From: Pseudogymnoascus verrucosus | Lineage: Eukaryota | Length of the DNA stretch: 64,000 nt | Direction: 5' to 3' (one strand) | Assembly: GCA_001662655.1 (NCBI GenBank) | Contig: KV460220.1 | Shown: positions 1-64,000 of the stretch, piece by piece | How positions within the stretch are numbered: position 1 is the first letter of the stretch | How the letters are laid out: each line of letters starts with the position of its first letter | Notes under the pieces: model-generated | Database searches by the model: none | Told to the model about the DNA's origin: nothing | Seen by the model: the letters and a program-made list of their open reading frames with translations, nothing else | Position numbers and translations under genes: made by a program

Positions 1-2735
1 TGGCTATGTCTATGTTCTTCCGTTCCATCGGATCCATGGCTCGCAGTCTACCTGAGGCTCTTGGTCCTGCCGCTGTCATCATTCTGTCGCTTATCATCTA
101 CACCGGTTTTACCATTCCCACGGTTGACATGCACCCATGGTTCCGCTGGATCAACTACATCGATCCCGTCGCCTACGCCTTCGAGTCGCTCATGGTGAAC
201 GAGTTCTCCGGCCGCAAGATTCCGTGCACGTCTTTCGTTCCCCGTGGCGGCGACTACGACCTCCTCACGCTCGCCAACAAGGTCTGTGTCACCACCGGCG
301 CCGAGGCTGGATCCGACGTCCTCGATGGCGATGTCTGGCTCCGCGTCAACTACGGATACGAGCGCAGCCACATGTGGCGCAACCTTGGTATCCTCTGGGC
401 TCTCGTCGTCTTCGGCTGCGCCGTTCATCTCCTTGCTACTGAGTGGATTTCCGCTAAGAAGTCCAAGGGTGAGGTTCTCCTGTTCCCCCGTGGCAAGGTC
501 CCCGAGCTTGCATCCGCTTCGAACGATGAGGAGGGCGCTCAAGACAACCGTATCGATACCAACACCCTCGAGGCTACTGCCACGCACGCCGCTGCTGGAG
601 AGGCCCCACCTAGCATCCAGAGACAAACCGCCGTTTTCCACTGGCAGGGCGTCAACTACGATATCAAGATTAAGAAGGAACCGCGCCGCCTCCTCGACGA
701 CGTCGACGGATGGGTCAAGCCCGGCACGCTCACAGCACTCATGGGTGTCTCCGGTGCTGGTAAGACTACTCTCCTCGATGTCCTCGCTTCTCGTGTTACC
801 ATGGGTGTCGTTACGGGCCAAATGCTCGTCGATGGCCGCCAGCGTGACAGCGGATTCCAGCGCAAGACCGGTTACGTTCAGCAGCAGGATCTGCATCTCG
901 CCACCTCCACTGTCCGCGAGGCGTTGACTTTCAGCGCCCTGCTCCGCCAGCCTAAGGCCACTCCTCGTGCCGAGAAGATCGCCTATGTCGATGAAGTTAT
1001 TAAGGTTCTCGAGATGGAGACGTACGCTGAGGCTGTTGTTGGTGTTCCCGGTGAAGGTCTCAACGTCGAGCAGCGCAAGCGTCTCACCATTGGTGTTGAG
1101 CTCGCTGCTAAGCCTGCCCTTCTTCTGTTCCTTGACGAGCCTACTTCTGGTCTCGACTCTCAAACTGCATGGTCTATTATCGCTCTTCTCCGTAAGCTTG
1201 CCAACAACGGCCAAGCTATTCTGTGCACTATCCATCAGCCATCTGCTATTCTGTTCCAGGAATTCGATCGTCTCCTCTTCCTCGCCAAGGGCGGAAGAAC
1301 CGTCTACTTCGGTGACGTCGGCCAGAACTCTTCGATCCTCACTGACTACTTCGTTCGCAACGGCGCACGCCCCTGTGGCGTCGAGGAGAACCCCGCTGAG
1401 TGGATGTTGGAAGTCATTGGTGCTGCCCCTGGTTCTACAACAACCGTCGACTGGCCAGTAGCATGGAACGAATCTGACGAGAAGGCTGAGGTGCGCGCGC
1501 AGCTCGCTGACATGCGCCGCCAGCTCATCGAGAAGGAGGTCGAAACCGATCCAACCAGCCTGGATGAGTACGCTGCGCCAATGGGCCAGCAGCTCGGAAC
1601 CGTCACACAGAGAGTGTTCCAGCAGTTCTGGCGCACACCTTCATACCTGTACTCCAAGACATTCTTGTGTGTGTCGACTGGTCTCTTTATTGGATTCTCT
1701 TTCTGGGATGCTCCAACTTCGATGCAGGGTATCCAGAACCAGCTGTTCTCCATTTTCATGCTTTTGACCATCTTCGGAAACTTGGTGCAGCAGATGATGC
1801 CGCATTTCGTCACTCAGCGCTCTCTCTATGAGGTCCGCGAACGCCCATCCAAGACATACTCCTGGAAGGTCTTCATCGTGTCCAACATCATCGTCGAGCT
1901 CCCATGGAACAGTCTGATGTCCGTCCTCCTCTTCGCCACCTACTACTACCCTATCGGCATGTACCGCAACGCCCAGCACGCCGGCCAATTCCACGAGCGC
2001 GGCGGCCTCATGTTCCTCTACATCTGGTCCTTCCTCATGTTCACCTCGACCTTCAGCACCATGATCATCGCAGGCATGGAGACCGCCGAAGCCGGCGGCA
2101 ACATCGCTAACCTGCTCTTCTCGCTGTGCCTCATCTTCTGCGGTGTCCTCGCCAGCCCCCAAGTCATGCCCCGCTTCTGGATCTTCATGTACCACCTCTC
2201 GCCCTTCCGCTACCTCGTCGACGGCATGCTGGCAGTCGGAATCGCAAACGTCGACGTCGTATGCCAGGCGCGCGAGATCCTGCACCTCAACCCCACCGTC
2301 GGCAAGACCTGCACGCAGTTCATGGGCGCCTTCGTCGAGCTCGCCGGCGGCTACCTCGTCAACGGGGACGCCACGACTGATTGCCAGTACTGCTCGGTCG
2401 GCAAATCCAACGACCTCCTCAAGGTCTTCAGTTCCTCGTACGCACACAGATGGCGCAACTTCGGTATCCTCCAGGGTTACGTCTTCTTCAACGCCGGCAT
2501 GGCAGTCTTCATCTACTGGCTCGCCCGTGTCCCCAAGAACAGCGGGAAGGAGGAGCCCCCGACTGAGGAGGAGCTCGCGCTGCAGAAGAGCAGGACCAGG
2601 AATAGTACTACGGCTGCTGGTGGACTTGAGAAGACCGCCACCCGCGATAGTGCCAGGGGGAAGAGGAGGACCTGGGGAAGTCGTGGGGAGAATAAACTCG
2701 CGACTACGGAGGAGATCGTAGCCGAGAAGCAGTGA
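1..2735 (+). CDS. PDR/ABCG-family multidrug ABC transporter, 5'-truncated by the window (end of TMD1, NBD2, TMD2)
   Basis: 909-aa ORF. Walker [16 protein letters not shown]2 signature [15 protein letters not shown], Walker [15 protein letters not shown] motif [11 protein letters not shown], multiple TM helices. Confidence 0.95.
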
Positions 2736-4065
2736 AGGGGGGAAGGGAGTTGTGAAGGGGGGGCGTGACGCAAGGGGGGAGTGCGCACGCACGGCATATG
2801 CATAACATAGCACACGGCGCTGTTTTTTTTTACTCATGTTACTGTCTCTCAGTTTTTTTGTTGTTGTTTTATCATCGTCCGTCGATATACTTTTTCCTTT
2901 TTGACATACCCTGATGGGGGATCACACACTTCTCAAAAACTAATGGATTTCCTTTTTGTGTTTCGGGGCTGTTGTTTTCGTCTATGATAGTCTAGATGTT
3001 TAGGGATGCGTTTTTGTATAATCAGGAGTGGATGGGAGGGTGGATGATTTATAGATAGACAAAATACCCGTGGTCGTGGTTGTCGGGGAGGTTGCGTAGA
3101 AAGGGGGATGAATTGGGATGAATGCAGAATTTTAGTATTTCACCTAACTGCCTATCTGCCTTGCCTGCCTGCTTGTTATAAAAATGTCTCATCGCCCATG
3201 TTTTTGTACTCTTCAGCCTATATGAGAGATAATCGTTTCCTCTGGTATCTATGTCGTGTAGTCCGTTCCACCAACCAAACAGCCGTTTCGTATGTGTTGC
3301 AAAGTCCACTCGCCTATGTCGGCCATTGGCGAATAAACAGAGCGTACGAGATGCGTATGGGCGCACTGCAGCATGTCCCTGCAGTGTGATTATGCCATCC
3401 GCGCACGCCGCGTCGTCATACGGCTATAGATAGTGGCAAGAAATCGGAATCGATAAAATCTTTATATCCAAGAGAATAACTGCAAATTCGCGATTCTATT
3501 CTGGTATCAATCGTTATTATACCAATCTTCGGCAGTCAGTAGCAAAAGTAAGCTGATGCCAAGTGTGATAGAATGTCGCCACCTCACGTGTGCACCACAC
3601 GACAGGTACACATCCCCCCCAAACCCCCCCATAAGTAGAAACACCACACAGAAACACCACACAACCACCCAAACCCGCCCCACTGCCGAGAAAGGACCAA
3701 GATAAGACTCACCCACCACCACCACCTCCCCAACAAACTCTAAACCAATCTCTTCACCACCGTTCACCCCCTCACCGGCAAACGACCCGACTCGATCAAC
3801 CGTCCCGGAATCAAAATCTAATCCCGAATCCTCACACACCGACGCTTCTCTGTATCGGCGCAGGCGTCCGGCTGCACAGCGGGGTCCGTCTCGAGAGATC
3901 GATCGCCGATATCCGCCGCTGCGGGGCAGACGACGACGACAGACACGGCAGTGCCAGGCACCCACGCCCATCAACGACGCTCTATCGACTCAGTCGTCAC
4001 AGCTCGATTAAACGGCGCAGATTGACCTCTGAAGGTCTCTGCTCGATCCCCCAAATCCATCAATC

Positions 4066-5027
4066 ATGGCAACCACCACCACCCCCCCCAGCCAGTCACG
4101 GCCCGCATCCCCCTCCTCCTCCGACGCAGACATGGACGACTCCGTCTCCAGCCAGACGGCAGCGAACTACCAGTTCCCCACGCACAGGTACAAGAGGCAG
4201 CAGACGCAGGCGAATCGCATCCCCCTCGTCTTCGTGGCCTGTGGGTCGTTCAGCCCGATTACGTATCTGCATCTGAGGATGTTTGAGATGGCGGCTGATT
4301 TTGCGAAATTTAATACCGAGTTTGAGGTTCTGGGCGGGTTTTTGAGTCCCGTTAGTGATGCGTATAAGAAGGCTGGGTTGACGAGCGCGAGACATCGGTA
4401 GGTCCCCTTAGCCCCCCAAATCAATTCCCACCCATATGATAGAAGAGACTAACAAATAGCAGCCTACGTATGTGCGAGCTCGCCGTCCAACAGACCTCAA
4501 ATTGGCTCATGGTCGACCCCTGGGAAGCGCTGCAAGAGAAATACACCCCCACCGCACTCGTCCTCGACCACTTCGAGCACGAGATCAACGTCGTGCAAGG
4601 CGGCGTGCTAGACGTAGACGGAAACCCGCGCCCTGTCCGCATCGCCCTCCTCGCCGGCGCAGACCTAATCCAAACCATGTCCACCCCCCTGGTCTGGTCA
4701 GCCAAGGATCTCGAGCACATCCTCGGTCGGTACGGGACGTTCATCGTTGAGCGGACGGGTACGGATATCGATGATGCGCTGTCGAGTTTGCAGGCGTGGA
4801 AGGAGAAGATTTGGGTTATCCCGCAGTTGATTTTGAATGATGTTAGTAGTACTAAGATCCGCCTGTTTCTGAGGAGAGAGATGAGTGTGAGATACCTCAT
4901 TCCCGCACAGGTGATTGAGTATATTGAGGAGAATGGGTTGTATGAGGAGGAAGGAGCAGAGGGGAAGGGGAAGGGGAAGACGACGACTGGGGGGGAGACG
5001 GCAGGAGAGGCGGCGGCGAAAAGCTAG
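4066..5027 (+). CDS. NMA1: Nicotinamide/nicotinate mononucleotide adenylyltransferase (NMNAT), 2 exons
   Basis: Motifs GSFSPITYLHLRMFE, SPVSDAYKK, WEALQ, LLAGADL, NDVSSTKIR. Intron GT at 4398 to AG at 4459 or 4462, with a CTAAC branch site. Confidence 0.93.
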
Positions 5028-5109
5028 TTGGGGGCTGGTGTTGAAGGACAAAACAGACATATATTGTACTAGAAGATCCCCAGTTTGGCTTGGTCCATTG
5101 GGGGGGGAG

Positions 5110-5220
5110 GGAATCTCGTTACACGCGAAGAGGAAGGTTCTTTATTGGGAGGGGATCTTTACACGCGAAGAGGAAGGTTCTTTTATTGGGAAAGGGGATC
5201 TAAACTCGTTAAACGCGTAT
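5110..5220. repeat. Short tandem duplication (about 40-bp unit, two copies plus a partial third)
   Basis: TACACGCGAAGAGGAAGGTTCTTT(T)ATTGGGA..GGGATCT at about 5120 and about 5160, with a partial CTCGTTAAACGCG after. Confidence 0.8.
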
Positions 5221-5513
5221 ACTACTGCACATACATACAGAAAGCGTAAATCCGAAGATCTTGATATTTTTGGTGGCATGGGGGGTTCAAGCTCTCCCTC
5301 TCGCAGTTTTCTCTGTATCTTTTTGGGGGGGTTTTCTTTTCACCATTACATAGAGAAGAGAAGAGAAGACGATAGTTATTAATTAATGGCTTCGACTCGT
5401 TTGGAAAAGTATTATATCTCCTTCACTTCACGCTCGTGTTCTCATTAAAACCACGTCGAAGACTGGCACAAAACTATTCAACTATAAACACGCCTATATC
5501 GCACCTCCCTCAC

Positions 5514-7217
5514 TCAGTTCGATGACTTCTCAGCCAGAGCCGATTTCTCAGCGACCGCTGAATCCAAGTCCGCCGACTCCTTAGCAGCAGTCTCAGCTTC
5601 CAGATTCGCTCCCTCAACGCTCTCATCACGGCTAAGACCCAGCTGCCTAGTATCAAAGCCATGGCTCTCCAGATACGCCCTGAACTTGGTATCCTCCTGC
5701 GTGATCGTATCCTGGCCAATATGCGGCAAGCAGAACAGCGCCAACACGGCGGACAAAACACACAAACTCGACGCGACCCAGAACGGATACTGCGCCGCCT
5801 TCGTCTCATCGTCACCCCCAGCCTGCGAGATGTACACGAACACCCTCGTCCCGACGAACGCGCCGATCTTGCCAATAGCCGCCGTGATACCGTAGTACTG
5901 GCCGCGGACGCCGGTGGCGCAGGTCTTGGAGGCGATGAGACCGATGTTGTCACCGGGGCCCAGCTCGCCGAGGGAGAGGAAGATGCCGTAGACGACGGCG
6001 AAGGAGGCGATGTGGCCGGGACGGGTGAGCGTGTCGTAGCAGCCGGCCATGATGAAGCCGACGAGGGCTTGGAGGGTGACGCCGATCACGAGCGCGTATC
6101 GGGGGCCGATTTTGTCGGAGATGGGTCCGCCGAGCATGGCGCCGGGGATGTAGAAGAGGTTGATGACTGTGTTCCAGCCGAATGTGGTGGAGAGAGGGAC
6201 ATCGTCTCCAATGATATGTTTGACGATGGTGGACGAGTAGATGCCGAAGGCGAAGGCGGAGAACTGTCAAAATTAGCTTCTTCTTTCTCTGATGTAGGGA
6301 GCGGACTTGACGTACATCATAGAGGAACCAGATGAGTCCAACAATAAACAAGCGGAACCAGTAGTATTTCAGGACGATTCCGTAGGGAATCTTCACGTGC
6401 TTCATGGACTCGCGCTTGTATTGCTCGGGCTCCTGGAGCTTAAGCCGCATCAAGAGCAGCACCATAGGAGGGACAACACCCAATCCCAAAGCCACACGCC
6501 ATGTGGCGCGGAGGTGGTTCTCGGAGAAGATTAGAACCAAGACATACGGCACGAACGCGCCAATGACAAAGCCCCAATCAATAGCCACATTAGTGAACAT
6601 AATGAACCACATATTCCTCGTTCCGGACTTGACCTCGCCAGATGCCTCGGCGGCCGCGACACTGCCTGCGGGATACTCGCCGCCGATACCGATCCCGACA
6701 AGAAAGCGGAACGCGGTGAGCGCGGCGATCATGCCGGGGAGTGAGCCGCCGCCGTACGAGCCGGCGCAAAGGGCTGTGAAGATGATCATGATGACCGTAG
6801 CGACGAGGAGGGAGTTCCTGCGTGACCACTTGTCGCTCGTGTAACCGAAGACAAGCATGCCCAGCACGGTGCCAGCAAAGGCAATGGCGGCGATGTTCTT
6901 CGCGCCGTTCGAGTCGCTGTAGGCAGGGCCGTAGATTTGGCCGAGGATGGTACCAACTGATCCGATGACCTGGGAGAGAGTTAGCTATGGAATGCGACAG
7001 CCTGGCGCAAGTAGGCGCAAGTAGGCAGGCGAAAACATACACTCTGGACGTAGCCCTCGGAGAAGAGACCCGAGCCAGCTGCCAAGATGGGGAATATCTT
7101 CTGCCACAAGGTCTTCTCCGCGACAATGACCGCGAGGTCCTCATGGCCTTCTAGAGCTACCTCATCTGTGACCGCGACAGCATCGTCCGTTTTGTTCTTC
7201 CTGCGAAAGACGTTCAT
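5514..7217 (-). CDS. GIT1: MFS glycerophosphodiester/glycerophosphoinositol permease (GIT1-like), 3 exons
   Basis: Motifs GSGLFSEGY, FGYTSDKWSRR, GIGIGGEYPAGS, GELGPGDNIGL, AAIGKIGAFVG. Inferred introns 7040-6970 and 6315-6264 join the ORF pieces in frame. Confidence 0.85.
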
Positions 7218-8818
7218 GATTAAGGTCACACTAGGTAGAGAGCAGCTATAGCATGTGAAGAGGGAAAAAACAGCTACAGAGGTGCCGGGATCAACGTATT
7301 TAAACCCGCCCAGCAGGAAACGTGCATGAGGGGAAGGAAGGGTTAGTTGCTATTCCCAAGAAGCTCTAGGTCCTTGTGGATAAGGGTGGATACGACTGTT
7401 GACGCTGACAGCAGGTTCAGTGGTTCGGTCAGGGATGTGTGTTGGAGGCTATGACCGAAGCAGATGGGGATGAGGAGGATGCTGGGAAGGGGAGGTGGGG
7501 GTTTGGCAAAAGCATGTCTTGGGGAAGGGATAGTACAGACGCAGAGGATTGTGGCGCTCGTACTGGAGAGTTAGTTGTCCATGGGTGTGGTTGTTGGCTC
7601 TTTCCCGCGGTTGTTTATTGCCGTTTCGACGATCTTATGCCGAGAACAGGAAGCATGTCTGAGAAAGGAGTCCAATCGGCGCTACACCACATGCGACTCA
7701 GAAATCCCTACGATATTATACTTTACCATAACAGTACTGTACTATACAATACCAAATCTGACAATGAGAATAATGTCAAGTAAACAAAAACACCACTCGA
7801 GTAGTACTAACAGTTCCCAGCAGGAGCAGAAGAAATCTTCCTGCCGCGTAGCCAGTGGATCTCCAAAGCCCCAAGGTGTCGCCGAAGGCTTGTCGTCCGC
7901 CAAGCATATCGCACCCCTAGCGCACGACGTTGCATGCACATGAGAAAAGGGAAGGGACTGCCAACACCAACCCCTCAACCTTGTTCCCCTCCCTCCCCCC
8001 ACCACACCCACTCAAACGCCCATTCCCACCGCAACTCGGCAGTCCCGCCGTCAGCGAATCCGCCACGGCCATGCCGACAGAAAACGATGTGGTGGTGGGT
8101 GCGCCGCGCGCTCCTGCTGCTGCTTTTTCATCCCATCTGGCGGGGGAGGGGGTTGGTTACATGAGACCCTCCTTGCGTTTGTGTGAAGACCCCATGTCGT
8201 GGATCGCACGTGTGTGGATTGCTGGGCTTCAACGGCGGCGGCAGGGTTGACTGAGTCGTGTTGTGATACACGGTGAATGCAAATACAGCATGGTAGTGGG
8301 GAAGGGGCGTGGAGCTCGCCATGGTCTGCGGAGTACCGCATAGACTGTCGTGCTACACTACAGATAGCACACGCGGCAATATCGATACGCTCGCTCGCTC
8401 GCTCGCTCGTCATAACGGCGGCAGCACGAGGCTACAACTATCTGCAACTGTATAGTATGTGGCTAAATAAAAAGCCTCTCTTCCCGTCGGTCGAGCAAAT
8501 ACCTCAACTCAAAGCGGCAGTTGATCGGGTGATGCGCCGCGGTCGCCAAGAGTCAAGGGCGTCTTGAGGTGCAGGTAATCGTCGCCAGGGAGGTAAGATC
8601 TCTGTGGTGCACGATGCGATGAGCGAGGATTGTAGGGGTAGGGAAAGTCGCGGCACAGCAGGAGAGATGGGCGTAGGGTCACCAGGCACACCCCTCGTCA
8701 CGGGTAGCTGCACGCAGCTGGCAGCGGGATGTGTCGCTGAAGATTGATATGGGGGAGTTGTAGATTCGTCGTCATTACATACATACCTACCATTCAGCCC
8801 AGACGGGATCAACCGCGC

Positions 8819-8855
8819 GTGGCGCATACAAGACTTGTGGTCTTGTATGCGCCAC
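8819..8855. repeat. Perfect 16-bp inverted repeat (hairpin) with 5-nt loop
   Basis: GTGGCGCATACAAGAC-TTGTG-GTCTTGTATGCGCCAC read directly. Confidence 0.9.
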
Positions 8856-10017
8856 CACTACCCTGATCAGATCGCGAGGTTGCTTTCAGGGTTTGTTCTA
8901 ACAGAATGTTCATTCCCTGGGTGCAAGTCGAAGACGACGTTCCAACTGTTGAAGATATATTTACATCATCTTACGAAGGTGCATATTCAAAACGGCTCTG
9001 TCCCGGATTAAGTCAATCGTGCTGATGGCAGCATTGTCCACTCGGAGTGGTTCAATAGGAAAAGACAATCTGGACGACGATGATCTATTGCCGTACATCA
9101 CATATGGAGATGCAACGCTGAAACTGGTAGGGGGGAATAGGATTGAAGACGTGCAAGCCCAAGTGGCCATGAGGAGTATGAAGGGAGAGAATCTGGTCAA
9201 GAAACGAACCTCTAACCACGCGATCATACCCCATGTGCAAGTAAAAGACAACCTTTCGACTATGGTAGACGTACAGCCTGGCGTAGTAACAAACGAACTG
9301 TAGTGGTGAGAATATGTCGCCGACAGGCGATAGTAACAGTAGCAACAGCCCATATTCTCACCGTCGTGCCCTTCTTGCTGTCACCACATCACCACAGGGG
9401 AAGGCTTCTTGTTTTAATGGTTGGTCTGCTTTACAGGCGCCTTCTGTTGCCAGTGATGTCGGCAAGTCTAGTTGTATTTGCGGCGCTGTCTAGGCGCATA
9501 AGCCACTGGTTGTTCGTCACGTTGATAGTCGAGAACTTCTTTATGAATGATATCTAGGATTATTCTGTAGCTGCATCAGGCGACTGGATACCTCATCCGA
9601 AACATCTCAGGAAGGAGGGTAATGAGCTTCTACGGACGTCCCACCAAGACAAAACAGCTGCCAATTACAACAGAAGCTTGTCCCATGTGGCACAAATAGT
9701 CCCTGTCAAGAGAGATCGAGGATGATATCCAATGTAGGCTATATTGTATCTACGTAGATTCCCAGTATCCTATCCTATCCAACAATTCCGTTTCTCATCC
9801 CTCATCTGCCTCGAGCCTTTGGCCTGGCTCCTGATATAAAAATATCCAACTCGCTAGTATTAGATGACCCATTATATGACAATATTTTGTGTCCAAAAAA
9901 CGCCCCCTTTCCCCCGTAGAATACAACAGGCGCGCCCTCGGTTGGTTCGAGGTGCCCCTGCCAATGGTAATGCATCAGCAGCATATCCCAGCCCGCCAAA
10001 CCAAAAAATGACAACGC

Positions 10018-11301
10018 TTAATCCTGGAAATTCCCATTCGGCGGATCGCGGTTCACCGCAAACGCGTATTTATCGCTATGCTCCTTCAAGAACTCGGGTA
10101 TATCCTTATTATCCTCAACACGGTCAAAGAACGAGTCCTCACGATCAAAGAAGTCGAGACCATGGCGCACGCGATTAAGGATCTTCTCCGGATCGCGAAA
10201 CTCGGGTTTATTGAACTCAACATGCGAGAAGCTCGTCACCTTGTTCACCATATCCGACAGCGACTTGAGGCAGTAACTGCAGTGCCACGCCGCGTTCTGC
10301 ATGTGGTGCTGTTTGTGGGAGCCCATACGTAGCGTGTCAGCGGGCATGGTCTGGTCCTTGCCCTTCCAGAGCATGGCTTGTGGATGGATCCAGTCCTCGC
10401 CGCGGAGGAGCCACTGGAAGCTGTAGTAGTACATTCTGCTGCGGAGGGTGACGGCGTCGGGGATGGCGCAGTTGCGCATGGCTGTTAGGGTGTCGGGGCG
10501 GGGGATCTCGTCGACGTCGGCGATGATGATAACGTCATCGATTTCGACTTTCTGCTCGTCTTTGAGGAAGGGGATGACTTGGTCGACCATGGCGTTACGT
10601 GAGAAGGTCTCGCGTTCCCATGTCGTCTTGAATTCCATCCCTTCATCCGTGAGTGTATGGCGGATCATCTTGTCGTGGTAAGGCGCGTATCTATCCCAGT
10701 TCGACTCCACATAAAGCGTCTTTGGCTCATCGGTGAATGTCTTCGCGGCTTCAACTATAATGAAATAGTCGACATGGCTATACATCTGTCCCAAACGGAT
10801 ATCCAGCCACTCAAGCTCGCGGTTGATCAATACGAGATCATAGATCTTTCGCTTCTTATCGCGGTTTGCCCACGGCTCGAAGCGCCTGAACTCACAGAAC
10901 TGCTGGGCTTCAGCGATGGAGAGGTATTTGGTTTCGTCTTTTAATTCCGTCTTCGCAGGCGCAGCGGGCGCAACGGCATTGGTCTCTTTCGGCGCAGCGC
11001 TTGTAGTCGATTCGGGCTTCGAGTCTGCCACAACTGGTGGTGCTGGGGGTTTCGGTGGCGTTGGTGGCCCTGGGGGCTTTGGGGGCTTCGGTGGTCCTGG
11101 TGGCCTTGGTGGTTCATCCGGCTTGTGGCCATGATGCGGGTTATGTCCTGGATGCTCTCCCCCAGGTCCCCACGGTTTGTCGAATGCAGGATGCGATCGA
11201 ACAGAGGAGGTATTGGCGAGGAAGAGGAGGAATGCTGTAATGAACGCGCCGACTAATAGATAGCGAATCCGCGACTGGGTGAGCTCCATCCTCGACACCA
11301 T
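10018..11301 (-). CDS. Glycosyltransferase family 17 (GnT-III-like beta-1,4-N-acetylglucosaminyltransferase), type II membrane protein
   Basis: N-terminal TM anchor and Pro-rich stem. Motifs IYDLVLINRELEWLDIR, VDYFIIVEA, IIADVDEIP (DxD), AWHCSYC, SFSHVE. Likely start MVSRMEL at 11301. Confidence 0.88.
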   Translation of the reverse strand: MVSRMELTQSRIRYLLVGAFITAFLLFLANTSSVRSHPAFDKPWGPGGEHPGHNPHHGHKPDEPPRPPGPPKPPKPPGPPTPPKPPAPPVVADSKPESTTSAAPKETNAVAPAAPAKTELKDETKYLSIAEAQQFCEFRRFEPWANRDKKRKIYDLVLINRELEWLDIRLGQMYSHVDYFIIVEAAKTFTDEPKTLYVESNWDRYAPYHDKMIRHTLTDEGMEFKTTWERETFSRNAMVDQVIPFLKDEQKVEIDDVIIIADVDEIPRPDTLTAMRNCAIPDAVTLRSRMYYYSFQWLLRGEDWIHPQAMLWKGKDQTMPADTLRMGSHKQHHMQNAAWHCSYCLKSLSDMVNKVTSFSHVEFNKPEFRDPEKILNRVRHGLDFFDREDSFFDRVEDNKDIPEFLKEHSDKYAFAVNRDPPNGNFQD

Positions 11302-12480
11302 CGTGAGAGCAGGGGTGTTCGAATCGCGTCGATCACCGGGTATATATATTATCGTCGTCGACCAGGCAAGGGGCGAGGGGTTACAGAAGATGGAAAACCG
11401 ACCTTCTCGAGGACAAATGGACTGTAATCCAAGTTCCAAGATTCCAAGATTCCAGGACCCTCCAAATTCACAATCCTGAGGAAGAAATGTGGGGAGGTGA
11501 GGTCGAAAAAAGGGGAGACCACCTGGTGGCTGACTCGAGATGATCCATTTCATCCGCCCAAGGCTGAGTGGAACAGTGTGAACAGCTCCTCCCGCCTTGC
11601 CTGCTTACCTACCTCCGTTGTATAGTGTCATCTCATTGGACGAAATGTTTTGCGACTCCTTCGTTACTAAATTAAATCGGAGGTGGAACAACTGTGGTCC
11701 ACGGTGATCCTTTCACTCTCAGGGCAGCTTTTGTTGAATACGAGCAGGGTAAGTAGGGTAGGGCATGGATATTTGTAGTATAGTGTGTTTATAAAAGCCA
11801 TTATTGAAACCGCTGGGCTATATCTAGAGCGTCAATTGTACAATTGCAGCCTGGCAAAGACAACAAAGGCCGTATATAGATCGATGACTTACCATCCTCC
11901 ATCCATCTGTATACCTCACCTCGTATCGTACTGTTGCATTTGTCTATTTATCCTAATCTAATCCCAAAACATAAATTAACTTATCTCACGTGACGTGTTA
12001 TTTCAGGGAGGCACCAGCAAAACAAAAGTATACCGTAGTAGTCCACTAGTCGTGGGACCTAAAGGCTGAACTAAACCAAAAACAGTCAAGCGTTTGACTG
12101 TCTTGGCCATCCAGCACGAAAGCGCAATATTAATCCGTACAGGTACATAGCCTTGTACCTTTTTTACCCGACCAACTGTGAGCCAGTGACCTGCGCCCAG
12201 TCGCCCAGTCGCCCAGCAAAAGAGAACCCGCGGCTTGTCGTCAGGGGTCTTACGAGGAGAGCCAGATACTGACGGCGGAATACCTCCCACCTTACTTTTA
12301 GACCTCCCTCCCAAACACCGTCATCTCATCCGACAACAACTTCGTTTCCACGACCTCATCCCCCCCCCATCACCCGCCATCCCAGGGCAAAGAGGACTGT
12401 GACAACGTAGCGCTCAAGGCACGCGCGCTACTCAGCTTTCATCGCCCTCTCGCGCCCATCTCACCACGCTCTTTCTCGCG

Positions 12481-13903
12481 ATGCTTCCCACGGTTGAAAA
12501 AGATGCAGGCGTGTCATTATTATCGAGGATCCCTTCAGCGGCCTATGTATTGTGAGTTTATCCTATCGCGCCAAGAAACACGACAGCTCGGCAGAGGATC
12601 TAATAATGCGCGTTAGAAACTGGATCTTCTTCAGCACAATCGTCATTCTTTTCAACAAAAAAATCATCTCAGATTGGGGATTTCGTGAGTGACCCCCCCC
12701 TTTTCCCCCGCGTTGATGCTCAAGCCTAACATTGTCTTAGCCTACCGTACGTCTCCATCCAATTCGAAAGCCAAGCCTACCCCCGAATTACTCTTGGCCA
12801 TGCGAGCTCTAGCTAACGCGCTGTAGCTGTTCTGTTAACATGTTGGCATCTAATATTCGCGACTGTCCTCACGCAGATCCTTGCCCGGACGAGCACAATC
12901 CTTGATGGACGAAAGACTGTTCGGATGACGGGCAAGGTCTACTTTCGCGCCATCGTTCCCATCGGCGTTCTATACTCGCTCAGCTTGGTCTGCAGTAACC
13001 TGACATACCTCTACTTGTCGGTCGCCTTCATCCAGATGCTAAAGGTATGGCTGCGCTGCCGCTCCTTCGAACTATAAAAGGCCCCATCTAATATATATAA
13101 CAGGCTGCAGCACCTGCGAGTGTTCTATTCGTTGGATACGCTTTCGGCACTGACAAGTACGACCTCAAAGTCTTGATCAACATCTGCGCCATCGTTTTCG
13201 GAGTCGGCCTTGCTTCATATGGCGAAATCGACTTCTCTCTTATCGGCTTCATGTACCAGCTTGGTGGTCTCATCTTCGAGTCAATACGCCTTATCATGGT
13301 GCAGAAGCTCCTGACCGGAAAGGCCGACGACCCGAACTCATACAAGATGGATCCATTAGTCAGTCTTTACTACTATGCGCCAGTATGCGCCGTTATGAAT
13401 GTGTTCGTAGCTCTCTTCGTCGAGATGCCCACATTCAAAATGGCAGACCTAGTCCAACTCGGCCCCTGGATTTTGATTGCCAACGCCAGCGCCGCCTTCT
13501 TGTTGAACGTGGCATCAGTGTTCTTGGTATGTTCTCTTCGCGTGCAGGATCTCGGAAGCAAAGTGCTAACATGTAACAGATTGGCAAGACATCGTCTCTG
13601 GTTCTAACTCTATGCGGTGTTATCAAAAACGTCGGCATCGTCGTTCTCTCCGTGATTCTATGGGGAACCATTGTATCCGGCCTCCAATGGCTCGGATATT
13701 CGATTGCAAGTGCTGGACTGGTATACTACAGCCTTGGATACGAAGGCATCATGAATGCTTGCCAGCAAGGACAGACGATGTGGGAATCACGAGGAATGAA
13801 TTACAGAGGGAAGAACCTCACAGTTATCGTTGCTGGTGGCGTCATCACCACATTCCTCCTTTTTGCTTGGTGGAGCAGCGGGTCGGCGGCTCCGCCTGTA
13901 TAG
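12481..13903 (+). CDS. Triose-phosphate/nucleotide-sugar transporter family protein (TPT/DMT superfamily), 6 exons
   Basis: Spliced sequence NWIFFSTIVILFNK...FPYPVLLTCWH...YLYLSVAFIQMLK...KMDPLVSLYYYAPVC...IGKTSSLVLTLCGVIKN. Introns 12552-12616, 12685-12740, 12747-12826, 13045-13103, about 13527-13579. Confidence 0.88.
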
Positions 13904-14641
13904 CTGCCGTGAGAAGGCACATAGGGAGTTCTTGGAGTATACAAGCAGCATGATGATGGAGTACATAGGAATCTCATCAGGCTCCTCATTATGAGTAGAG
14001 TCAAATATGGGTAGAGGTTTTCATGAAGGCGTTCTGGTTTAGGCGGGTCGTCTTGGGTTTCTCATGTATAACCTTGGAAGAAGTATATTAGTCGATAATT
14101 GGGTGCGCGGATAGTTATGGACCTGACATGATGTTTCCAAGGTCCATAGCATATGTTGTACAGTAGTAAACTTCAATTGGACATAGAATTTCACGTGCAA
14201 ATGCTATTTGCATGACGTTTATGAGATTAAGATTAACGGTGCGGAAAGAGGGGATAAATGTCAAAAAGTTATTCATTCAAATGCCTCGGCCTCACTTCAA
14301 AAAAAATACATTTAATGGAAGAGTGTCAAAAGACTTAGCTATAGAAAACAAGCCTCCAAATATATTGGCAACGGCGTCTCCAAATCTCCAAAAACGTCAA
14401 AAAAAGCATTATAGCCTAATATATCAGGTTGCCGATCCCCACAAAACCATTCCCGGTGGATCCCCCCAAAGTCCGTCACGCAACCTCGGCTCACACCCCT
14501 CGGTATCTCCCCGTCGGCCTTCAATGTGAAAGAAACGGCATCGACGGCATAAAACCACGACCTCTCCCGCCCCAACCCCATCCCCCTTCCTCCCCAAACC
14601 CAACCCACACCATCCAACACCCCATCCACAAATCCCCAACC

Positions 14642-15405
14642 ATGGCCGCCATCGACGCCCTCGTCTACCACCCCGCGCTCGCGCACTACCTCCGCTTTGT
14701 CGCCACCACCGTCGGCCGCGACAAGCTCCTCCGCACCATCCAGTACTTCTCGCGCTTCTACGCGTGGTACCTTTACCGCACCAATGCCACCCCCGCGGCC
14801 ATCAAGCCCTTCGAGGCCATCAAGAAGCAGTTCGGACTCGTGCGCAAGGCCATGCGCCTCGGCAAGAACATCGAGCACTTCAAGAACGCCAAGGTGGCTG
14901 CGGATCGCAAGGATCTCGACCCCGTGCTCAAGTATACGGCTGTCGGACGCCAGCTCGGGTACGGTGCGTACTTGACGCTTGATGCGGCTGCGTTCCTGGA
15001 TGCGGCGGGCATCAGGCCGACCCCGAATGCGAAGAATATTACGAGGAATTCGCAGAAGGCGTGGTTGACGGGACTGAGCTTCAGCGTTGTTAGCGGATTG
15101 TATACGCTGTGGGCGCTGAAGGATAGAGAGGCGAGGTTGGATAAGAAGGATGGTGAGAGCGTGGTTGAGGGCAAGAAGATCCAGCGGTGAGTTTACCCGT
15201 TCCTTGAATCTGAGATATTTTTGTACTGATTATTTGTGTTAGCGAACGTGCTGCGATCCAGCTCCAACTGTTCTCCGACTGCTGCGACTTGGTTATGCCA
15301 ACCTCGAGTTTGGGATGGACTGGATTCGATGACGGAATTATCGGTATTGCTGGAACCACCAGTTCGCTGATTGGTCTCTACGGCGCGTGGAAGAAGACGG
15401 CTTAG
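14642..15405 (+). CDS. PEX11: Peroxisomal biogenesis factor 11, 2 exons
   Basis: Motifs FVATTVGRDKLLRTIQYFSRF, RKAMRLGKNIEH, C-terminal DDGIIGIAGTTSSLIGLYGAWKKTA. Intron 15187-15242. Confidence 0.92.
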
Positions 15406-15748
15406 GTGGATGGAGAGTGGAGATGGGAGGGTGATTGTGCATAACGCGGTTGATGATGTGTAGAATATATGGTGTAGTGTTCCCTATTTATTGCAAGAAT
15501 GACAAAATCTATATCCCAATCGCTCGAATTGGGCTAGGTGCGTTGCGTTGTGCTTAATTTTGATACAACCTACAGCTTCTCCTACATACTACAATCTAGA
15601 GGCCATACAATCCACTCATACATCGTTGACGGGCCATCGCTATAAAATCAATAGCACAGGGTATCGCAGCCACACAGGCAAAGCTCTCAGTCCTTTCCAA
15701 GCACTCATACCAAACAACAATGCCAAGCCAAACAGCCAGGTTACCCTC

Positions 15749-16737
15749 TTAGATAGTTCGGCTTCCGCGCCAACTCGAATAATTCTCCGCCTCAGCCAAG
15801 GACATGCTTCCGAATTGCGGCCTCCAGTGGCTTCGTGGCGTTCGTTCTGCTGCCGCCGTTTCACTGGGTGCCACGTCTTCAGTCTTCTCAGTGTTGGCAT
15901 GCTGGTTATCAGATCCGCCGCCTCGATATGTCAGAGCCTCCTCTGCCTCAACGACGTTTGTTTCTGCCGGTGCTTCCGTCTCCCCCTCGATGGCATTCGC
16001 TCTCTCATCTTCTGTTTCTACTGGCTCTTGTTCTGGTGACAACACCTCGGAATTCTCGGGACCTTCTGTACTACTCCACGTTTGGGCCCAAGGGTTGGCG
16101 GTCATAGCCCTCTGTTCGGCCATAGCTCTCTGCTCCGTGATAGCTCTCTGCTCAGTAACAGCGATCATCTGTTGCGTCTCTGCTATCTTCTCTATGATGC
16201 TAACACCACCCATCAGCACAGATCAACCAGCTCCAAAATCACACCAAGACTCACATATTCATCGCCACCAACCTAGCCCTACAATGCCCATCAAATCTCA
16301 CCACACTCGCCAACTCATTCCGCACCTCCTCCTCCATAACCACGCTCCACATCGATTTGTCCAGCCCCACCATCGCCTCCAAGATAGCGGCCAGCGTGCT
16401 CCTGCCCTTACTATTCATCTCGATAATGTTAGTGAGAACGAGTTTCGTCTCCTCGACCGCCACGACTTTGCTATAGGCGTCTCCGTAGTGGAAAGCGGTG
16501 TTTTTGAGTAGCGCGAGCTCGTAGGCTGTTTGCATGCACCATGTTGCGCGTTCCTCGTGGCTGACGTTGCAGAGGCGGAAGGGACGTGGTACTGTGGGCG
16601 GATGTCAGTGATGAAGAGGTAGGTTATGGGGCGTTGGGCAACTTACCGGCGAGAGGTGGCAAGGTGGCTGGATCGGCGCGAGGTGGAGCTTGGTATGGGT
16701 GTGCGTGGTAAGAGTACGGATCTGGTTCTTGCTCCAT
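15749..16737 (-). CDS. Hypothetical protein (about 290 aa, 3 exons) with a short TEQRA(I/M) repeat and acidic tail
   Basis: ATG at 16737. Canonical introns 16646-16592 (GTAAGT..CAG) and 16254-16200 (GTGAGT..TAG) join ORFs 16251-16535 and 15749-16219 in frame. No family recognised. Confidence 0.55.
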
Positions 16738-17235
16738 GGTTGATTGGTTGTTTGTGAAGCCAGTGTTTGCTGGTTGTTGGAGTGGCAGAGTGGTCTTTGA
16801 GTGTTGCTAAGTTTCCTCTAGTGATATGTATTGTTGTGATGTGTCGGGGACATTTCACGGACTTCACATTTGGGTGAAATGTTTCTCGGGACCGTCAGAG
16901 TGTGCAATAATGCTGGCATTGTTTTGTACAGACGCCTGCTGAGAAGTGAATCCCGGCCAATAGAGATGAAGATGGACGTCGAAGTGATGCAGTAATCCCA
17001 AGCGCCCTTTGAGAATTCAGGCTCAAAATAGTTTGATAAGAACGTCAGTATCCAGAAATTTGCTTATTTAAAATATAGTTTCACAAGACTTCTGTGGTTG
17101 ACGTTGAGTATTGGGGCTAGAATTTAAGAAATGCACGGGACACCTTTAACCATTGAGGAAGGAGCTCAGCAGAGTGCAAAGAGAACACTCAGGCCTAACA
17201 AATATGGTATAAAGATGCACAAACAAAATGTCTAT

Positions 17236-18207
17236 TTATTCCTTTACTGCAATAACCCACGTCACATATCCAAGGGGTTCAGTATGCATATCACGACCAC
17301 CTCTTATGCTCCACCCATCCATATCCCCTCCTGACGTTTTCAAGAGCGAACACAGCTCGTCTGCTGTCCTCGTACGCAGCGACGATACGTAGCCGTCAAA
17401 CACGACTACAAAAGGTATAATAGGAATAACGTAAGTAAAAAAGAGGTGTCCGGGTGATCTCCAAAAGTAGAACGGGGTAATGAAGAAGAAAAGAAGTCCC
17501 ATGAGGGTTATCATGAGGAGTGATGGAGGTGTCCGCTCAGAGAGCTCGAAGATGCTAGATCATGTCAGCTAGTACACTCTCATATCACTGGGTGGAATAG
17601 ATACCCAAAGCCATCAGAAGTCTCCAGCGTGTTCTTGAGTATTTCGCGGCCGAGGCTATCATCAAAATGGTGGAATGCGAGGTTAAACATGCGGAAGACC
17701 TTCTTCCCGTCGCCCAATATCAAGTCAGCCGGCGCATTCGTAGCATCGACGGGTTTCGGAACAAATGTCAGATTCTTGCTTTTGCTGCAAGCCTCTTTCC
17801 AGTCCGCAATGTGAGGGTATAGGTCGGTCATTACAAATTTGACCGGTTGGTTGAGCTCGCTGTTGGCTGAGGATGATTTTGATTTTGCCAATTTCAGGTT
17901 CAATTCCCGTTCAATACAGGGAGTTGGACCACCACCACCTGCGCAAAAGTCGATATATGTATATTTAGTGACTGATTTGTCAAGGGTATTGTAAAGAATG
18001 CTCGAGACGACCTGCGCCGGTGAGTGCTTTTGCATGATTGGCATTCGGAAATTCCAGGCAACTGTGAGGCATGATTGGACCTTCCTCATGAAGTATTCAG
18101 GGAACCTGTTCCTCAATATTAACAGTGAGAAATATGGTTGACAGGGCATAATACCATGGCTGGTCAGTTATTTCGTAGAACTGAATCCGAGGAGATATTA
18201 TAACCAT
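17236..18207 (-). CDS. Putative class I SAM-dependent methyltransferase-like protein, 3 exons
   Basis: Exon 1 MVIISPRIQFYEITDQPW. Motif I YIDFCAGGGGP, MTDLYP, VDAT, NLAFHHF. Hydrophobic C-terminus ending DGYVSSLRTR. Introns about 18154-18107 and 17603-17556. Confidence 0.7.
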
Positions 18208-18647
18208 ATTGCTGGGCAATCGGGGGGGGGTGTTTGTGATTTAAAAAAAGTGAATTAATATCTCGCAATTATGATCCAGAGGACAGCAACCGAAGAGTGC
18301 AAATGCGTGCCAATGAGGTGACTATGCCTAATTCAATAAATCACTCGCTTTTGAGATAAAGTGAGGCGAGGCTATTGGTGTTACCTGACCTGACAGGTTA
18401 GATAGCCGCCCGGGTAGCCAGCCTCGTCACGGTCGTTGCGTCATTGTGAACCCCAAAGAGCTAAGCTTTCGGGAGCGCTTACCCAATTTGTGTCTTGACA
18501 GCCTCGCCCCTGACCTTCCTCTTCACACTGAAACGATTCTCTCAACATCCAGCTTGTTACACGAAATACTATATGTGACAATGAAGTGATAATTTGTATA
18601 TGACCATTCAGACGTTGGACAATAAACCGACAGGTCACATCTAAATA

Positions 18648-20249
18648 ATGAGTGCCCTGATTATTTGTGCAATATTGTTATTTTTGAGCGTTTTTATTTT
18701 TTTCGGCCAGTCTCCAAAACTTAGACGTAATGGAAAACCATTGAGGTATGTACATACTATTATTTCCTATTGTCTCCTAGAATACCTTCGTTTCTTCTCC
18801 TGCTGGGTGCACAGATTATGGAATATGTGCTGAATCTAATCTAGGAAACCTTTGGACACGTTGCCTTTCGCCGGCAACGTATTCCGTTTCTTTCAGAACC
18901 GACAGGAGCTGTTCTCCTGGTTTACAAGTTGTGAGCGGTCATTCGGCTTTGAGACATTCCAGATCTCAGTCCCAACCTTACCGCCAGGAGTGGTGATTAA
19001 TGATCCCAAAAATCTGGACTTCGTATTCAGAAATGAGGCCACATTCAGCAAAGGCGAATTTTTCAAATCCAGGTCCTCAGATCTCTTTGGCCACGGAATT
19101 ATCAACGCCGATGGTGAGCTATGGAAAGTTCAGCGCAAAGCCGGCCTTCAGTTCTTGAATAATGCGAATCTCAAGGTACTCGCAGAGGTTGCTCTACCCC
19201 GTGACTTACATACGACCGTCAGGGAACTCTACGACATGGATGTGAACAAGCCGGTTGACTTGGAGGCGGTGCTCTTATCACTCACCACTAAATTGATGGG
19301 CCGTGTGGCGTACGACATGGACATGAGCTCAGCCGAAGACTTTTCACAGGCCTTTGAGTACGCATCCAGTGCTACTGGCCGGCGGTTCCAGAATCCGTTG
19401 TGGCGCGTGACCGAGCCCATTATCGCCCGCAAGCTCAAGAAATCTCTTGCGACGGTAAAGAAGTTTGGTCAAGATATTGTGGCAAATTCCGTGGAAAAGA
19501 GAAGCAATAAAGACGAGAAAGCAGATGGTAGGCTTGCTGGAATATCTGGAAGCCTGATCAATGCGCTTCTCGATGCAATCCCAGACCATGAAGTAGTGGC
19601 CGATGCCGCTCTCAACTACCTTTCCGCTGGCCGAGATACGACTGCTCAAGGGCTCACATGGGCCTTTTACACTCTAATTCGACACCCGCATGTTGTCTCT
19701 CTGATTCGACGAGAAATAGAAGCCGAGGGGGCTGAGGATGCACTTACGGCGGATCCCTGGGCAGATGACTATGAGAGCCTCCGCCCAAACTCTCTGCCGT
19801 ACACAACGGCGGTGTTCTACGAAGTTCTCAGACTCTACCCACCCGTACCCTTCGAGATGAAGCAATGCCAAACAGACACAACACTCCCAGATGGGACATT
19901 CCTGCCAAAATCTTCAATTGTCCTTTGGTGTCCATGGGCCATAAATAGGTCAGAACGTATATGGGGGGAGGACGCGGAGAAGTTTCTACCAGAGCGCTGG
20001 CTACAAGATGGGAAACTATTGATGAAAAGCCAGTCTGAATACCCAGTCTTCAATGGAGGCGCGCGAGTTTGCTTGGGAAAGAAAATGGCGGAGTCGATAT
20101 CTGTGATGGTGATTGCGAAGCTGGTTTTGTTCTTTGACTTTGAGGATTGCGAGGGAGGCTACAGGTTCAGTAGGAATAGCCTTACGCTCCCTATGAAAGG
20201 CGGGTTACCTGTTTGGGCTCGTGCTAGAAGAAGAGCAGCAGATATGTAA
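18648..20249 (+). CDS. Cytochrome P450 (fatty-acid hydroxylase-like, CYP52/CYP86-clan style), 2 exons
   Basis: N-terminal TM anchor, I-helix AGRDTT, ExxR (EVLR), PERW, heme motif FNGGARVCLG. Intron 18746-18844. Confidence 0.92.
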
Positions 20250-20284
20250 ACAGGATTGTATTATTTTTATATATAGATCATATT

Positions 20285-22714
20285 TTACTCAGGAACAAAG
20301 CCTCCACCCTCATCTTCCGGGAAGAAACCACCTGCTTCATCCATATCATACTCCTCGCTCTGCATACCTTCGTCGTCGTCCTGTACATACTCATCCCCCT
20401 TTTCCTCCCCCTCAATCTCGTACGCATCAATGCGCTCCTTGATCCGAAGCCCAACCATAAACCGCTTCCACATCCGCAAAGCGGCGATGGAGCGCCGTTC
20501 TTCTTTCGCATGCCACTCGTCGTCCTTGAAGCCCTGTATTACAGCCTCAGTAGCATCCTGGTACTCCGATGCAATAACAACACCTTTGATGATGGCCGTA
20601 CCCTGGCGCCCGCGAAACTCAAAGCCTGTCACGGCATCTGAGTAGCTAATACCAAGAAGTCGAGCCGCCCGAGCCGCATCTGGGTACGGCAAATGCACTC
20701 CCCCTTTGGGGACCATGCTCTCAACGTAAACATCTAAATTACCATACACGTTCTTCGGAACGCGCCCGTCAACCACAGGAGGTGCTTCATACAACACTGT
20801 TTGGTCTTCAGTGTAGAGAGCCACATCACCCGGCTCGTCATCGTCATTTGCGATTCTCCTCGCTGCGCGCGACTTCATTGGTTGTTCGCCAACCTTCACC
20901 TCCCTGCCGAGTCGGTACCAGCCATCTGCACTCCTAACGGCCTTAACGTCGCTCCGTCGATAGACACTCTCGAGCTTCTTCCCCTTTCCACCCACAGAAT
21001 TAGCATCGCGTCCAGAAGCCACTTTCCCAATCTCATGTGGATTCACGAGGACTTCATTGCGTCGCAAATCACGCTCGAGGACATATCGCGGATGGCCCTT
21101 GAAATCAGCTATGCTTGTTGGCATCGGCTCCCTGCCTTCAATGGTTTGGAGCTCAATGTCTTCGATTTGATCTAGGTCTGTTTGAAAACCCCTCGAGTAG
21201 AATTTCATTGTTCGACGTAGCCATTTTGGTCCCCCGTCCGTAGATTCCACGCGGGCTTTACGCACTTTGGCGGAATACCACTTGGTATACCGACGAGTGA
21301 CGTCGCGAACGGCCCCATCCTCTTCAAAGGCAAACACATAAGTCATTGTATTCTCAGCGTCTACCGCTGGTGGTTCGAAAACGGATGGTTTATTGATGGT
21401 TCCAGTGACGAGGGGGTCGACTGGCATCCACTTCTGATGCGCCTCGTCCAAGACTTCGACCCAGAATACTGGATATGGAGATTCGATTATGCGTCTCTGT
21501 TTGGGTTTCGGGGGAGGAGGCCGGCGCGGAGGAGTTGCGTCGGGAATGTGGTAGTCTGCCACGTTTGGGTGGCCGAGTCGTCTGCGTGCCGAGAATGGCG
21601 CACCGGAGGCTCGGCTCGCGAAAGGAGATGTCGGGCTGGCTATGTTCATGGCTTCACTGTCGCTAGTAGGAGTAGTTGGTGTTATAGGCCTGGGGGTGGA
21701 CACCCCTTGAGGCGGAGGTCTTGTTTTTGTCGATGATGCGTTGATAGGAAGTAACTGAAGAGAGCATACCAATCGTACATCGAGACCAGCGCCGCGTAAG
21801 AGCGCACAGTATAGCTGTGCCCCGGTGTCACGAGAACCCTCCATATTCTTTGCCCCGAGCTTGAAGTCTGACTTATCGAGGACACGGTCAGCATCCGGGG
21901 GAAGAACGAAGTCTGAAATCCGCCCATCTTCATCCCAGTACGCTCGCCTCATCCCTCTCGATGTGATTTTAAAATTGGTCAGCCAGATGTTCCCAGCGAT
22001 TTCCAATCCTTTCTTTATCGACTCTGCCCTACGGAACTGCGTCCACTCAGGTTTGGTTTTGAACCATTGGCGGTCTTTCTCACGTAGAAGAGGCTTAAGA
22101 ATGCCTTGAACTTCGGCATCATTGCACCACTCGTTTCGTCGCTCTATGTATCGAGAGAGACATAACAGATGCATTTTATGGGTCATCAAATGCGAAGCAC
22201 GCTCTTCCTTCGTGTATGTCCGCCCTTTCTTCCTAGGCGTCCTCTGGGGCGCCTCGATCCGCCTGGTTAGGGTGAGATCTATATGTTGGTCGTCATCCCG
22301 TTCATCCTCATCGGCCCCACCAACGCCATGTTGGAAGGGGTCGGAATATAACCCAACGTCCTCAAAGGTAGCATCATCCGAGTCCGAGCCCGAGTCGGAG
22401 TTGTACACAGTTTGCGCTGCTGGCGGCAAAACATCCTCGAAATCTTCCTCGCCGCTCTCCTGCTCTTCGTCGACACCCTCGTCGCGGTTTTCATGCTCCT
22501 CACCAATGTCCTCGTGGTGACTTTCCAATGTTTGTCTTGTCCTCCTGCGCTTCGGTGGACGGTCTATCGAGTCATGGTCATTCGAGAGAGCTTCTGATAT
22601 CATATCCTGATATACCTCAGGGACATCAGGTATCCGACTCGACCTTTGCCTGTGACTCACGGATGCACCGGACCGTGGAGCAGCACCTCCACGGGCCGCG
22701 TTACGCTTGGCCAT
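20285..22714 (-). CDS. RAD4: Nucleotide-excision-repair protein Rad4/XPC
   Basis: HKMHLLCL, GSRDTGAQLYCALLR, transglutaminase-like FWVEV...DVTRRY, BHD domains HPRYVLERDLRRNE and VPKNVYGNLDVY...AVTGFEF. Confidence 0.95.
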   Translation of the reverse strand: MAKRNAARGGAAPRSGASVSHRQRSSRIPDVPEVYQDMISEALSNDHDSIDRPPKRRRTRQTLESHHEDIGEEHENRDEGVDEEQESGEEDFEDVLPPAAQTVYNSDSGSDSDDATFEDVGLYSDPFQHGVGGADEDERDDDQHIDLTLTRRIEAPQRTPRKKGRTYTKEERASHLMTHKMHLLCLSRYIERRNEWCNDAEVQGILKPLLREKDRQWFKTKPEWTQFRRAESIKKGLEIAGNIWLTNFKITSRGMRRAYWDEDGRISDFVLPPDADRVLDKSDFKLGAKNMEGSRDTGAQLYCALLRGAGLDVRLVCSLQLLPINASSTKTRPPPQGVSTPRPITPTTPTSDSEAMNIASPTSPFASRASGAPFSARRRLGHPNVADYHIPDATPPRRPPPPKPKQRRIIESPYPVFWVEVLDEAHQKWMPVDPLVTGTINKPSVFEPPAVDAENTMTYVFAFEEDGAVRDVTRRYTKWYSAKVRKARVESTDGGPKWLRRTMKFYSRGFQTDLDQIEDIELQTIEGREPMPTSIADFKGHPRYVLERDLRRNEVLVNPHEIGKVASGRDANSVGGKGKKLESVYRRSDVKAVRSADGWYRLGREVKVGEQPMKSRAARRIANDDDEPGDVALYTEDQTVLYEAPPVVDGRVPKNVYGNLDVYVESMVPKGGVHLPYPDAARAARLLGISYSDAVTGFEFRGRQGTAIIKGVVIASEYQDATEAVIQGFKDDEWHAKEERRSIAALRMWKRFMVGLRIKERIDAYEIEGEEKGDEYVQDDDEGMQSEEYDMDEAGGFFPEDEGGGFVPE

Positions 22715-23569
22715 AGCGAGAACTGTAGCTTCTTCAAAAGCTCCTTCAACTTTCTGGTGATCCTGTAGACCTATGCGCTCTCATCTCGAGCTTGAATAGC
22801 CCACAGCTTGGTTCAGCGCAAAAAGTATATCGCCGATTTGTATATCAGGTCCAGCCTGGTAAAATCTGTAGCAAGCTAGTTCATTATATCAAATATGATT
22901 CCAAGACCAAGCGAAAGGCGGCAACTCATGTGACTGGATTGTCAGGATTTAAATCTGTACCCCGCTGCCTGCCTGGATGTGACACTGGTGTCGGCACTGG
23001 GCGAAACTAGAGCGGATATGATTTGTATTTCATAGACTTGCCAATGTGAATATAGCTATCAAGATAAAATAAATATGACGACAACGATGATTGCGATGGT
23101 GCCTGGTAGAAGATGCTGAGGGTCATCGGGATGTAGTTGGTAAGCGAGATTACGCGAATATCGAGGGAAAAAAAAGTATTGAGAGTCAAAAAAAGGAAGG
23201 CAAGAGCGAAGGAAGAACGATGAACAAACGGCAAGAGCAATCTTCGAATAGTAAGATCGTATTGTAAGAGTAAATACACATAGGAAAATAAAAACAAAAG
23301 CCCAAAAAATTGGTAGCTTCTCTTTGATTGAGCGTGTCATCCTTAGTGCAGGGGCCATGCTAATCTTCTCTGTACTATTGAACCGTTAGCATTTGTTATA
23401 GTTTGAAATCACATGACAGGGGAACGTACTCGTTTCAAATTGACCAAAGTGCCCGAAGGCAAATTGTTTTGAGTTATTTGGGTTGATAGGGGTGTATTCA
23501 GAGAGTCCGGCTACTCAAAATCATATGTTATGGGGATAATAGATTTTGAAGCTTTATATAAAAATACTT

Positions 23570-23840
23570 TTAACTACGTTTTGCGCAAATTGGCTTTGAA
23601 GTACTAAGATTTGCGCCCTCACCTTTGTAAAAGGACTTTTTACACCCTATTCTTCTTGCGCAAATGTACTTTAGAGTACTAAGTTTTGCGCACTCTCATA
23701 GCAAAAGGACTTTTAAGATCCTATACTTTTGCGGATATTTGATTTCGAGTACTAAGTTTTGCGCATTTCCATAGCAAAAGGACTTTGAACAAACCATACG
23801 TTTTGCGCATATTTGCTTTAGAGTACTAAGTTTTACCCAG
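23570..23840. repeat. Degenerate tandem repeat, about 74-bp unit, about 4 copies, in an AT-rich island
   Basis: Anchor AGTACTAAG at 23600, 23675, 23748 and 23822 (spacing 75/73/74), with recurring TTTTGCGCA and AAAAGGACTTT. Confidence 0.85.
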
Positions 23841-23897
23841 TTTTAGCTACTCTCATTACTACCCGTACCGCCTAAAAGTCTAAAGAGATATATATAG

Positions 23898-23980
23898 ATG
23901 TTAGTAGTGGTGACAGCAACTGCAGATGGTGTGGGTGATTACAGCAACTATAGATGGCAGTAGTGATTACAGCGACCGTA
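23898..23980. repeat. Degenerate tandem repeat, about 27-28-bp unit, about 3 copies
   Basis: GTG(A/G)T(T/G)ACAGC(A/G)AC...AGATGG recurs three times. Confidence 0.65.
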
Positions 23981-24168
23981 ATTAAACCAGACTCTTTCAA
24001 TTAGTAGGGGCATTGTTGTCACATTAGTTACTCAAGAATACAGATATGGATATAAATACTATTAACTTTAATTACTGACATCGATCCTCAGCTATGAACA
24101 GTACAGTACGGTCTCTCTCTGGGCTTTTGGGCGGGGACAGGTACTGCACATGACGTCGGCTTGGTCCC

Positions 24169-24222
24169 TGTCGCGTAAATTACCTTAATTACCGCACGCG
24201 TCTCCCAAACCAGCGACGCGAC
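24169..24222. promoter_or_regulatory. Cluster of MCB-like (ACGCG core) elements upstream of the 24334 gene
   Basis: TCGCGT at 24171, ACGCGT at 24196 and ACGCGA at 24216, within about 50 bp and 110-165 bp before the ATG. Confidence 0.45.
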
Positions 24223-24333
24223 TGCCGCCTACGAAGAAATACCGATTTTGCTACGACCTGGGGATGCGCTTCTCGGAAACGAGTTATACGCAACAAAATA
24301 CCTGCACTATTGGCAGCTCCAAATATCTATAAC

Positions 24334-25734
24334 ATGCCACCACAAACGAGAGCCACACGGACAAATGCTCCCGCTGGCAGGGTCTACGAATCGCCACGCC
24401 TACCACCAACGCAAGTCAAATTCCAGCCACGGCGACAGAAAGTCTATGGACGGCACAACTTGGGGGACGTGAAGCGGAAGAAACAGGAGACGTTGACGCA
24501 GATTGGATTTGTCAACCCGTTGACCGATAAGGAGATCGACGAGGAGATTGAGGCATACGAGAGGGAGGAGAAGATCCGGAACAAGAGGAGGAAGACGTTG
24601 ACGCCTTCGTCGAAGTTTTATACGCAGACGCTTACGCAGCTCGATTTTGATTCTACGCCGAAAGTCGAGTGTAGGGATACCGAGGATGAGGATGAAGATG
24701 AGGGGGAGGAGGAGCAGGAGCAGAAGGGAGAGAAGGAGCAAGTGCAACAGGAGGCTGATACGGAAGTCGACGGGCGAACAGAACATGTATCCGAGTCGCC
24801 CGTCCCCCGACGGCGACGATCACAGCGAGGAGGCATAATCACAGTCCGCTGCATCAAAGTGGAACCCACCACCTCTCCCTCACCATCACCACAAAGACCG
24901 ACCATCCCACCGCCCGCCTCCTCGCCAGAAACAACCACAAAACCCTCAATCTCCCAAGCCACAACCTCCATGCCCCCTCCCAAAACCCCAACCCGAAAAC
25001 GCACCCTCGAAGTTCCCTCCTCCCTCTCCCCCGCCACCCCGCTCTCCTCACAGAGCATCTCCCACGGACTACGGACACACGACCAGCGATCCCCCCTCAA
25101 ACCTCGCAGCGGAAACTTCAACCGGCTCACCTCGCCTCGCCTCCCCTCATCACAAAGCAAGTTGTCGCTCCCTCACCAATCCCAAATCTCTACACAAGCA
25201 ATCACGCAAGACTCACCACTCTCCCGCGTCCCGGACTCCAGTCCATTTCGCCCACGACAGATGACGCAGTCAACGCAGTCACCTACAGCACAGGTCTTGT
25301 CTGAGTTTACAGCCGCTTCAACGCCGACGCCCTCGCCGCCGCGTAGGGTCGCGAAGACGGAGATTGCAGACTCAGACGCTGATTCTGATGCCGATTTAGA
25401 TGACGAGGACGATGAGGAAGAGGATGACGACTGTCTCGCCCCCCTACCGCCTCGCCCACAAACACAACCACAACTACAACCACAACCACCCGTCCAAGTC
25501 CCAAGCAGCCCCGACGCGCCACCACCGCGGCGCAGATGGGCAGTGTCGAGTAGTAGTCCCCCCCCGCGGCCGGCTCTGGCGGTGAAAGAGACGGTGTTTG
25601 GGGAGGAGGAGGATGAGCTGGGGAGTCAGTGGACGAGGAGCCAGTTGTTGCCGGGGAGCTTGGGGATGGATAGTTTGCTTGCTTTGCCGCCTGGGTGGGG
25701 GGAGGGGGAGGGGGAGGGGGGTTGGGAGGAGTGA
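24334..25734 (+). CDS. Hypothetical intrinsically disordered S/P/T- and acid-rich protein
   Basis: Single long ORF with first ATG at 24334 (MPPQTRATR). NLS-like KRRK, two TLTQ-x-x-F motifs, many SP/TP sites. Confidence 0.75.
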   Translation: MPPQTRATRTNAPAGRVYESPRLPPTQVKFQPRRQKVYGRHNLGDVKRKKQETLTQIGFVNPLTDKEIDEEIEAYEREEKIRNKRRKTLTPSSKFYTQTLTQLDFDSTPKVECRDTEDEDEDEGEEEQEQKGEKEQVQQEADTEVDGRTEHVSESPVPRRRRSQRGGIITVRCIKVEPTTSPSPSPQRPTIPPPASSPETTTKPSISQATTSMPPPKTPTRKRTLEVPSSLSPATPLSSQSISHGLRTHDQRSPLKPRSGNFNRLTSPRLPSSQSKLSLPHQSQISTQAITQDSPLSRVPDSSPFRPRQMTQSTQSPTAQVLSEFTAASTPTPSPPRRVAKTEIADSDADSDADLDDEDDEEEDDDCLAPLPPRPQTQPQLQPQPPVQVPSSPDAPPPRRRWAVSSSSPPPRPALAVKETVFGEEEDELGSQWTRSQLLPGSLGMDSLLALPPGWGEGEGEGGWEE

Positions 25735-27958
25735 GGGGAGGGGGCGAAGGGGGAAGAAAGGAGGGAGTGAGGGAGGGACGTAAGGAGTGGGAATTTAAGG
25801 GATGAAGGGAGGGAGAAAGGGGGTTTGAGATGATGTCTCTTCCTTCTCAAATCCAGCCTCTCGGGTCCTCGAACGTGGCGTGGCGTGGCATACCATCTAC
25901 ATCAACCTCACGTCCCCCTCGGTCTCAGAAACGCGGCTCTCGGCTCTACTACAGCCACAATATCAATCTATAGACCCATAGCCCTAAAAAATGTCTCTCC
26001 CTACCACACTAACGCAAATCCCCCAATAGCCCCTCCCATTATGAAAATCCCTTTCCCCCCTCTACGGTCCGAGAACGTGGCTCTGGCCCCCAAACCATGC
26101 AATGCCACGCGAACTCCAAACCCACTCACCCCATCCAGAGCTCTGGGCACCCTCGCCGAGAAGGGAATGAAACATTCGTACATCAGCAACCCACCCTTAG
26201 TTGTCATAGAGCCCAGACCATCTATCAAACCCATCTCATCGCGTGGTCATCAAGGTAAGCTACCCTGCCTAGCCCGAGGATGACCCGCTGCACATGCCAA
26301 TACCAGACGTAACCCGAATGGAGCACAATGGAGGATGTAAGCGCGCCCCCCCTACGAGCGAGACTCGAGAGGCGGATGGGGAGATAGGCCGAAAGCAGCG
26401 AGCCAAGTGGCCGAGTGGCCGAGCTGGATTGGGGATGCGGTTGGAGATTGGAGAGGAGAAATATCTTCGCATATCCCGGGGAGAGGGTAAGGCGGGGCGA
26501 GGCCTTGGGTTGGGGAGTGGTGTGGGCTATTTGCGGAGATAGATGTAACTTCAGCTGCTAGGCGGATGTGTGCTTGGGATGGGATGGATGCGCGGGTTCG
26601 AGTTCGTGCATGAGAGTTTGCTTGCTGTACACATAAACATACACACACACACACGCATCCAGGCTCCCATACTATCCTTACCTATCCCATGCATACCCCA
26701 TACTCCCATACCTCCACACCACACTGTACCTCTCATCCACCACTCCGCCCAGCCCAGCACCACGCTACGCACAAAGAAAAAGGCCGTAAAACCACCGCCG
26801 CTACGCCTCACAGCACACACACCACCTGCCATGACACCTCGCTAACCCGTATATCCGCACGCGGCGACTGGGGTAGCGGGGAAGTTCACCGAGGATGGTG
26901 CTGATGGGATGGGATACGATAGATACGACGGTCGGTAGATACGTCGTGTTAGTAGTGTTCGTGGTGTGCGCGTGAGGTGTGTGTATGCCGAAGATCCAGC
27001 GCGTGGGCGCGTCATGGCGCTAGGCTGGGGCGCTGATGATGTTTACAACGCTCCATTCAGCACACACAGCGGAGCACAGACAGGTGGATTATTCTCAACT
27101 CAAAAAGCCTCGACGACGTCGTGGTCACATGCATGTCCACCTCACCAAACCGCGCACCGACTGAACCTCTGAGCGTTACTAACACTTACCTAACCCGCCG
27201 CAAAAGCAGAACCCGCATCGCATCGCCAACACGGCCTCTCACCTCGCCCATCTCCGAAACCCCCTCTTGGCACGCACGCACACACGCACGAACCAAGCGC
27301 CCGCCAACCGTACCGCGGCACCTTCCAGTGGCGCTCCCCCAAACCGATGGTGGCGCTGTTTGTGCGGGTGGTGGCGTTGGGGAATGTGGGGATGTGGATG
27401 GTGCTGGGGTAGGTGGAAGGGCCGAATGGGAAGTTTTTTTTCTCTAGGGGGAGAGAGAGAGTCTGGAGTCTGGAGTCTTGGAGTAACTGGGGATATGGGG
27501 AAGGGGGGAAGGGGGAAAAGAAAAGGGGTGTTGTTGTATGTTTCAGGGTGAGATGGGATGATGGGACGTAGTATTCACCTTGAGTAGGATAGGATAGGAT
27601 GGGATGGGATAGGATAAGATACTCCCGTTTTGCAATATCAAGTGTCAGGGGCTCTAGCCGTGGTTGTCTAGTACGTATAACCGCACATCTACACAGAAAA
27701 CAGTTAGAAGCTAGGATACGTAGCTGCGCATCCGACGGAGAGCGGTTAGAGGACTGTTTCGGGGGACGGAAGGGGAGGGAGCGGCGCGAGGATGTCCGAT
27801 GCAGTTTGTACGAGGCGAGGTTTGACGTAGATTCGACGGGGCCGGGATGGTTGTTTGTCCGTGATTGTGTTTTGTTGGATCTAGGTACTGTGTAACATGT
27901 TTGTATACAGGCTGTTAACATTATAGTAACTGCACGATAATCGCAGAAAAGACTGCAG

Positions 27959-28026
27959 AATTCCCCTGTACTACTCTCTCTGTGAGTATAATTCCCCTGT
28001 ACCACTCTCTTTGAGTATAAGTTCCA
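27959..28026. repeat. Tandem duplication of about 31 bp
   Basis: AATTCCCCTGTAC(T/C)ACTCTCT..TGAGTATA occurs twice back to back. Confidence 0.75.
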
Positions 28027-30283
28027 ATATCTCCCCCGTTGGAGATTAATCTACCTACCACTACTCAATCTACCACCACTCAATCTACACCACAGCCCAT
28101 CCCCACTACAACAAACGCCCCCCTAAGTACCGACCCGTCCCTCACCCCCAAACACAGTCTAGCCCTTACCGCCCGCACCGCCCAGCGTCGTCCTCGGCTC
28201 TACTCGCTATACGCGACGGCGCTAGGCCCTACTCGGGGACCAGTAGGGATTGGGGGTTCACACATAGTGGGGAGGGGTAGGGGACCCTGGGGAGGGCGTT
28301 AATCAATGCTTAATGTTGTTGTTGGTTTGTGTTGTGTTTGATCGGAGGAAGGAGTGGTACTTGCCGTGGTGAGCTTTTGACTTGCCGAGCGTAGTAGCGC
28401 ACCATACCACCACCGTTGATTTTCCCGTGACAGTGACAGTGACAGCTTCAGTGGGTGCCCCTAGGGGGATGCTGTGGTGTGTGCGACTTTAGTGAGTGGT
28501 GCGTCGTAGTGTGCGTGTATGTGCGATGGTGTTGCTGTTTGGTGTGATTTCTTCATCCCCCATCTCTATCCCCACGTCAGCAGTTTGTTCCTATGCTGAT
28601 CTCTGTATCGTTTATTTGTGCGTGTCGTTTAATGTGTTGTGATGTGATGTGATTGACTGATTCGTGTTCTAGAATGTGAAATTGCAAAGGGATAGATACT
28701 CTACTGTCTATCACATATCACTTGTTCACCTCCCTTTTAGATTCACCTTACTCGCGCGTTTACTCGTGTTTACTCGTGTTTACTCTCACTCGCCTGCGTT
28801 TACTCACTCCCTCACTCACTCACCCACTCCGCTCTATTGATATTCCTCTATGACTCTCTTCTCCCCATCCCCTCAGCTTACCTCCTACCACCTTCCCACC
28901 TCACCCACCTCATCCATCCCATACTCTCATCTCCCGCAACACGACCCTTACCCTTGACCTGACCCTAGACCCCCCTCTCACCCCGGCCCTTCGAAATCCC
29001 GAGGTACACTACTATACCATACTACAGTACGCCCCCCGTTGGCGGCCGATCTCGTGCCCACAGCCCAGCCAGCGCCCCTAGTCCCCACCACACACATCCC
29101 CAAGTCTATTCAAACCCACTCCAACCCATTCACAACAATCCATGAGCAGGATCGAACTAACCACTGTAGCTCGGCTCATCTTCGTGTCTGTGAGAAACCC
29201 CTTCCGTGCGAAGAAGTAATCCCCAATGCTACCCTTACTGTACATCTCACATCACAGCTCACAGCATCACACACTCACTTACGGTCGTAGCTGTACCCCG
29301 TGCACTAGATACCATGGGGAAGGTCACTCTCTTCGCCGCCAGCCGTACAAACGGTACTTGCCCCATACCCGTAATTAGATACTCTACTCGTACCCTGCTA
29401 CCCTGCTACCTTTTCTACCCCTGTATACCCAAGTCTGGCAGCACACACATCCACATCCACATCAACCCCACCCCTTGTGGTCAAATCTCGTGTGGAAAGG
29501 GCCGATTCCAACCTTCATCTACCTGCCGCCAAGTGCCAGTAAAGTGCCAGTGAGTCCATGTAAAGTGCCAGTAAAGGCGCCCATCCAACGCCAGCTAGCA
29601 CCCAACTAGCACCATATCCCCCAACGCCACTACAGCTCTAGTCGCTGCTCCCCGTAAATGCGACCAGTAGAGCTCTCCGCTTTCTCTCTCTCCGCGTGTT
29701 GTTTGATCCTTCCACTCTTACCATACTAGTAGTATTCTTACTACTGTTACCACTCATACCACTCCCACCATACCAAAGTAGTAGTAGTGCTCATCCTCAA
29801 AAACCCACTCCAACATCCCCAGCATTCCCCCAGCTCACTACCCCATCCTGTCAAATTCACCTCTAGTAGCCAATCGCAATCTTCAAAGACCTCAAATATC
29901 CCATAATCTTGGTCCAGCAACATGAATTCATGCCCTTCTCACCCACCCATATGCAGCAGCATAGCTCAGATCCTTGTCACTAACGAAAAAAGTAACATGT
30001 GGTTGGTGCTGGGGTACGCTTGCTAGGTACCTTTGATTGAACGCCAACCCCCTAGACCAAAGCACAACGTGAACGCGCCCCTCCTTCCTGAACCCTTCCT
30101 GACCCCGAACTTATATAACAACAACAACCTCCCTGCACCACAAAGCTTCCGATCTTCTTTCTTCAGCTTCGTTCAACAACAATCAACAACCTCACCAACC
30201 CTCCTTCTTCCCCTCTCTTTCCTCCCCCCTTTGTCTCCATCAACAACCTGTCCCGACTGTCAACCCCCAAAACAACAGCAGCA

Positions 30284-32048
30284 ATGGCGGGCGATGGAGT
30301 CATCCGTGGCACGACCGATACCGAGCGTATCGAGGCCCCCGTGACTGTCAAGGCATACCTCATGTGTGCTTTTGCTGCCTTTGGTGGTATTTTTTTCGGA
30401 TATGATACTGGATGGATGGGAGGTGTCCTGGCCATGCCTTACTTCATTCGCCAGCACACTGGCTTGGCATACCCGGTCGATAAATTTGGCAAGGACACCG
30501 TATCTGACGCCTACGTCGCCTACAACAAGGCCTTCCACATTTCTGCCCGTGATCAGTCTCTCATGACCTCCATTCTGTCCTGCGGTACCTTCTTTGGTGC
30601 CATCGCTGCTGGTGACATCGCCGACTTCATTGGTCGTCGCCCAACCATTATTCTCGGATGCGGTATCTTCTCCGTTGGTGCCATCCTGCAGACTGCCTCC
30701 ACCACTCTTGCTGTCATGGTCGTTGGCCGTTTGATTGCCGGTCTCGGTGTCGGTTTCATCTCCGCCATCATCATTCTGTACATGTCTGAGATCGCGCCCA
30801 AGAAGGTCCGCGGTGCTCTCGTGTCCGGTTACCAGTTCTGCATCACCATTGGTATTCTCCTTGCCAACTGTGTTGTCTACGCCACCCAGAAACGCGATGA
30901 TACCGGATCCTACCGTATCCCCATCGCCGTGCAGTTCCTGTGGGCCATCATCCTCGCGACCGGTCTATTCTTCCTGCCCGAGTCCCCCCGTTTCTTCGTC
31001 AAGAAGGGCAAGCTCGAGCAGGCTGCTAAGGCCCTCGCCTCCGTCCGTGGCCAGGCAGTTGACTCCGACTACATCCAGGATGAGCTTGCCGAGATCATCG
31101 CCAACCACGAGTACGAGATGGCAGTCATCCCCCAGACCACCTACCTCCAGGGCTGGGCCAACTGCTTCCACGGCTCCATCACCCAGGGCTCCTCCAACGT
31201 CCGCCGCACTATCCTCGGCATAGTCCTCCAGATGATGCAGCAGCTTACCGGTATCAACTTCATCTTCTACTTTGGAACCGTCTTCTTCACCTCCCTCGGC
31301 ACGATCAGCAACCCCTTCCTCATCTCCCTCGTGACTACCCTCGTCAACGTCTTGAGCACCCCTCTCGCCTTCTGGATCGTCGAGCGCTTCGGCCGCCGCC
31401 GCATTCTCATTATCGGCGCTACTGGAATGGTCATCGCCCAGTTCATCGTCGGTATCATCGGTGTCACCGCTGGTGCCCCAGACAAGAACAACCAATCTGC
31501 CGTCAAGTGCATGATCGCATTCATCTGCATCAACATCTCCTTCTTTGCCACCACCTGGGGCCCCAGCGCCTGGGTCGTTATTGGCGAGATCTTCCCTCTG
31601 CCAATCCGCTCCCGCGGTGTCGGTCTCTCCACCGCCTCCAACTGGTTCTGGAACTGCGTAAGTCTAAAAAATCCCACAAACAACAAGAAAAAAACAAATA
31701 CTAACAAATTCCCAGATCATCGGTGTCATCACCCCATACTTGGTCGGTACCGAGAAGGGCCAGGCCAACCTCGGCGCCAAGGTCTTCTTCATGTGGGGCG
31801 CCCTCTGCTGCATCTCCCTCGCCTTCGCCTACTTCCTCGTCCCCGAGACCAAGGGTCTCTCCCTCGAGCAGGTCGACAAGATGTTGGAGGAGACCACCCC
31901 GCGCACCTCCAACAAGTGGGTGCCACACTCCACCTTCGCCGCCGAGATGCACCTCGCCGAGAAGGGCATCGTCATTGGCGATCGCCCGGCGACTGCTCCT
32001 CGCACCGAGACGGTGGATGTCGTCACGAATGCTAAGGAGGATGTTTGA
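30284..32048 (+). CDS. Sugar porter family MFS hexose transporter (high-affinity glucose transporter-like), 2 exons
   Basis: Motifs GGIFFGYDTG, ADFIGRR, YMSEIAPKKVRG, PESPRF, QQLTGINFIFY, GEIFPLPIRSRG, PETKGLSLEQ. Intron 31658-31715. Confidence 0.95.
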
Positions 32049-32797
32049 GCGTGTGTTGAATGAGGGTTGTGTTTGGCCCCGTCGTGGTTCGGCTGTCCTC
32101 CTATCTTTGGGCGGGATCGACGGGTGTCACCCTCTCGGGTTAGGAAGTATGATAAGATGTGTAAAGGAGTTTTACTAGCGTTTTAGTTAATGGAGATGGA
32201 GAGAGTTAATGATATCCTCCTTCTTGAAATATTTTGATGTTTTTTTTTGGTTGTGTTCTTGTGAGTGAGTGGTGTTGGTGATGATGGATGGTGAGTGAGT
32301 GATCCACTGATCCACCCCCACATTGGCTTCGTCACCAGCCATATTGTGATAGATCGTTGTCTCAGCGATGAGGGGTAAAATCCACGATGGCGAGGATGTG
32401 TCCGCGATCAGAGCCCAGCATAGGGTTCTCTCTTTATCGACCTCCTCTTTCGAGTGTTCGTACTTCCCATTTTGGTAAGTTGTTATTTTAGAATGTTGGC
32501 AAAGTTGTCGACTTCTGGCGACGGGTGTGCGGGAGACGCGTCCTTAGCGCCTTCCTGGAAACAAAGGAATCCTGAGTGCATCACGTGCAGAATTACTAAA
32601 CAGGATATATCACGAGAACAGATGGTTATAGAGTAGGTCACGTGCTTGGAGTGGAGGCAGCGGCTGAGGGAGCTGGGATGAGAAACTATTTGATGGCGGC
32701 GAAGATGATTGTTCTCATCCTTTCCTCTTCCTATGGATGGATGGATATCAAACTTCGTTGAGAAATGACAGGCAGGGTAGATGATGTGAACCATCGC

Positions 32798-33035
32798 TCT
32801 TGCCTGCCTCCCTTCATTCCTTCCGTCCTTCCTTCCTTCCTTCCTTCGCTCCTTCCGTTTCTCTTTCCTACGATGCTTTGCTGCTTCGCTCCTTCCTAAC
32901 TTTGCTCTTTTCCCATTTACCCCTTTCCATCCTTTGCCATTTGCTCCTTCCGCCCTTCGCTCCTTCCCCTGCTTTTCTGTCCTTCGCTCCTTCCCTTACT
33001 TTCCCTTTCTTTTCTATCCATCACCCCTCGTCCTC
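32798..33035. repeat. Polypyrimidine/TTCC low-complexity tract
   Basis: Repeated CCTT/CTTC(G)CTCCTT units, almost purine-free for about 230 bp. Confidence 0.8.
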
Positions 33036-34250
33036 TCACCACGGAGGTTGCCACGTTCATCAACACACACGATCTTGCGTCATGGGAATGAGGCCCACCT
33101 ATCTTCCATAGGTTTAAGAGCATAACCTGGACGACAAGCACCTATAGATCCACAATCCCAAAAGGCTAAAATAACAAGCTATTTCTCGAAAGGAAATGAT
33201 ATATTGGCGCCGCTATGGGATCCTCGCACTATCTAACCGAAAGTGACCACACGCAATCCACAACCTTTAAGCCTTCCCTAGGATATTCTCCTCGAACACG
33301 CTGATGGTATGGCCGGTATTGTAGTTTTTAATCTCGGTACGTGTCAGTTGTGTTTGGATTTGTGGACGTCAACTACTTACCTCGTACCGCGGTTGTGCCG
33401 CACTGGCATTCACGCTCATGTTGGCCTGCAGGCCAGGCTCCATGAGAATATCGGTGATGATACCCGTGCTCTCTGTGGATTCGGCGTTTCCGCCTTGAAG
33501 GGGAGAGTTAGTGGTTTGAGCGTATAGTGTGACCCTAGGGGATCGTACCAGACATTGGCCTATAAAATACCACCTGCCCATTCTCGTACTTTGGAGTGCC
33601 CATTTTGTTTGACTTGGAATCGGAAGTCGTTAAAAGGAAAAATGTGTTGTTGAGGACTGTACAAGGTTGATATAACTCAAGATCTACCTGCTGGGAAGGA
33701 GACTATTTAAACCGTTAGAACAGAGTTTTTGAGTATTGTCAGCGATGGCTCTATATGATGCCATGACAGGCACAGGGCTTGTGTCATTTGTCCATTTCCC
33801 TAAGATCAAGGTACGCCCTAAACTGATAATTTTCCAAATGTCCCAAAGACTGGTAGTCACGGCGCATATGGAGGAAATCCATGGCGTCACCACTTGTAGT
33901 CGAGTGTATTGGTTGGCCGGCTGCGCTTCAAAATAGCAGTATACCTTTTATCAAATATGAAATATGAACTAACGAAAGGCACGAATCGCGCGACATCCAA
34001 CTTTAATTACTATATTCAAGCCATATCCGTCCTTCCACCGCGACCCTGGCGTTCCTGGATCAGTCGTTGTGGATGGTCGATACTGCCACACCCAATCCAG
34101 CAGGCGGTGCGGGCCGCTAAGATAAGCCTTCCAAAGCAACGCCAAAAAGTCCGATAATAATTTCTACCAACGAATTTCGCGATAGCTCTTTCCACTCTCA
34201 GTCCCGCCCTCATAATTAAAATCCGCTGCCGGTTCGACCCGCCATTCGCT

Positions 34251-35732
34251 ATGTTGAAACGGAAGCGCGAGAGCAATCCCAGGGGCCCCGGAGGAGGGGG
34301 CGCCGAAGCGATGGGTCAGCGCAGGGGAGAGGTGGAGGAGAAGCTGGTGCATGGGAAGAAGATGCTTAATCGGGCGCTGAAGACGGCGAAGGGGTTTGAG
34401 TGGCAGAAATTGGTGAAGCGGATTACGAATGCGAAAGCGGAGGGTGGCGATTCTGAAGCGCAAGTTGCTAGGCTGGAAAGGGAGCTTAAAGTGCTTAAGG
34501 TAGGTTTTTTTTGGCACCTGTTTGATGCGAGGGAGAATTGTTGCTGACTGGAGGGATAGGATCTCGAGATGCAGGCGCTGGCGGATGCGCATGTGCATAA
34601 GACGCTGTTGAAGTCGAAAACGATCGCGGAGTCGGGGTTACTGCCGGATTATGTGAAGCCGCCGGTGCGAAAGACTGGCTCAGAAGAGGATATACTGGCT
34701 ATGGATAATGTGACGGCGAGGCTATATAATACGAAGCCGGTGAAGGAGAATATGACCCATATCATGACGAGCATTTATGCGGTTACGGGAATACCGAACC
34801 CAGCGAATAAGCCGAAGTTAAAAGGGAAGGAGGCAAAGGAACCGCCAGCAAAGAAGTCGAAGGGAGACGACAAGGAGGGGGCCACGAGCAAGAGCAAAGA
34901 GAAGCTGGTGGCTGATAAGAAGGAGGAGAAGGGGGTAGAGCCGGCTTGGGAGGGGTTCGATTCCGGATCTGAGTCTGATGGAGAATCAATCGACTTCTCA
35001 AAGTACGAAGGGCGATTGGGTGGGTCGTCGGACGATGAGAGCGACTCCGATAGCGCGGAAGAGCTGAAGAGGCCGGCAAAGCCGGTGAAGAGAACAATCA
35101 AGTCAAGAGGGATTTCGGTGTCAGTGTCGGGATCGGATGACGAAGGTGAACCAGAGGAATGGGTTCTATCAGACGAAGAAGAGGATTCAGATGAAGATGA
35201 CGACGATAATGTGATAGAGCGATCTCACTCCCCACCTACGCGAGAGAAGAAGAAGCAACGCGAGCCACCGAAGCCGTTAAAGCCTGGATCACAATTCCTA
35301 CCCACGTTAATGGGCGGCTATTGGTCTGGGTCTGAGGAGGAGGCTACCGATGTAGAGGATGAGGTGGCGCCAGCTCCGAGAAAGAACAGACCGGGCCAGC
35401 AAGCGCGCCGTGCTATTTGGGAGAAGAAGTTTGGCAAGGGAGCGAATCATGTTAAAAATGCGCCGCCACCGAAGGAGAAGGATGTCGTGTGGGATGCTAA
35501 GCTCGGCGCGGTATCCTCTGAGGGGTCTGGTAGAGGAAGAGGTAGAGGTGGATTCACTCGGAATAAGTCCCAGGTTACAGGCGAGAACGCTTCGGAGCTT
35601 GGGCCGAGGAAATCACGAGGAGTGGGGAGGAAGGACGATGTCGGGGTCTTGCATCCCAGTTGGCAAGCAGCGAAGAAGGCGAAGGAAGAGAAAAAGGCAG
35701 CCAAGTTCGAGGGCAAGAAGGTCGTCTTCTAG
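34251..35732 (+). CDS. BUD22: Bud22/SRFBP1-family ribosome-biogenesis protein, 2 exons
   Basis: FLPTLMGGYWSGSE, KNRPGQQARRAIWEKKFG, C-terminal LHPSWQAAKKAKE...FEGKKVVF. Intron 34500-34559. Confidence 0.88.
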
Positions 35733-35794
35733 AGAAGTTGTTGAGAATATATTATTATCATTTCATCTCCTCCTGTTCCTAGCCCGCCATTGGA

Positions 35795-36166
35795 TTATCC
35801 CGTGGTGAGGGCGATCAGGCATAACACGTGAACTACTAGATGAACTGCCGGTCCACCCAAACTGGTCCGCAAAGCGGACTCATTGCGGATAAGACGAGAC
35901 ATGGCCCGCAACGCTGGGCCTAGGTGGTAGATCCCTAGAGCACATGCGACGCGCTGGCTCACCTTATTGATGGGCCGTAGCAGGAAGACCAAAGCTATAA
36001 GATTGGTGCATATGAGGAGTAGTGCGTATTGTCGAACTAAGGCTTCGGCGAAGGGAGAGGCGGTAGCGAGTTGGAGTTCCTGCGATGGATTGACGAAGAA
36101 GTTGAGTGCTGCGGGAGTCTCGACGAGAATATGCACTCCGAAAGCGATGTGGAGGAAGGCGATCAT
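35795..36166 (-). CDS. Small hypothetical integral membrane protein (123 aa, about 4 hydrophobic segments)
   Basis: ORF MIAFLHIAFGVHILVETPAALNFF...GGPAVHLVVHVLCLIALTTG, divergent from the type III PKS. Confidence 0.6.
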   Translation of the reverse strand: MIAFLHIAFGVHILVETPAALNFFVNPSQELQLATASPFAEALVRQYALLLICTNLIALVFLLRPINKVSQRVACALGIYHLGPALRAMSRLIRNESALRTSLGGPAVHLVVHVLCLIALTTG

Positions 36167-36729
36167 GGCCTGACATCCGCACATAAATCGTGGCAGTCGT
36201 TCAAATCGCAGCACAACAATAAGTACTGTAACAACGAAACTATTGCTTCGATGATATGAGTATGCTATGTCCGTGAAACTTTAGAAGTGCAAGGATACAT
36301 ATCTATGCACCCTACAACGTAGGGATTCCCCCAAAAATATGAGACATGCGGTGATTGTGTTCGCGCCATTTGCAAACCTCGACCCATTGTCGCCCTGATA
36401 AGAACCCCTCACTTTCAACCCCACCAATCCTTCCAGGCCCTCTTGCCCAAACCCTCCATAGTTCTGACTTTCTCCACTTCCGTTGTCTTTAGTTCCCGAC
36501 CCGCCATCATGCCGCGCTGGTTTCACGGATTATGGTCTGCGCCACTGCCCAGACCATATACCTCTGCCGCACACAATAGCTTCTTATCAGCCACGATTTA
36601 TAACTTCGACGTCAATTAGCACAACCCTATGGCATAAAAAAAACTTTATGGGCTGGGATACCGTTGCATTGTCGGAGATCATCGTTTTCCGTAAACACCG
36701 GCCGTTCAACGTTTGCGGCCGGTGCAAAC

Positions 36730-38148
36730 ATGGCACGACCAGAGGAGACTGGCCATGGTTCTGCCACCTTTGGAACATTTGAAGACCTCGGCCTCGCAAT
36801 AATCGGCCTTGGTGTGGAATATCCGGCGTTCCAGCTCACCCCGACAGATCTCAGGACTCTGGTTAAGCGTCATTATCGGGACTCTCCTGCGTACGTCGTT
36901 CCTGAGCTTCACTAGGCACCACTAACTTAGTAGTATGTCCAAAGTCATGACGATTAACGACTACACCGGCATAGACATGCGCTCCTCGATCGGTACTATC
37001 GACGATCCATTTGTGAATAGGAAAAAGGCGCCAGCCATTGCCGAGCTTAGCAAAATATTTATGAAAGAAGGGGTTGCCCTCGCCGTTACCGCGGCACAAA
37101 AAGCCCTTACAGAGGCAAGAATAGATGTCTCTGATATTACACATATCGTTAGCACTACATGTACGAACAGCTCAAACCCGGGATTTGATCACTACGTATG
37201 TAAGAAGCTTGGAGTATCGCACACAGTTGAAAAAGTCTTATTACACGGCGTTGGCTGCGCGGGCGGGCTGGCAGCGCTTAGAACGGCTGCGAATATTGCA
37301 ATGGGTTCTAGTTTTCGGCGGAGACCAGCAAGAGTACTTGTAATGGCCCTTGAAATATGTACCTTTCTTGTCCGGAGCGAGATGGATAGCATTGACAAAT
37401 TTCAAGAAACGAGGATAGGCGTCTCGCTGTTCAGCGACTGCGCCAGCGCGCTAGTTTTGAGTAACGGGATTGGAGCTGAGTGCGTCGAGGAGCCGATATA
37501 TGAACTACTGGGCTGGGGCCATAAGATCATCCCCGATACCGACCGAGACTTGGGGTTTAATGTTGACCCATTAGGTGAGACATCCTGTAGAAAGGGGCTG
37601 AGTATTACACATACTGACGGACCATAGGCTGGAAAGTCGTCCTCTCACCTCGAGTTCCTAAGATTGCCGAGACAGCCGTAGACCCAATATTCAGAAACCT
37701 CCTATCATCAATACCTGGTCTCCCTCCTACCTACAACACCCCAGAGTCTTTCGACTGGGCCATGCACCCCGGCGGCGCCACAATCCTCTCTGGCGTAGAG
37801 AAAGCTATGGGAATAACGCCGGAGCACATGCGCGCATCATATGATATCTACATTAATCACGGAAACAGCTCCGCAGCAACAATCATAAGTGTCATGGATC
37901 GTCTACGACATAAAGATATGGATGCATGTGCCCCAGACGGAAAGGTCAAAGATTACGTAGTGGGATGCGCTTTTGGGCCAGGGATGGCCGTCGAGATGTG
38001 CATGCTGAAAAGGAACTTGAGCCATCGAGGAAAATCGCTACCAACCGGAGTAATTACACTGCCAGAGACGGAAAGTGAAGAGAGCAGGAGCGATGGCGAA
38101 GTTGAGCTAAGTTTGAGCGAAGTCTTAAACGGAGTCGATCTTGACTGA
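36730..38148 (+). CDS. Type III polyketide synthase (chalcone synthase superfamily, resembles Neurospora ORAS alkylresorcylic acid synthase), 3 exons
   Basis: LGLAIIGLGVEYP, STTCT, catalytic Cys in HGVGCAGG, LFSDCASA, His in MHPGGA, Asn in HGNSS, AFGPG. Introns 36891-36930/36933 and 37575-37627. Confidence 0.93.
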
Positions 38149-38973
38149 ATCACCTTCCTTGCTGCTACTCGTGTCATTAAGTACAAGAGCCGCCGTGTAT
38201 AACAGCTAGCGTGAACAGTAACTGTGATCAAAATAATGAGCGCGCTCAATCACTCGGAGTCATAATTGTCATATATGGCTACTTCAACAAACTAGTTGCT
38301 TAGAAATAGGACCAAGAAAGAATACGGATCTGGTTGATTCCGGTGTTAGTTCTCAGCTAATCATGGTTCGTCGTCGGACCTTTGGGCGGCACGAGGATTG
38401 TGGAATTGAGAGCTGCTGATATGGGTCGGCTGGCTCCCATTTTGACCTTGGATAGCAAGCGGTTGAATGGTTCCTTGGATTGTTGAGTCAAAATTCCTTC
38501 TAAATACCCTGAATTACAATCTAGAGGTGTCAAAAAAGTAATAATCTACTGTATAATAGGAGTAGCGAATGATAGAAACTACATCATCTATACATACGAA
38601 TCGTATCATACAATTCCTCGACTTTTCCATCCGGGTTGGAACCGGTTTTGCAGCTTCCACTCTGCCGCTCTCGAGGTCCGTCGCCAATGAATTTCTATGA
38701 AACATTATATCAGGCTAGAATTTGTGTATATGCCTTTCTTGGCAATGTGCTCATATAGGTACCTTTATCCTAAATTACGAAACAGCGATCTATCCCTCTG
38801 GACTCATTTTGCCAAGAGATCTACCGGAAATGCTTATTTTGCCACGATGCAAATAACCCAAGATCGCTCGTGGGTCGCGGGGTATTCTACTAGGAAGACT
38901 ATATAACATTGGAGAGATGTATGCCTTTTTGAGGCTTTTGGCTTAAAAAAATCGTGTCTAATGCAAGTCGATC

Positions 38974-40461
38974 ATGATGTTCAACAGCCATTTCCTAGTC
39001 CTCGCAGTTGCCTTTGGCACATCATGGCTCTCTCTACCTGTAACAGGTAGTGTGATACCTAAAGAACAAATCATAGAAAGCCGCCAGGACACAGGCAATA
39101 AGTGGGTGGATACATGGACATCAATGCCCCAACTCGTGGAACCAGGCAACCTGCCCCCTTCGCCATTCGTAAGAAGCTAAAGATATAAAATCTTAGGCAA
39201 CTGGAAAGCATGCTGACTATGGCAATAGACATCACAAGGTGCTGTTTTCAACAATGCAACGCTTCGCCAGACTCTCCATGTTTCCATTGGAGCTGATAGG
39301 ATTCGACTCCAAATTTCAAACACTTTCGGCGGCAGCGACCTCCCGATCACCGAAGCTGCCATCGCTCTCCCTACAGGAGGAGAAGCAGGAGTTGGTAACA
39401 TTGAGCCGTCACCGATAGCCGGTCTTACTTTCAACGGAGCGACGTCAGTAACAATCCCGAAGGGCGAAGTAGCATACTCAGACCCGATTGACTTTTCAGT
39501 TGCGGCTGAATCAATGCTTACTTTAACCCTCTATCTTGCTGCTGGGCAGACCAGAAACAGCATTACAGGTCACCCTGGGAGCCGGACAACGTCATGGATG
39601 CAAGAGGGCAACCAAATTGATGCAACTAGCATAACTGGATCGAGCGTCGCCCATTGGTAATAACTAGTCCCAATATACACCTCACTTATTTATAGCCTGA
39701 TAGCTAATTCGCTATGCAGGTATTTTGTGAGTGGAGTAGAGGTGTGGGTTCCAGCGTCTCTAAGCAGTTTTATCATTCTCGGCGACAGCATCACCGACGG
39801 TCGTGGCAGTGACGATAACAAGAATAATCGGTAATAGCACCATCCCATGGTTCCTAACTCAAAATTAACTTTCAGCAGCTGGCCGGACTTGCTCCTTGCG
39901 CGGATGCAGACAAGCCAACTCACCGCAATAGGAGTTGACAACCAGGCCGCAGGAGGCAACCGCGTCCTCCAGGATGGCCTCGGCCCCAGCCTAATCAGCC
40001 GGTATAAGCGTGATGCTATTGGGCAAGAAGGCGTAAAATACATCATGATCTTTGAAGGCGTCAATGATATTGGAACGGCAGGGACTGACCAGAATACCCA
40101 AACTCGACTTGGAGACAATCTCATATCTGCGTTCACGCAGATCGCCAATGATGCACGCGCCGCTGGGATTCTCATCTTTGCGGCGACAATCACTCCGTTC
40201 TCAGGGCCAGGGCAGTCATATTCCGACCCTACACGCGAGAAAACACGACAGAGGGTTAATTCCTGGTTTATATCAAGCGGGCTGTTTGATGCTGTTGTTG
40301 ATTTCGATGCGGTCGTTCGTGATCCGGCGACTCCTTCGCAGTTGGCACCAGAATACAATAGCGGAGACTATCTACACCCTAATGTCGCTGGGTATCAGGC
40401 TATTGCGGATGCATTTCCTTTGGACATCTTTACGGCTACTGCCAACAAGCGTACGGTATAG
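38974..40461 (+). CDS. Secreted SGNH/GDSL hydrolase (esterase), 4 exons
   Basis: Signal peptide, WVDTWTSMPQLVEP, block I GDSITDG, block II GGNRVL, block III EGVNDIG, block V DYLHPN. Introns about 39169-39228, 39657-39719, 39831-39878. Confidence 0.88.
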
Positions 40462-40598
40462 TTTACACCATTTGAAGCAGTCATTTATGGACAATAGATA
40501 GATGAAGCATACATATATCGTTGAGAGCTATAGTGATAGTAGCGCGAGAGATGTGTGCCCCACCTTTATAATCTACTACTGTAATTCTGCCTGATAAT

Positions 40599-41722
40599 CT
40601 ATTCTCCCGACGGCCCAGTGATTTTGGTCCCCAGTGCTCCAGGAGATCCAAAGTTTGGCGTGTTATCAGAATTCCAGTTTACTTTTTGTGCCATTGTATA
40701 TCTCGTCCCATCACACGCTCCAGCACTGTTGGCATCCGCATGGTATACGTTCCAGATCTCAGTTCCATCTGGGCTCTGGAAAAATCTGCAATATGTTAGG
40801 AACCATGTTAGAGTGGAGTTAAGGATATTGGACGTACCCATTGTGACCTGCGCCATAATTTCCGTTTGCAGAGGTCAAAAATGGCCCAGTCTTCACCCAG
40901 CTTGCGGCTTTAGTTGGGTCCCCGCCATTCCAGGTCAGGAGCCCCAGCTGATAGCTGGCGGTCCAGCAGTCGCTCGCACTGTATGCCAGATAAGTCTTTC
41001 CACCGTAGTACATTGCAACTGGCCCCTCATTAACTGGGTTTCCAACAGTCTCCCAGGATTTCGTAGGCTGGGATATAACAGTGGTGGCTCCAACTGAGCC
41101 TGGCGAATTAAGTGGTGCGATACAGAGCGATTGGAGCCCGGCGCTGCTAAAGCAGGAATAGACAAAGTAGTTGGCAGAGGTGGTGCGGAGGATGGAGCCG
41201 TCAATTCCCCAAGTGTTCATTAATGTAGCAAGATGGCTGTAGCTGTCAAAAGGTGTAGCACCACCTTGAAGTATAATGTTAGATCCAGGGAGGGGTTTTC
41301 AGCAGAACAGAACACTAACCTTTGAGAACATTGGGACGCTGCCCGTTAAGATCGGCTGAGGTGCCAGCGGTATAGTAGATATACCAGCTAGAATAATTCA
41401 GCTAATTATATTGGAAGGCCTTGATCGGAGAGACTCACAGTCCATCAAAATAATGAAGCTCAGGCGCCCACATATTGCAGCATCTACTGGCAGTTTTGTC
41501 GGTCCAGACAATTTTGGTTTCTCCTTTCTTGAGTCCTTCGAGAGTGGTAGCCCGAGTGATTTGCAAATTAGTCCAAGTCGTTGTCATCAAATAATAATAA
41601 CCGCCTGTGTATACAATGTGAGGATCAGAGCCATCTTTCGGTTTCAGTGGGTTTGAGAAGGTTGCCGCGCTAACCAGGGAAGTCAGCGACAACGCCGTGG
41701 TAATGAAAGTAAAAAGCTTCAT
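40599..41722 (-). CDS. Secreted glycoside hydrolase family 43 (alpha-L-arabinofuranosidase-like), 4 exons
   Basis: Signal peptide, GSDPHIV, WAPELH, WGIDGS, VNEGP, YSAS, GHNGFFQSPDG, YHA. Introns about 41438-41388, 41319-41265, 40837-40787. Confidence 0.9.
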
Positions 41723-42628
41723 TGTGCCTGGTTAATTTTAACAAGCAACGGCTCTGTAATAGGCAACTGTGTCAGAGCGATAAAGGGAAACTCCATCGCT
41801 TTATACGATCAATCGCGAGGCTGCAGAAGCTTGTTCTGCGAGGTAAGTTCCACCAATTATATTCATATATTAATTAACTTATTGCATCAGCCTTTCTTGA
41901 CATTGAATATAAAGATCCAAGAAATAAGATACATTAAAAAGCTGGGCGAATGACGGAGGCACGAAGCCTGTACGGAAATTTAAGATTCCGGCAGTTGGAC
42001 TGCATGTTATCGGCGCAAACCGCACATTGCATAGTGGTTGTGGGGTAGAAACATCAGCAATTCCAGGGTTGAAGGGTCTTAACGTGGTTGTCTACGACGG
42101 CACTCACATCACCGCCTGACGGCGCCCACCAGTTTATGGCCGTACATAGTAGCTAGCAAACATACCACAGTACAATTATAAAATTGAAGCAAAATCACTC
42201 GTAAAATCCACTAATATTGATATGGTAAGCGTACATTACGATGCGCCAGGCAGCTATTACATATAGTCGGTTTAGAGTCTACAAAATACCGTGGGGGTTA
42301 ACATCTTAACTTAAGGCACTTCCCCCTTAATATCACGGACAATTATATCAGCATTCGCGTTGATACGCCCGGCACAGATTAGCTAGCATCATCAACCTAC
42401 TCCAAGACTTTCGGCGACACTATTTCAAATAAGCGCCAGTTAAAGCGGAGGAGCCTTCCCCGCATACCCCGCAAAGCGGAAAACCCAAATAGCCTGAAGA
42501 GACCTGGAAAACCTTACTCTAGTAAAGGGATGGATAACGTTCCTTATGTTGAAAGCGAAGGCTAATATTTGCCCGTCTGCACCACCAATTTAATTGAGAA
42601 GTATATTTTCACTAATATTTACACCCTA

Positions 42629-44640
42629 ATCGTCGGAACCGACCCTGACCTTCGCTCAGGGTCGGGGTAAGCGAACGGCGTTCGGGGAAGCGGTCGGCGT
42701 TCACCGCTATTTCATATCGCCGGCCATAGCCTCAACATATCTATAGCTAGTAATTTGTATACAACAACTGTGTAATTGAAATGGAAAACCCAATTTTGTC
42801 AGATGCTCGTAAATGGCTTGCTGCAAATCCATCGGAATCTGTTGCTACCGCAAGCCGGATTTTCAAAGTGCCAAAATCAACGCTCCAATCCTCAATTACT
42901 CGACTTAATCGTATAGGAGTCGGCCGTGGAGGCCAGAATAAGCTTCTTACAGCTACGCAAACGAAGGCTCTTAAGGAATGGATCACTACGCAGTATAAGC
43001 AAGGACTTGGAGCTACGAAGCAGATGACCTTTGCTGTTGTTTGCTATATTCTACGACCGAAGCCACCGCCTTCCTATAGCTGGCTTACAAAGTTCATTAA
43101 GAATGAGCTATCTGATTTTCATATTATAAAGACAAAGCCTATTGCTCAACACCGGGTTGAAGCCTAAGATGAAAGCGTCCTAGAAGAGTGGTTTTCGAAC
43201 TATCATGAGTTCGTTTCTACTCATAATATACAGCCTGATTCCATATGGAATATGGACGAGACTGGGTTTCAGATTGGAATTCCAGGGGGTGAGAAGGTTA
43301 TAGTTCCACACGGAGTTACAGAGCTATATACAGGGAGTCCTGAAAACCGTACTTTAATTACAGTAATTGAAGCTATATCAGCGAGTGGGAAAGCTACTCC
43401 GCCTGTACTCATTATTCCAGGCAAAGTCCATATGGAATCATGGTACCATAGAAGTCTTGTTGGTACAGAACAGGTTCTATTATCAGAATCAGGTTATACA
43501 AACGACGAGCTTGCGATTAAATGGCTTAATCACTTCATTTTCCATACGCAAAGCACCCCTATTTCAAACGCTAAATTACTACTATTAGACTCTCATAGTA
43601 GCTACCGAACGCCAGAGTTTACTATACTCGCAGCAGAGAATAATATCCTCATTTATACCTTTCCATCACATCTTACCTACGTTCTACAGCCGCTAGACGT
43701 TGGGGTTTTCCAGCCATATAAGCATTGGCATCGCGAAGCAGTCCATACTGCAATACGGAACTTCGACCTTGAGTATAACCTACGCTCTTTTATGAGGGAT
43801 CTTCCTATGATACGGGAGAAAACCTTTAAAGAGCTTACTATTACTCACGCATTTAAGAAGGCAGGAATATGGCCTATCGATTGTAGTATTGCGCTTTTAA
43901 AGCTATAGAAATATTCAAAGCCAGCTCCTACTTTACCAACGATTATACCAGCCTCTTTTCAAGAGTCCGAAGCGCAATTACAGCACTGGAAAGTGACGCT
44001 TCCAGTTCTACTCAGTAGCCCATCTCGACAGCGATATAACAACTGGGTTATTGGTACAGAAACGGTATTAGCTCACGGGCAACTTCAAGAATTCAACCTC
44101 TCGATTCTACAGCGGCAGGTTGACCAGCACAAGAATAGAGGCCGTAATAGCCGGTTACGCCTACAAATCGGAGGAGCTCTTACCGTAGATGAAGCCCGAG
44201 CTCTACAGACTGAAAAGGCAGAGCGAGTTGCGGAGAAAGAGGCAGCCAAAGAAGCCCGGATAGCTCGTCAGGCTAGCAACCAAGCCCGCAAGCAGCTCAA
44301 ACGGGCAGGAGTTGAAGCCCGGAAACAAGAACGCCTCCGGAAGAAGAGGGTAAAAGCCTATAAAAAAGATGGTAATCCAATTCCTCCGGAGGATCAAGAT
44401 CCAATTCCAGATCCAGAGGCAGAGAGCGAAAGTGGGATTGGGAGTGGGAGTGGGAGTGAGGGCCAGTTTGAGTGGGACGGATATGAGAATTACGAGTAGT
44501 TGATCAATTTAAGTACCTTTTCATATAAATTACTGTGTAGTGGTACTTATTCCTTCTGGTGTTCGTGAACGCCGACCGCTTCCGCGAACGCCGTTCGCTT
44601 ACCCCGACCCTGAGCGAAGCTCAGGGTCGGTTCCGACGAT
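42629..44640 (+). mobile_element. Complete Fot1/pogo-type (Tc1-mariner superfamily) DNA transposon, 2,012 bp
   Basis: 76-bp TIRs at 42629-42704 and 44565-44640 (2 mismatches). TA flanks at 42627-42628 and 44641-44642. Internal DDE transposase. Confidence 0.95.
42781..44499 (+). pseudogene. Pogo/Fot1 transposase with two in-frame premature stops
   Basis: One reading frame with N-terminal HTH, NMDETGF, LLLDSH, QPLDVGVF. Stops TAA at 43165-43167 and TAG at 43906-43908, no frameshift. Confidence 0.92.
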
Positions 44641-45022
44641 TACATTCGACAAAATATTTGATATTTGATAAAAACGGAAAAATAAGTCGGGTATAGACGG
44701 AATTTGAAATCCATATGTTGACAAGGGATATCCATTGCAGTTGGCATCTTGGCCGGCCTGTGATTTCTGGTTCATCTCCCCAGAGGATCATTAAACCCGT
44801 CAAAGGATCGTCTACATCAAACTGTCAAAAGCTGTTGTTGGCATGCACAGGCCAAACCAGAATTATAATAACAGAATTCCCACCAACATCGCGTTTCCCT
44901 TCCCGTTCTTTCCTTCCCTCACTTTTCAGTCTCAATTGGTAGTGGGCACTGGTGAACATCAAGGACGATGAAATATTTGGTACCATGTATTAAATTAAGA
45001 TTTTCCTCTCTCTTCCCTAGAT

Positions 45023-47314
45023 TTACGCTTCCTTCAATTGCTGCCCTTGGCCCTTTCCCCTCCGTACAAACTCTCTCAGCACATTATCAGTCATTCTAGC
45101 TACATTGTTGTCATATGTATCCCAGGCCATACTACCATACCAGTTGATACTGCCAACTGCGAATACCGCGCCACCTCCGGCAGTGTCATAATATACCAGG
45201 TCGCTTCGGACGCGGTCGCAGTTCGAACCCAGAGTGTTCACCATTGGGAACATAGACTCCTCATTGAAAAGTCCAAAGGTATCGTCATGCTGCTCGCTGC
45301 TTCCCAGGAGGATCGCATTGGTTGGAGTTCCAAGGTCAAAGTCCAAGCGATCAATCTCGTCACCGCTGGCACCACCGCCAAAGCCATTCTCGCCAATGGG
45401 CCCATTGGGATCGATGCCCTTAAAAACCCATGCAAGCGCAGGATCCTGAGCATATTTTGAGTTTATCCTATAAGGCTTTCCTTTGCCAGTACCGAACGCA
45501 CACGATCCCATGCCGAAGAGGTAGTTGGGAGCGCGGCCTCGGCTGCGCCAGAGTCCTCCCAGGTTCCCGGTGAGACCGTGCATTCGTTCCCCTGCGGGAA
45601 ACGTCACAGACCGACAACCTTGATCACCTTTACGGACTTCGAGACGATGAGGACGCTTGGAGTCAATGTCGGCGACCCAGTAGAAGCCATTGCCGCCCAA
45701 GTACATCAAGCTACCGCCTGACTTTGCAAAGCCGCTAAAAGCATCGAGGGTTTGGAGAGAATGGTATTCGGGATGACAGCTACTTATCATTGTCGTATAT
45801 TGGGAAGCTGCTTGATGGCCTCCAGTGTGCAAACAATGGTCAGTGATGGTATCATACGGAATTCCAGAGCGTTCCAGGAAGTCAATCATGAGAAGATCAG
45901 CGCTAAATTCGCGAGGTCGGCCCAGTGCCCAGTGCACGTATCCAGGCCTCAGATTTAATATGGGTCTAAGGGCACTAGAGAATGCAGTTGGGGAACCGTC
46001 TCTATGAACATCGTAAGCCGAGAGTCCTAAATCCGGGCGCCGATCTAGGCCCTTAAAATATTCGTGCTCATCTGCAATGCTGACCCCATCAGGGGTTGTC
46101 ATTGCTGATGATCTAGACATGTCGAACATCCGTTCGTTGGCATATGCAAGATATGTGAAAGTTGACAGAACCAACGCCACCCGTGCCGTAGATTTTTGAT
46201 TGGGACGAACGAAGAAGGTGATCATGTCGCTTACGCCGTTCTCACACTTGACTTCAACGGCATATGCACCTGAGCGAGCTGTTGATGGAATTGTGATGGA
46301 GAAATTCGTCCCCCATTTCGCGTCGTCTAGATCATCTTCATGGAAATGGATAGCTCCGTACCCGTAGGTCGCATGAGTCCAATCAGGCTGAGAACCATCC
46401 CAGTTGTATCCTTTCACGGCTCGTGTTGGTGCATTGACGAGGGCACCGTGGCGACTATTTCCAGAAACGTCGACAATAGAGTCGCTTGAAATATCGCGAG
46501 AAAAGTCATACTGGGCTAATATCCGCGGCGTTGGCCCTGTCGCCGTAAAAGAAGGGGAGTCAAGTCGGCCATTGAAAAAGCATGCCGGCTTGTAGCTCTG
46601 CTTGTCAACAGATTCGAACATGCCCGCACCAAACAGTAAGGCATTAGACCCTAAAGAGATCGGTGCCAACAAGTTATGCGTCGTCTCTTCTGCAGAAGGG
46701 GCAGTCTCTGCCAGACGGTTCAATTGCCGGATGTTCAAAGTGATCGTCTTCCCAACGAGGCTCATACGGATATGGAGCCAACGCCAGCGATTGATAGGGT
46801 ACTGACTCCGGATCACATCGACGTTGCTGCCAGTACCTATAAGGAACTCGAGTTTTGAATCCTTTATAACCACGGCAAATCCGGTTTTAGAACTTGCGTC
46901 AAGGCACGATATGATTGTTTGGCAATGGTCAACGTCAACCAAGTATGGTTGCACATGACAGTCTACTTCAAAGCCCTCTTCAGCTGCACAATGCGCTTCA
47001 GACCAGGAGGGTATAACAGCATGGGATCCCGAGCAGGCAGATTGATAGCAGCCATCATCGCGATTTCCCGAAGGGACTTCAGTTATCTCCTCCTCTTTGA
47101 CTGGTGGGGCATGAGTAGAACCGCTATAGCCCTGGATGAGGCGTACTAAACGATGAGAGTAGTTTTTCTCGGTGGATGAAATCTTGAAGAGTCAGCTTGG
47201 GAAACATGTCTCGTTCAATGATAAACACACTTTAATATCAACTGGCTCTCCTGGCGAAACAATCCATGGTTGAGCATAACCGATTATTTGAGGGTCTTTG
47301 TCGTTGTGAGACAT
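45023..47314 (-). CDS. N,N-dimethylformamidase large (beta) subunit-like protein, about 747 aa, 2 exons
   Basis: Exon 1 MSHNDKDPQIIGYAQPWIVSPGEPVDIK, intron 47230-47183, then RLVRLIQG, FNGRLDSP, YGAIHFHEDDLDD, TYLAYANE, GLSAYD, RPILNLRP, HPEY, YLGGNGFYW, GDEIDR, YDNNVARMTDNVL. These match my recollection of the bacterial DMFase beta subunit. Confidence 0.88.
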
Positions 47315-47369
47315 GGCTTGAAGTTCGCCGTAGCTTTGTTATGGGGAAGGGGTATGCGGGAGCTCGATA

Positions 47370-48270
47370 TCTCGATAAGTATATTGATTGTGTGAGAACT
47401 TAGGTGTTGCCAACCACCTGAAGATAGAGGCGAAGTGATACAGATTTAAAAAAGCGGCCAACTCTATCAGCATAAAATCAGTAGAACAACAAGGGCAATA
47501 GGTCTGAATTCTTATCCCTTGATAAAGATATCAAGGGTTTATAAACCCCTTGCCGACGCTTATCTTTGAAGTTTACCAGCGACATGGCTTGGGCATTAAA
47601 ACGATGTCCACTCTTTGGTATCCACGTTCTCCTCACATGCTCACACGCAGGTGGATATAGTTGCTACATTAGGAAAGAGAGGGGATTCGCTAAATTCAAC
47701 TAAGCAACCGACTAAATGGTGGTGCCGACAGGCTAATTGTCCGAGATAGACTTTGATCCAATTAAATTGCAGGGTCGGCTCAGTAGCGTCGCCACTCGGA
47801 AGATACGTCATTATAACTTGACCACATGTTCTCCATAATATGGGGACCTGGATTCGACGACAAGCTTGTTCCGAAAGACGGGGTAACGGGTCGGCTACCA
47901 CGTAGCATTGGGAACCTCCACCACACTGAGAGCCTCCGCCGCTATCGCCCTTGCCCCCCGGGACGCGTCCGTCGGCAAGATAAAGCGGAATGGAATTCCG
48001 ATAATGTAAATGGAAACATATACAGTGGGACTCATATACAGTGGTCGCAGAAGTCGATAAGATAACCAATACCGAATCCACTGGCTATGGTAAGTTTATC
48101 TTATGGGCAGCGAACATGCTTATCAGACCGTATCTTCGAGTTGCTGTTGTTAGTTCACAATGCAAGAGCCGGACCACTCCCGAGGGCTCTAGCGTCCTAA
48201 AACCCGCTAATGAGGCAGCCAAATCTTGTATTTACTCTAGAAATAGAGTTGTAATCATATTATCAGCTCT
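47370..48270. promoter_or_regulatory. GATA-site-rich divergent promoter (putative AreA/NIT2 sites) between the DMFase-like gene and the MFS permease
   Basis: GATAA/TTATC at about 47374, 47511, 47521, 47559, 47979, 48000, 48056, 48061, 48095, 48119 and 48259. Confidence 0.55.
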
Positions 48271-48603
48271 ATCTTTCGTTCCTTGGCCTTGTTTTGTGGC
48301 AAGTAAAACTAGCGGATTGTTGGGGTACGGATTTTACCGTGTTTTTAGTATGGTAGTTCCCCTCAATATTGCCGTTTTAAGAAGGAGCGATCGGCAGCCA
48401 CTATCTTGACTATCGAATGTGGGTCCTTCCCCAGACTACTCGACGTATGCCATGTGGGTGTTAGGTCTTTGTGGGGTACATATATAAGGTGGCGGGATTC
48501 TCCTTTTGCAAAATGGCATCTCCTTATTATCCTAAAATTATATCAGTCCTACCATTGGGCTGATTGGATTCATCGACGGATACGAAGGGCACAATTTGCC
48601 ATC

Positions 48604-50274
48604 ATGGCTGATCAAAACATTCAATTCGTAGGGGATGCGAAATCGACTGCACCTTCAGCGACCCATTCAGATAAGCCAGCTACAGAGATGGTAGAGACGA
48701 TGCCGGTCACTCTAACAGAAGAAGACGTATGTTAATTACATACCCCATCAAAGAAACTCGCTGAACTCTCCTAGAATACTCGAATCAGGAGAAAAACTGA
48801 TAGAGTCATCTTGGCTCTATTGACCTGGGTCTACTTCTTGCAAGTTTTGGATAAGGCCGTCCTTGGAACTGGGGCGGTTTTCGATCTCGCGAAGAATGCC
48901 AACCTCACGGGTCATCAGTATTCCCTAATCGGGTCGATTTCGCCAATAGCGCAGTTAGCATGGCAGCCGTTCTCGGCCTGGCTGATTGTGAAGGTGCCGC
49001 ATCGCACATTAATGCCAATTCTGATTCTCGGTTGGGGTATTGCGGAAGCATCTATGGCTGCGTGTAGTTCCTTCTCTGGGTTGATCGCCTGCCGTTTCTT
49101 CCTCGGCCTTTTTGAGGCCGGCTGCATGCCTCTATTTGCGATCATCACAAGCCAGTGGTACCGTCGTGTCGAACAACCATTTAGAGTCTCTATCTGGTAT
49201 TCCACAAATGGTATATCGACGATAGTGTCTTCTGCGTTGTCTTATGGCCTTGGCCGTATTGTATCCAACGTGTTGTATCCGTGGCAAATGTAGGTTGTCC
49301 CCATCCACCGGCCACCATGAATACCTTGCTAATATCAACGCAGAATTTTCCTTTTCTGTGGACTTGTCACTATTATAACGGCTCCATTCGTCTACTGGAA
49401 ACTGGATAACGATATCGCGACAGCCCGTTTCCTTACCGAGGAGGAACGCCAACAAGGCATCGAACGCCTTCGGACAAACAATACTGGTGTTGAAGACTTC
49501 CACCAGTTTAAGTGGTCGCACGTTTTGGAAGCGGCTCTAGACCTGAAGACCTGGCTGTGGCTTGTGCTGGCCATGCTGCCGAACCTCGGGTCGGCTTTGA
49601 CGAGTGTCTTTGGGCCGCTCATTATTACTGGCTTTGGGTTCGATAAATTCCAGACATTGCTGCTGAACATTCCTTTCGGAGCCGTCCAAACGCTCGTGAT
49701 CATCGCTTCCTGCTGGGTAGCCAACAAGGCGAAGCTCAAGGGTGTTATCCTGCTTGGCTTCATGTTACCTGTGGTGGTTGGAACTGGGATGCTTTACGGG
49801 CTAAACCGGAATGCATCGGATCGACCAGCGCTACTCGTGGCGTACTATCTCACGGCCTTCTTGTTTGCAGCGAATCCCCTACTTCTCGTGTGGGTCGTCG
49901 GAAACACTGCTGGAGAGACCAAGAAATCCGTTACTCTCTCGCTATACCAGGCTGGTTCGTCTGCTGGAGCCCTTATCGGTCCGCTTCTATTTAGCGCAGA
50001 CCAGAAGCCAGAATATCGCCCCGGAATTGCGGGTGTTCTTGGTGTTTTTGTCGCCATGATTGTGGTCATCGTGCTGCAGCTCTTCCTCCTGATATACCTG
50101 AACAAGCAACAGGTGAAGAGGAGAATCGCAAACGGGAAGAGTGGCGTTATTGTTGATCGGTCTATGACAACCGAAGTTCATACTGATGGGAAGACTCGGG
50201 ACTTGCTGGCTGAGGAGATATTGCCCATGGACTTAACGGATAAGCAGAACGATGAGTTTGTGTATATTTACTGA
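48604..50274 (+). CDS. MFS anion:cation symporter, allantoate permease (Dal5)-like, 3 exons
   Basis: RRKTDRVIL, YFLQVLDK, RFFLGLFEAG, WYRRVEQPFR, ARFLTEEER, NTAGETKK, C-terminal DLTDKQNDEFVYIY. Introns 48727-48774 and 49290-49343. Confidence 0.9.
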
Positions 50275-51067
50275 TGGGAATGATTTGGACGAGGCAGGAA
50301 CTCGTAGGAGTGGGAGGCGCGAGAAATATATCCGCTGTATTTACTTTTATTACATTCAATATGAATCACCGAACTCTTATTATATCCACTTTATTGCCTA
50401 ATTAGTACTTGCAAAAAAGCCCAGGGTCAATACTGTATGTGGCTGGGTTCTGTAATCTTAAGAATGCTGGAGTGAACTTGGCACCGTCTTCGCCCCATTC
50501 TGCGTAATTTCTATCTAATTCCGACCAAGGAGATGTTACAGTGTAGCATTGAAATGCAATATGAACTGTTCTGGTGCCAATATCCATTTTTATGTTTGAG
50601 AATTGAATTATTCTTCCAAGTCAAATGGATGGGCTACCAAAATAGGACATAGAAATCGGAGGAAGGGGATGCACGGTTAACCCATGGAGGTGTGGTGATA
50701 AGGGCCATGTGGCGAAACATCCACCCGTTAACATCCACCGATTACGCGTCACTAGTGAGTAGTACAATCAGCCCACAAACTGGGTGTACCCCGCGGGGGC
50801 GGGTTGGTTGTCATCAAGTTGTCGTGCACGCGACCTGCGTTGTGTGAACCGAAGCGATGACTTCCCCACGCACTGTCCCCCATCCGATCGCTTAAAAGCC
50901 GATCGCATCGGGAATATGATAACCACCACCATCGGGTCCAAGGAAGTTGCGCATATACAGCACTGGAAGTATTGTAAATAGACTACATATATGATGCAGT
51001 GCTGCTCGTAGATAATCAATAACCACTATCATCCAAACATATTACATATATACTATATTCTTAAACT

Positions 51068-52143
51068 ATGGCTTCTGCCTTAAAATCATACCCTCCGGGG
51101 ATCCACGCCCCTACCGTGACATTCTTCCTTCAGGGAGAACAACAGGAGATTGATTGGGCGACCCAAGAAAAGCATCTCGCGTACTTGGTCAAGGCTGGCG
51201 TACATGGCAGTATGTTTGCTTCCGCATGATATAACACTATTACTAGACGAGTAGAGCTGATTTATTATAGTTGTTGTCGCCGGCTCAAGTGGTGAATCGT
51301 GTGCGCTTACTTTGGCCGAGAAGGGCGAGTTGGTCAAGAGGACCCGTGAGGCAGCAAAGGCAAACGGAAACCCAAATCTCCCCATCACCGTGGGCTGCTT
51401 AGGCGGCAGCACCAGAGACATTCTCGAGCAGACTATAACTGGGCACAAGAACGGCGCCGATTTTGCCCTGGTGTTGGTACCGAGCACATTCCACTGGTCG
51501 ATGACCAAGAAGGCCATCGTCGACTTCTTCGAGGATGTTGGCGACCGCTCCCCAATCCCCATTATAATCTACAACTTCCCGAATCTGCTGTCAGGGCTGG
51601 ATGTAGACTCGGAAATGTTGGAGAAACTTAGCGCCCACCCGAACATCTGTGGTGTCAAATTGACCTGCGGAAACATCTCAAAAATGACGAGAGTCGCAGC
51701 ACTGAACCCGCCGAGTCAATTCGCGGCTGTGTCCGGACAAAGCGACTTAATTGTCTCTGCGTTGGCTGGTGGAGGAGCAGGTACTATCTCAGGTGTTGTA
51801 AACCTGTTCCCAAAGGTAAGTCCAGACAACCACCAAGGTAGCTAGTTTCGGTTACTAACGCATTTCGCAGGTCCTGATTGAAATTTATAATCTTTACAAC
51901 GCTGGAAAGCTTTCGGAGGCGATTGCGCTGCAGAAGAAGGTTTCCGGACCTGAATGGGGAATTGGAACGTCCGATGTCAGCGGCATGAAGTGGATTATCG
52001 CACAGGAGCGTGGCTATCCGGAGTCGAGCCGTGACTGTCGCCGACCATTCCCCAAGTTTGACGATCCGGCGAAGAGAGAGCGTGTACAGAAGTACGTCGC
52101 GCCGCTTCTCGCGCTCGAGCAGGAGCTGTATTTGAAAAATTAA
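51068..52143 (+). CDS. DHDPS/NAL-family class I aldolase (HOGA / 2-keto-3-deoxy sugar-acid aldolase-like), 3 exons
   Basis: PPGIHAPTVTFF, VAGSSGE, IIIYNFP, Schiff-base Lys in GVKLTCG, GTISGVVNLFPK. Introns 51210-51270 and 51815-51870. Confidence 0.88.
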
Positions 52144-52243
52144 ATAGCGATCAAAGACTGTATCATTTTTGCGGTAGATGATAAGCAAAATGAAAGAAAT
52201 TCATCCTGTTTGAGATTTCCCACTTCAAAAAGCAGGGATAACA

Positions 52244-54025
52244 TTAAATTATCGCAAAGTTAACGTTGAACAACTCTAAGCATACAGACCGAATATCGAC
52301 GCGGGTCCCTGCCTCTCGCTGCCTTCTTTGAATCTCTTGTAGTACATCCGCCGTCATATTCGCATTGCTGGCAACATGTTGGAGACTACGAATCGTCTCA
52401 AGGAGCCATTTACACTCGTCATAATCGTCCTCCTCGCTACCCCATAGGAATAACGGCCATAACATATTAACTGGTATAGATTCGTTACTGTTGACCATGA
52501 GATGCACTATTTCCTTAATTTTGCATAGCGCTGTATCCACCGCTTTCGAACGATCCAAGTGGCGATGGGCGACTCTATGGAGGTGAATGTAGCAGACGTA
52601 AAAGTTGGCAAGATATGTCCGGTATGAGCGAATGATGACCGACGCGAGTGGCCCAGCGAGAGTGTCACTATTGATATTTCCTGATACAGCATGATCCATA
52701 AGCGCAGGCCTCGTATCATATATAGAAGACAGATCCTTCAAAATACCGGCCGCAATAGCCATCACTTCAGTCTCGTCCTCCACACTCCCTCGGCTGCGGT
52801 GACCATGGGCAATTCTAGCTATGCGGCCCGTAATGGTCTGGACTTCTTGGAAGAAGGCGATCCCGGGCTGGCATAGCATGTCATATATAACCTCATGCGG
52901 CCCGGAGTCTGGGGGGGGACTTGGACTGGATGGATAAATTCCAGATGTATCATTTACCAAGAGTCCTTCCCCACCAGTCAGTGCCGCCCGGGCATCTGAC
53001 CATCGGATCCAAGAGATGATTCTCTGTTCTAATGGGGCGATTGTTAGCACGAATAGAATTAGGTTAGCGAGAACGTTCTTCTACGAACCTAAAGAGCCCA
53101 GGGCACCCCTGCTTGACGTCTGCAGCGCCTTATGCGCCTTTGCAAGATTCAAGTAGGCTAAATCCAGCCGGCCAGTTAAAAACTCCAGAAATGGTCAGCG
53201 AAAGTAAACAATAGATCCACAAGGATTCAATAGACTGACATTTACGTATGTAAGAAAGAAGATAGTGGTCAGAACGTATCTAAGTTCATTACTGTTGACT
53301 GCCAGGCTTCCCCCGGATTTGTGAAATCTTGCTGATAGTTCATTTGCAGCTTTATCGTAGTATGTCTGATAATCCACTTGTTTCCCCCTGGTATAAAACT
53401 GGACGGCGGCGAACGCCGCCATCGCATAACGAACCATAGGAGATGAGGTTGCCATACTGTCAAACAGTGCTCGCAGAGAAGCACATATCGGACCGTTTTC
53501 GACAGGATCTAAAATCGGCGTCGCATGTAATAGTAGCGAGTATTCCTCGTCTACATTGGTAACTAGGGACTGTGGCAGGGACTGTGGTGGGGACTGTGCC
53601 GCTGCAAGAGGTGAACCCTGGCTATCTAGGTCGGTAGATCGCTCATGCAAGGCGAGTCCCGGCACAATAGAGTCACCAAAGTCGGGAAGATATATATCTT
53701 CAATGAAAGAAAATCCCGGCGGGGGATCCGTCATGGATTGTGCGAAGTCAAAGAGGTCAGCAGAAGGAGACAGCCAGTCATCCTCCAATGACGTGGCGTC
53801 AATCCCCGGGGGATCTCCTGCTGCCGCATTCGTCGGTGGTGGTCGCTGCTGTACGGTGTCTTTCCACACACATTCTAGATTCAGGCGCTGGCAGTGGTAG
53901 CACTGGGGTCTCTGCTCATTGCATCGGACCTTTCTTTTTTTGCAAACCAGACACCCATTTCGCGACCGCTGAGGATGAACCCGAGGGTGGCTAGCACCGC
54001 GAGAGAGAAGAGGTAGAGAGCTCAT
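52244..54025 (-). CDS. Zn(II)2Cys6 transcription factor with Fungal_trans_2-type C-terminus (TF1), 3 exons
   Basis: RSRNGCLVCKKRKVRCNEQRPQCYHCQRLNLECVW, C-terminal LWPLFLWGSE. Introns 53239-53183 and 53088-53029. Confidence 0.9.
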
Positions 54026-54882
54026 AATTCTATTCCAGGAAAGACAATGAGGGATAGAAGGAAACAAGGTCGCTGATGCTATGATGGAGGTTCATGAGTG
54101 ACCCCGCTTTCTTAGTCGCGGCGGCGTCGTTCCGGAACTCCCCCCTTATCAACCCCCGCGATAGCACAGTGGGGTTACCAAGACAGGAGCGGAGCGCACC
54201 CATATTCACTTTCACCGCCTAACATACACCGCCCTATCAATTCAGTAAACTAATAGTAAATTCGGCAGAATATTAGCCTATTTGTCTAACTATAGCTAGT
54301 GTGGAAGTGGAAATGCTTGAATGGTTGTAACCCGCAGACCAAGATCAGCCTCTAACCTCCCAAACCGTTATTGGCGATTTATTTTGATTTTCTCACATAA
54401 AAGTCTTGCGGCCTCTATGAGTTTGGTATTTTGGCTTCATCAGCAGCAGAATATGAACACCTATGCTCTAGCGCATATCCTACTCCAATTACCCAACTAT
54501 CGCATGCTTGTTTGCTAATGTTGCTATCGCCCCTCTTCCCCCCTTTAAGTGGGACCAACAATATTACCGTAATAGGAAGTTGAGTTATCAGTCCCCACTT
54601 CCCCGCGCTATTCACAGCCACCCCTGCTTAGCGTCAATTGGGCCACATGGACCCGATCGCTTACTTTCCCAAAGAGTTTCCGAGCCGATCGGGTTGTCAA
54701 CCCGATAATGTGCACTCGGTGAGTAGTAGTGGCAATGGTACAGTTCCTCTGTACTATCACTCTACCCCACCTGGGAATTTATAAAAGATGTTGTCTGCGA
54801 TGTTGCTCAGCTTTAACATTTTAATTATTGTCAGCAAAAATCTATCCCAGAATCCTCAACTCATCAATTTCTATCATTAACC

Positions 54883-56119
54883 ATGGCAGCTCTTCCAGAA
54901 GGCGTTGCAAAGTCGTTGGAGGAGACGAAGGTCGAGTATAAGCGTGTGGGAAACAGTGGTCTCCGGGTGTCGTCTCCAATTATTGGGTGTATGAGCATTG
55001 GAAACCCGGAGTGGGCAAACTGGGTGGCAGGGCCAGAAAAGGCCCTCCCACTCTTGAAAGCGGCATATGACCGAGGAATTAACACCGTTCGTCTTCTGCT
55101 CTCCGTTTAAAGAAAAATAATATTAACTCGAGGTAGTGGGATACAGCAAATATCTATTCCAATGGAGATTCTGAGAGAGTTATCGCTCAGGCGATCAAGA
55201 AATACGATATCCCACGTCACAAGTTGGTGCTGATGACGAAGGCATTTAGCTGCGTTGGAGAGCAGCAGTTTCACGCATACCCAATCCTGGATGAATTGAG
55301 GAGGACCAAGGACTACGTTAACCAGTTCGGTCTTTCGAGGACAGCGATTTTTACTGCACTGGACGCGTCCCTCAAGCGTTTGGAGACAGATTACATAGAT
55401 TTCTTCTGGATTCATCGTTTCGACCCAGATACGCCAATTGAGGAGACTATGCGTGCTCTTCATGACCTCGTCACTGCGGGGAAGATCCGTTACATTGGAG
55501 CTTCGTCCATGTGGACATACCAATTTGCCTCCATGCAGTTCTGCGCGGAAAAGAACGGGTGGACAAAATTCGTTGCCATGCAAGTATGTATAAACTATGG
55601 ACATCCAGTATGTTGAGCGATTTGAAGTGCTAATATCCGAACAGAACCGTTACAACCTACTGTACCGCGAAGAAGAGCGCGAGATGATTAAATTTTGCAA
55701 CGAAACAAACGTGGCTGTCATCCCAGTAAGTAAATATCATTTACTACTTCCACTACGTGGGCTCGTTGTTGCATGTTCTAACAATTGTCTGTCAGTGGGG
55801 TCCTCTTGCAGAAGGACAGCTTGCGCGCCCATTGCAAGTTCGCGGAACAACTACGCGTTCCGAAGGCTCCCCGCCCCTACGCAAAGAGTCCACGGAAATC
55901 ATCAACAGAGTAGAGGAACTGGCAAAGAAGAAGGGGTGGACTATGGCCCAGGTTACGCTCGCATGGACCATGAAGCGAGTAACGACTCCTATTATTGGCT
56001 TTAGCAGCGTCGAGAGGATCGAGGATGCTTTATCGGCACGCGGAAAAGAGCTTACACCTGAAGAAGAGAAATACTTGGAGGAAGTTTATACTCCTATGGA
56101 GATTGAGGGTCATTTCTAA
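54883..56119 (+). CDS. Aldo-keto reductase (aryl-alcohol dehydrogenase / Kv-beta-like subfamily), 4 exons
   Basis: [66 protein letters not shown]. Introns about 55087-55136, 55584-55644, 55726-55795. Confidence 0.92.
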
Positions 56120-57180
56120 GAGCATAGGTTTCCTGTTTTCTTCCTCGAGAGCTGCATAGTCGTGCCCTCTGCTTGTATGGCTATTCATAGTTTTTTACGC
56201 ATAGCATTTAGATAGATATTAGCCTATTACAAAAGTAAAATATTCATATAATCACGCAAGATTGTTCAGAGGATGCGAAACTCGAAGTTTTATTGTTTTG
56301 TCTCGTAACATAAACCAAACAACCTTTCTATGTCACCAACTGGTCTTTGTGGTAGATTATACGATTTGTATCAAAAGCCCATATCTATCATAGGAATCTT
56401 ACACTTCCAATTAGTAGCATGCCGTTATAATATATGGTATGTGCTGCACATAATATGATAAATGATCATTTACCGGTGTGCTTGTTTTGATATTGAAATT
56501 TGCATAATACTACAAGTAATAAAGCCAAGAGAATACAGATATTAAATTATGTGCAAATAGAGGTCAACAGCCACAGTTCTCACTTCGCGAGCTTATCAAA
56601 AAGCTTCTCTCATAATGCCAGGTGAGACAAGTTTGACCTATTCTCAGTTGCCTAGGTGGGTAAATATTTGCGACCCCAGTGTAATTTTACCCGTTAAGGG
56701 AATCCGCTCTCCTGCTGCCAGCATCCGACAGCGAGTGTCTTCATGGAGGTAACAATCTACGGTGGTCCCTGGCCCACATACCCGATTAGGCATTCTTGTC
56801 GTATGAATAACCTGGGGCGACGACAGTGGGTCCGCGCTAAACGAAGGGTACACTTCGTGGGGCATCACAACCAGGAGGGGCATGAATTGCCTGTATAAGT
56901 CTTGTTATGACAATTAAAAGACTAATTAGAGTTAAACATCAACAGTTTCCACACCCTGTTAAGCAGATCTAAAGCAATGGGCCACTTGCGTTATTAGGTA
57001 TTACTATTTCGAGCTATCTCAATTGTGGAGACCTTTACCTGCCCTCGTAACAATAAATCGGCCACAACGCCCCTCCATCATATAATAAGCAACTTTCTGG
57101 CATTTACCCCTCCTTCACGATAAGCATCTCCAAACCTTCATTTCACTTTACCATTCATATCACAATTCAACGAAGTCAAA

Positions 57181-58179
57181 ATGGCTACCATGGAGAAAGT
57201 ATTCGCTGGCTACAATGCGCGACAGAGCGTTTTAAACGCGAGCAGCAACCCTCTTTCGAAAGGGATTGCCTGGATCGAAGGAGAGCTCGTTCCGCTCGCC
57301 GAGGCTCGCATCCCGCTTCTCGATCAAGGTTTCATGCACAGCGATCTGACCTACGATGTTCCATCTGTCTGGGATGGGCGCTTCTTCCGCCTCGACGACC
57401 ACATCACAAGACTGGAGGCCAGCTGCACAAAACTGAGACTGAAGCTTCCTCTACCCCGAGAGGAGGTAAAGCAAATCTTGGTAGATATGGTCGCTAAGAG
57501 TGGCATTCGCGACGCCTTTGTCGAGCTCATCGTCACCCGCGGACTTAAAGGTGTCCGTGGAAACAAGCCAGCCGACCTAAAGAACAACCTCTACATGTTC
57601 ATCCAGCCTTACGTTTGGGTAATGGAACCCAAAGCCCAGCCTACCGGTGGCAGCGCCATTATCGCCCGTACTGTGAGGCGAGTTCCGCCTGGATCCATCG
57701 ACCCAACGATCAAGAACTTGCAATGGGGAGATCTCGTGCGCGGCATGTTGGAGGCGGAGGATCGTGGAGCCGATTATCCCTTCCTGACAGACGGAGACGC
57801 CAATCTCACTGAGGGATCGGGTTTCAACATTGTCCTGGTCAAGGATAACGTCCTCTACACCCCAGATCGCGGTGTTCTCCAGGGCGTTACTCGCAAGAGC
57901 GTTATCGATTCCGCCAAGGCCGCTGGCTACGAGATCCGCGTTGAGTATGTGCCCGTTGAGTTGGCCTTCCAAAGCGACGAAATATTCATGTGCACAACTG
58001 CCGGTGGCATTATGCCTATCGTAACTCTCGATGGCAAGTCTATCAATGGCGGCAAGGTTGGCCCTGTCACGAAGGCGATTTGGGATGGGTACTGGGCGAT
58101 GCATTACGATTCCGCATACAGCTTCGAGATCAACTATGAACAGAACAAGACAAACGGTGTGAACGGTTCAGCGAAATAA
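57181..58179 (+). CDS. (R)-selective amine transaminase (PLP fold type IV), intronless
   Basis: [28 protein letters not shown] Lys in [26 protein letters not shown]. Very similar to my recollection of the Aspergillus terreus (R)-omega-transaminase. Confidence 0.92.
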
Positions 58180-59093
58180 TGTGCTGGGCTTTCAAGGCCG
58201 TGCCTGATCGAATTTAGCTTCAATGTTTATTTTAAGTTAGGAGTTATAATAATATGAGGTATTAAAAAGAGTTTGTGCTATTATAATATTTTGTGCCGAG
58301 AATATAAATTAGTGAAATCACCAGGCAACAGTTTGAGGGCCAATGTAATTCTGAAAAGTTCTAATGATTCGCTGTAAGAATAGCCTTACATCTATGTAGT
58401 GATCCACAGCATTTTTTACCATGTTTCTCAGCACCAATGCTGGGTAATTTCTGTACATTAATTAAAATGCAAAAGGTAGTGTTGGTCTAATTCCGAGGAA
58501 GCTCCCTTAATGGTTTTCCTCTTGCGTTAAAAACAGACCAAATAATAATGCTCCATAGGATGCAGTATTTTCTAAAATGCAATATAAAAATTGGTTGCGC
58601 GAATAGTAGGAGGATCCATGGAGTTGGAGAAAATGAGGGGTATCTCCAACTTTCGGCTAGCGCCGGACTGCCCCGACCGAGACCGGCTTGGTCGTACGTA
58701 ATAAAAAATCTGCAAGGCGAAAGTAAACACAACAGTCTAATATTAGATGACAAAAACAGCATGTCTGTTTTAAGCACTCTGAACTCCAAAAGTTGTTTGA
58801 ACAATGGTATTCCTATTCTGGAAAAAAAAAGAGTCCAATTTGGAGAAGGTATGAGAAAATTGGGTCTGATTTCCCAATTGGGTAGGCAAGCCGCCCCGCC
58901 ATGGCGGGGTCAAGGGCCCTATTATTACTCATGGATAAGTTCGTACGATCTTTAAAACAACTCCAAAGATTCGTCTCCAGCATAGCGATTTCTAGATTGA
59001 ATTTAAGGCGCCAATTGGACGGCTGTTTCTCTGATCTTGTTCGCCATATTTTCTTCACTCTCGACAGCTTGAACCTTCTTGCCCATACCCGCC

Positions 59094-60380
59094 ATGGCCT
59101 CATTTAATTCGAGCGATAGCATTGTTATTGTTGGGTAAGTTTTCGAACGGCATTTGGACAATATTTTCTTCAAGGTACTGACTATTTGGAGTGCGGGCAT
59201 CGTTGGCCTCAATGTTGCTTTAGTTCTCGCCGAGAGAGGATATGGACAGTCGATAACTGTCATTGCCGAGCACCATCCGGGTGACACATCTATGACATAC
59301 ACATCGCCATGGTGAGTTTTCTATGGAAATGAATGATACTCCAGCTATGCTAATATCTCATCAGGGCGGGTTGCAATTTCTCTGCCATTTCTGGGAGTGA
59401 CGCCAACGCGTTGAAGTGGGATCGACTGGGTTACTCCCATCTCACCAAGCTCGCATCTGAGCGACCCGATGAGACTTTCGTTCACCGGACTCCATCGACT
59501 GAGTTATGGGACGAGAATGTCCCCCATGATAAAATTAAGGCCATGTCAGAGTACCTCGAAGACGTAAGGTCGCAATTCTCCTGGGCCATCGGGACTGTAC
59601 TAACTGGCCGCAGTTCAGAATTTTACCCGAAGAAGAGCTCCCTGAGCAGGTCAAATTTGCAGTCTCCTTCACTACATTAACCATTAATGCGCCTAATCAC
59701 CTTCAGTACCTCTACAACAGATTAAAACAGTATGGCGTGCAATTCTTACGACAGAAGATCCCCAGCATTCTATCAGCATTTGCGAGTCCGACGACCAAGG
59801 TCGTGTTTAACTGCATCGGTAACGCAGCAAAGACGTTGCCAGGTGTTGAAGATGCCAAGTGCTATCCAACCAGGGGCCAGGTTGTTCTGGTCAGGGCGCC
59901 TCAGGTCCGATCCAATGTTATGCGTCATGGCAAAGATTATGAGACATACGTGATTCCTCGCCCAGGATCCGATGGGAATGTTATTCTTGGTGGCTATATG
60001 CAAAAGGGGGTTGGGTAATATTAGACAAGTCCTGACAATGACCAGTCGCTAATGAAACTCTCAGTGACGGGGCAACTTACTCATATGAGACGGAGTCCAT
60101 TTTGGATCGCACTACACGGCTGAGCTCCGAGCTTCGTGAAATGGAGCCTCAAATCCTGGCCGTCTTTGCTGGACTTCGGCCTTCTCGCGAAGGTGGGGCC
60201 CGCATAGAGAGAGACGAGCTCATTGTTGCCGGTGACAAGCGAGTTATTGTTCACAACTATGGTGCAGGTGGTACTGGGTTCCAAGCTGGCTACGGCATGG
60301 CTATGGAGGCTGTTAAGACTGTCGAGGACGTATTGCGGGAGATTCGAAAGAACGATACTCGGCCAAGGCCTAAGCTATAA
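59094..60380 (+). CDS. D-amino-acid oxidase family FAD oxidase with PTS1-like C-terminus, 5 exons
   Basis: Spliced IVIVGAGIVG, YTSPWAG, PTRGQVV, YVIPRP, ILGG, GLRPSREGG, HNYGAGGTGFQ. Ends in PKL. Introns about 59135-59191, 59312-59364, 59564-59612, 60015-60064. Confidence 0.9.
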
Positions 60381-60864
60381 ATAATATGGGACATATAGGT
60401 TTGTCGATAGTCTTGGGTTTCGTAGCCTTCAAAGACGAATAATTCATTGCATTTTGAATAATCCGGCTCTTCTACATTCCCATCTTCTTTCATTTGTTTC
60501 TCGCGTGAATCTCGAAGTGCACCGGCGACGAGCGAGATTACAGCGAAGTACAATATTCTTTATCTCATCACTAACATCTATCTCCTTAGTTGGGGACCCA
60601 TTGAAATAGCGCGCCGATAAGACAATTAACTGCTCAAATATGGGCTTGAAATATTATATAAGGGCGTTCTGGTGTGTCGTCACTTTGTTGGTAAGTTGCC
60701 AGAAAGCCACACCTTATCGACGACACCACTCTGTCCCTGTGGGACCTTGTTGTTCGCTATCGGTGAGGTAGGGTGACATCCGATATCCGATATATCCGAC
60801 ATCCGACGAAATAAGCGACATTGGCGACCCGCGACCCTTGCCTTGGCGACCCTTCCCTTGGCTA

Positions 60865-60916
60865 CCCTCCCCCGCATACTCCCCTTTCCCCGCATAATCA
60901 CCTCCCCCCGCATACT
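60865..60916. promoter_or_regulatory. Three tandem CCCCGCATA boxes (CreA/Mig1-type SYGGRG on the minus strand) upstream of TF2
   Basis: CCCCGCATA at about 60870, 60888 and 60906. Confidence 0.45.
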
Positions 60917-60998
60917 TGGAGATCGGTCTCCTATCTTCTCTTATCCCAATTCGCAATCGCAATTGCAAAAAACTACGACAGCGAAACCATCCACCACC

Positions 60999-63217
60999 AT
61001 GCTGAAGGAGAAGAGGACCAACTCACTGGCATTTTCCCAGACTGATTGTCACACCTGTACGTCTGCAGGCCGCGCGTGTGATCGTCGGCGACCACAATGC
61101 TCGACTTGCCTTGGTCTCGGCGTGAAATGTGGTGGTTTTGTGACGCCACTGTCGTGGGATAATAATCGCATATGGCTCGGAAAGCCGTCCCAGAAAACGC
61201 GTTACATTTACGACGGCAGCAGGGGGAATGAGAGCCCAATGGCGTCGCCAAAGCCGCCGCCAAAGGCCTTTCGCTTTGTTGACGCAAGTTCCAGAAGGAA
61301 GAGGCGTCGCAGAGTTAGCCCAGTCTCCAGCCCTGAGGAAGAAATCTGCCGTGCCTCAGAATCAGAATCGCCCGAAGAAATCGGCATGGAATCATATCTT
61401 GCTCATCCATCTGGCTCGCTCCTAGATGACTTTGGTATGATACATACATGACTTATAATGGATATTGACCCTATACTAACCAAGATAATTGAATGTAGAT
61501 CCGTTAAACTTCGGTGATTGTGAGCTGCTGGATACTGTGATCCCTAATCCACAAGAATTCATGCCTGACTGGATGGCCGCGACATTCCCTGGGCAGGAAA
61601 GTCAAAATCAAATGATCTTGACTGCCCAACCTTCTTCGAACATTGTTGGCCATGGATCCGAGGATGTCTTTACTCAAAGCCTCATGGACTTACTCGAGAC
61701 GGTTTCTACCCATCCATTTGAGAGCCACCAACTGGAGCCACCTCGTCTTGTAGCTTCTCCAACCCGACAACCCCCGTCCGAGATCTCTACCGAGTTGATT
61801 CCTAACCATATTGGAAACCAACATGAGCGCCTTTTTCAGATGTGTAAGTTGCGAGCTTCCTAGCCATTCTACCCTCGATCTGGTTGAACATTGGAACTGA
61901 TATTTCAGTTTAAAGATGATACGGAGCTATGTGTGCTACCATTGACGTCTGATGTGGCCTTCAACCCGTTCCGCTGTCGACGTCAGGTACTACAGGGGTC
62001 TCGCCTTCTTTTCCACGCGATATTGGCACTATGTTGCCGGCATCAGAACCATTTGACGGGCACTTGGGCCAAAGAAGCCTCTGAGCACCGAACGAAGGCT
62101 GTAGAGCTACTGGACAGCGCGTCTAAGAGTGACCAAGTCACCAAAATTGGACTACACGTCTTGGAACCAATCTTGGTCATGTTTACCTTGGATGTATGAT
62201 ATTCCATTTTATAAGACTTACCATTTTTTACTTGAGCTAACTAGAGTTTCAGTGCACACTCTCCGCCACAGGGCCGTGGAGTGGACATTTAATGCGCGTG
62301 AGATCGGTTTTAGACGCCTGCGGAGGGCCTCTGGCGCTCGATAACTCGCGCGTGCGCTCGCAAGTTGGAATGCTATTCTGGTAAGTCAAGATGTGGATCA
62401 GCCTCCTGAGGTAGCGCAAACTGTTCAACTAACGCAAACCAGGTGGGATGCTACTCTGGCACTGATCTCCCGACAGGGCATAATCATTGATCAGTCGTAC
62501 CTTGACCACCTGATGCTCAGTCAAGGCCAAGACGAATGGTCTTTCTACGACCTAACCGGCTGCCCCGGAGACCTCTTCGTGCACCTAGTTCAGCTATCTG
62601 AGCTGGCGAAGCAAAGAGAGTTGGCCGCATGCATGACCTGGCTCACCTTCGATCTGTCGCCAGTGATCAAGATCGAACGCGAAATCCAACAATGGCAAAG
62701 CAGCCTATTCGCCGATGCATACGGTTCGAATTTCGATACAATCGTGGAAAATGCGTCGGAATCGGACGCCGAAGCCGACATCGAGGAACGGTTCCACGCC
62801 AAGCAGGACCGGTACCACTGCGCAGAGGCGTGGCGGTACTCATTGCTGATCTATATCGAGCGAGTTTTCCGCTGGGACAGGAAGTGCCCTCGGCCTCTGA
62901 TCCTGACGTGGCTGGTTCGGAAGACGATGGATCACGTCCGTTGTTGTCGACGCACGTCTCAAACGCAGAAACAGCTCCTGCTGCCCGTATTCCTTGCAGG
63001 GAGCGAGATGACCGATGAGGAAATGCGCGGGTTTACGCGGCAATACTGCAAGTGGTGGGCCAACAGGAGCCGATATAATATGTTCAATTCGGTGTCATCG
63101 CTGCTGGAGGATATTTGGGAAGAGGGACACTCACATGCGTGGTGGGGGTCTGTGATTGATCGGAAGACAAGGAGTACTGGAGTCGGTGACCCAGGTGTTC
63201 AATTCCTGTTTGGATAA
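60999..63217 (+). CDS. Zn(II)2Cys6 transcription factor with Fungal_trans_2-type C-terminus (TF2, ACR-2-like), about 5 exons
   Basis: DCHTCTSAGRACDRRRPQCSTCLGLGVKCGGF, WSFYDLTGCP, AEAWRYSLLIY, QLLLPVFLAGSE. Introns near 61435, 61844, 62194 and 62381. Confidence 0.87.
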
Positions 63218-63951
63218 CGGTGAGGCTACTGAGTGCCTGGTGGTGCTCCATGTGTATGAATATCCCTGGCGTTGTTTTAGCGAATTGGGCTTCGTAATAC
63301 GATCTCATTTCCTGCATATATATTGTGCCAAGCAAACGATCGTGCTCGCATTCCCCCGCAATTCATCTTGATCGACGTGAACTTTGTTCAATTGCAAAAG
63401 GGCTCTGAAATGCGACCAAAAAATGCGAAAGCACAGTAGAGGATTTAAGAGAAGAGTAGAATAATATCATCGGGTGGGATTGTGCCAGTGACTTGGGAAG
63501 GTACATACAGTGAAGTACTGTAACCAAGTATGCGGGCCGAAACCAGCCCATCGGTCTCATGGGTGCGAACCCTGAACCTTCGGTCCCCAACAATTTCCTG
63601 CGAGACCGATCACATCGGTCCCTGACGTCAAATTGCGATATCTTATTGTGTCACTTGTGAATGTCAACACTTTCCAAGTGCTATATCAAAACTCTGCCAT
63701 AATTCGCTATGGCCCGAGTCCTGTCACCAGGCTCTGTCTCTTTATGCCCCTAAAATAAGTTGTAAATATGTATAATATTGAGGTAGATTATTATTTTATC
63801 CACTCGGATCGGAGGGTCAAATTTCAGCCACTTCTCCGCCAAAACAAAGGAAAATTACAAGGGAACACAAGTATGTGCTGTGTGTTGTGAACATTACACG
63901 CCTCCACCACTCCAACTCCATTATCTCCAATCAACCTCTTACAACCAAGCC

Positions 63952-64000
63952 ATGATAGCGATCATGGAGCCAACAATCGCACCAACGGGCGCGAAGAGCC
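63952..64000 (+). CDS. Possible start of a further gene truncated by the window end
   Basis: In-frame ATGs at 63952 and 63964 after a CT/CA-rich leader and TATAAT at about 63771. Too short to identify. Confidence 0.3.
   Translation, partial: MIAIMEPTIAPTGAKS

What the first reader, a model, noticed from the sequence alone, without database searches (positions are those of the whole stretch)
45023..63217. Candidate undescribed fungal catabolic cluster: DMFase-like amidase, permease, aldolase, AKR, (R)-transaminase, D-amino-acid oxidase and two Zn2Cys6 TFs
Seen: eight contiguous genes, all of them transport, C-N cleavage, carbon-skeleton or regulatory functions, with no housekeeping gene in between. 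Established: DMFase hydrolyses N-substituted formamides, fold-IV (R)-ATAs and DAOs act on (R)-amines and D-amino acids, and DHDPS-family aldolases cleave 4-hydroxy-2-oxo acids. Inference: the cluster scavenges nitrogen from an unusual N-acyl/N-formyl or D-configured amino compound by uptake, deamidation, deamination to a 2-oxo acid, retro-aldol cleavage and aldehyde reduction. I know of no described fungal pathway with this gene set, and the substrate cannot be read from sequence.
Basis: partly seen in the sequence, partly recalled or inferred. Interest (0 to 1): 0.85.

Follow-up and report, generated by a model that had tools for sequence, protein, structure and literature searches.

The report
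Fungal (R)-amine catabolism gene cluster
Eight neighbouring fungal genes look like a pathway for feeding on masked (N-acylated) right-handed amines, and they offer a testable natural role for the (R)-selective transaminases that industry uses to make chiral amines.

Summary
All eight genes are real and lie where stated (Pfam). RNA-derived contigs of a related strain skip introns at my predicted splice sites. Contiguity alone proves little, but part of the cluster recurs elsewhere.

- **Amidohydrolase, permease, transaminase:** the DMFase-family amidohydrolase (AMD), the MFS permease and the (R)-amine transaminase (ATA) lie 1-4 locus tags apart in five named genomes. They also share small contigs in many unnamed assemblies.
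- **Other neighbours of ATA:** in metagenomic fungal contigs ATA sits beside a D-amino-acid oxidase (5 of 17 informative loci, two DAAO lineages, two orientations). It also sits beside the same AKR (2 loci) or the same Zn2Cys6 factor (2 loci).
- **Bacterial parallel:** ATA homologues form operons with D-amino-acid dehydrogenase DadA.

Best reading (about 0.5): AMD unmasks an imported anionic N-acyl (R)-amine. ATA passes the amino group to pyruvate, giving D-alanine. The DAAO, which ends in -PKL, regenerates pyruvate and frees ammonia.

The aldolase and the first transcription factor are untested outside the genus. The substrate is unknown. I found no description in print. This is a new variant of a known kind (fungal catabolic cluster), of moderately high interest.

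The parts
45023..47314 (-). AMD: a DMFase / N-acyl-(R)-amine acylase family iron amidohydrolase of 747 aa. Exons are 47314-47231 and 47182-45026, with the stop codon at 45023-45025.
   Evidence: Pfam DMFA2_C scores E 1e-100. In the PDB it matches 6lvb (DMFase large subunit) at E 1e-109 and 8huy (N-acetyl-(R)-beta-Phe acylase) at E 1e-104. The residues aligned with DMFase Y399, Y440, H519, E521 and N547 are all kept (alignment; residue roles from PMC7686228, passages). The intron was found through the 89%-identical homologue P0001. An RNA contig piece ends at 47182.
48604..50274 (+). MFS permease of 522 aa, resembling the anion:cation symporter type. It has three exons.
   Evidence: Pfam MFS_1. 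NCBIfam TIGR00893 (D-galactonate transporter subfamily) matches the C-terminal half at E 5e-15, well below the curated cut-off. Both introns are confirmed by RNA contig joints 48726>48775 and 49289>49344. The model is 521 of 522 residues identical to public protein P0121.
51068..52143 (+). DHDPS/NAL-family class I aldolase-like protein of 319 aa, with three exons.
   Evidence: Pfam DHDPS scores E 2e-25. The nearest solved structures are 3qfe (putative DHDPS-family protein, E 1e-39) and human 4-hydroxy-2-oxoglutarate aldolase 3s5n (E 2.5e-21). The window's GVKLT aligns with HOGA1's GMKDS; that this lysine is the Schiff-base residue is recalled. Both introns are confirmed by RNA joints.
52244..54025 (-). 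TF1: a Zn2Cys6 transcription factor of 554 aa, with three exons.
   Evidence: Pfam Zn_clus and Fungal_trans_2. The introns 53183-53239 and 53029-53088 are taken from RNA joints, and the frame is open.
54883..56119 (+). Aldo-keto reductase of 351 aa, with four exons.
   Evidence: Pfam Aldo_ket_red scores E 2e-33 and 2e-13 on two exons. The nearest solved structures are 4xk2, DepB 8hwn and AKR6/Kv-beta-like proteins. The D-x4-Y motif reads DTANIY. The third intron is seen in RNA (table 5c). An orthologue of 66-69% identity lies directly upstream of ATA in L040 and L041.
57181..58179 (+). ATA: a fold-type IV (R)-selective amine transaminase of 332 aa, without introns.
   Evidence: It matches solved (R)-amine transaminases at E 1e-187 to 1e-189 (8zm7, 4ce5). 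Motif 1 reads [10 protein letters not shown], motif 2 reads FVE, and there is no RxH (motif definitions from PMC8048526, passages). One unbroken RNA contig covers 57160-58183.
59094..60380 (+). D-amino-acid oxidase family flavoprotein of 358 aa, with five exons and the C-terminus -PKL.
   Evidence: Pfam DAO. The nearest solved structure is Rhodotorula gracilis DAAO 1c0i (E 1e-17 for one exon), followed by D-aspartate oxidases. The N-terminus reads IVIVGAGIVG and the C-terminus reads PKL. All four introns are seen in RNA.
60999..63217 (+). TF2: a Zn2Cys6 transcription factor of 653 aa, with five exons.
   Evidence: Pfam Zn_clus and Fungal_trans_2. Four introns are taken from RNA joints, and the frame is open. 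Relatives of 38-39% identity lie next to ATA in L003 and L042.
42754..44496 (+). Left border: a decayed pogo/Tc5-type transposase in an AT-rich stretch.
   Evidence: Pfam DDE_1 and a weak HTH_Tnp_Tc5 hit lie on consecutive ORFs (42754-43164, 43168-43905, 43909-44496) separated by stops. GC is 0.435 at 42-44 kb.

Best explanation
This is a fungal catabolic gene cluster for taking nitrogen from an N-acylated amine of (R)/D configuration. Every step below is inferred; none has been tested at the bench.

1. The MFS permease imports the compound. It is probably anionic, for example an N-acyl beta-amino acid.
2. AMD is an iron amidohydrolase of the family that holds dimethylformamidase and N-acetyl-(R)-beta-phenylalanine acylase. 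It removes the acyl or formyl group.
3. The (R)-selective amine transaminase passes the freed amino group to pyruvate. This gives a ketone or aldehyde plus D-alanine.
4. The D-amino-acid oxidase, which ends in -PKL, oxidises D-alanine back to pyruvate and releases NH3 and H2O2. Transaminase and oxidase together act like an amine oxidase that runs on a catalytic pyruvate/D-alanine shuttle.
5. The aldo-keto reductase reduces the carbonyl product.
6. The DHDPS-like aldolase is the least certain part. It may supply pyruvate or process a 4-hydroxy-2-oxo acid.
7. The two Zn2Cys6 factors regulate the genes. TF2 probably serves the AKR-ATA-DAO part.

**What is shown:** gene identities, splicing, transcription in a relative, and recurrent linkage of six of the eight genes.

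**What is inferred:** every catalytic step, the shuttle and the class of substrate.
For: **Gene identities and active-site features**
- Family assignments.
- AMD keeps all five DMFase active-site residues (alignment; roles from PMC7686228).
- ATA has both (R)-ATA motifs and no RxH (definitions from PMC8048526).
- (R)-ATAs use D-alanine as amino donor, with pyruvate as co-product (PMC8048526 passages).

**AMD, ATA and MFS are linked in named genomes (locus tags)**
- Talaromyces rugulosus: MFS _08534, ATA _08537, AMD _08538.
- Arachnomyces sp. PD_36: ATA _005594, AMD _005595.
- Paecilomyces lecythidis: ATA _005417, AMD _005419.
- Talaromyces atroroseus: ATA _09122, AMD _09126.
- Pseudogymnoascus sp. 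24MN13: MFS _01960, ATA _01964.

- AMD and ATA: 4 pairs.
- AMD and MFS: 10 pairs.
- MFS and ATA: 8 pairs.

**ATA with a D-amino-acid oxidase in fungal metagenome loci**
- 5 of 17 loci that have at least 1.5 kb of flank on one side carry a DAO (5 of 22 fungal loci in all).
- L001 and L054 have it in tandem downstream, as in the window.
- In L042 and L062 it is directly adjacent and divergent.
- In L003 it lies 3.4 kb upstream, beyond an amino-acid permease.
- The oxidase of L042 is of the 7ct4 type (E 2e-87), a different lineage from the window's.

**Other recurring neighbours of ATA**
- The same AKR in the same order: L040 and L041, 66-69% identity.
- TF2 relatives: L003 and L042.
- Permeases beside ATA: L003, L042, L051, L062.

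**Bacterial parallel**
- A DadA-type D-amino-acid dehydrogenase scores NF001933 at 645-654 bits against a cut-off of 383.
- It lies within 2 kb upstream on the same strand in 8 of 30 bacterial ATA loci that have at least 2 kb upstream. That is 6 after merging two identical pairs. L009 and L060 on shorter pieces add two more.

**Transcription**
- All eight genes are covered by RNA-derived contigs of a relative in one run, X3. Splice joints are listed for six intron-bearing genes; ATA has no intron and the AMD joint is not listed.

**No link to the nearby polyketide synthase**
- The type III PKS lies beyond a transposon relic. A relative of it was found in 0 of 70 ATA loci.
Against: - **Incomplete recurrence near ATA:** none of the 70 metagenomic ATA loci holds a relative of AMD, the window's MFS, the DHDPS-like gene or TF1 within 10 kb. 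ATA also occurs without the amidohydrolase: alone beside alpha-adaptin in L007, L033 and L070, and beside RidA in L063.
- **Counter-examples in named genomes:**
  - In Aspergillus steynii the listed AMD and ATA lie on different scaffolds.
  - The same holds for Thermomyces stellatus, whose assembly is fragmented.
- **Untested members:** the DHDPS-like gene and TF1 were never tested for co-occurrence outside Pseudogymnoascus. The one attempt was uninformative.
- **Bacteria:** 0 of 59 AMD-homologue loci hold an ATA, DAO, DHDPS or MFS relative.
- **Possible separate regulation:** two transcription factors hint at two separately regulated modules. No shared promoter motif was found.
- **Weak support for an anionic substrate:** the anion-symporter assignment rests on a hit far below the curated cut-off (55 against 395 bits).
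- **Oxidase specificity unknown:** D-aspartate oxidases are almost as close as DAAO.
- **Proxy evidence:** equal contig length is a stand-in for contig identity, not proof.
- **Co-regulation not shown:** contig depth cannot rank genes, so no induction data exist and no substrate is known.
Confidence: 0.5

Rival explanations
1. Two independent catabolic modules happen to abut. Module A (AMD, MFS, DHDPS-like aldolase, TF1) would use an N-acyl organic acid. Module B (AKR, ATA, DAO, TF2) would use free (R)-amines or D-alanine. No metabolite would pass between them.
For: - There are two Zn2Cys6 factors, one in each half.
- Module B parts recur without module A in L001, L003, L040, L041, L042, L054 and L062.
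- AMD and MFS share small contigs in 10 cases.
- No promoter motif is shared across the halves.
Against: - ATA and AMD carry neighbouring or near-neighbouring locus tags in four named genomes. MFS and ATA are four tags apart in a fifth, Pseudogymnoascus sp. 24MN13, whose AMD tag was not seen.
- ATA, AMD and MFS share three small contigs (24687, 55509 and 25219 bases).
- An amidase that frees an (R)-amine and a transaminase that takes (R)-amines fit one pathway.
Confidence: 0.2
2. The cluster catabolises N-acyl-D-alpha-amino acids. AMD would be a D-aminoacylase analogue. The oxidase would deaminate the freed D-amino acid to a 2-oxo acid. The aldolase and AKR would process that acid. ATA would only balance D-alanine and pyruvate. 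This is.
For: - The oxidase belongs to the DAAO/DDO family.
- The aldolase is nearest to 4-hydroxy-2-oxoglutarate aldolase among proteins of known function.
- Some bacterial AMD homologues sit beside RidA (5 of 59 loci) and a D-serine-dehydratase-like PLP enzyme (4 of 59).
- The permease looks like an organic-anion type.
Against: - In named genomes the partner seen next to AMD is ATA; the oxidase's position there was not examined.
- ATA lacks the RxH carboxylate trap of D-amino-acid transaminases (PMC8048526).
- ATA is 82-88% identical to enzymes characterised on amines.
- The aldolase is not shown to be a conserved member of the cluster.
Confidence: 0.15
3. The genes make a secondary metabolite. 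They would tailor a polyketide from the type III PKS 7 kb upstream, with ATA adding an amine and the AKR reducing a carbonyl.
For: - A type III PKS (36926-38145) and a GDSL lipase lie upstream in the window.
- Transaminases and AKRs occur in biosynthetic clusters (recalled, from no call).
Against: - A decayed transposon in an AT-rich stretch separates the PKS from the cluster.
- 0 of 70 ATA loci hold a relative of that PKS.
- An amidohydrolase, an importer-type permease and an oxidase with a PTS1-like end fit breakdown, not synthesis.
- No NRPS, PKS or terpene synthase lies inside 45-63 kb.
Confidence: 0.07
4. The eight genes are unrelated accessory genes adjacent by chance. They would share no pathway.
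For: - Runs of metabolic, transporter and Zn2Cys6 genes are common in fungal accessory regions (general knowledge).
- The neighbours of ATA differ between lineages.
Against: - Six of the eight genes recur next to one another in other fungi, in several arrangements.
- An analogous ATA-DadA operon exists in bacteria.
Confidence: 0.05

Closest known systems
Fungal fold-type IV (R)-selective amine transaminases (Aspergillus terreus 4ce5, A. fumigatus 4chi, Nectria 4cmd, Exophiala 6fte, Thermomyces 6xwb)
   Same: The window's ATA matches them at E 1e-156 to 1e-189. It has both diagnostic motifs and no RxH. It is a member of this family.
   Different: These enzymes are known as biocatalysts. My searches found no paper that gives their natural role or gene neighbourhood. 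What is new here is the conserved company the gene keeps.
N-acetyl-(R)-beta-phenylalanine acylase (8huy/8i59) and Paracoccus N,N-dimethylformamidase large subunit (6lvb)
   Same: They share the three-domain architecture along the full length. E-values are 1e-104 for the acylase and 1e-109 for DMFase. The same Tyr/Tyr/Glu iron ligands plus His and Asn are present in the alignments (PMC7686228).
   Different: AMD lies about equally far from both over the catalytic domain (360 against 339 bits), and bacterial relatives found by scan are 33-38% identical over the full length. No DMFase small-subunit gene lies in the cluster, although DMFase is inactive without one (PMC7686228). The substrate is unknown. 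The acylase paper is not in the library (0 occurrences); what I say of its source organism is recalled.
In-vitro transaminase / amino-acid-oxidase cascades used in biocatalysis to recycle pyruvate (recalled, from no call)
   Same: The proposed natural shuttle has the same chemistry: amine + pyruvate gives ketone + D-alanine, and then D-alanine + O2 gives pyruvate + NH3 + H2O2.
   Different: Here the pairing is written in genomes, as fungal ATA-DAAO neighbours and bacterial DadA-ATA operons. It has not been shown at the bench for these proteins.
Fungal catabolic gene clusters with pathway-specific Zn2Cys6 regulators, such as the quinate, proline and nicotinate clusters (recalled)
   Same: The layout is the same: a permease, several catabolic enzymes and one or two Zn2Cys6 factors, with no backbone synthase.
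   Different: The enzyme set differs. I know of no described cluster that has a DMFase-family amidase together with an (R)-amine transaminase and a DAAO, and my searches found none.
Hydroxyproline breakdown: bacterial D-hydroxyproline dehydrogenase plus a DHDPS-family deaminase, and mammalian HOGA1 (recalled, apart from the HOGA1 match)
   Same: A DAO-family flavoenzyme occurs together with a DHDPS-family enzyme. HOGA1 is the nearest protein of known function to the window's aldolase.
   Different: The cluster has no epimerase and no semialdehyde dehydrogenase. The oxidase is of the DAAO type. The aldolase is only distantly like HOGA1 (E 2.5e-21 on one exon).

Membership tests
(R)-selective amine transaminase (fold type IV) | Motif 1: [HR]-x(4)-Y-x-[VT]-x-[HSAPT] | tested here: met
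   [10 protein letters not shown] at residues 53-62. The motif definition is from PMC8048526 passages.
(R)-selective amine transaminase (fold type IV) | Motif 2, [YF]-V-[EAQN], and no RxH carboxylate trap | tested here: met
   FVE at residue 113, and no R.H anywhere in the protein.
(R)-selective amine transaminase (fold type IV) | Close homology to experimentally characterised members | tested here: met
   8zm7 at E 9e-189 and 4ce5 at E 8e-187 over the full length.
(R)-selective amine transaminase (fold type IV) | (R)-selective amine:pyruvate transaminase activity | not testable with these tools
   This needs an enzyme assay.
DMFase / DMFA2 iron amidohydrolase family | DMFA2_C catalytic domain | tested here: met
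   PF20254 at E 1e-100, covering profile positions 1-373 of 374.
DMFase / DMFA2 iron amidohydrolase family | 2-Tyr-1-carboxylate iron site (Y399, Y440, E521) plus H519 and N547 | tested here: met
   The aligned residues lie in YLAYANE, SAYDVH, SCHPEY and GGNGFYW. Residue roles are from PMC7686228 passages.
N,N-dimethylformamidase proper (alpha2beta2 enzyme) | A small-subunit gene beside the large-subunit gene | tested here: not met
   No such gene lies in 44-64 kb. The ORFs between AMD and MFS (47641-48084, 48005-48409) have no Pfam hit. I did not search with a small-subunit sequence.
N-acetyl-(R)-beta-phenylalanine acylase | Homology and a shared active site | tested here: met
   8huy at E 4e-104. 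The same Tyr, Tyr, His, Glu and Asn positions are kept in the printed alignment.
N-acetyl-(R)-beta-phenylalanine acylase | (R)-specific deacetylation of N-acetyl-beta-Phe | not testable with these tools
   This needs an enzyme assay. Sequence does not separate it from DMFase.
D-amino-acid oxidase (DAAO/DDO family) | N-terminal FAD-binding GxGxxG, with DAAO as the nearest solved relative | tested here: met
   The N-terminus reads IVIVGAGIVG. 1c0i (R. gracilis DAAO) is the best hit, followed by D-aspartate oxidases.
D-amino-acid oxidase (DAAO/DDO family) | Preference for neutral D-amino acids such as D-alanine rather than D-aspartate | tested here: inconclusive
   DAAO scores E 1e-17 and DDO E 2e-13 on one exon. 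I did not map the substrate-binding residues.
DHDPS/NAL class I aldolase family | Family domain with the Schiff-base lysine | tested here: met
   PF00701 at E 2e-25. The lysine of GVKLT aligns with that of GMKDS in HOGA1. That this lysine forms the Schiff base is recalled.
Anion:cation symporter (ACS) family of MFS | A match to the family model above its cut-off | tested here: inconclusive
   TIGR00893 scores 55 bits against a cut-off of 395, on the C-terminal exon only.
Fungal catabolic gene cluster | Gene neighbourhood conserved across species | tested here: met
   This holds for AMD, MFS, ATA, DAO, AKR and TF2. It was not tested for the DHDPS-like gene or TF1.
Fungal catabolic gene cluster | Co-induction by the substrate through the cluster's own transcription factor | not testable with these tools
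   The only evidence is that RNA contigs of all eight genes occur in one run of a relative. Depth cannot rank genes.

The most novel reading that the evidence does not exclude
The long-unknown natural job of fungal (R)-selective amine transaminases would be to act with a D-alanine-oxidising flavoenzyme as a two-enzyme amine oxidase. That flavoenzyme would be DAAO in fungi and DadA in bacteria. The pair would run on a catalytic pyruvate/D-alanine shuttle.

In a subset of Ascomycota, a DMFase-family iron amidohydrolase would feed this pair by unmasking N-acylated (R)-amines or (R)-beta-amino acids. Together these would form an undescribed nitrogen-scavenging pathway.
Probability: 0.35. Interest if true: 0.75.

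Novelty: new variant of a known kind. Interest (0 to 1): 0.62.

Why it matters
(R)-selective amine transaminases are workhorse enzymes for making chiral amines. They were found by motif mining, and my four literature searches found no account of what they do in the cell.

A conserved neighbourhood gives a concrete hypothesis that can be tested at the bench. That neighbourhood holds an (R)/D-type amidohydrolase, a permease, a D-amino-acid oxidase and a dedicated regulator.

- **Physiology:** if the hypothesis holds, it explains why these enzymes insist on pyruvate and D-alanine.
- **Biocatalysis:** it points to natural substrates and to natural partner enzymes for one-pot deracemisation.
- **Enzyme family:** it gives the first functional context for the many fungal members of the DMFase family, whose two solved relatives act on the synthetic solvent DMF and on N-acetyl-(R)-beta-phenylalanine.

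Tried and rejected
- **Earlier findings of this scan**: nothing was held.
- **Whole genome of the window**: not held. The records behind the metagenome loci are not held either. I therefore could not extend the loci past 10 kb or search them for AMD.
- **Sequencing runs**: no RNA holder is listed. Runs X1 and X2 gave no cover on AMD or ATA. That part without cover says nothing.
- **Shared promoter motifs**:
  - No CGG/CCG gapped motif reached the reporting threshold (present in at least 4 of the 6 intergenic regions, or total count above 2.5 times the window expectation plus 2).
  - Only one 8-mer (ATAATATG) occurred in 4 regions.
- **Conservation of the DHDPS-like gene**:
  - The best representative is 59% identical (Thermomyces dupontii).
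  - None of the 10 clusters looked up shares a contig length or locus-tag series with the AMD, ATA or MFS lists.
  - This is uninformative, because representatives at 50% identity collapse the orthologues.
- **DMFase or acylase?** A search with the catalytic domain alone gave 360 against 339 bits. That does not discriminate between them.
- **Bacterial AMD homologues as a guide**:
  - 0 of 59 loci hold ATA, DAO, DHDPS or MFS relatives. 6 of 59 hold a distant AKR.
  - Their usual neighbours:

    | Neighbour | Loci (of 59) |
    |---|---|
    | Opp/Dpp-type ABC importer ATPase | 18 |
    | Hydantoinase A/B | 7-8 |
    | Paenibacillus NRPS/PKS | 7 |
    | S15 peptidase | 6 |
    | RidA | 5 |
    | D-serine-dehydratase-like enzyme | 4 |

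  - These fit amide or peptide uptake, but they do not name a substrate.
- **Link to the upstream type III PKS:** rejected. 0 of 70 ATA loci hold a relative.
- **ATA tree** (FastTree; 129 sequences, rooted on bacterial L047):
  - L054 and L063 were left out because their translations held stops. P-proteins outside 300-345 aa were also left out.
  - Most AMD- or MFS-linked ATAs fall in one broad clade. I read no support values, so I draw no conclusion about a single origin or horizontal transfer.
- **Literature:**
  - Searches found no paper on the natural role or gene context of fungal (R)-ATAs.
  - One search found no paper that names the beta-phenylalanine acylase.
  - The review PMC7228992 (passages) is silent on physiology.
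  - Subscription journals are not covered.
- **Specific substrates** I considered but cannot support from sequence: pantothenate, N-acetyl-D-amino acids, hydroxyproline derivatives and opines.

Full report
**What is there**

The window is fungal. It has short GT..AG introns, and the nearest public proteins are from Pseudogymnoascus.

Stop-to-stop ORFs between 45 and 63 kb carry eight sets of Pfam domains:
- DMFA2_C (E 1e-100)
- MFS_1
- DHDPS
- Zn_clus plus Fungal_trans_2
- Aldo_ket_red
- Aminotran_4
- DAO
- a second Zn_clus plus Fungal_trans_2

I built exon models for all eight. Laying public runs on the region gave an independent check. Contigs of run X3 are 90-95% like the window. They skip the predicted introns of five genes at GT..AG sites:

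| Gene | Introns skipped |
|---|---|
| MFS | 2 |
| Aldolase | 2 |
| TF1 | 2 |
| Oxidase | 4 |
| TF2 | 4 |

- The AKR's third intron is listed in table 5c.
- The transaminase is covered by one unbroken contig.
- The amidohydrolase piece ends exactly at its exon boundary.
- The DNA-like run X14 is continuous across the introns.

So all eight are real genes, transcribed in a relative; splice joints were seen for six, and the transaminase has no intron. Contig depth cannot rank genes, so this is not evidence of co-regulation.

**Borders**

On the left lie a type III PKS (36.9-38.1 kb), a GDSL lipase and a decayed pogo/Tc5 transposase in an AT-rich stretch. On the right the window ends 0.8 kb after TF2. 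Five intergenic ORFs have no Pfam hit.

**The parts**

- **Transaminase (ATA)**
  - It is a bona fide fold-type IV (R)-amine transaminase.
  - It matches solved enzymes at E 1e-187 to 1e-189.
  - It has both diagnostic motifs, [10 protein letters not shown] and FVE. It lacks the RxH carboxylate trap of D-amino-acid transaminases (definitions from passages of PMC8048526).
- **Amidohydrolase (AMD)**
  - It matches the Paracoccus DMFase large subunit and an N-acetyl-(R)-beta-phenylalanine acylase almost equally. Full length gives E 1e-109 and 1e-104; the catalytic domain alone gives 360 and 339 bits.
  - The two tyrosines and the glutamate that hold the iron in DMFase are all conserved, as are the nearby histidine and asparagine (PMC7686228 passages).
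  - DMFase needs a small subunit, and none is encoded here.
  - 'DMFase-like' is therefore too narrow. The family also holds an (R)-specific N-acyl-amine acylase.
- **Oxidase**
  - It is nearest to Rhodotorula DAAO, then to D-aspartate oxidases.
  - It has the FAD motif and ends in -PKL. That -PKL acts as a PTS1 is my reading.
- **Aldolase**
  - It is nearest to an uncharacterised fungal DHDPS-family protein (3qfe), then to human 4-hydroxy-2-oxoglutarate aldolase. A lysine aligns with one in HOGA1; that it forms the Schiff base is recalled.
- **AKR**
  - It is of the AKR6/Kv-beta/aryl-alcohol-dehydrogenase-like kind.
- **Permease**
  - It weakly resembles the D-galactonate / anion:cation symporter subfamily, far below the cut-off.

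**Is it a cluster? Evidence from other genomes**

Contiguity alone is weak evidence, so I looked for recurrence.

1. **Metagenome contigs with ATA relatives**
   - The scan gave 70 loci. By GC and ORF density, 22 are fungal and 48 bacterial.
   - tblastn with the window's proteins and Pfam scans of neighbours gave these results:
     - A D-amino-acid oxidase lies near ATA in 5 of the 17 fungal loci that have at least 1.5 kb of flank on one side.
     - L001 and L054 have it in tandem, as here.
     - In L042 and L062 it is directly adjacent and divergent.
     - In L003 it lies 3.4 kb upstream, beyond a permease.
     - The L042 oxidase is of the Rasamsonia type (7ct4, E 2e-87; the organism name is recalled). 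It is a different DAAO lineage from the window's, so the pairing arose or was kept in more than one form.
     - The same AKR precedes ATA in L040 and L041 (66-69% identity).
     - TF2 relatives follow ATA in L003 and L042.
     - Permeases flank ATA in L003, L042, L051 and L062.
   - Against the eight-gene unit:
     - No locus had a relative of AMD, the window's MFS, the aldolase or TF1.
     - In L007, L033 and L070 ATA sits alone beside alpha-adaptin.
2. **Protein searches**
   - Locus tags place ATA next to or near AMD in four named genomes:
     - Talaromyces rugulosus: ATA _08537, AMD _08538, with MFS at _08534.
     - Arachnomyces sp. PD_36: _005594 and _005595.
     - Paecilomyces lecythidis: _005417 and _005419.
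     - Talaromyces atroroseus: _09122 and _09126.
   - In Pseudogymnoascus sp. 24MN13, MFS (_01960) and ATA (_01964) are four tags apart, as in the window.
They link AMD with ATA 4 times, AMD with MFS 10 times and MFS with ATA 8 times.
   - Counter-examples: the listed AMD and ATA of Aspergillus steynii and of Thermomyces stellatus are on different scaffolds.
   - The linkage spans Leotiomycetes and Eurotiomycetes. In Cephalotrichum (Sordariomycetes; class names recalled, not looked up) all three genes share one 4.7-Mb contig, which shows only the same chromosome.
3. **Bacteria**
   - ATA homologues of 58-64% identity sit in operons with a DadA-type D-amino-acid dehydrogenase. It scores NF001933 at 645-654 bits against a cut-off of 383.
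   - The usual order is DadA, a 2OG-Fe dioxygenase, ATA, MFS.
   - This is seen in 8 of 30 loci with enough upstream flank, or 6 after merging identical pairs, plus two short contigs.
   - These loci belong to one related group (ATA DNA at least 79% alike), so they amount to one or a few independent observations.
   - They pair ATA with a DadA-type flavoenzyme; its activity on D-alanine is recalled from the family, not tested here.
4. **Bacterial AMD homologues** (59 loci)
   - They never sit with ATA, DAO, DHDPS or MFS relatives.
   - Their neighbours are peptide-type ABC importers, hydantoinases, RidA, a D-serine-dehydratase-like enzyme, or an NRPS/PKS.

**How it most likely works**

The recurring pairs fit one chemistry:
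- An amidohydrolase from a family with an (R)-specific N-acyl-amine acylase sits next to an (R)-amine transaminase.
- That transaminase sits next to an enzyme of the D-amino-acid oxidase or dehydrogenase type.

I propose these steps:
1. Uptake of an N-acylated amine, probably anionic.
2. Deacylation by AMD.
3. Transamination to pyruvate, giving a ketone or aldehyde and D-alanine.
4. Oxidation of D-alanine back to pyruvate, releasing ammonia and H2O2, probably in peroxisomes.
5. Reduction of the carbonyl product by the AKR.

The aldolase may feed pyruvate into the shuttle or handle a hydroxy-oxo acid. Its role and its membership of the cluster are open.

TF2 travels with ATA and DAO. TF1 may govern the AMD, MFS and aldolase genes. 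All catalytic steps are inferred. The identity of the substrate cannot be read from sequence.

**Rivals**

- **Two abutting but independent modules (0.2).** The two factors favour this. The AMD-ATA adjacency elsewhere weakens it.
It is weakened because ATA, not the oxidase, is the partner seen next to AMD in named genomes. It is also weakened by the missing carboxylate trap.
- **Polyketide tailoring (0.07).** It is weakened by the transposon border and by 0 of 70 ATA loci holding a PKS relative.
- **Chance (0.05).**

**Comparison with what is known, and novelty**

Each enzyme family is known. Fungal catabolic clusters with Zn2Cys6 regulators are a known kind.

What I did not find in print (searches; for the acylase) is threefold:
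- any natural role for fungal (R)-amine transaminases;
- their conserved pairing with D-alanine-oxidising flavoenzymes;
- any function for the widespread fungal DMFase-family proteins.

The library lacks most subscription journals, so this absence is provisional.

I rate the finding a new variant of a known kind and set interest at 0.62. The hypothesis is specific, cheap to test and bears on widely used biocatalysts. The substrate and two of the eight members remain open.

Noticed in passing
L010:6986-12377, and likewise L009, L018, L020, L022, L067; also L021:8459-10951 and L029:8366-10951: Bacterial contigs of GC 0.55-0.65 carry an operon-like row: a DadA-type D-amino-acid dehydrogenase, a 2OG-Fe dioxygenase (PF10014), an (R)-ATA homologue and an MFS transporter. 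TonB-dependent receptors and TetR regulators lie nearby. In L021 and L029 DadA lies directly upstream of ATA.
   Followed up: partly
window 57181-58179, compared with public protein P0241: The nearest public annotation of this transaminase is 315 aa long. It lacks 17 residues ([17 protein letters not shown]), which include the FVE motif. It looks like a falsely called 51-nt intron. The ORF here is unbroken, and an RNA contig covers it without a gap.
   Followed up: yes
window 42754-44496: A decayed pogo/Tc5-type transposase (DDE_1) is split by in-frame stops. It lies in the most AT-rich part of the window (GC 0.435) and forms the left border of the cluster. This may be RIP-like decay.
   Followed up: no
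window 36926-38145 and 39838-40458: A type III polyketide synthase (chalcone/stilbene synthase N and C domains on two ORFs) lies upstream, followed by a GDSL lipase. Neither is linked to ATA in any of the 70 related loci.
   Followed up: partly
proteins P0054 and P0144: Two proteins filed under 'Candidatus Bathyarchaeota archaeon' are 75% and 65% identical to the fungal AMD and MFS. Both list the same 5,672-base contig length. This is most likely fungal DNA binned into an archaeal MAG.
   Followed up: no
L076, L086, L089, L094, L095, L099, L121 (Paenibacillus): In these genomes the bacterial AMD homologue sits directly after NRPS/PKS modules (condensation, PP-binding, acyltransferase) and a BpsA_C-type polyamine synthase. 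Six of the seven (all but L099) also have a GNAT acetyltransferase. This hints at a role in maturation of, or self-resistance to, an N-acylated amine natural product.
   Followed up: no
L063:8379-8834 and L104:10013-10573: RidA (L-PSP) genes lie beside a fungal ATA (L063). They also lie directly after bacterial AMD homologues in five loci (L078, L087, L093, L100, L104). RidA quenches reactive enamines and imines made by PLP and flavin enzymes (recalled).
   Followed up: no
window 1-2732, 18840-20246, 20288-22780: The rest of the window holds a PDR-type ABC transporter (cut at the window start), a cytochrome P450 and a Rad4/XPC repair gene, among others. These are ordinary and unrelated to the finding.
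   Followed up: no

Follow-up and report, generated by a model that had tools for sequence, protein, structure and literature searches.

A two-exon gene of Pseudogymnoascus verrucosus encoding a predicted iron amidohydrolase of the N,N-dimethylformamidase large-subunit family, probably independent of a small subunit

The locus at 45023..47314 (minus strand) of the window, by which is meant the whole 64-kb stretch of Pseudogymnoascus verrucosus DNA that was analysed, is an intact fungal gene of two exons, spliced into a reading frame for a protein of 747 amino acids that resembles the large subunit of N,N-dimethylformamidase (DMFase). The explanation that is considered likely as a whole is that this protein is an iron amidohydrolase of the DMFase large-subunit family, that it probably acts independently of the small (alpha) subunit, and that the gene is of old bacterial origin. 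The gene is an ordinary, uncharacterised member of its family, because the family is widespread in filamentous fungi and already annotated in many of them (best match: a Pseudogymnoascus protein, 89% identical).

Gene model

The coding sequence is distributed over two minus-strand frames (Table 1): a long one (45023..47191) that is open over 722 codons, and a short one (47192..47338) that carries MSHNDKDPQIIGYAQPWIVSPGEPVDIK. Without splicing, the frame of exon 1 meets a stop after 44 codons. Homology runs on through exon 1, where fungal IIGYAQPWIVSPGEPVDIK/ISST aligns with bacterial IRGYCDRLSAAPGETIRFYVSAD, and the N-terminus of the fungal orthologues is identical across the splice junction (VDIK/ISSTEK). 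A contig of 2512 nt from run X1, which comes from a related organism about 92% identical and not from P. verrucosus, and which is only guessed to be RNA, joins 47182 to 47231, so that precisely the 48 nt of the intron are missing; on the plus strand the missing stretch has the ends CT..AC. Contigs of four sequencing runs were compared, and none of the runs listed is on record as RNA. Contigs of run X13, taken as DNA (its run type is not on record), keep the intron stretch, and one related copy has non-triplet indels within it. In a metagenome relative, L062, whose matched part is 64% identical, an intron likewise interrupts the gene in phase 0 at this position. The sequence-only reading had proposed a canonical 48-nt intron and a spliced protein of about 747 amino acids, and both were recovered at their exact coordinates; its view that this is a real fungal gene and not contamination is borne out by the exon join in X1, the intron position in L062 and the fungal-type neighbours, Zn2Cys6 factors included. 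The G + C content is 0.485-0.495 across the gene versus 0.435-0.50 in the flanks, and shows no anomaly. Judged by eye, the N-terminus looks devoid of a signal peptide, and the enzyme is therefore probably cytosolic.

Table 1. Coordinates of the amidase gene, of its catalytic and metal-site codons, and of the neighbouring genes in the window
Feature	Position	Strand	Remarks
Exon 1	47231..47314	-	ATG at 47314; 28 codons, MSHNDKDPQIIGYAQPWIVSPGEPVDIK; conserved N-terminal strand of the family; aligns with N-termini of fungal orthologues and of bacterial large subunits
Intron	47183..47230	-	48 nt, phase 0, GT..AG; GT donor at 47230, AG at 47184-47183; CTGAC branch-like motif
Exon 2	45026..47182	-	719 codons (P0001); beta-sandwich domains and DMFA2_C catalytic domain
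Stop codon	45023..45025	-	TAA, read from the sequence
Tyr375 codon	46142..46144	-	Equivalent of iron ligand Y399; Tyr in 60/60 rows of A3
Tyr418 codon	46013..46015	-	Equivalent of iron ligand Y440; invariant (60/60)
His498-Pro-Glu500 codons	45767..45775	-	HPE of HPEY; equivalents of H519 and iron ligand E521; H and E each 60/60
Asn526 codon	45689..45691	-	Equivalent of N547; invariant (60/60)
Glu637 codon	45356..45358	-	In GDEIDR; equivalent of E657; invariant (60/60)
Phe673 codon	45248..45250	-	Equivalent of F693, the DMFase pocket residue from the partner subunit
MFS transporter	ATG 48604 to 50271	+	1289 bp from the amidase gene, head to head
DHDPS-family gene	51261-51842	+	Neighbour annotation
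Zn2Cys6 factor	52247-54091	-	Neighbour annotation
Aldo/keto reductase	55594-56116	+	Neighbour annotation
Class IV aminotransferase	57124-58176	+	Matches solved fungal (R)-amine transaminases 8ZM7 (1.2e-188) and 4CE5 (1.1e-186)
DAO-family pieces	59139-60377	+	Largest piece 59539-60015; best solved match D-amino-acid oxidase 1C0I (7e-20)
Zn2Cys6 factor, second	60777-63214	+	Neighbour annotation

Family assignment and predicted structure

DMFase sensu stricto (EC 3.5.1.56) is an alpha2beta2 enzyme. The fungal protein matched the Pfam family DMFA2_C (PF20254) with an E-value of 1.2e-100 and 338 bits (cut-off 27) on profile positions 1-373 of 374, the domain covering residues 253-691 of P0001; no family match was obtained in NCBIfam. 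A Laminin-G-like match at about residues 98-188 of P0001 was weak and fell below the Pfam cut-off (20.5 bits versus 22.9). Among solved structures, the Paracoccus DMFase large subunit (6LVB chain A) was aligned in a single stretch (query 4-708 versus chain 30-756; E = 1.4e-109, 371 bits), which agrees with the claim that the protein parallels the bacterial beta subunit from end to end, and N-acetyl-(R)-beta-phenylalanine acylase (8HUY) was matched with an E-value of 4.4e-104 and 353 bits.

The AlphaFold2 model of the protein (pLDDT 93.8, pTM 0.92) was compared with known folds using Foldseek. Its superposition on the Paracoccus DMFase structure, which had been suggested as a check, gave a TM-score of 0.92 and an rmsd of 2.7 Å to 6lvb_A; the TM-score to 8huy_B was 0.87, and the next-best folds were single LG domains at 0.15-0.19. 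The three-domain fold of the solved family members is thus kept in the model of the fungal protein.

Compared with DmfA2 of Paracoccus sp. strain DMF (6LVB/6LVC/6LVV), the fungal protein has the same three-domain architecture over its full length, with identical iron ligands, H519, N547, E657 and partner-chain F693, but the identity is about 32%, the fungal gene has an intron, a eukaryotic host and no adjoining alpha gene, and its clade stands apart from that of the DMFases in the LG + C20 PMSF tree. The acylase (8HUY, 8I59, 8I5A) is likewise similar in family, fold and the six catalytic positions, and its entry contains one kind of molecule (chains A and B), with no small subunit deposited; it differs, as judged from a pairwise match only, by an identity of about 32%, by 50 unaligned N-terminal residues and by an F693 equivalent that is not conserved. 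The closest relatives are the fungal orthologues, among them V490_02222 of Pseudogymnoascus sp. VKM F-3557 (P0003), which at 747 amino acids is equal in length to the window protein, and DNG_00011 of Cephalotrichum gorgonifer (P0004); identities are 73-89% among those listed, with no difference of substance.

Catalytic and metal-site residues

Residues are numbered as in the full-length protein, equivalents are those of 6LVB, and catalytic roles are taken from PMC7686228. In that paper, Y399, Y440 and E521 are the iron ligands of 6LVB, the Paracoccus mutants N547A and E657A are inactive and H519 is essential; N547 is the proposed oxyanion stabiliser and E657 the proposed catalytic base, while F693 is inserted into the DMFase pocket by the partner subunit and restricts DMFase to small amides. 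Conservation was scored in an alignment (A3) of 60 rows, 39 fungal and 21 bacterial (Table 1).

All four motifs named by the sequence-only reading (YLAYANE, GLSAYD, HPEY, GDEIDR) are present in the protein. The Tyr/Tyr/Glu iron site that it had proposed was right: a failure of the metal ligands to align was looked for, and all three align, the 2-Tyr-1-Glu ligands being conserved at the level of the alignment as Y375, Y418 and E500. Three further residues that are essential in the Paracoccus enzyme are conserved by the same comparison (H498, N526 and E637). The same six residues are also present in the acylase 8HUY; being common to a formamide and an N-acetyl-beta-Phe enzyme, they are therefore silent on the substrate. 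The Phe673 position is more variable, with F in 35, Y in 3 and G in 1 of the 39 fungal rows and F in 5 of the 21 bacterial ones.

Fungal clade and descent

Identity to the window protein is 74-77% for proteins of Penicillium, Aspergillus and Cephalotrichum, at most 44% for any prokaryotic locus compared, and 31-34% for authentic DMFases. In three trees the fungal proteins, several paralogues among them, group in one clade (support 100) that sits on a long stem inside a large bacterial family; all three place P0003 as sister to the window protein. The placement of this clade depended on the model. It lay outside the alpha-linked clade in the LG + C20 PMSF tree (a quick tree under a site-heterogeneous, better-fitting model) and in the FastTree tree of 102 rows. 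A quick IQ-TREE analysis under LG + G4, which carries a long-branch warning, put it among the alpha-linked rows as the neighbour of L009 (support 96), itself an alpha-linked locus. A single old acquisition from bacteria is the probable origin of the fungal clade, as these trees suggest, with no donor singled out in them; the ancient transfer proposed earlier is consistent with the long stem and the single, fully supported fungal clade.

Named fungal members come from Leotiomycetes, Eurotiomycetes, Sordariomycetes and Dothideomycetes, all of them Pezizomycotina among the best 120 matches of each protein search; as names were taken from these matches, a member from another group may have escaped notice. 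A metagenome scan with the single protein returned 0 relatives, and a scan with alignment A2 returned 61 loci, of which two are fungal-looking by identity (L062, 64%; L063, 54%) and one is intermediate (L066, 45%). Fungal relatives are labelled [quoted passage not shown] in UniRef. Literature searches on dimethylformamidase in fungi (titles and abstracts) returned nothing on a fungal enzyme, and those by name on the DMFA2_C family or the DMFase large subunit returned no paper.

Small-subunit genes

On plasmids pAMI2 and pLVM1, dmfA1 lies directly 5' of the large-subunit gene. The sequence-only reading had noticed no alpha-like ORF adjoining the fungal gene, and none was detected in the 64-kb window: tblastn searches that used two authentic DmfA1 proteins as queries found nothing at E ≤ 10, and an HMM built from 16 alpha-like ORFs and run with --max on all 1551 window ORFs of at least 25 amino acids gave a best E-value of 0.17 (8 bits), with the reservation that a diverged fungal alpha subunit might escape a bacterial profile. 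A Pfam scan of 118 ORFs (41.5-52.5 kb) is uninformative on this point, the control DmfA1 of pAMI2 being unmatched as well. Searching 5.8 billion proteins with the alpha profile returned 448 matches, of which the best 120 all carry PF26354 (DMF_alpha), the Pfam family of DmfA1; among these 120, the 13 matches with organism names are all bacterial and none is fungal.

Within the bacterial family, small-subunit genes go with a single clade: in the 102-row tree, the 28 alpha-linked rows fall within one group of 30 rows, and 56 bacterial rows are without an alpha gene, as are most of the bacterial subfamilies sampled. The unusualness of the fungal gene had accordingly been overestimated, as the alpha-less state is common in bacterial subfamilies and the fungal family is large and already annotated as DMFase beta-subunit-like.

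Neighbouring genes

The genes on one side of the amidase gene are listed in Table 1; a transposon lies on its other flank. Look-up of the window MFS in the atlas yielded generic MFS clusters only. Some bacterial relatives have as neighbours a class IV aminotransferase (L080), a class III aminotransferase (L013), a DAO (L028) or a D-Ser-dehydratase-like gene (L020), and ABC importer parts were found in 7 of the 20 loci scanned. The flanks of L062, L063 and L066 contained no homologue of the window MFS, DHDPS, transcription factor, transaminase or oxidase at E ≤ 1e-5. A 1111-aa model of Fusarium subglutinans joins DMFA2_C to an MFS of the Sugar_tr type, which has no BLAST similarity to the window MFS; a search for longer merged gene models gave one match, a JGI/ENA sequence of 35% identity without an organism name. 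Fungal (R)-amine transaminases are mainly of note as biocatalysts and are not known to have an established natural role, and a literature search on such a role returned nothing relevant.

Alternative explanations

These neighbours allow a reading, unlikely in our estimate, in which the amidase carries out the first step of a local gene cluster for the breakdown of an imported N-acylated (R)-amine or D-amino-acid derivative. The compound would be taken up by the MFS transporter and deacylated by the amidase, and the (R)-amine transaminase would deaminate the resulting amine with pyruvate, yielding D-alanine; the D-amino-acid oxidase would then recycle D-alanine, the aldo/keto reductase would take the carbonyl product, and one or both Zn2Cys6 factors would exert control. 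Gene order (the MFS gene head to head with the amidase gene, the transaminase and DAO genes 10 kb off), the strong matches to 8ZM7 and 4CE5, the oxidase match to 1C0I, the amine and amino-acid enzymes that adjoin some bacterial relatives and their ABC importer parts argue for such a route. However, four genes and 10 kb separate the amidase from the transaminase gene and a transposon occupies the other flank, L062, the one fungal-like metagenome locus with a flank (3.2 kb upstream), has none of these neighbours, and the transporter fused in F. subglutinans is unrelated to the window MFS. It is improbable that the protein is the large subunit of a heteromeric formamidase (an N,N-dimethyl- or N-substituted-formamide deformylase) whose small subunit is encoded elsewhere in the genome. 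The slightly higher score to 6LVB than to the acylase, the pocket Phe common in the fungal rows and absent from 8HUY, the LG + G4 tree and the inactivity of the Paracoccus large subunit alone (PMC7686228) are all compatible with a heteromer, but they are set against the lack of an alpha-like ORF in the 64 kb, the exclusively bacterial names among the best alpha-family matches, the position of the fungal clade under the better-fitting model, the low identity to authentic DMFases, and the statement in bioRxiv 10.1101/2019.12.17.879908 that no natural source of DMF is known.

It is very improbable that the protein is a pseudoenzyme, catalytically inactive and working as a binding protein through its lectin-like beta-sandwich domain: the sub-threshold Laminin-G match and the LG domains found by Foldseek point that way, yet none of the six catalytic and metal positions is altered in any of the 39 fungal sequences, which span several paralogues, and this implies purifying selection on catalysis. 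Bacterial contamination, or horizontal transfer in the very recent past, has practically no likelihood left as the source of the gene, even though the family is overwhelmingly bacterial (about 13 of 3267 representative clusters are fungal-looking by score): this reading is refuted by the spliceosomal-type intron, exactly absent from the contig of the related organism, by the high identities to fungal proteins compared with those to prokaryotic loci, and by the fungal neighbours; the G + C content, like that of the flanks, also speaks against it.

Proposed function

Under the preferred explanation of an intact, probably alpha-independent amidohydrolase, iron(III) in the 2-Tyr-1-Glu site would activate water and polarise the amide carbonyl, E637 would serve as the base and N526 would stabilise the oxyanion, and the amide C-N bond would be cut into an amine and a carboxylate of formate or acetate size. 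By analogy with most bacterial subfamilies and with N-acetyl-(R)-beta-phenylalanine acylase, the enzyme probably works without the DMFase small subunit; it may be a homodimer, because the partner-chain Phe of the DMFase pocket is kept. DMF is a synthetic solvent and thus an unlikely natural substrate of the fungal protein; more probable candidates are small N-formyl or N-acyl amines and amino-acid derivatives that serve as nitrogen or carbon source.

Significance

Two bacterial activities are characterised in the DMFase family, one of them on a man-made solvent. The present gene adds little to public annotation and is chiefly of value for its clean and well-supported gene model; the genes nearby for a transporter, an (R)-amine transaminase and a D-amino-acid oxidase point to a testable pathway. 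The most far-reaching reading joins a so far Pezizomycotina-only clade of alpha-independent iron amidohydrolases, derived from a single ancient bacterial transfer, to an amide-to-amine-to-ketone catabolic cluster in this genome; we hold this combination to be unlikely, and if true it would give a physiological role to the DMFase family and to fungal (R)-amine transaminases. The clade found in fungi is sizeable, includes several paralogues and keeps all catalytic residues intact, and no small subunit was found for it in the searches described above; its members are therefore simple single-gene targets for finding the natural substrates of the 2-Tyr-1-Glu site, and may be a source of new amide-cleaving biocatalysts.

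Gene structure and intron

On the minus strand, an open frame of 722 codons (45023..47191) has just upstream, in a different frame, a short ORF with MSHNDKDPQIIGYAQPWIVSPGEPVDIK. Splicing of the two gives an amidase of 747 residues in total (719 + 28), which exactly matches the coordinates and length proposed in the sequence-only reading; unspliced, exon 1 reaches a stop after 44 codons.

That reading had also called the 48-nt intron canonical and the gene fungal, and four lines of evidence agree that the intron is real. The splice junction is gap-free in the fungal orthologues (VDIK-ISSTEK or VDIK-VSSTE), and in the alignment across the junction bacterial large subunits show PGETIRFYVSAD opposite PGEPVDIK/ISST of the window. 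A contig of 2512 nt from sequencing run X1 aligns to 44974-47182 and 47231-47478, exactly 48 nt being absent, whose CT..AC ends on the plus strand are GT..AG on the gene's strand; this contig is transcript-like, covering the amidase gene and short flanks only; the organism behind it is a relative (165 differences over 2209 nt), and its run is only guessed to be RNA, none of the runs with this sequence being on record as such. The intron stretch is retained in contigs of run X13 (taken as DNA, its kind not being on record), a diverged copy of which carries non-triplet indels within the intron. In L062, a fungal-like metagenome contig that is 64% identical, the first intron (3205-3256, 52 nt) matches that of the window gene in position and phase (0), but its donor is GC (GCAAGT...AG).

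Features of the amidase gene and its surroundings in the window
Feature	Position	Strand	Remarks
Exon 1	ATG 47314, 28 codons to 47231	-	sequence and translation (P0002, 28 residues)
Intron	47230-47183, 48 nt, phase 0	-	GTGTGT at 47230, CTGAC branch-like motif, AG 47184-47183
Exon 2	719 residues (P0001)	-	translation
Stop TAA	45025-45023	-	sequence
pogo/Tc5-type DNA transposon, 2.0 kb	42627-44642		~380 bp beyond amidase stop (downstream); ORFs 42754-43164, 43168-43905, 43909-44496
MFS_1 transporter, at least 2 exons	48604-50271	+	ATG 48604, head to head with amidase (upstream)
DHDPS-family gene	beyond MFS		closest solved structure 3QFE
Zn2Cys6 factor	52247-54091	-
Aldo/keto reductase	55594-56116	+	precedes aminotransferase
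Class IV aminotransferase	57124-58176	+	8ZM7 1.2e-188, 4CE5 1.1e-186
D-amino-acid-oxidase-like gene, three ORF pieces	59139-60377	+	largest piece: closest solved match 1C0I
Second Zn2Cys6 factor	60777-63214	+
Type III polyketide synthase gene	36926-38145	+	two adjoining ORFs, chalcone/stilbene synthase N- and C-terminal domains
GDSL lipase	39838-40458	+
GH43 fragment	41438-41731	-

Protein family, fold and active site

The exon 2 protein matched the Pfam family DMFA2_C (1.2e-100, residues 253-691), with Laminin-G matches that do not reach their cut-offs and zero NCBIfam family matches. Among solved structures, the large subunit of Paracoccus N,N-dimethylformamidase (DMFase; 6LVB) was matched at 1.4e-109 in a single stretch (query 4-708, chain 30-756), which bears out the full-length likeness to the bacterial beta subunit read from the sequence, and N-acetyl-(R)-beta-phenylalanine acylase (8HUY) at 4.4e-104. 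An AlphaFold2 model made from a 60-sequence alignment (pLDDT 93.8, pTM 0.92) was compared using Foldseek; the superposition on Paracoccus DMFase, a check named beforehand, gave TM 0.92 to 6lvb_A, with 0.87 to 8huy_B and no other structure above 0.2.

In 6LVB, Fe(III) has two monodentate ligands, Y399 and Y440, and one bidentate ligand, E521; the mutants Y440A, E521A, H519A, N547A and E657A are inactive, the pocket is constricted by F693 from the neighbouring large subunit, and the large subunit by itself is inactive (PMC7686228). Counting positions in the 6LVB alignment, followed by a script check, Y399, Y440, E521, H519, N547, E657 and F693 correspond to fungal Y375, Y418, E500, H498, N526, E637 and F673. 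The first six are each invariant in 60/60 aligned sequences (39 fungal, 21 bacterial); the Tyr/Tyr/Glu iron site and catalytic residues named in the sequence-only reading are thereby confirmed, the metal ligands Y375, Y418 and E500 aligning with Y399, Y440 and E521. Among the 39 fungal rows the F673 position holds Phe in 35, Tyr in 3 and Gly in 1, whereas only 5 of the 21 bacterial rows have Phe there; the 8HUY acylase retains the same six catalytic positions but not this Phe. Conservation of the six catalytic residues argues for a working iron amidohydrolase, the substrate of which they do not identify.

Small (alpha) subunit

In Paracoccus aminophilus (pAMI2) and Methylobacterium (pLVM1), authentic dmfA1 genes lie immediately ahead of the large-subunit gene. 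Searches of the 64-kb window using tblastn with both authentic DmfA1 proteins gave zero matches at E<=10. The fetched loci were searched by phmmer and then with an HMM derived from an alignment of 16 alpha-like ORFs; 33 ORFs matched, mostly directly upstream of the large-subunit gene, and alpha-like genes were much commoner than the first search had indicated. The alpha-like domain is fused to the large-subunit N-terminus in 4 loci (L036, L042, L044, L109). In five metagenome loci (L090, L096, L098, L111, L120) it makes up the C-terminus of an ORF (stop-to-stop, 297-498 aa) whose body is an esterase-type Abhydrolase_3 domain and which lies directly upstream of the large-subunit gene. Applied with --max to all 1551 window ORFs of at least 25 aa, the HMM yielded noise (best E 0.17, 8 bits), and the lack of an adjacent alpha ORF stands throughout the 64-kb window.

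A profile search with the alpha-subunit alignment against 5.8 billion proteins gave 448 matches; the small-subunit family of Pfam (PF26354 DMF_alpha) was present in all of the best 120 of 448, and the 13 organism-named matches among these included none outside bacteria. In a tree of 102 rows, 28 alpha-linked rows grouped within a single clade of 30, and for 56 bacterial rows no alpha gene lay nearby; lack of a small subunit is therefore the common state of the DMFase large-subunit family. The bacterial sample is biased, since the collection scans selected loci by two short motifs that they have in common with the fungal proteins.

Relatives, phylogeny and origin

The protein search returned 2672 relatives at E<=1e-10 from 8000 scored candidates, the closest being a Pseudogymnoascus protein (747 aa, 89% identical), with Penicillium, Aspergillus, Talaromyces and Cephalotrichum proteins at 73-77% and a second tier from Eurotiomycetes, Sordariomycetes and Dothideomycetes at 49-57%. 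Named rows among the best 120 of 2672 were Pezizomycotina throughout, with one exception. This is P0056, a 490-aa partial 'Candidatus Bathyarchaeota archaeon' protein 75% identical to the amidase, probably fungal DNA inside an archaeal metagenome bin because it is far closer than any fetched prokaryotic locus (<=44%). When 1.84 billion representatives were searched exhaustively, 3267 clusters matched at E<=0.001 (892 at E<=1e-30), with a score gap below the top 13 (454-718 bits versus <=438). Of these 13, 8 were looked up, and the 5 organism-named were Hyphodiscus, Aspergillus, Fusarium and Diaporthe. The 59 fetched prokaryotic genome loci were 26-44% identical to the amidase, and all 75 plasmid records were below 60%. 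The amidase is one further member of a fungal family already recognised in public annotation; the dimethylformamidase papers found by the search, on the Paracoccus structure and DMF degradation, include none listed as dealing with a fungal member.

Phylogenies were inferred using IQ-TREE quick (LG+G4, 95 rows), FastTree (102 rows) and IQ-TREE quick with LG+C20 PMSF (49 rows, Planctomycetota-type outgroups). In all three trees the fungal rows formed one clade (support 100), the stem of which measures 0.95-1.5 changes per site, with at least 3 paralogue subclades (Aspergillus carlsbadensis and Exophiala xenobiotica each occur twice) and the window protein sister to the Pseudogymnoascus protein (support 98-99). 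The fungal clade adjoined the alpha-linked locus L009 under LG+G4 (support 96, with a long-branch warning), was placed elsewhere by FastTree (support 6), and under PMSF lay in a polytomy outside the alpha-linked rows, which formed one clade (93). G+C is 0.485-0.495 across the amidase versus 0.435-0.50 nearby, without anomaly.

A single clade, only Pezizomycotina among named relatives, a large bacterial family and normal G+C fit a single transfer from bacteria long ago, after which the gene duplicated and was inherited vertically, with some losses; members in other eukaryotes could be hidden below the listed matches. The ancient acquisition, suggested earlier as a possibility, is consistent with the one fungal clade, its long stem and the large bacterial family; the bacterial placement differs among trees and yields no donor. 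Overall, the finding is real and the sequence-only reading essentially right.

Genomic neighbourhood and possible pathway

The MFS start codon lies 1289 bp from that of the amidase. The transposon has TIRs of 78 nt (97% complementary) and a DDE_1 transposase frame broken by two in-frame stops. A set comprising the aldo/keto reductase, the aminotransferase, whose matches 8ZM7 and 4CE5 are solved fungal (R)-selective amine transaminases, and the oxidase-like gene is flanked by the two Zn2Cys6 factors. None of the window's neighbour genes was found in the 3.2-kb flank of L062.

A search for longer, merged models gave one match, 35% identical. The single fungal merged model by name, P0248 (Fusarium subglutinans FSUBG_4575, 1111 aa), combines DMFA2_C (residues 210-612) with a Sugar_tr-type MFS (residues 662-1087) that differs in kind from the window MFS, and is either a true fusion or an annotation merger of two neighbours. 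Among 20 alpha-less bacterial loci scanned, ABC importer parts lay beside the gene in 7, and single loci had aminotransferases, DAO, a D-Ser-dehydratase-like gene, RidA or GNATs; these neighbours are, anecdotally, in keeping with import and catabolism of small nitrogen compounds.

An (R)-transaminase forms D-alanine from pyruvate, which the oxidase would regenerate. The amidase would free an amine from an amide, the transaminase would transfer its amino group to pyruvate, yielding D-alanine, and the oxidase would convert this back to pyruvate and ammonia. The chemistry of the three enzymes is coherent, and a link of the amidase to the transaminase and oxidase genes is possible. The adjacency of transaminase and oxidase may be a hint of the natural role of these biocatalysis enzymes.

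What the first reader, a model, noticed from the sequence alone, without database searches (positions are those of the whole stretch)
57181..63622. (R)-amine transaminase, D-amino-acid oxidase and TF2 sub-module: a clue to the native role of fungal (R)-ATAs
Fungal (R)-selective transaminases are widely used biocatalysts, but their physiological substrate is, to my knowledge, unclear. Here one sits directly beside a DAO-family oxidase and a TF. (R)-ATAs produce D-alanine when pyruvate is the acceptor, and a DAO could oxidise that D-alanine back to pyruvate plus ammonia. That would close a cycle releasing nitrogen from (R)-amines (inference). The DAO ends in PKL, a PTS1-like signal consistent with a peroxisomal H2O2-producing step.
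Basis: inference. Interest (0 to 1): 0.7.

Follow-up and report, generated by a model that had tools for sequence, protein, structure and literature searches.

The report
Amine transaminase paired with D-amino-acid oxidase
A fungal (R)-amine transaminase, an enzyme type much used in industry whose natural job is unknown, sits beside a peroxisomal D-amino-acid oxidase and a regulator, and the same pairing recurs in many fungi and some bacteria, which points to a natural two-enzyme route for stripping nitrogen from amines.

Summary
Window 57181-58179 encodes an intronless 332-aa fold-IV transaminase, about 85% identical to crystallised fungal (R)-amine transaminases. 59094-60380 encodes a five-exon, 358-aa D-amino-acid-oxidase-family flavoprotein ending in PKL. 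60999-63217 encodes a five-exon Zn2Cys6 regulator. An aldo-keto reductase lies just upstream. Contigs lacking the introns confirm the oxidase and regulator gene models.

Transaminase orthologues lie next to a D-amino-acid oxidiser of three separate lineages:
- the window's own oxidase clade, in Leotiomycetes, Sordariomycetes and Eurotiomycetes;
- the classical fungal DAAO clade, which includes a characterised D-Ala-oxidising enzyme, in Aspergillus and Penicillium;
- DadA D-amino-acid dehydrogenase, in Alphaproteobacteria whose transaminases are about 60% identical to the fungal ones.

In metagenomic fungal contigs, 7 of 19 distinct informative loci show the pairing, in three different gene arrangements.

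Best reading (confidence 0.6): the transaminase moves amine nitrogen onto pyruvate, giving D-alanine. The oxidase then regenerates pyruvate and releases ammonia and H2O2. This would be a natural counterpart of a known in-vitro cascade.

Not shown: that this oxidase clade accepts D-Ala (it has an invariant Arg-His loop of unknown meaning), what the native amine is, and whether the genes are co-induced.

The parts
54883..56119 (+). Aldo-keto reductase gene directly upstream of the transaminase. It is a possible sink for the carbonyl product.
   Evidence: PF00248 on two exon frames, E 2e-33 and 2.4e-13. Three intron skips appear in contigs of X2 and X3: 55086>55137, 55583>55645 and 55724>55796. 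My exact exon join did not stay in frame, so the exon ends are approximate. An AKR homologue lies upstream of the ATA in 2 of 80 metagenome loci, L004 and L006.
57181..58179 (+). Intronless gene for a 332-aa fold-type-IV (R)-amine-transaminase orthologue. It has no PTS1.
   Evidence: Residues H53, Y58, V60, S62, F113-V114-E115, R126, K178, W182 and T272-T273-A274 are present. The C-terminus is not PTS1-like. Unspliced contigs of X2 and X3 cover it.
59094..60380 (+). Five-exon gene for a 358-aa D-amino-acid-oxidase-family flavoprotein ('clade A') ending in PKL. Exons: 59094-59134, 59192-59311, 59365-59563, 59614-60014, 60065-60380.
   Evidence: Clade-specific invariant loop.
60999..63217 (+). 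Five-exon gene for a 653-aa Zn2Cys6 / Fungal_trans_2 transcription factor (TF2). Exons: 60999-61433, 61498-61843, 61916-62193, 62253-62379, 62442-63217.
   Evidence: An orthologue lies next to the oxidase in another Pseudogymnoascus genome, and a fused oxidase+TF2 gene model exists. TF2-like genes lie beside the ATA in L001, L012 and L013.
60779..60808 (.). Three overlapping CCG-N(4-6)-CCG words upstream of TF2. This is a candidate Zn-cluster site and is unverified.
   Evidence: It was found in this promoter only and no control was run.

Best explanation
The transaminase and the oxidase form a co-located catabolic pair that works through a D-alanine/pyruvate shuttle.

Proposed steps:
1. The transaminase, which has no peroxisomal signal and is therefore probably cytosolic, moves the amino group of a still unknown (R)-configured amine onto pyruvate. 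This gives a ketone or aldehyde plus D-alanine.
2. The oxidase, which carries a PTS1-like tail and is therefore probably peroxisomal, oxidises the D-amino acid back to pyruvate. This releases ammonium for assimilation, and H2O2 in the compartment that holds catalase.
3. The net reaction is that of an amine oxidase, with catalytic pyruvate.
4. The upstream aldo-keto reductase could reduce the carbonyl product.
5. The Zn2Cys6 factor downstream is the likely pathway regulator.

Shown here: the gene identities, the splicing, and the recurrent adjacency of the transaminase to three lineages of D-amino-acid oxidiser.

Inferred: the direction of flux, D-Ala as the shared metabolite for this oxidase clade, the compartments, and the roles of the AKR and TF2.
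For: (1) Enzyme identity. The ATA is about 85% identical to crystallised (R)-ATAs. It keeps the active-site residues checked. Which residues define the motif is recalled from the literature, not read here.

(2) Published fungal genomes, window-type oxidase (clade A). I looked up 5 species pairs.
- 4 have consecutive protein accessions: Fusarium nematophilum (also consecutive locus tags ACJ41O_014298/99), Colletotrichum truncatum, Aspergillus cavernicola and Thelonectria olida.
- 1 pair is four apart: Cephalotrichum gorgonifer.
- Two more cases turned up incidentally: Pseudogymnoascus sp. 05NY08 (VF21_04621/22), and Aspergillus arachidicola, which has consecutive accessions and a 670-aa fused ATA+oxidase gene model.

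(3) Published fungal genomes, classical DAAO (clade B). ATA and DAAO accessions are consecutive in 7 of 10 species for which both were obtained. The seven are Penicillium cf. griseofulvum, P. griseofulvum, P. vulpinum, Aspergillus pseudonomiae, A. caelatus, A. bombycis and A. transmontanensis.
- The clade-B gene in L012 matches the characterised Rasamsonia DAAO (7ct4) at E 1.9e-87.
- That enzyme oxidises D-Ala with kcat 189 per s and Km 2.7 mM (PMC6697736, passages read).

(4) Metagenome contigs, which are the less biased sample. 7 of 19 distinct informative fungal loci have a DAAO-family gene as a neighbour.
- Downstream in tandem: L002, L017.
- Upstream in tandem: L009.
- Upstream and divergent, 550-890 bases away: L005, L010/L011, L012, L013.

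(5) Bacteria. A DadA orthologue lies within 2.1 kb of the ATA homologue in 10 of 54 bacterial-like metagenome loci.
- 3 of 3 scanned score 509-663 bits against NCBIfam NF001933 'D-amino acid dehydrogenase', whose cut-off is 383.
- In species-representative genomes, a DadA orthologue lies in the fetched 6-kb flank in 10 of 31 loci whose ATA is at least 52% identical.

(6) ATAs linked to clade A and to clade B are interspersed in the ATA tree, needing 3 and 4 changes respectively. The partner type was therefore swapped or differentially kept.

(7) PTS1-like tails occur on 68 of 102 clade-A and 38 of 45 clade-B oxidases. None of the 12 ATA C-termini checked (11 database ATAs plus the window's own) ends in [SAP][KRH]L; one ends in GKL.

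(8) The same enzyme pair is an established in-vitro pyruvate-recycling cascade: DAAO with (R)-selective transaminases, Truppo et al. 2009, as cited in PMC9543090 (passages read).

(9) Contigs lacking the introns of AKR, oxidase and TF2 exist in runs X2 and X3, and contigs of the same runs cover the ATA. For the oxidase, intron-less contigs also exist in X1.
Against: The window's oxidase clade has no characterised member.
- It is about equally distant from a DAAO (7ct4 1.8e-42; 1c0i 5.4e-38) and from a D-aspartate oxidase (9vpf 2.6e-37).
- Its active-site loop carries an Arg in 102 of 102 sequences and a His in 99 of 102. That Arg aligns with Arg216 of human D-aspartate oxidase and with an Arg of 9vpf in the HMMER alignments (residue roles recalled).
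- In the alignments to the two fungal DAAOs, the specificity position instead falls on a Val.
- The substrate could therefore be acidic or otherwise polar rather than D-Ala.

The linkage is not universal.
- 12 of 19 informative fungal metagenome loci lack it. Five of these (L004, L006, L015, L019/L020, L023) were examined on both sides.
- 4 species present in both the ATA and clade-A lists have the two genes on different contigs.
- 3 of 10 clade-B species are not consecutive.
- 0 of 49 bacterial loci with more distant ATAs (35-47% identity) have a DadA orthologue nearby.
- 8 of the 31 closer bacterial loci instead carry a class-III aminotransferase directly upstream, 6 of them with a family-5 solute-binding protein before it; a ninth locus (L099) shows the binding protein only.

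The species pairs sent for accession look-up were chosen because they shared a contig length, so those fractions are biased upward. Related species are not independent events. The metagenome and genome collections share some contigs (for example L063 and L096). Co-induction was not tested.
Confidence: 0.6

Rival explanations
1. This is a D-amino-acid utilisation module rather than an amine module. The transaminase's native donors are D-amino acids. It funnels them to D-alanine, or equilibrates them with their keto acids, and the oxidase or DadA then deaminates the product. Amines are only a side activity that chemists exploit.
For: All three partner lineages are D-amino-acid enzymes. Amino-acid permease genes lie next to the pair in L012 and next to the ATA in L014. 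Reviews state that fungal DAAOs mainly serve the use of exogenous D-amino acids (PMC9844085, passages read). NCBIfam places the ATA near D-amino-acid and branched-chain transaminase models, all below their cut-offs.
Against: The ATA keeps the residues that distinguish amine transaminases from D-amino-acid transaminases in all 85 sequences aligned (32 fungal, 53 bacterial-like): H/R53, Y58, V60, no Arg at position 62, and R126 (the meaning of these residues is recalled). It is about 85% identical to enzymes crystallised as amine transaminases. A broad-range DAAO would not need a transaminase in order to use D-amino acids.
Confidence: 0.17
2. The same shuttle logic applies but with a different carrier. 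The window-type oxidase is specific for acidic or other polar D-amino acids, like a D-aspartate oxidase. It is coupled to the transaminase through oxaloacetate/D-Asp, 2-oxoglutarate/D-Glu or another keto-acid pair, not through pyruvate/D-Ala.
For: Clade A has an invariant Arg224-His225 loop, and a Met where classical DAAOs have the second active-site Tyr. Both features are shared with the D-aspartate oxidase 9vpf in the alignments, and they are conserved across 102 sequences. Several orthologues are named 'D-aspartate oxidase' by their sources. PMC9844085 says such names are unreliable.
Against: A conserved Glu (96 of 102) sits two residues before the conserved Tyr. 9vpf has an Arg at that position, which I recall as its substrate-binding Arg243. 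A Glu there argues against acidic substrates. Known fungal (R)-ATAs use pyruvate/D-Ala (recalled). The other two partner lineages handle D-Ala.
Confidence: 0.15
3. The adjacency is inherited synteny with no functional coupling. The genes are neighbours only because an ancestor had them side by side.
For: Many positive cases are close relatives (Aspergillus section Flavi, Penicillium, Sphingopyxis). More than half of the informative fungal metagenome loci lack the pairing.
Against: Three different oxidiser lineages are involved, with three different arrangements. The pairing occurs in two domains of life. Partner types are interspersed on the ATA tree. Other window neighbours (TF1, MFS, DMFA2-like) gave no match in any of the 80 metagenome loci, so general synteny is not conserved while this pairing is.
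Confidence: 0.08
4. The role is biosynthetic. The transaminase installs an (R)-amine on a ketone intermediate of a secondary metabolite, using D-Ala as the donor.
For: A type III polyketide synthase and a P450 lie in the same window. Some bacterial neighbours are tailoring-type enzymes such as PhyH, sulfotransferase and SDR.
Against: The PKS is 19 kb away. It is separated from the ATA by a decayed transposon and by unrelated genes. No PKS or NRPS gene was found within 4.5 kb of the ATA in the 23 fungal-like loci scanned. An enzyme that destroys D-Ala would work against amination.
Confidence: 0.04

Closest known systems
Fungal (R)-selective amine transaminases with solved structures (for example Aspergillus terreus 4CE5, 8ZM7, 6XWB, 4CMD, 4CHI)
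   Same: Same fold-IV family. E-values are 1e-156 to 1e-189, and the printed alignment to 8ZM7 is about 87% identical. The active-site residues are the same.
   Different: Nothing distinguishes the enzyme itself. What is new is its genomic context. None of the papers found or read mentions that context.
Classical fungal D-amino-acid oxidases (Rasamsonia emersonii 7CT4, Rhodotorula gracilis 1C0I) and D-aspartate oxidases (9VPF, human 6RKF)
   Same: PF01266 fold. N-terminal GxGxxG motif. The carboxylate-binding Arg and the first Tyr are conserved. C-terminal H-N-Y-G-x-G-G motif and a PTS1-like tail.
   Different: The window's oxidase belongs to a separate clade, about 33% identical to clade-B proteins. 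It has its own invariant loop, M-R-H-G ... Y-E-T-Y, and a Tyr-Met in place of the Ser/Thr-Tyr of classical enzymes. Its substrate is unknown.
Engineered (R)-transaminase plus DAAO cascade for kinetic resolution of amines with catalytic pyruvate (Truppo, Turner and Rozzell 2009, as cited in PMC9543090)
   Same: The same two enzyme types and the same proposed chemistry: amine plus pyruvate gives ketone plus D-Ala, and D-Ala plus O2 gives pyruvate, NH3 and H2O2.
   Different: That system was assembled by chemists from unrelated organisms. Here the two genes are natural neighbours with a regulator, and the oxidase carries a peroxisomal signal.
Bacterial dad (D-alanine/alanine catabolism) genes with DadA D-amino-acid dehydrogenase
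   Same: DadA orthologues, above the NCBIfam cut-off, lie beside the bacterial relatives of the ATA. DadA converts D-Ala to pyruvate and ammonium (established knowledge).
   Different: In the classical system D-Ala is supplied by the racemase DadX (recalled). Here a transaminase stands beside DadA. I did not search the loci for a racemase.
Fungal catabolic gene clusters with a pathway-specific Zn2Cys6 regulator (for example quinate and proline utilisation clusters; recalled)
   Same: A few same-strand catabolic enzyme genes next to a Zn2Cys6 / Fungal_trans_2 factor. TF2-like genes recur beside the ATA in L001, L012 and L013.
   Different: No inducer, binding site or regulatory dependence is known. 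No shared promoter motif was found.

Membership tests
(R)-selective amine transaminase (fold type IV, PLP) | Class IV aminotransferase fold | tested here: met
   PF01063, E 1.2e-45, residues 59-281.
(R)-selective amine transaminase (fold type IV, PLP) | Signature residues that separate (R)-ATAs from BCAT and D-amino-acid transaminases: H/R53, Y58, V60, no Arg at 62, F/Y113-V-E115, the flipping R126 and the catalytic K178. The definition is recalled from Hoehne et al. 2010 and from the A. terreus structure papers, which were not read here. | tested here: met
   The window has H53, Y58, V60, S62, F113, V114, E115, R126 and K178. The same pattern holds in all 85 sequences aligned: 32 fungal and 53 bacterial-like.
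(R)-selective amine transaminase (fold type IV, PLP) | Close similarity to experimentally characterised members | tested here: met
   8zm7 E 8.5e-189, 4ce5 E 8.1e-187, 6xwb 'R-selective transaminase' E 7.6e-184.
(R)-selective amine transaminase (fold type IV, PLP) | (R)-selective amination or deamination with pyruvate/D-Ala | not testable with these tools
   Needs an enzyme assay.
D-amino-acid oxidase / D-aspartate oxidase family (FAD) | PF01266 fold with an N-terminal dinucleotide-binding GxGxxG | tested here: met
   PF01266 on 3 of the 4 exon frames scanned. G-A-G-I-V-G spans exons 1 and 2. The only PDB matches at E below 1e-10 are 17 DAAO or DDO sequences.
D-amino-acid oxidase / D-aspartate oxidase family (FAD) | The Arg and Tyr that bind the substrate's alpha-carboxylate (R285 and Y223 of the Rhodotorula enzyme; roles recalled) | tested here: met
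   R295 and Y232 align to them. They are conserved in 101 of 102 clade-A sequences each. The second Tyr (Y238) aligns to Met249, with a Tyr one residue earlier.
D-amino-acid oxidase / D-aspartate oxidase family (FAD) | Orthology to an enzyme of known substrate range (DAAO or DDO) | tested here: not met
   About equally distant from 7ct4, 1c0i and 9vpf, and 31-34% identical to clade-B DAAO. It is a member of the family but cannot be filed as either EC 1.4.3.3 or EC 1.4.3.1.
D-amino-acid oxidase / D-aspartate oxidase family (FAD) | C-terminal PTS1 | tested here: inconclusive
   PKL has Pro at position -3, which is outside the PROSITE PS00342 pattern quoted in PMC6697736. However, 68 of 102 orthologues end in [SAP][KRH]L, and 10 of these begin with Pro. 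Localisation was not tested.
Fungal Zn2Cys6 transcription factor | Zn(2)-Cys(6) cluster plus a fungal-specific TF middle domain | tested here: met
   PF00172 E 3e-5; PF11951 E 3.4e-13 and 1.7e-5. The 653-aa open model comes from spliced contigs.
Co-regulated fungal metabolic gene cluster | Gene adjacency conserved beyond close relatives | tested here: met
   The pairing is seen in Leotiomycetes, Sordariomycetes and Eurotiomycetes, and in 7 of 19 informative metagenome loci.
Co-regulated fungal metabolic gene cluster | Co-expression under a common inducer, dependent on the cluster's TF | not tested
   Only contigs were available. They show that spliced forms exist but cannot give expression levels.

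The most novel reading that the evidence does not exclude
The (R)-amine transaminase family has a conserved native partner. Wherever it went, a D-alanine-oxidising flavoenzyme was recruited next to it: DadA in Alphaproteobacteria, and two different peroxisomal DAAO lineages, recruited independently, in fungi. D-alanine, which fungal central metabolism does not otherwise use, would act as an orthogonal nitrogen carrier. It would take amine nitrogen from a cytosolic transaminase into the peroxisome, where it is released as ammonium. Together the two enzymes would be a 'split amine oxidase'. The monophyletic fungal ATA clade, 57-71% identical to alphaproteobacterial proteins, may descend from one interdomain transfer, followed by replacement of the partner enzyme.
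Probability: 0.4. Interest if true: 0.78.

Novelty: new variant of a known kind. Interest (0 to 1): 0.66.

Why it matters
(R)-selective amine transaminases are workhorse biocatalysts, but none of the papers my searches retrieved assigns them a physiological role. A conserved genomic partner turns that open question into concrete experiments:
- assay the neighbouring oxidase;
- delete either gene, or TF2;
- look for inducing amines.

It would also explain why this family is tied to the unusual pyruvate/D-alanine pair. It offers naturally matched ATA/DAAO pairs for cofactor-free kinetic resolutions. Finally, it defines a large fungal DAAO-family clade with an invariant Arg-His loop, for which I found no characterised member.

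Tried and rejected
- **Whole genome of the window.** Not held, so paralogues and genome-wide frequencies could not be counted.
- **Earlier findings of this scan.** Four look-ups returned nothing.
- **RNA runs.** No RNA holder is listed. Co-induction could therefore not be tested, and contig depths are not used to rank genes.
- **Shared promoter motif.**
  - Four window promoters were compared. Only 4 AT-rich or unremarkable 8-mers were shared by at least 3 of them, and no common CGG/CCG pair was found.
  - Eleven promoters, including seven from metagenome loci, were compared, and no word occurred in more than 4 of the 11.
  - No shuffling control was run. I take no motif from this.
- **Other window genes as cluster members.** TF1, the MFS transporter at 48775-50274 and the DMFA2-like gene gave no tblastn match at E below 1e-8 in any of the 80 metagenome loci. 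I leave them out of the module.
- **Oxidase substrate read from alignments.** The specificity position falls on Val in the alignments to the two fungal DAAOs, but the neighbouring Arg aligns to the Arg of two D-aspartate oxidases. This stays unresolved.
- **Source names.** Names such as 'D-aspartate oxidase' are rejected as evidence, since PMC9844085 reports such annotations to be wrong in yeasts.
- **AKR exon model.** My join did not stay in frame, so only approximate bounds are given.
- **Literature.**
  - PMC5169069 and PMC9309667 were searched for relevant passages and held none on this pairing.
  - Searching for the gene tags ATEG_10023 and VC83_01631-33 found 0 papers.
  - No supplementary files were opened.

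Full report
**What is in the window**

The window is fungal DNA. The oxidase model is 357/358 identical to a protein that its source names as coming from a Pseudogymnoascus species. A database protein is 100% identical to the transaminase. No whole genome is held for the window.

Four genes lie head to tail on the + strand between 54.9 and 63.2 kb:
- an aldo-keto reductase, about 54883-56119;
- the transaminase, 57181-58179;
- the oxidase, 59094-60380;
- a Zn2Cys6 factor (TF2), 60999-63217.

Further upstream lie a second Zn2Cys6 factor on the other strand, an MFS transporter, a DMFA2-like gene, a decayed pogo-type transposon and a type III PKS.

**The transaminase**

It is an intronless 332-aa class IV aminotransferase (PF01063, E 1.2e-45). 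Its best solved relatives are all fungal (R)-amine transaminases, with E 8.5e-189 for 8zm7 and 8.1e-187 for the Aspergillus terreus enzyme 4ce5.

It carries H53, Y58, V60, S62, F113-V114-E115, R126, K178, W182 and T272-T273-A274. I recall these residues from the literature as the marks of (R)-amine transaminases. The same pattern, allowing H/R, S/A/G and F/Y, holds in all 32 fungal and 53 bacterial-like relatives that I aligned. Across 19 sequences from several fungal classes the mean column identity is 80%. It has no PTS1-like end.

**The oxidase**

I built a five-exon model by eye. It gives 358 residues and differs from annotated protein P0001 at one residue. All four introns are skipped, with GT..AG ends, in contigs of runs X1, X2 or X3.

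The protein matches only D-amino-acid and D-aspartate oxidases among solved structures, at similar distances: 7ct4 1.8e-42, 1c0i 5.4e-38, 9vpf 2.6e-37, 6rkf 3.9e-30. The carboxylate-binding Arg and the first active-site Tyr are conserved.

Among 102 full-length orthologues, which I call clade A, the active-site loop is nearly invariant and differs from that of 45 classical fungal DAAOs, clade B:
- Arg224 in 102 of 102;
- His225 in 99 of 102;
- Tyr229 in 100 of 102;
- Glu230 in 96 of 102.

In the alignments to the two fungal DAAOs, the position known to set side-chain preference (Met213 in Rhodotorula; Ile232 in Rasamsonia according to PMC6697736) falls on a Val. In the alignments to two D-aspartate oxidases, Arg224 falls on their Arg. 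The substrate therefore cannot be read from sequence. PMC9844085 warns that homology and annotation do not separate DAAO from D-aspartate oxidase.

The tail PKL is outside the PROSITE PTS1 pattern quoted in PMC6697736. However, 68 of 102 clade-A proteins end in [SAP][KRH]L, as do 38 of 45 clade-B proteins.

**The regulator and the RNA evidence**

No run is on record as RNA. Even so, runs X1, X2 and X3 hold contigs that skip every oxidase intron. X2 and X3 also skip four TF2 introns and three AKR introns. The DNA-like run X12 covers the same places unspliced. The simplest reading is that these contigs are transcripts.

The TF2 joints give an open 653-codon model. X2 and X3 contigs also cover the intronless transaminase. 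In X2 and X3 one contig runs from the oxidase into TF2, and one annotated Pseudogymnoascus protein of 979 residues is a fusion of the two. Contigs cannot give expression levels, so co-induction remains untested.

**Is the linkage conserved? Published genomes**

The protein searches return source names, accessions and contig lengths. I used species that appear in both an ATA list and an oxidase list.

For clade A, five pairs that shared a contig length were looked up:
- Four have consecutive accessions: Fusarium nematophilum (also consecutive locus tags), Colletotrichum truncatum, Aspergillus cavernicola and Thelonectria olida.
- One pair is four apart: Cephalotrichum gorgonifer.
- Four further species have the two genes on different contigs: Phialemonium atrogriseum, Aspergillus nanangensis, Ilyonectria robusta and Trichoderma asperellum.
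- Two more positives appeared incidentally: Pseudogymnoascus sp. 05NY08, and Aspergillus arachidicola, where one assembly even has a 670-aa fused ATA+oxidase gene model.

For clade B, 7 of 10 species with both accessions are consecutive. The three that are not are Penicillium salamii (ten apart), A. parasiticus and P. coprophilum.

I take consecutive accessions as a proxy for neighbouring genes. This rests on how annotated genomes are accessioned, not on coordinates. The pairs were also pre-selected, so these fractions are upper estimates.

**Is the linkage conserved? Metagenome contigs**

A scan with an ATA alignment returned 80 loci. About 26 look fungal, with GC 0.44-0.57 and 66-78% identity. 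After merging near-duplicates and dropping two loci that are too short, 19 distinct loci are informative.

Seven of the 19 have a DAAO-family neighbour:
- clade A downstream in tandem, as in the window: L002, L017;
- clade A upstream in tandem: L009;
- clade B upstream and divergent, 550-890 bases from the ATA start: L005, L010/L011, L012, L013.

The clade-B gene of L012 matches the characterised Rasamsonia DAAO at E 1.9e-87. That enzyme oxidises D-Ala with kcat 189 per s and Km 2.7 mM (PMC6697736).

Five loci lack an oxidase on both sides: L004, L006, L015, L019/L020 and L023. Seven more could be judged on one side only: L001, L014, L016, L022, L024, L029 and L037.

TF2-like genes flank the ATA in L001, L012 and L013, and an AKR flanks it in L004 and L006. 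TF1, the MFS transporter and the DMFA2-like gene of the window gave no match in any locus.

**Bacteria**

The other 54 metagenome loci are bacterial in gene content and GC. Their ATAs are 57-71% identical to the window's and keep the signature residues.

- A DadA orthologue lies within 2.1 kb in 10 of the 54, and within 9 kb in 2 more.
- The three DadA candidates scanned against NCBIfam score 509-663 bits for 'D-amino acid dehydrogenase', against a cut-off of 383.
- In one genome per species, 10 of 31 loci with an ATA of at least 52% identity have a DadA orthologue in the 6-kb flank. These include Caulobacteraceae, Sphingopyxis, Hyphomonadaceae and Phenylobacterium.
- None of the 49 loci with ATAs of 35-47% identity has one.

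The two collections share some contigs, and several positives are close relatives, so the number of independent events is smaller than these counts.

Other bacterial contexts also exist. Among the 31 closer genome loci, 8 have a class-III aminotransferase directly upstream, 6 of them preceded by a family-5 solute-binding protein. PhyH or 2OG dioxygenases and MFS transporters are also seen.

**Tree**

Fungal ATAs form one clade (SH-aLRT 99, 33 rows) beside the bacterial groups. ATAs linked to clade A and to clade B are interspersed, needing 3 and 4 changes, although many inner branches are weak. The DadA-linked rows fall on one side of a branch. The tree is unrooted, so the direction of any interdomain transfer is open.

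**Interpretation**

Three kinds of enzyme that deaminate D-amino acids stand next to this transaminase family, in three arrangements and in two domains of life. The one metabolite that known members of the family make from their usual acceptor, pyruvate, is D-alanine.

Chemists already combine DAAO with (R)-transaminases so that pyruvate is needed only in catalytic amounts (PMC9543090, citing Truppo et al. 2009). The most economical reading is that the gene pair is the natural form of that cascade. It would release ammonium from amines, with H2O2 made in the peroxisome. I put this at 0.6, and functional coupling of some kind at about 0.8.

The main reservations are:
- the unknown specificity of clade A;
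- the absence of the pairing in more than half of the sampled loci;
- the lack of any expression or biochemical test.

**Novelty**

Six full-text searches found no paper that reports this linkage or a native role for the family. A look through a recent survey of (R)-ATAs found none either. Subscription papers and supplements were not seen. The parts are ordinary members of known families. The recurrent pairing, and the pathway it implies, appear to be new.

Noticed in passing
window 42754-44499 (+): Three stop-to-stop ORFs follow one another in a single frame and carry Tc5 HTH and DDE_1 transposase domains. This is a pogo/Tc5-type transposase broken by in-frame stops. It sits in the most AT-rich part of the window (GC 0.435), which would fit RIP-like decay.
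   Followed up: no
window 36926-38148 (+): A type III polyketide synthase (chalcone/stilbene synthase N- and C-terminal domains) split over two frames, so probably with one intron. It lies 19 kb from the transaminase.
   Followed up: no
window 45023-47191 (-): A 721-aa ORF with an N,N-dimethylformamidase beta-subunit-like C-terminal domain (E 1.2e-100) and weak laminin-G matches. An MFS transporter and a second Zn2Cys6 factor lie nearby. None of these is conserved near ATA genes elsewhere.
   Followed up: partly
L008, L018, L021, L025-L080; L081-L111: Alphaproteobacterial proteins are 57-71% identical to the fungal (R)-ATAs and keep the signature residues, and the fungal sequences form a single clade. 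This is unusually close for proteins of two domains of life and suggests an old horizontal transfer. The direction is unknown.
   Followed up: partly
L083, L091, L093, L097, L100, L102, L103, L108; also L028, L030, L044, L050, L053, L066, L079: A recurrent bacterial arrangement places a class-III aminotransferase (glutamate-1-semialdehyde-aminomutase-like, below cut-off) directly upstream of the class-IV ATA. In most of these loci a family-5 solute-binding protein gene precedes it, and in some a ThuA-like gene follows the ATA. The two transaminases are of opposite fold types. They might act together on both enantiomers of one amine.
   Followed up: partly
L013:6391-7425 (-) and L012:14412-14879 (-): Vitamin-B6 genes lie near the PLP-dependent ATA in two fungal loci. 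An SNZ/Pdx1 PLP-synthase gene sits next to the DAAO in L013, and a pyridoxamine-phosphate-oxidase-like gene lies 3.4 kb downstream in L012.
   Followed up: no
proteins P0410 (670 aa), P0397 (979 aa); P0010, P0065, P0083: Annotated fusion proteins betray gene neighbourhoods. P0410 is ATA plus clade-A oxidase in Aspergillus arachidicola, and P0397 is oxidase plus TF2 in a Pseudogymnoascus strain. In three other fungi clade-A-type oxidases are fused to an Abhydrolase_3 esterase domain, so some paralogues have a different neighbour.
   Followed up: partly
L018:11084-16415 (-): One bacterial locus (ATA 67% identical) has a different set of genes downstream: a ThiO/sarcosine-oxidase-beta-like FAD enzyme, a sarcosine-oxidase-alpha-like protein with a BFD 2Fe-2S domain, a RidA-family protein and a second PF01266 protein. 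This resembles opine or D-hydroxyproline dehydrogenase gene sets (recalled).
   Followed up: no
window 60779-60808: Three overlapping CCG-N(4-6)-CCG words about 200 bases upstream of the TF2 start codon. This could be an autoregulatory Zn-cluster site. It was not found in the other promoters.
   Followed up: no
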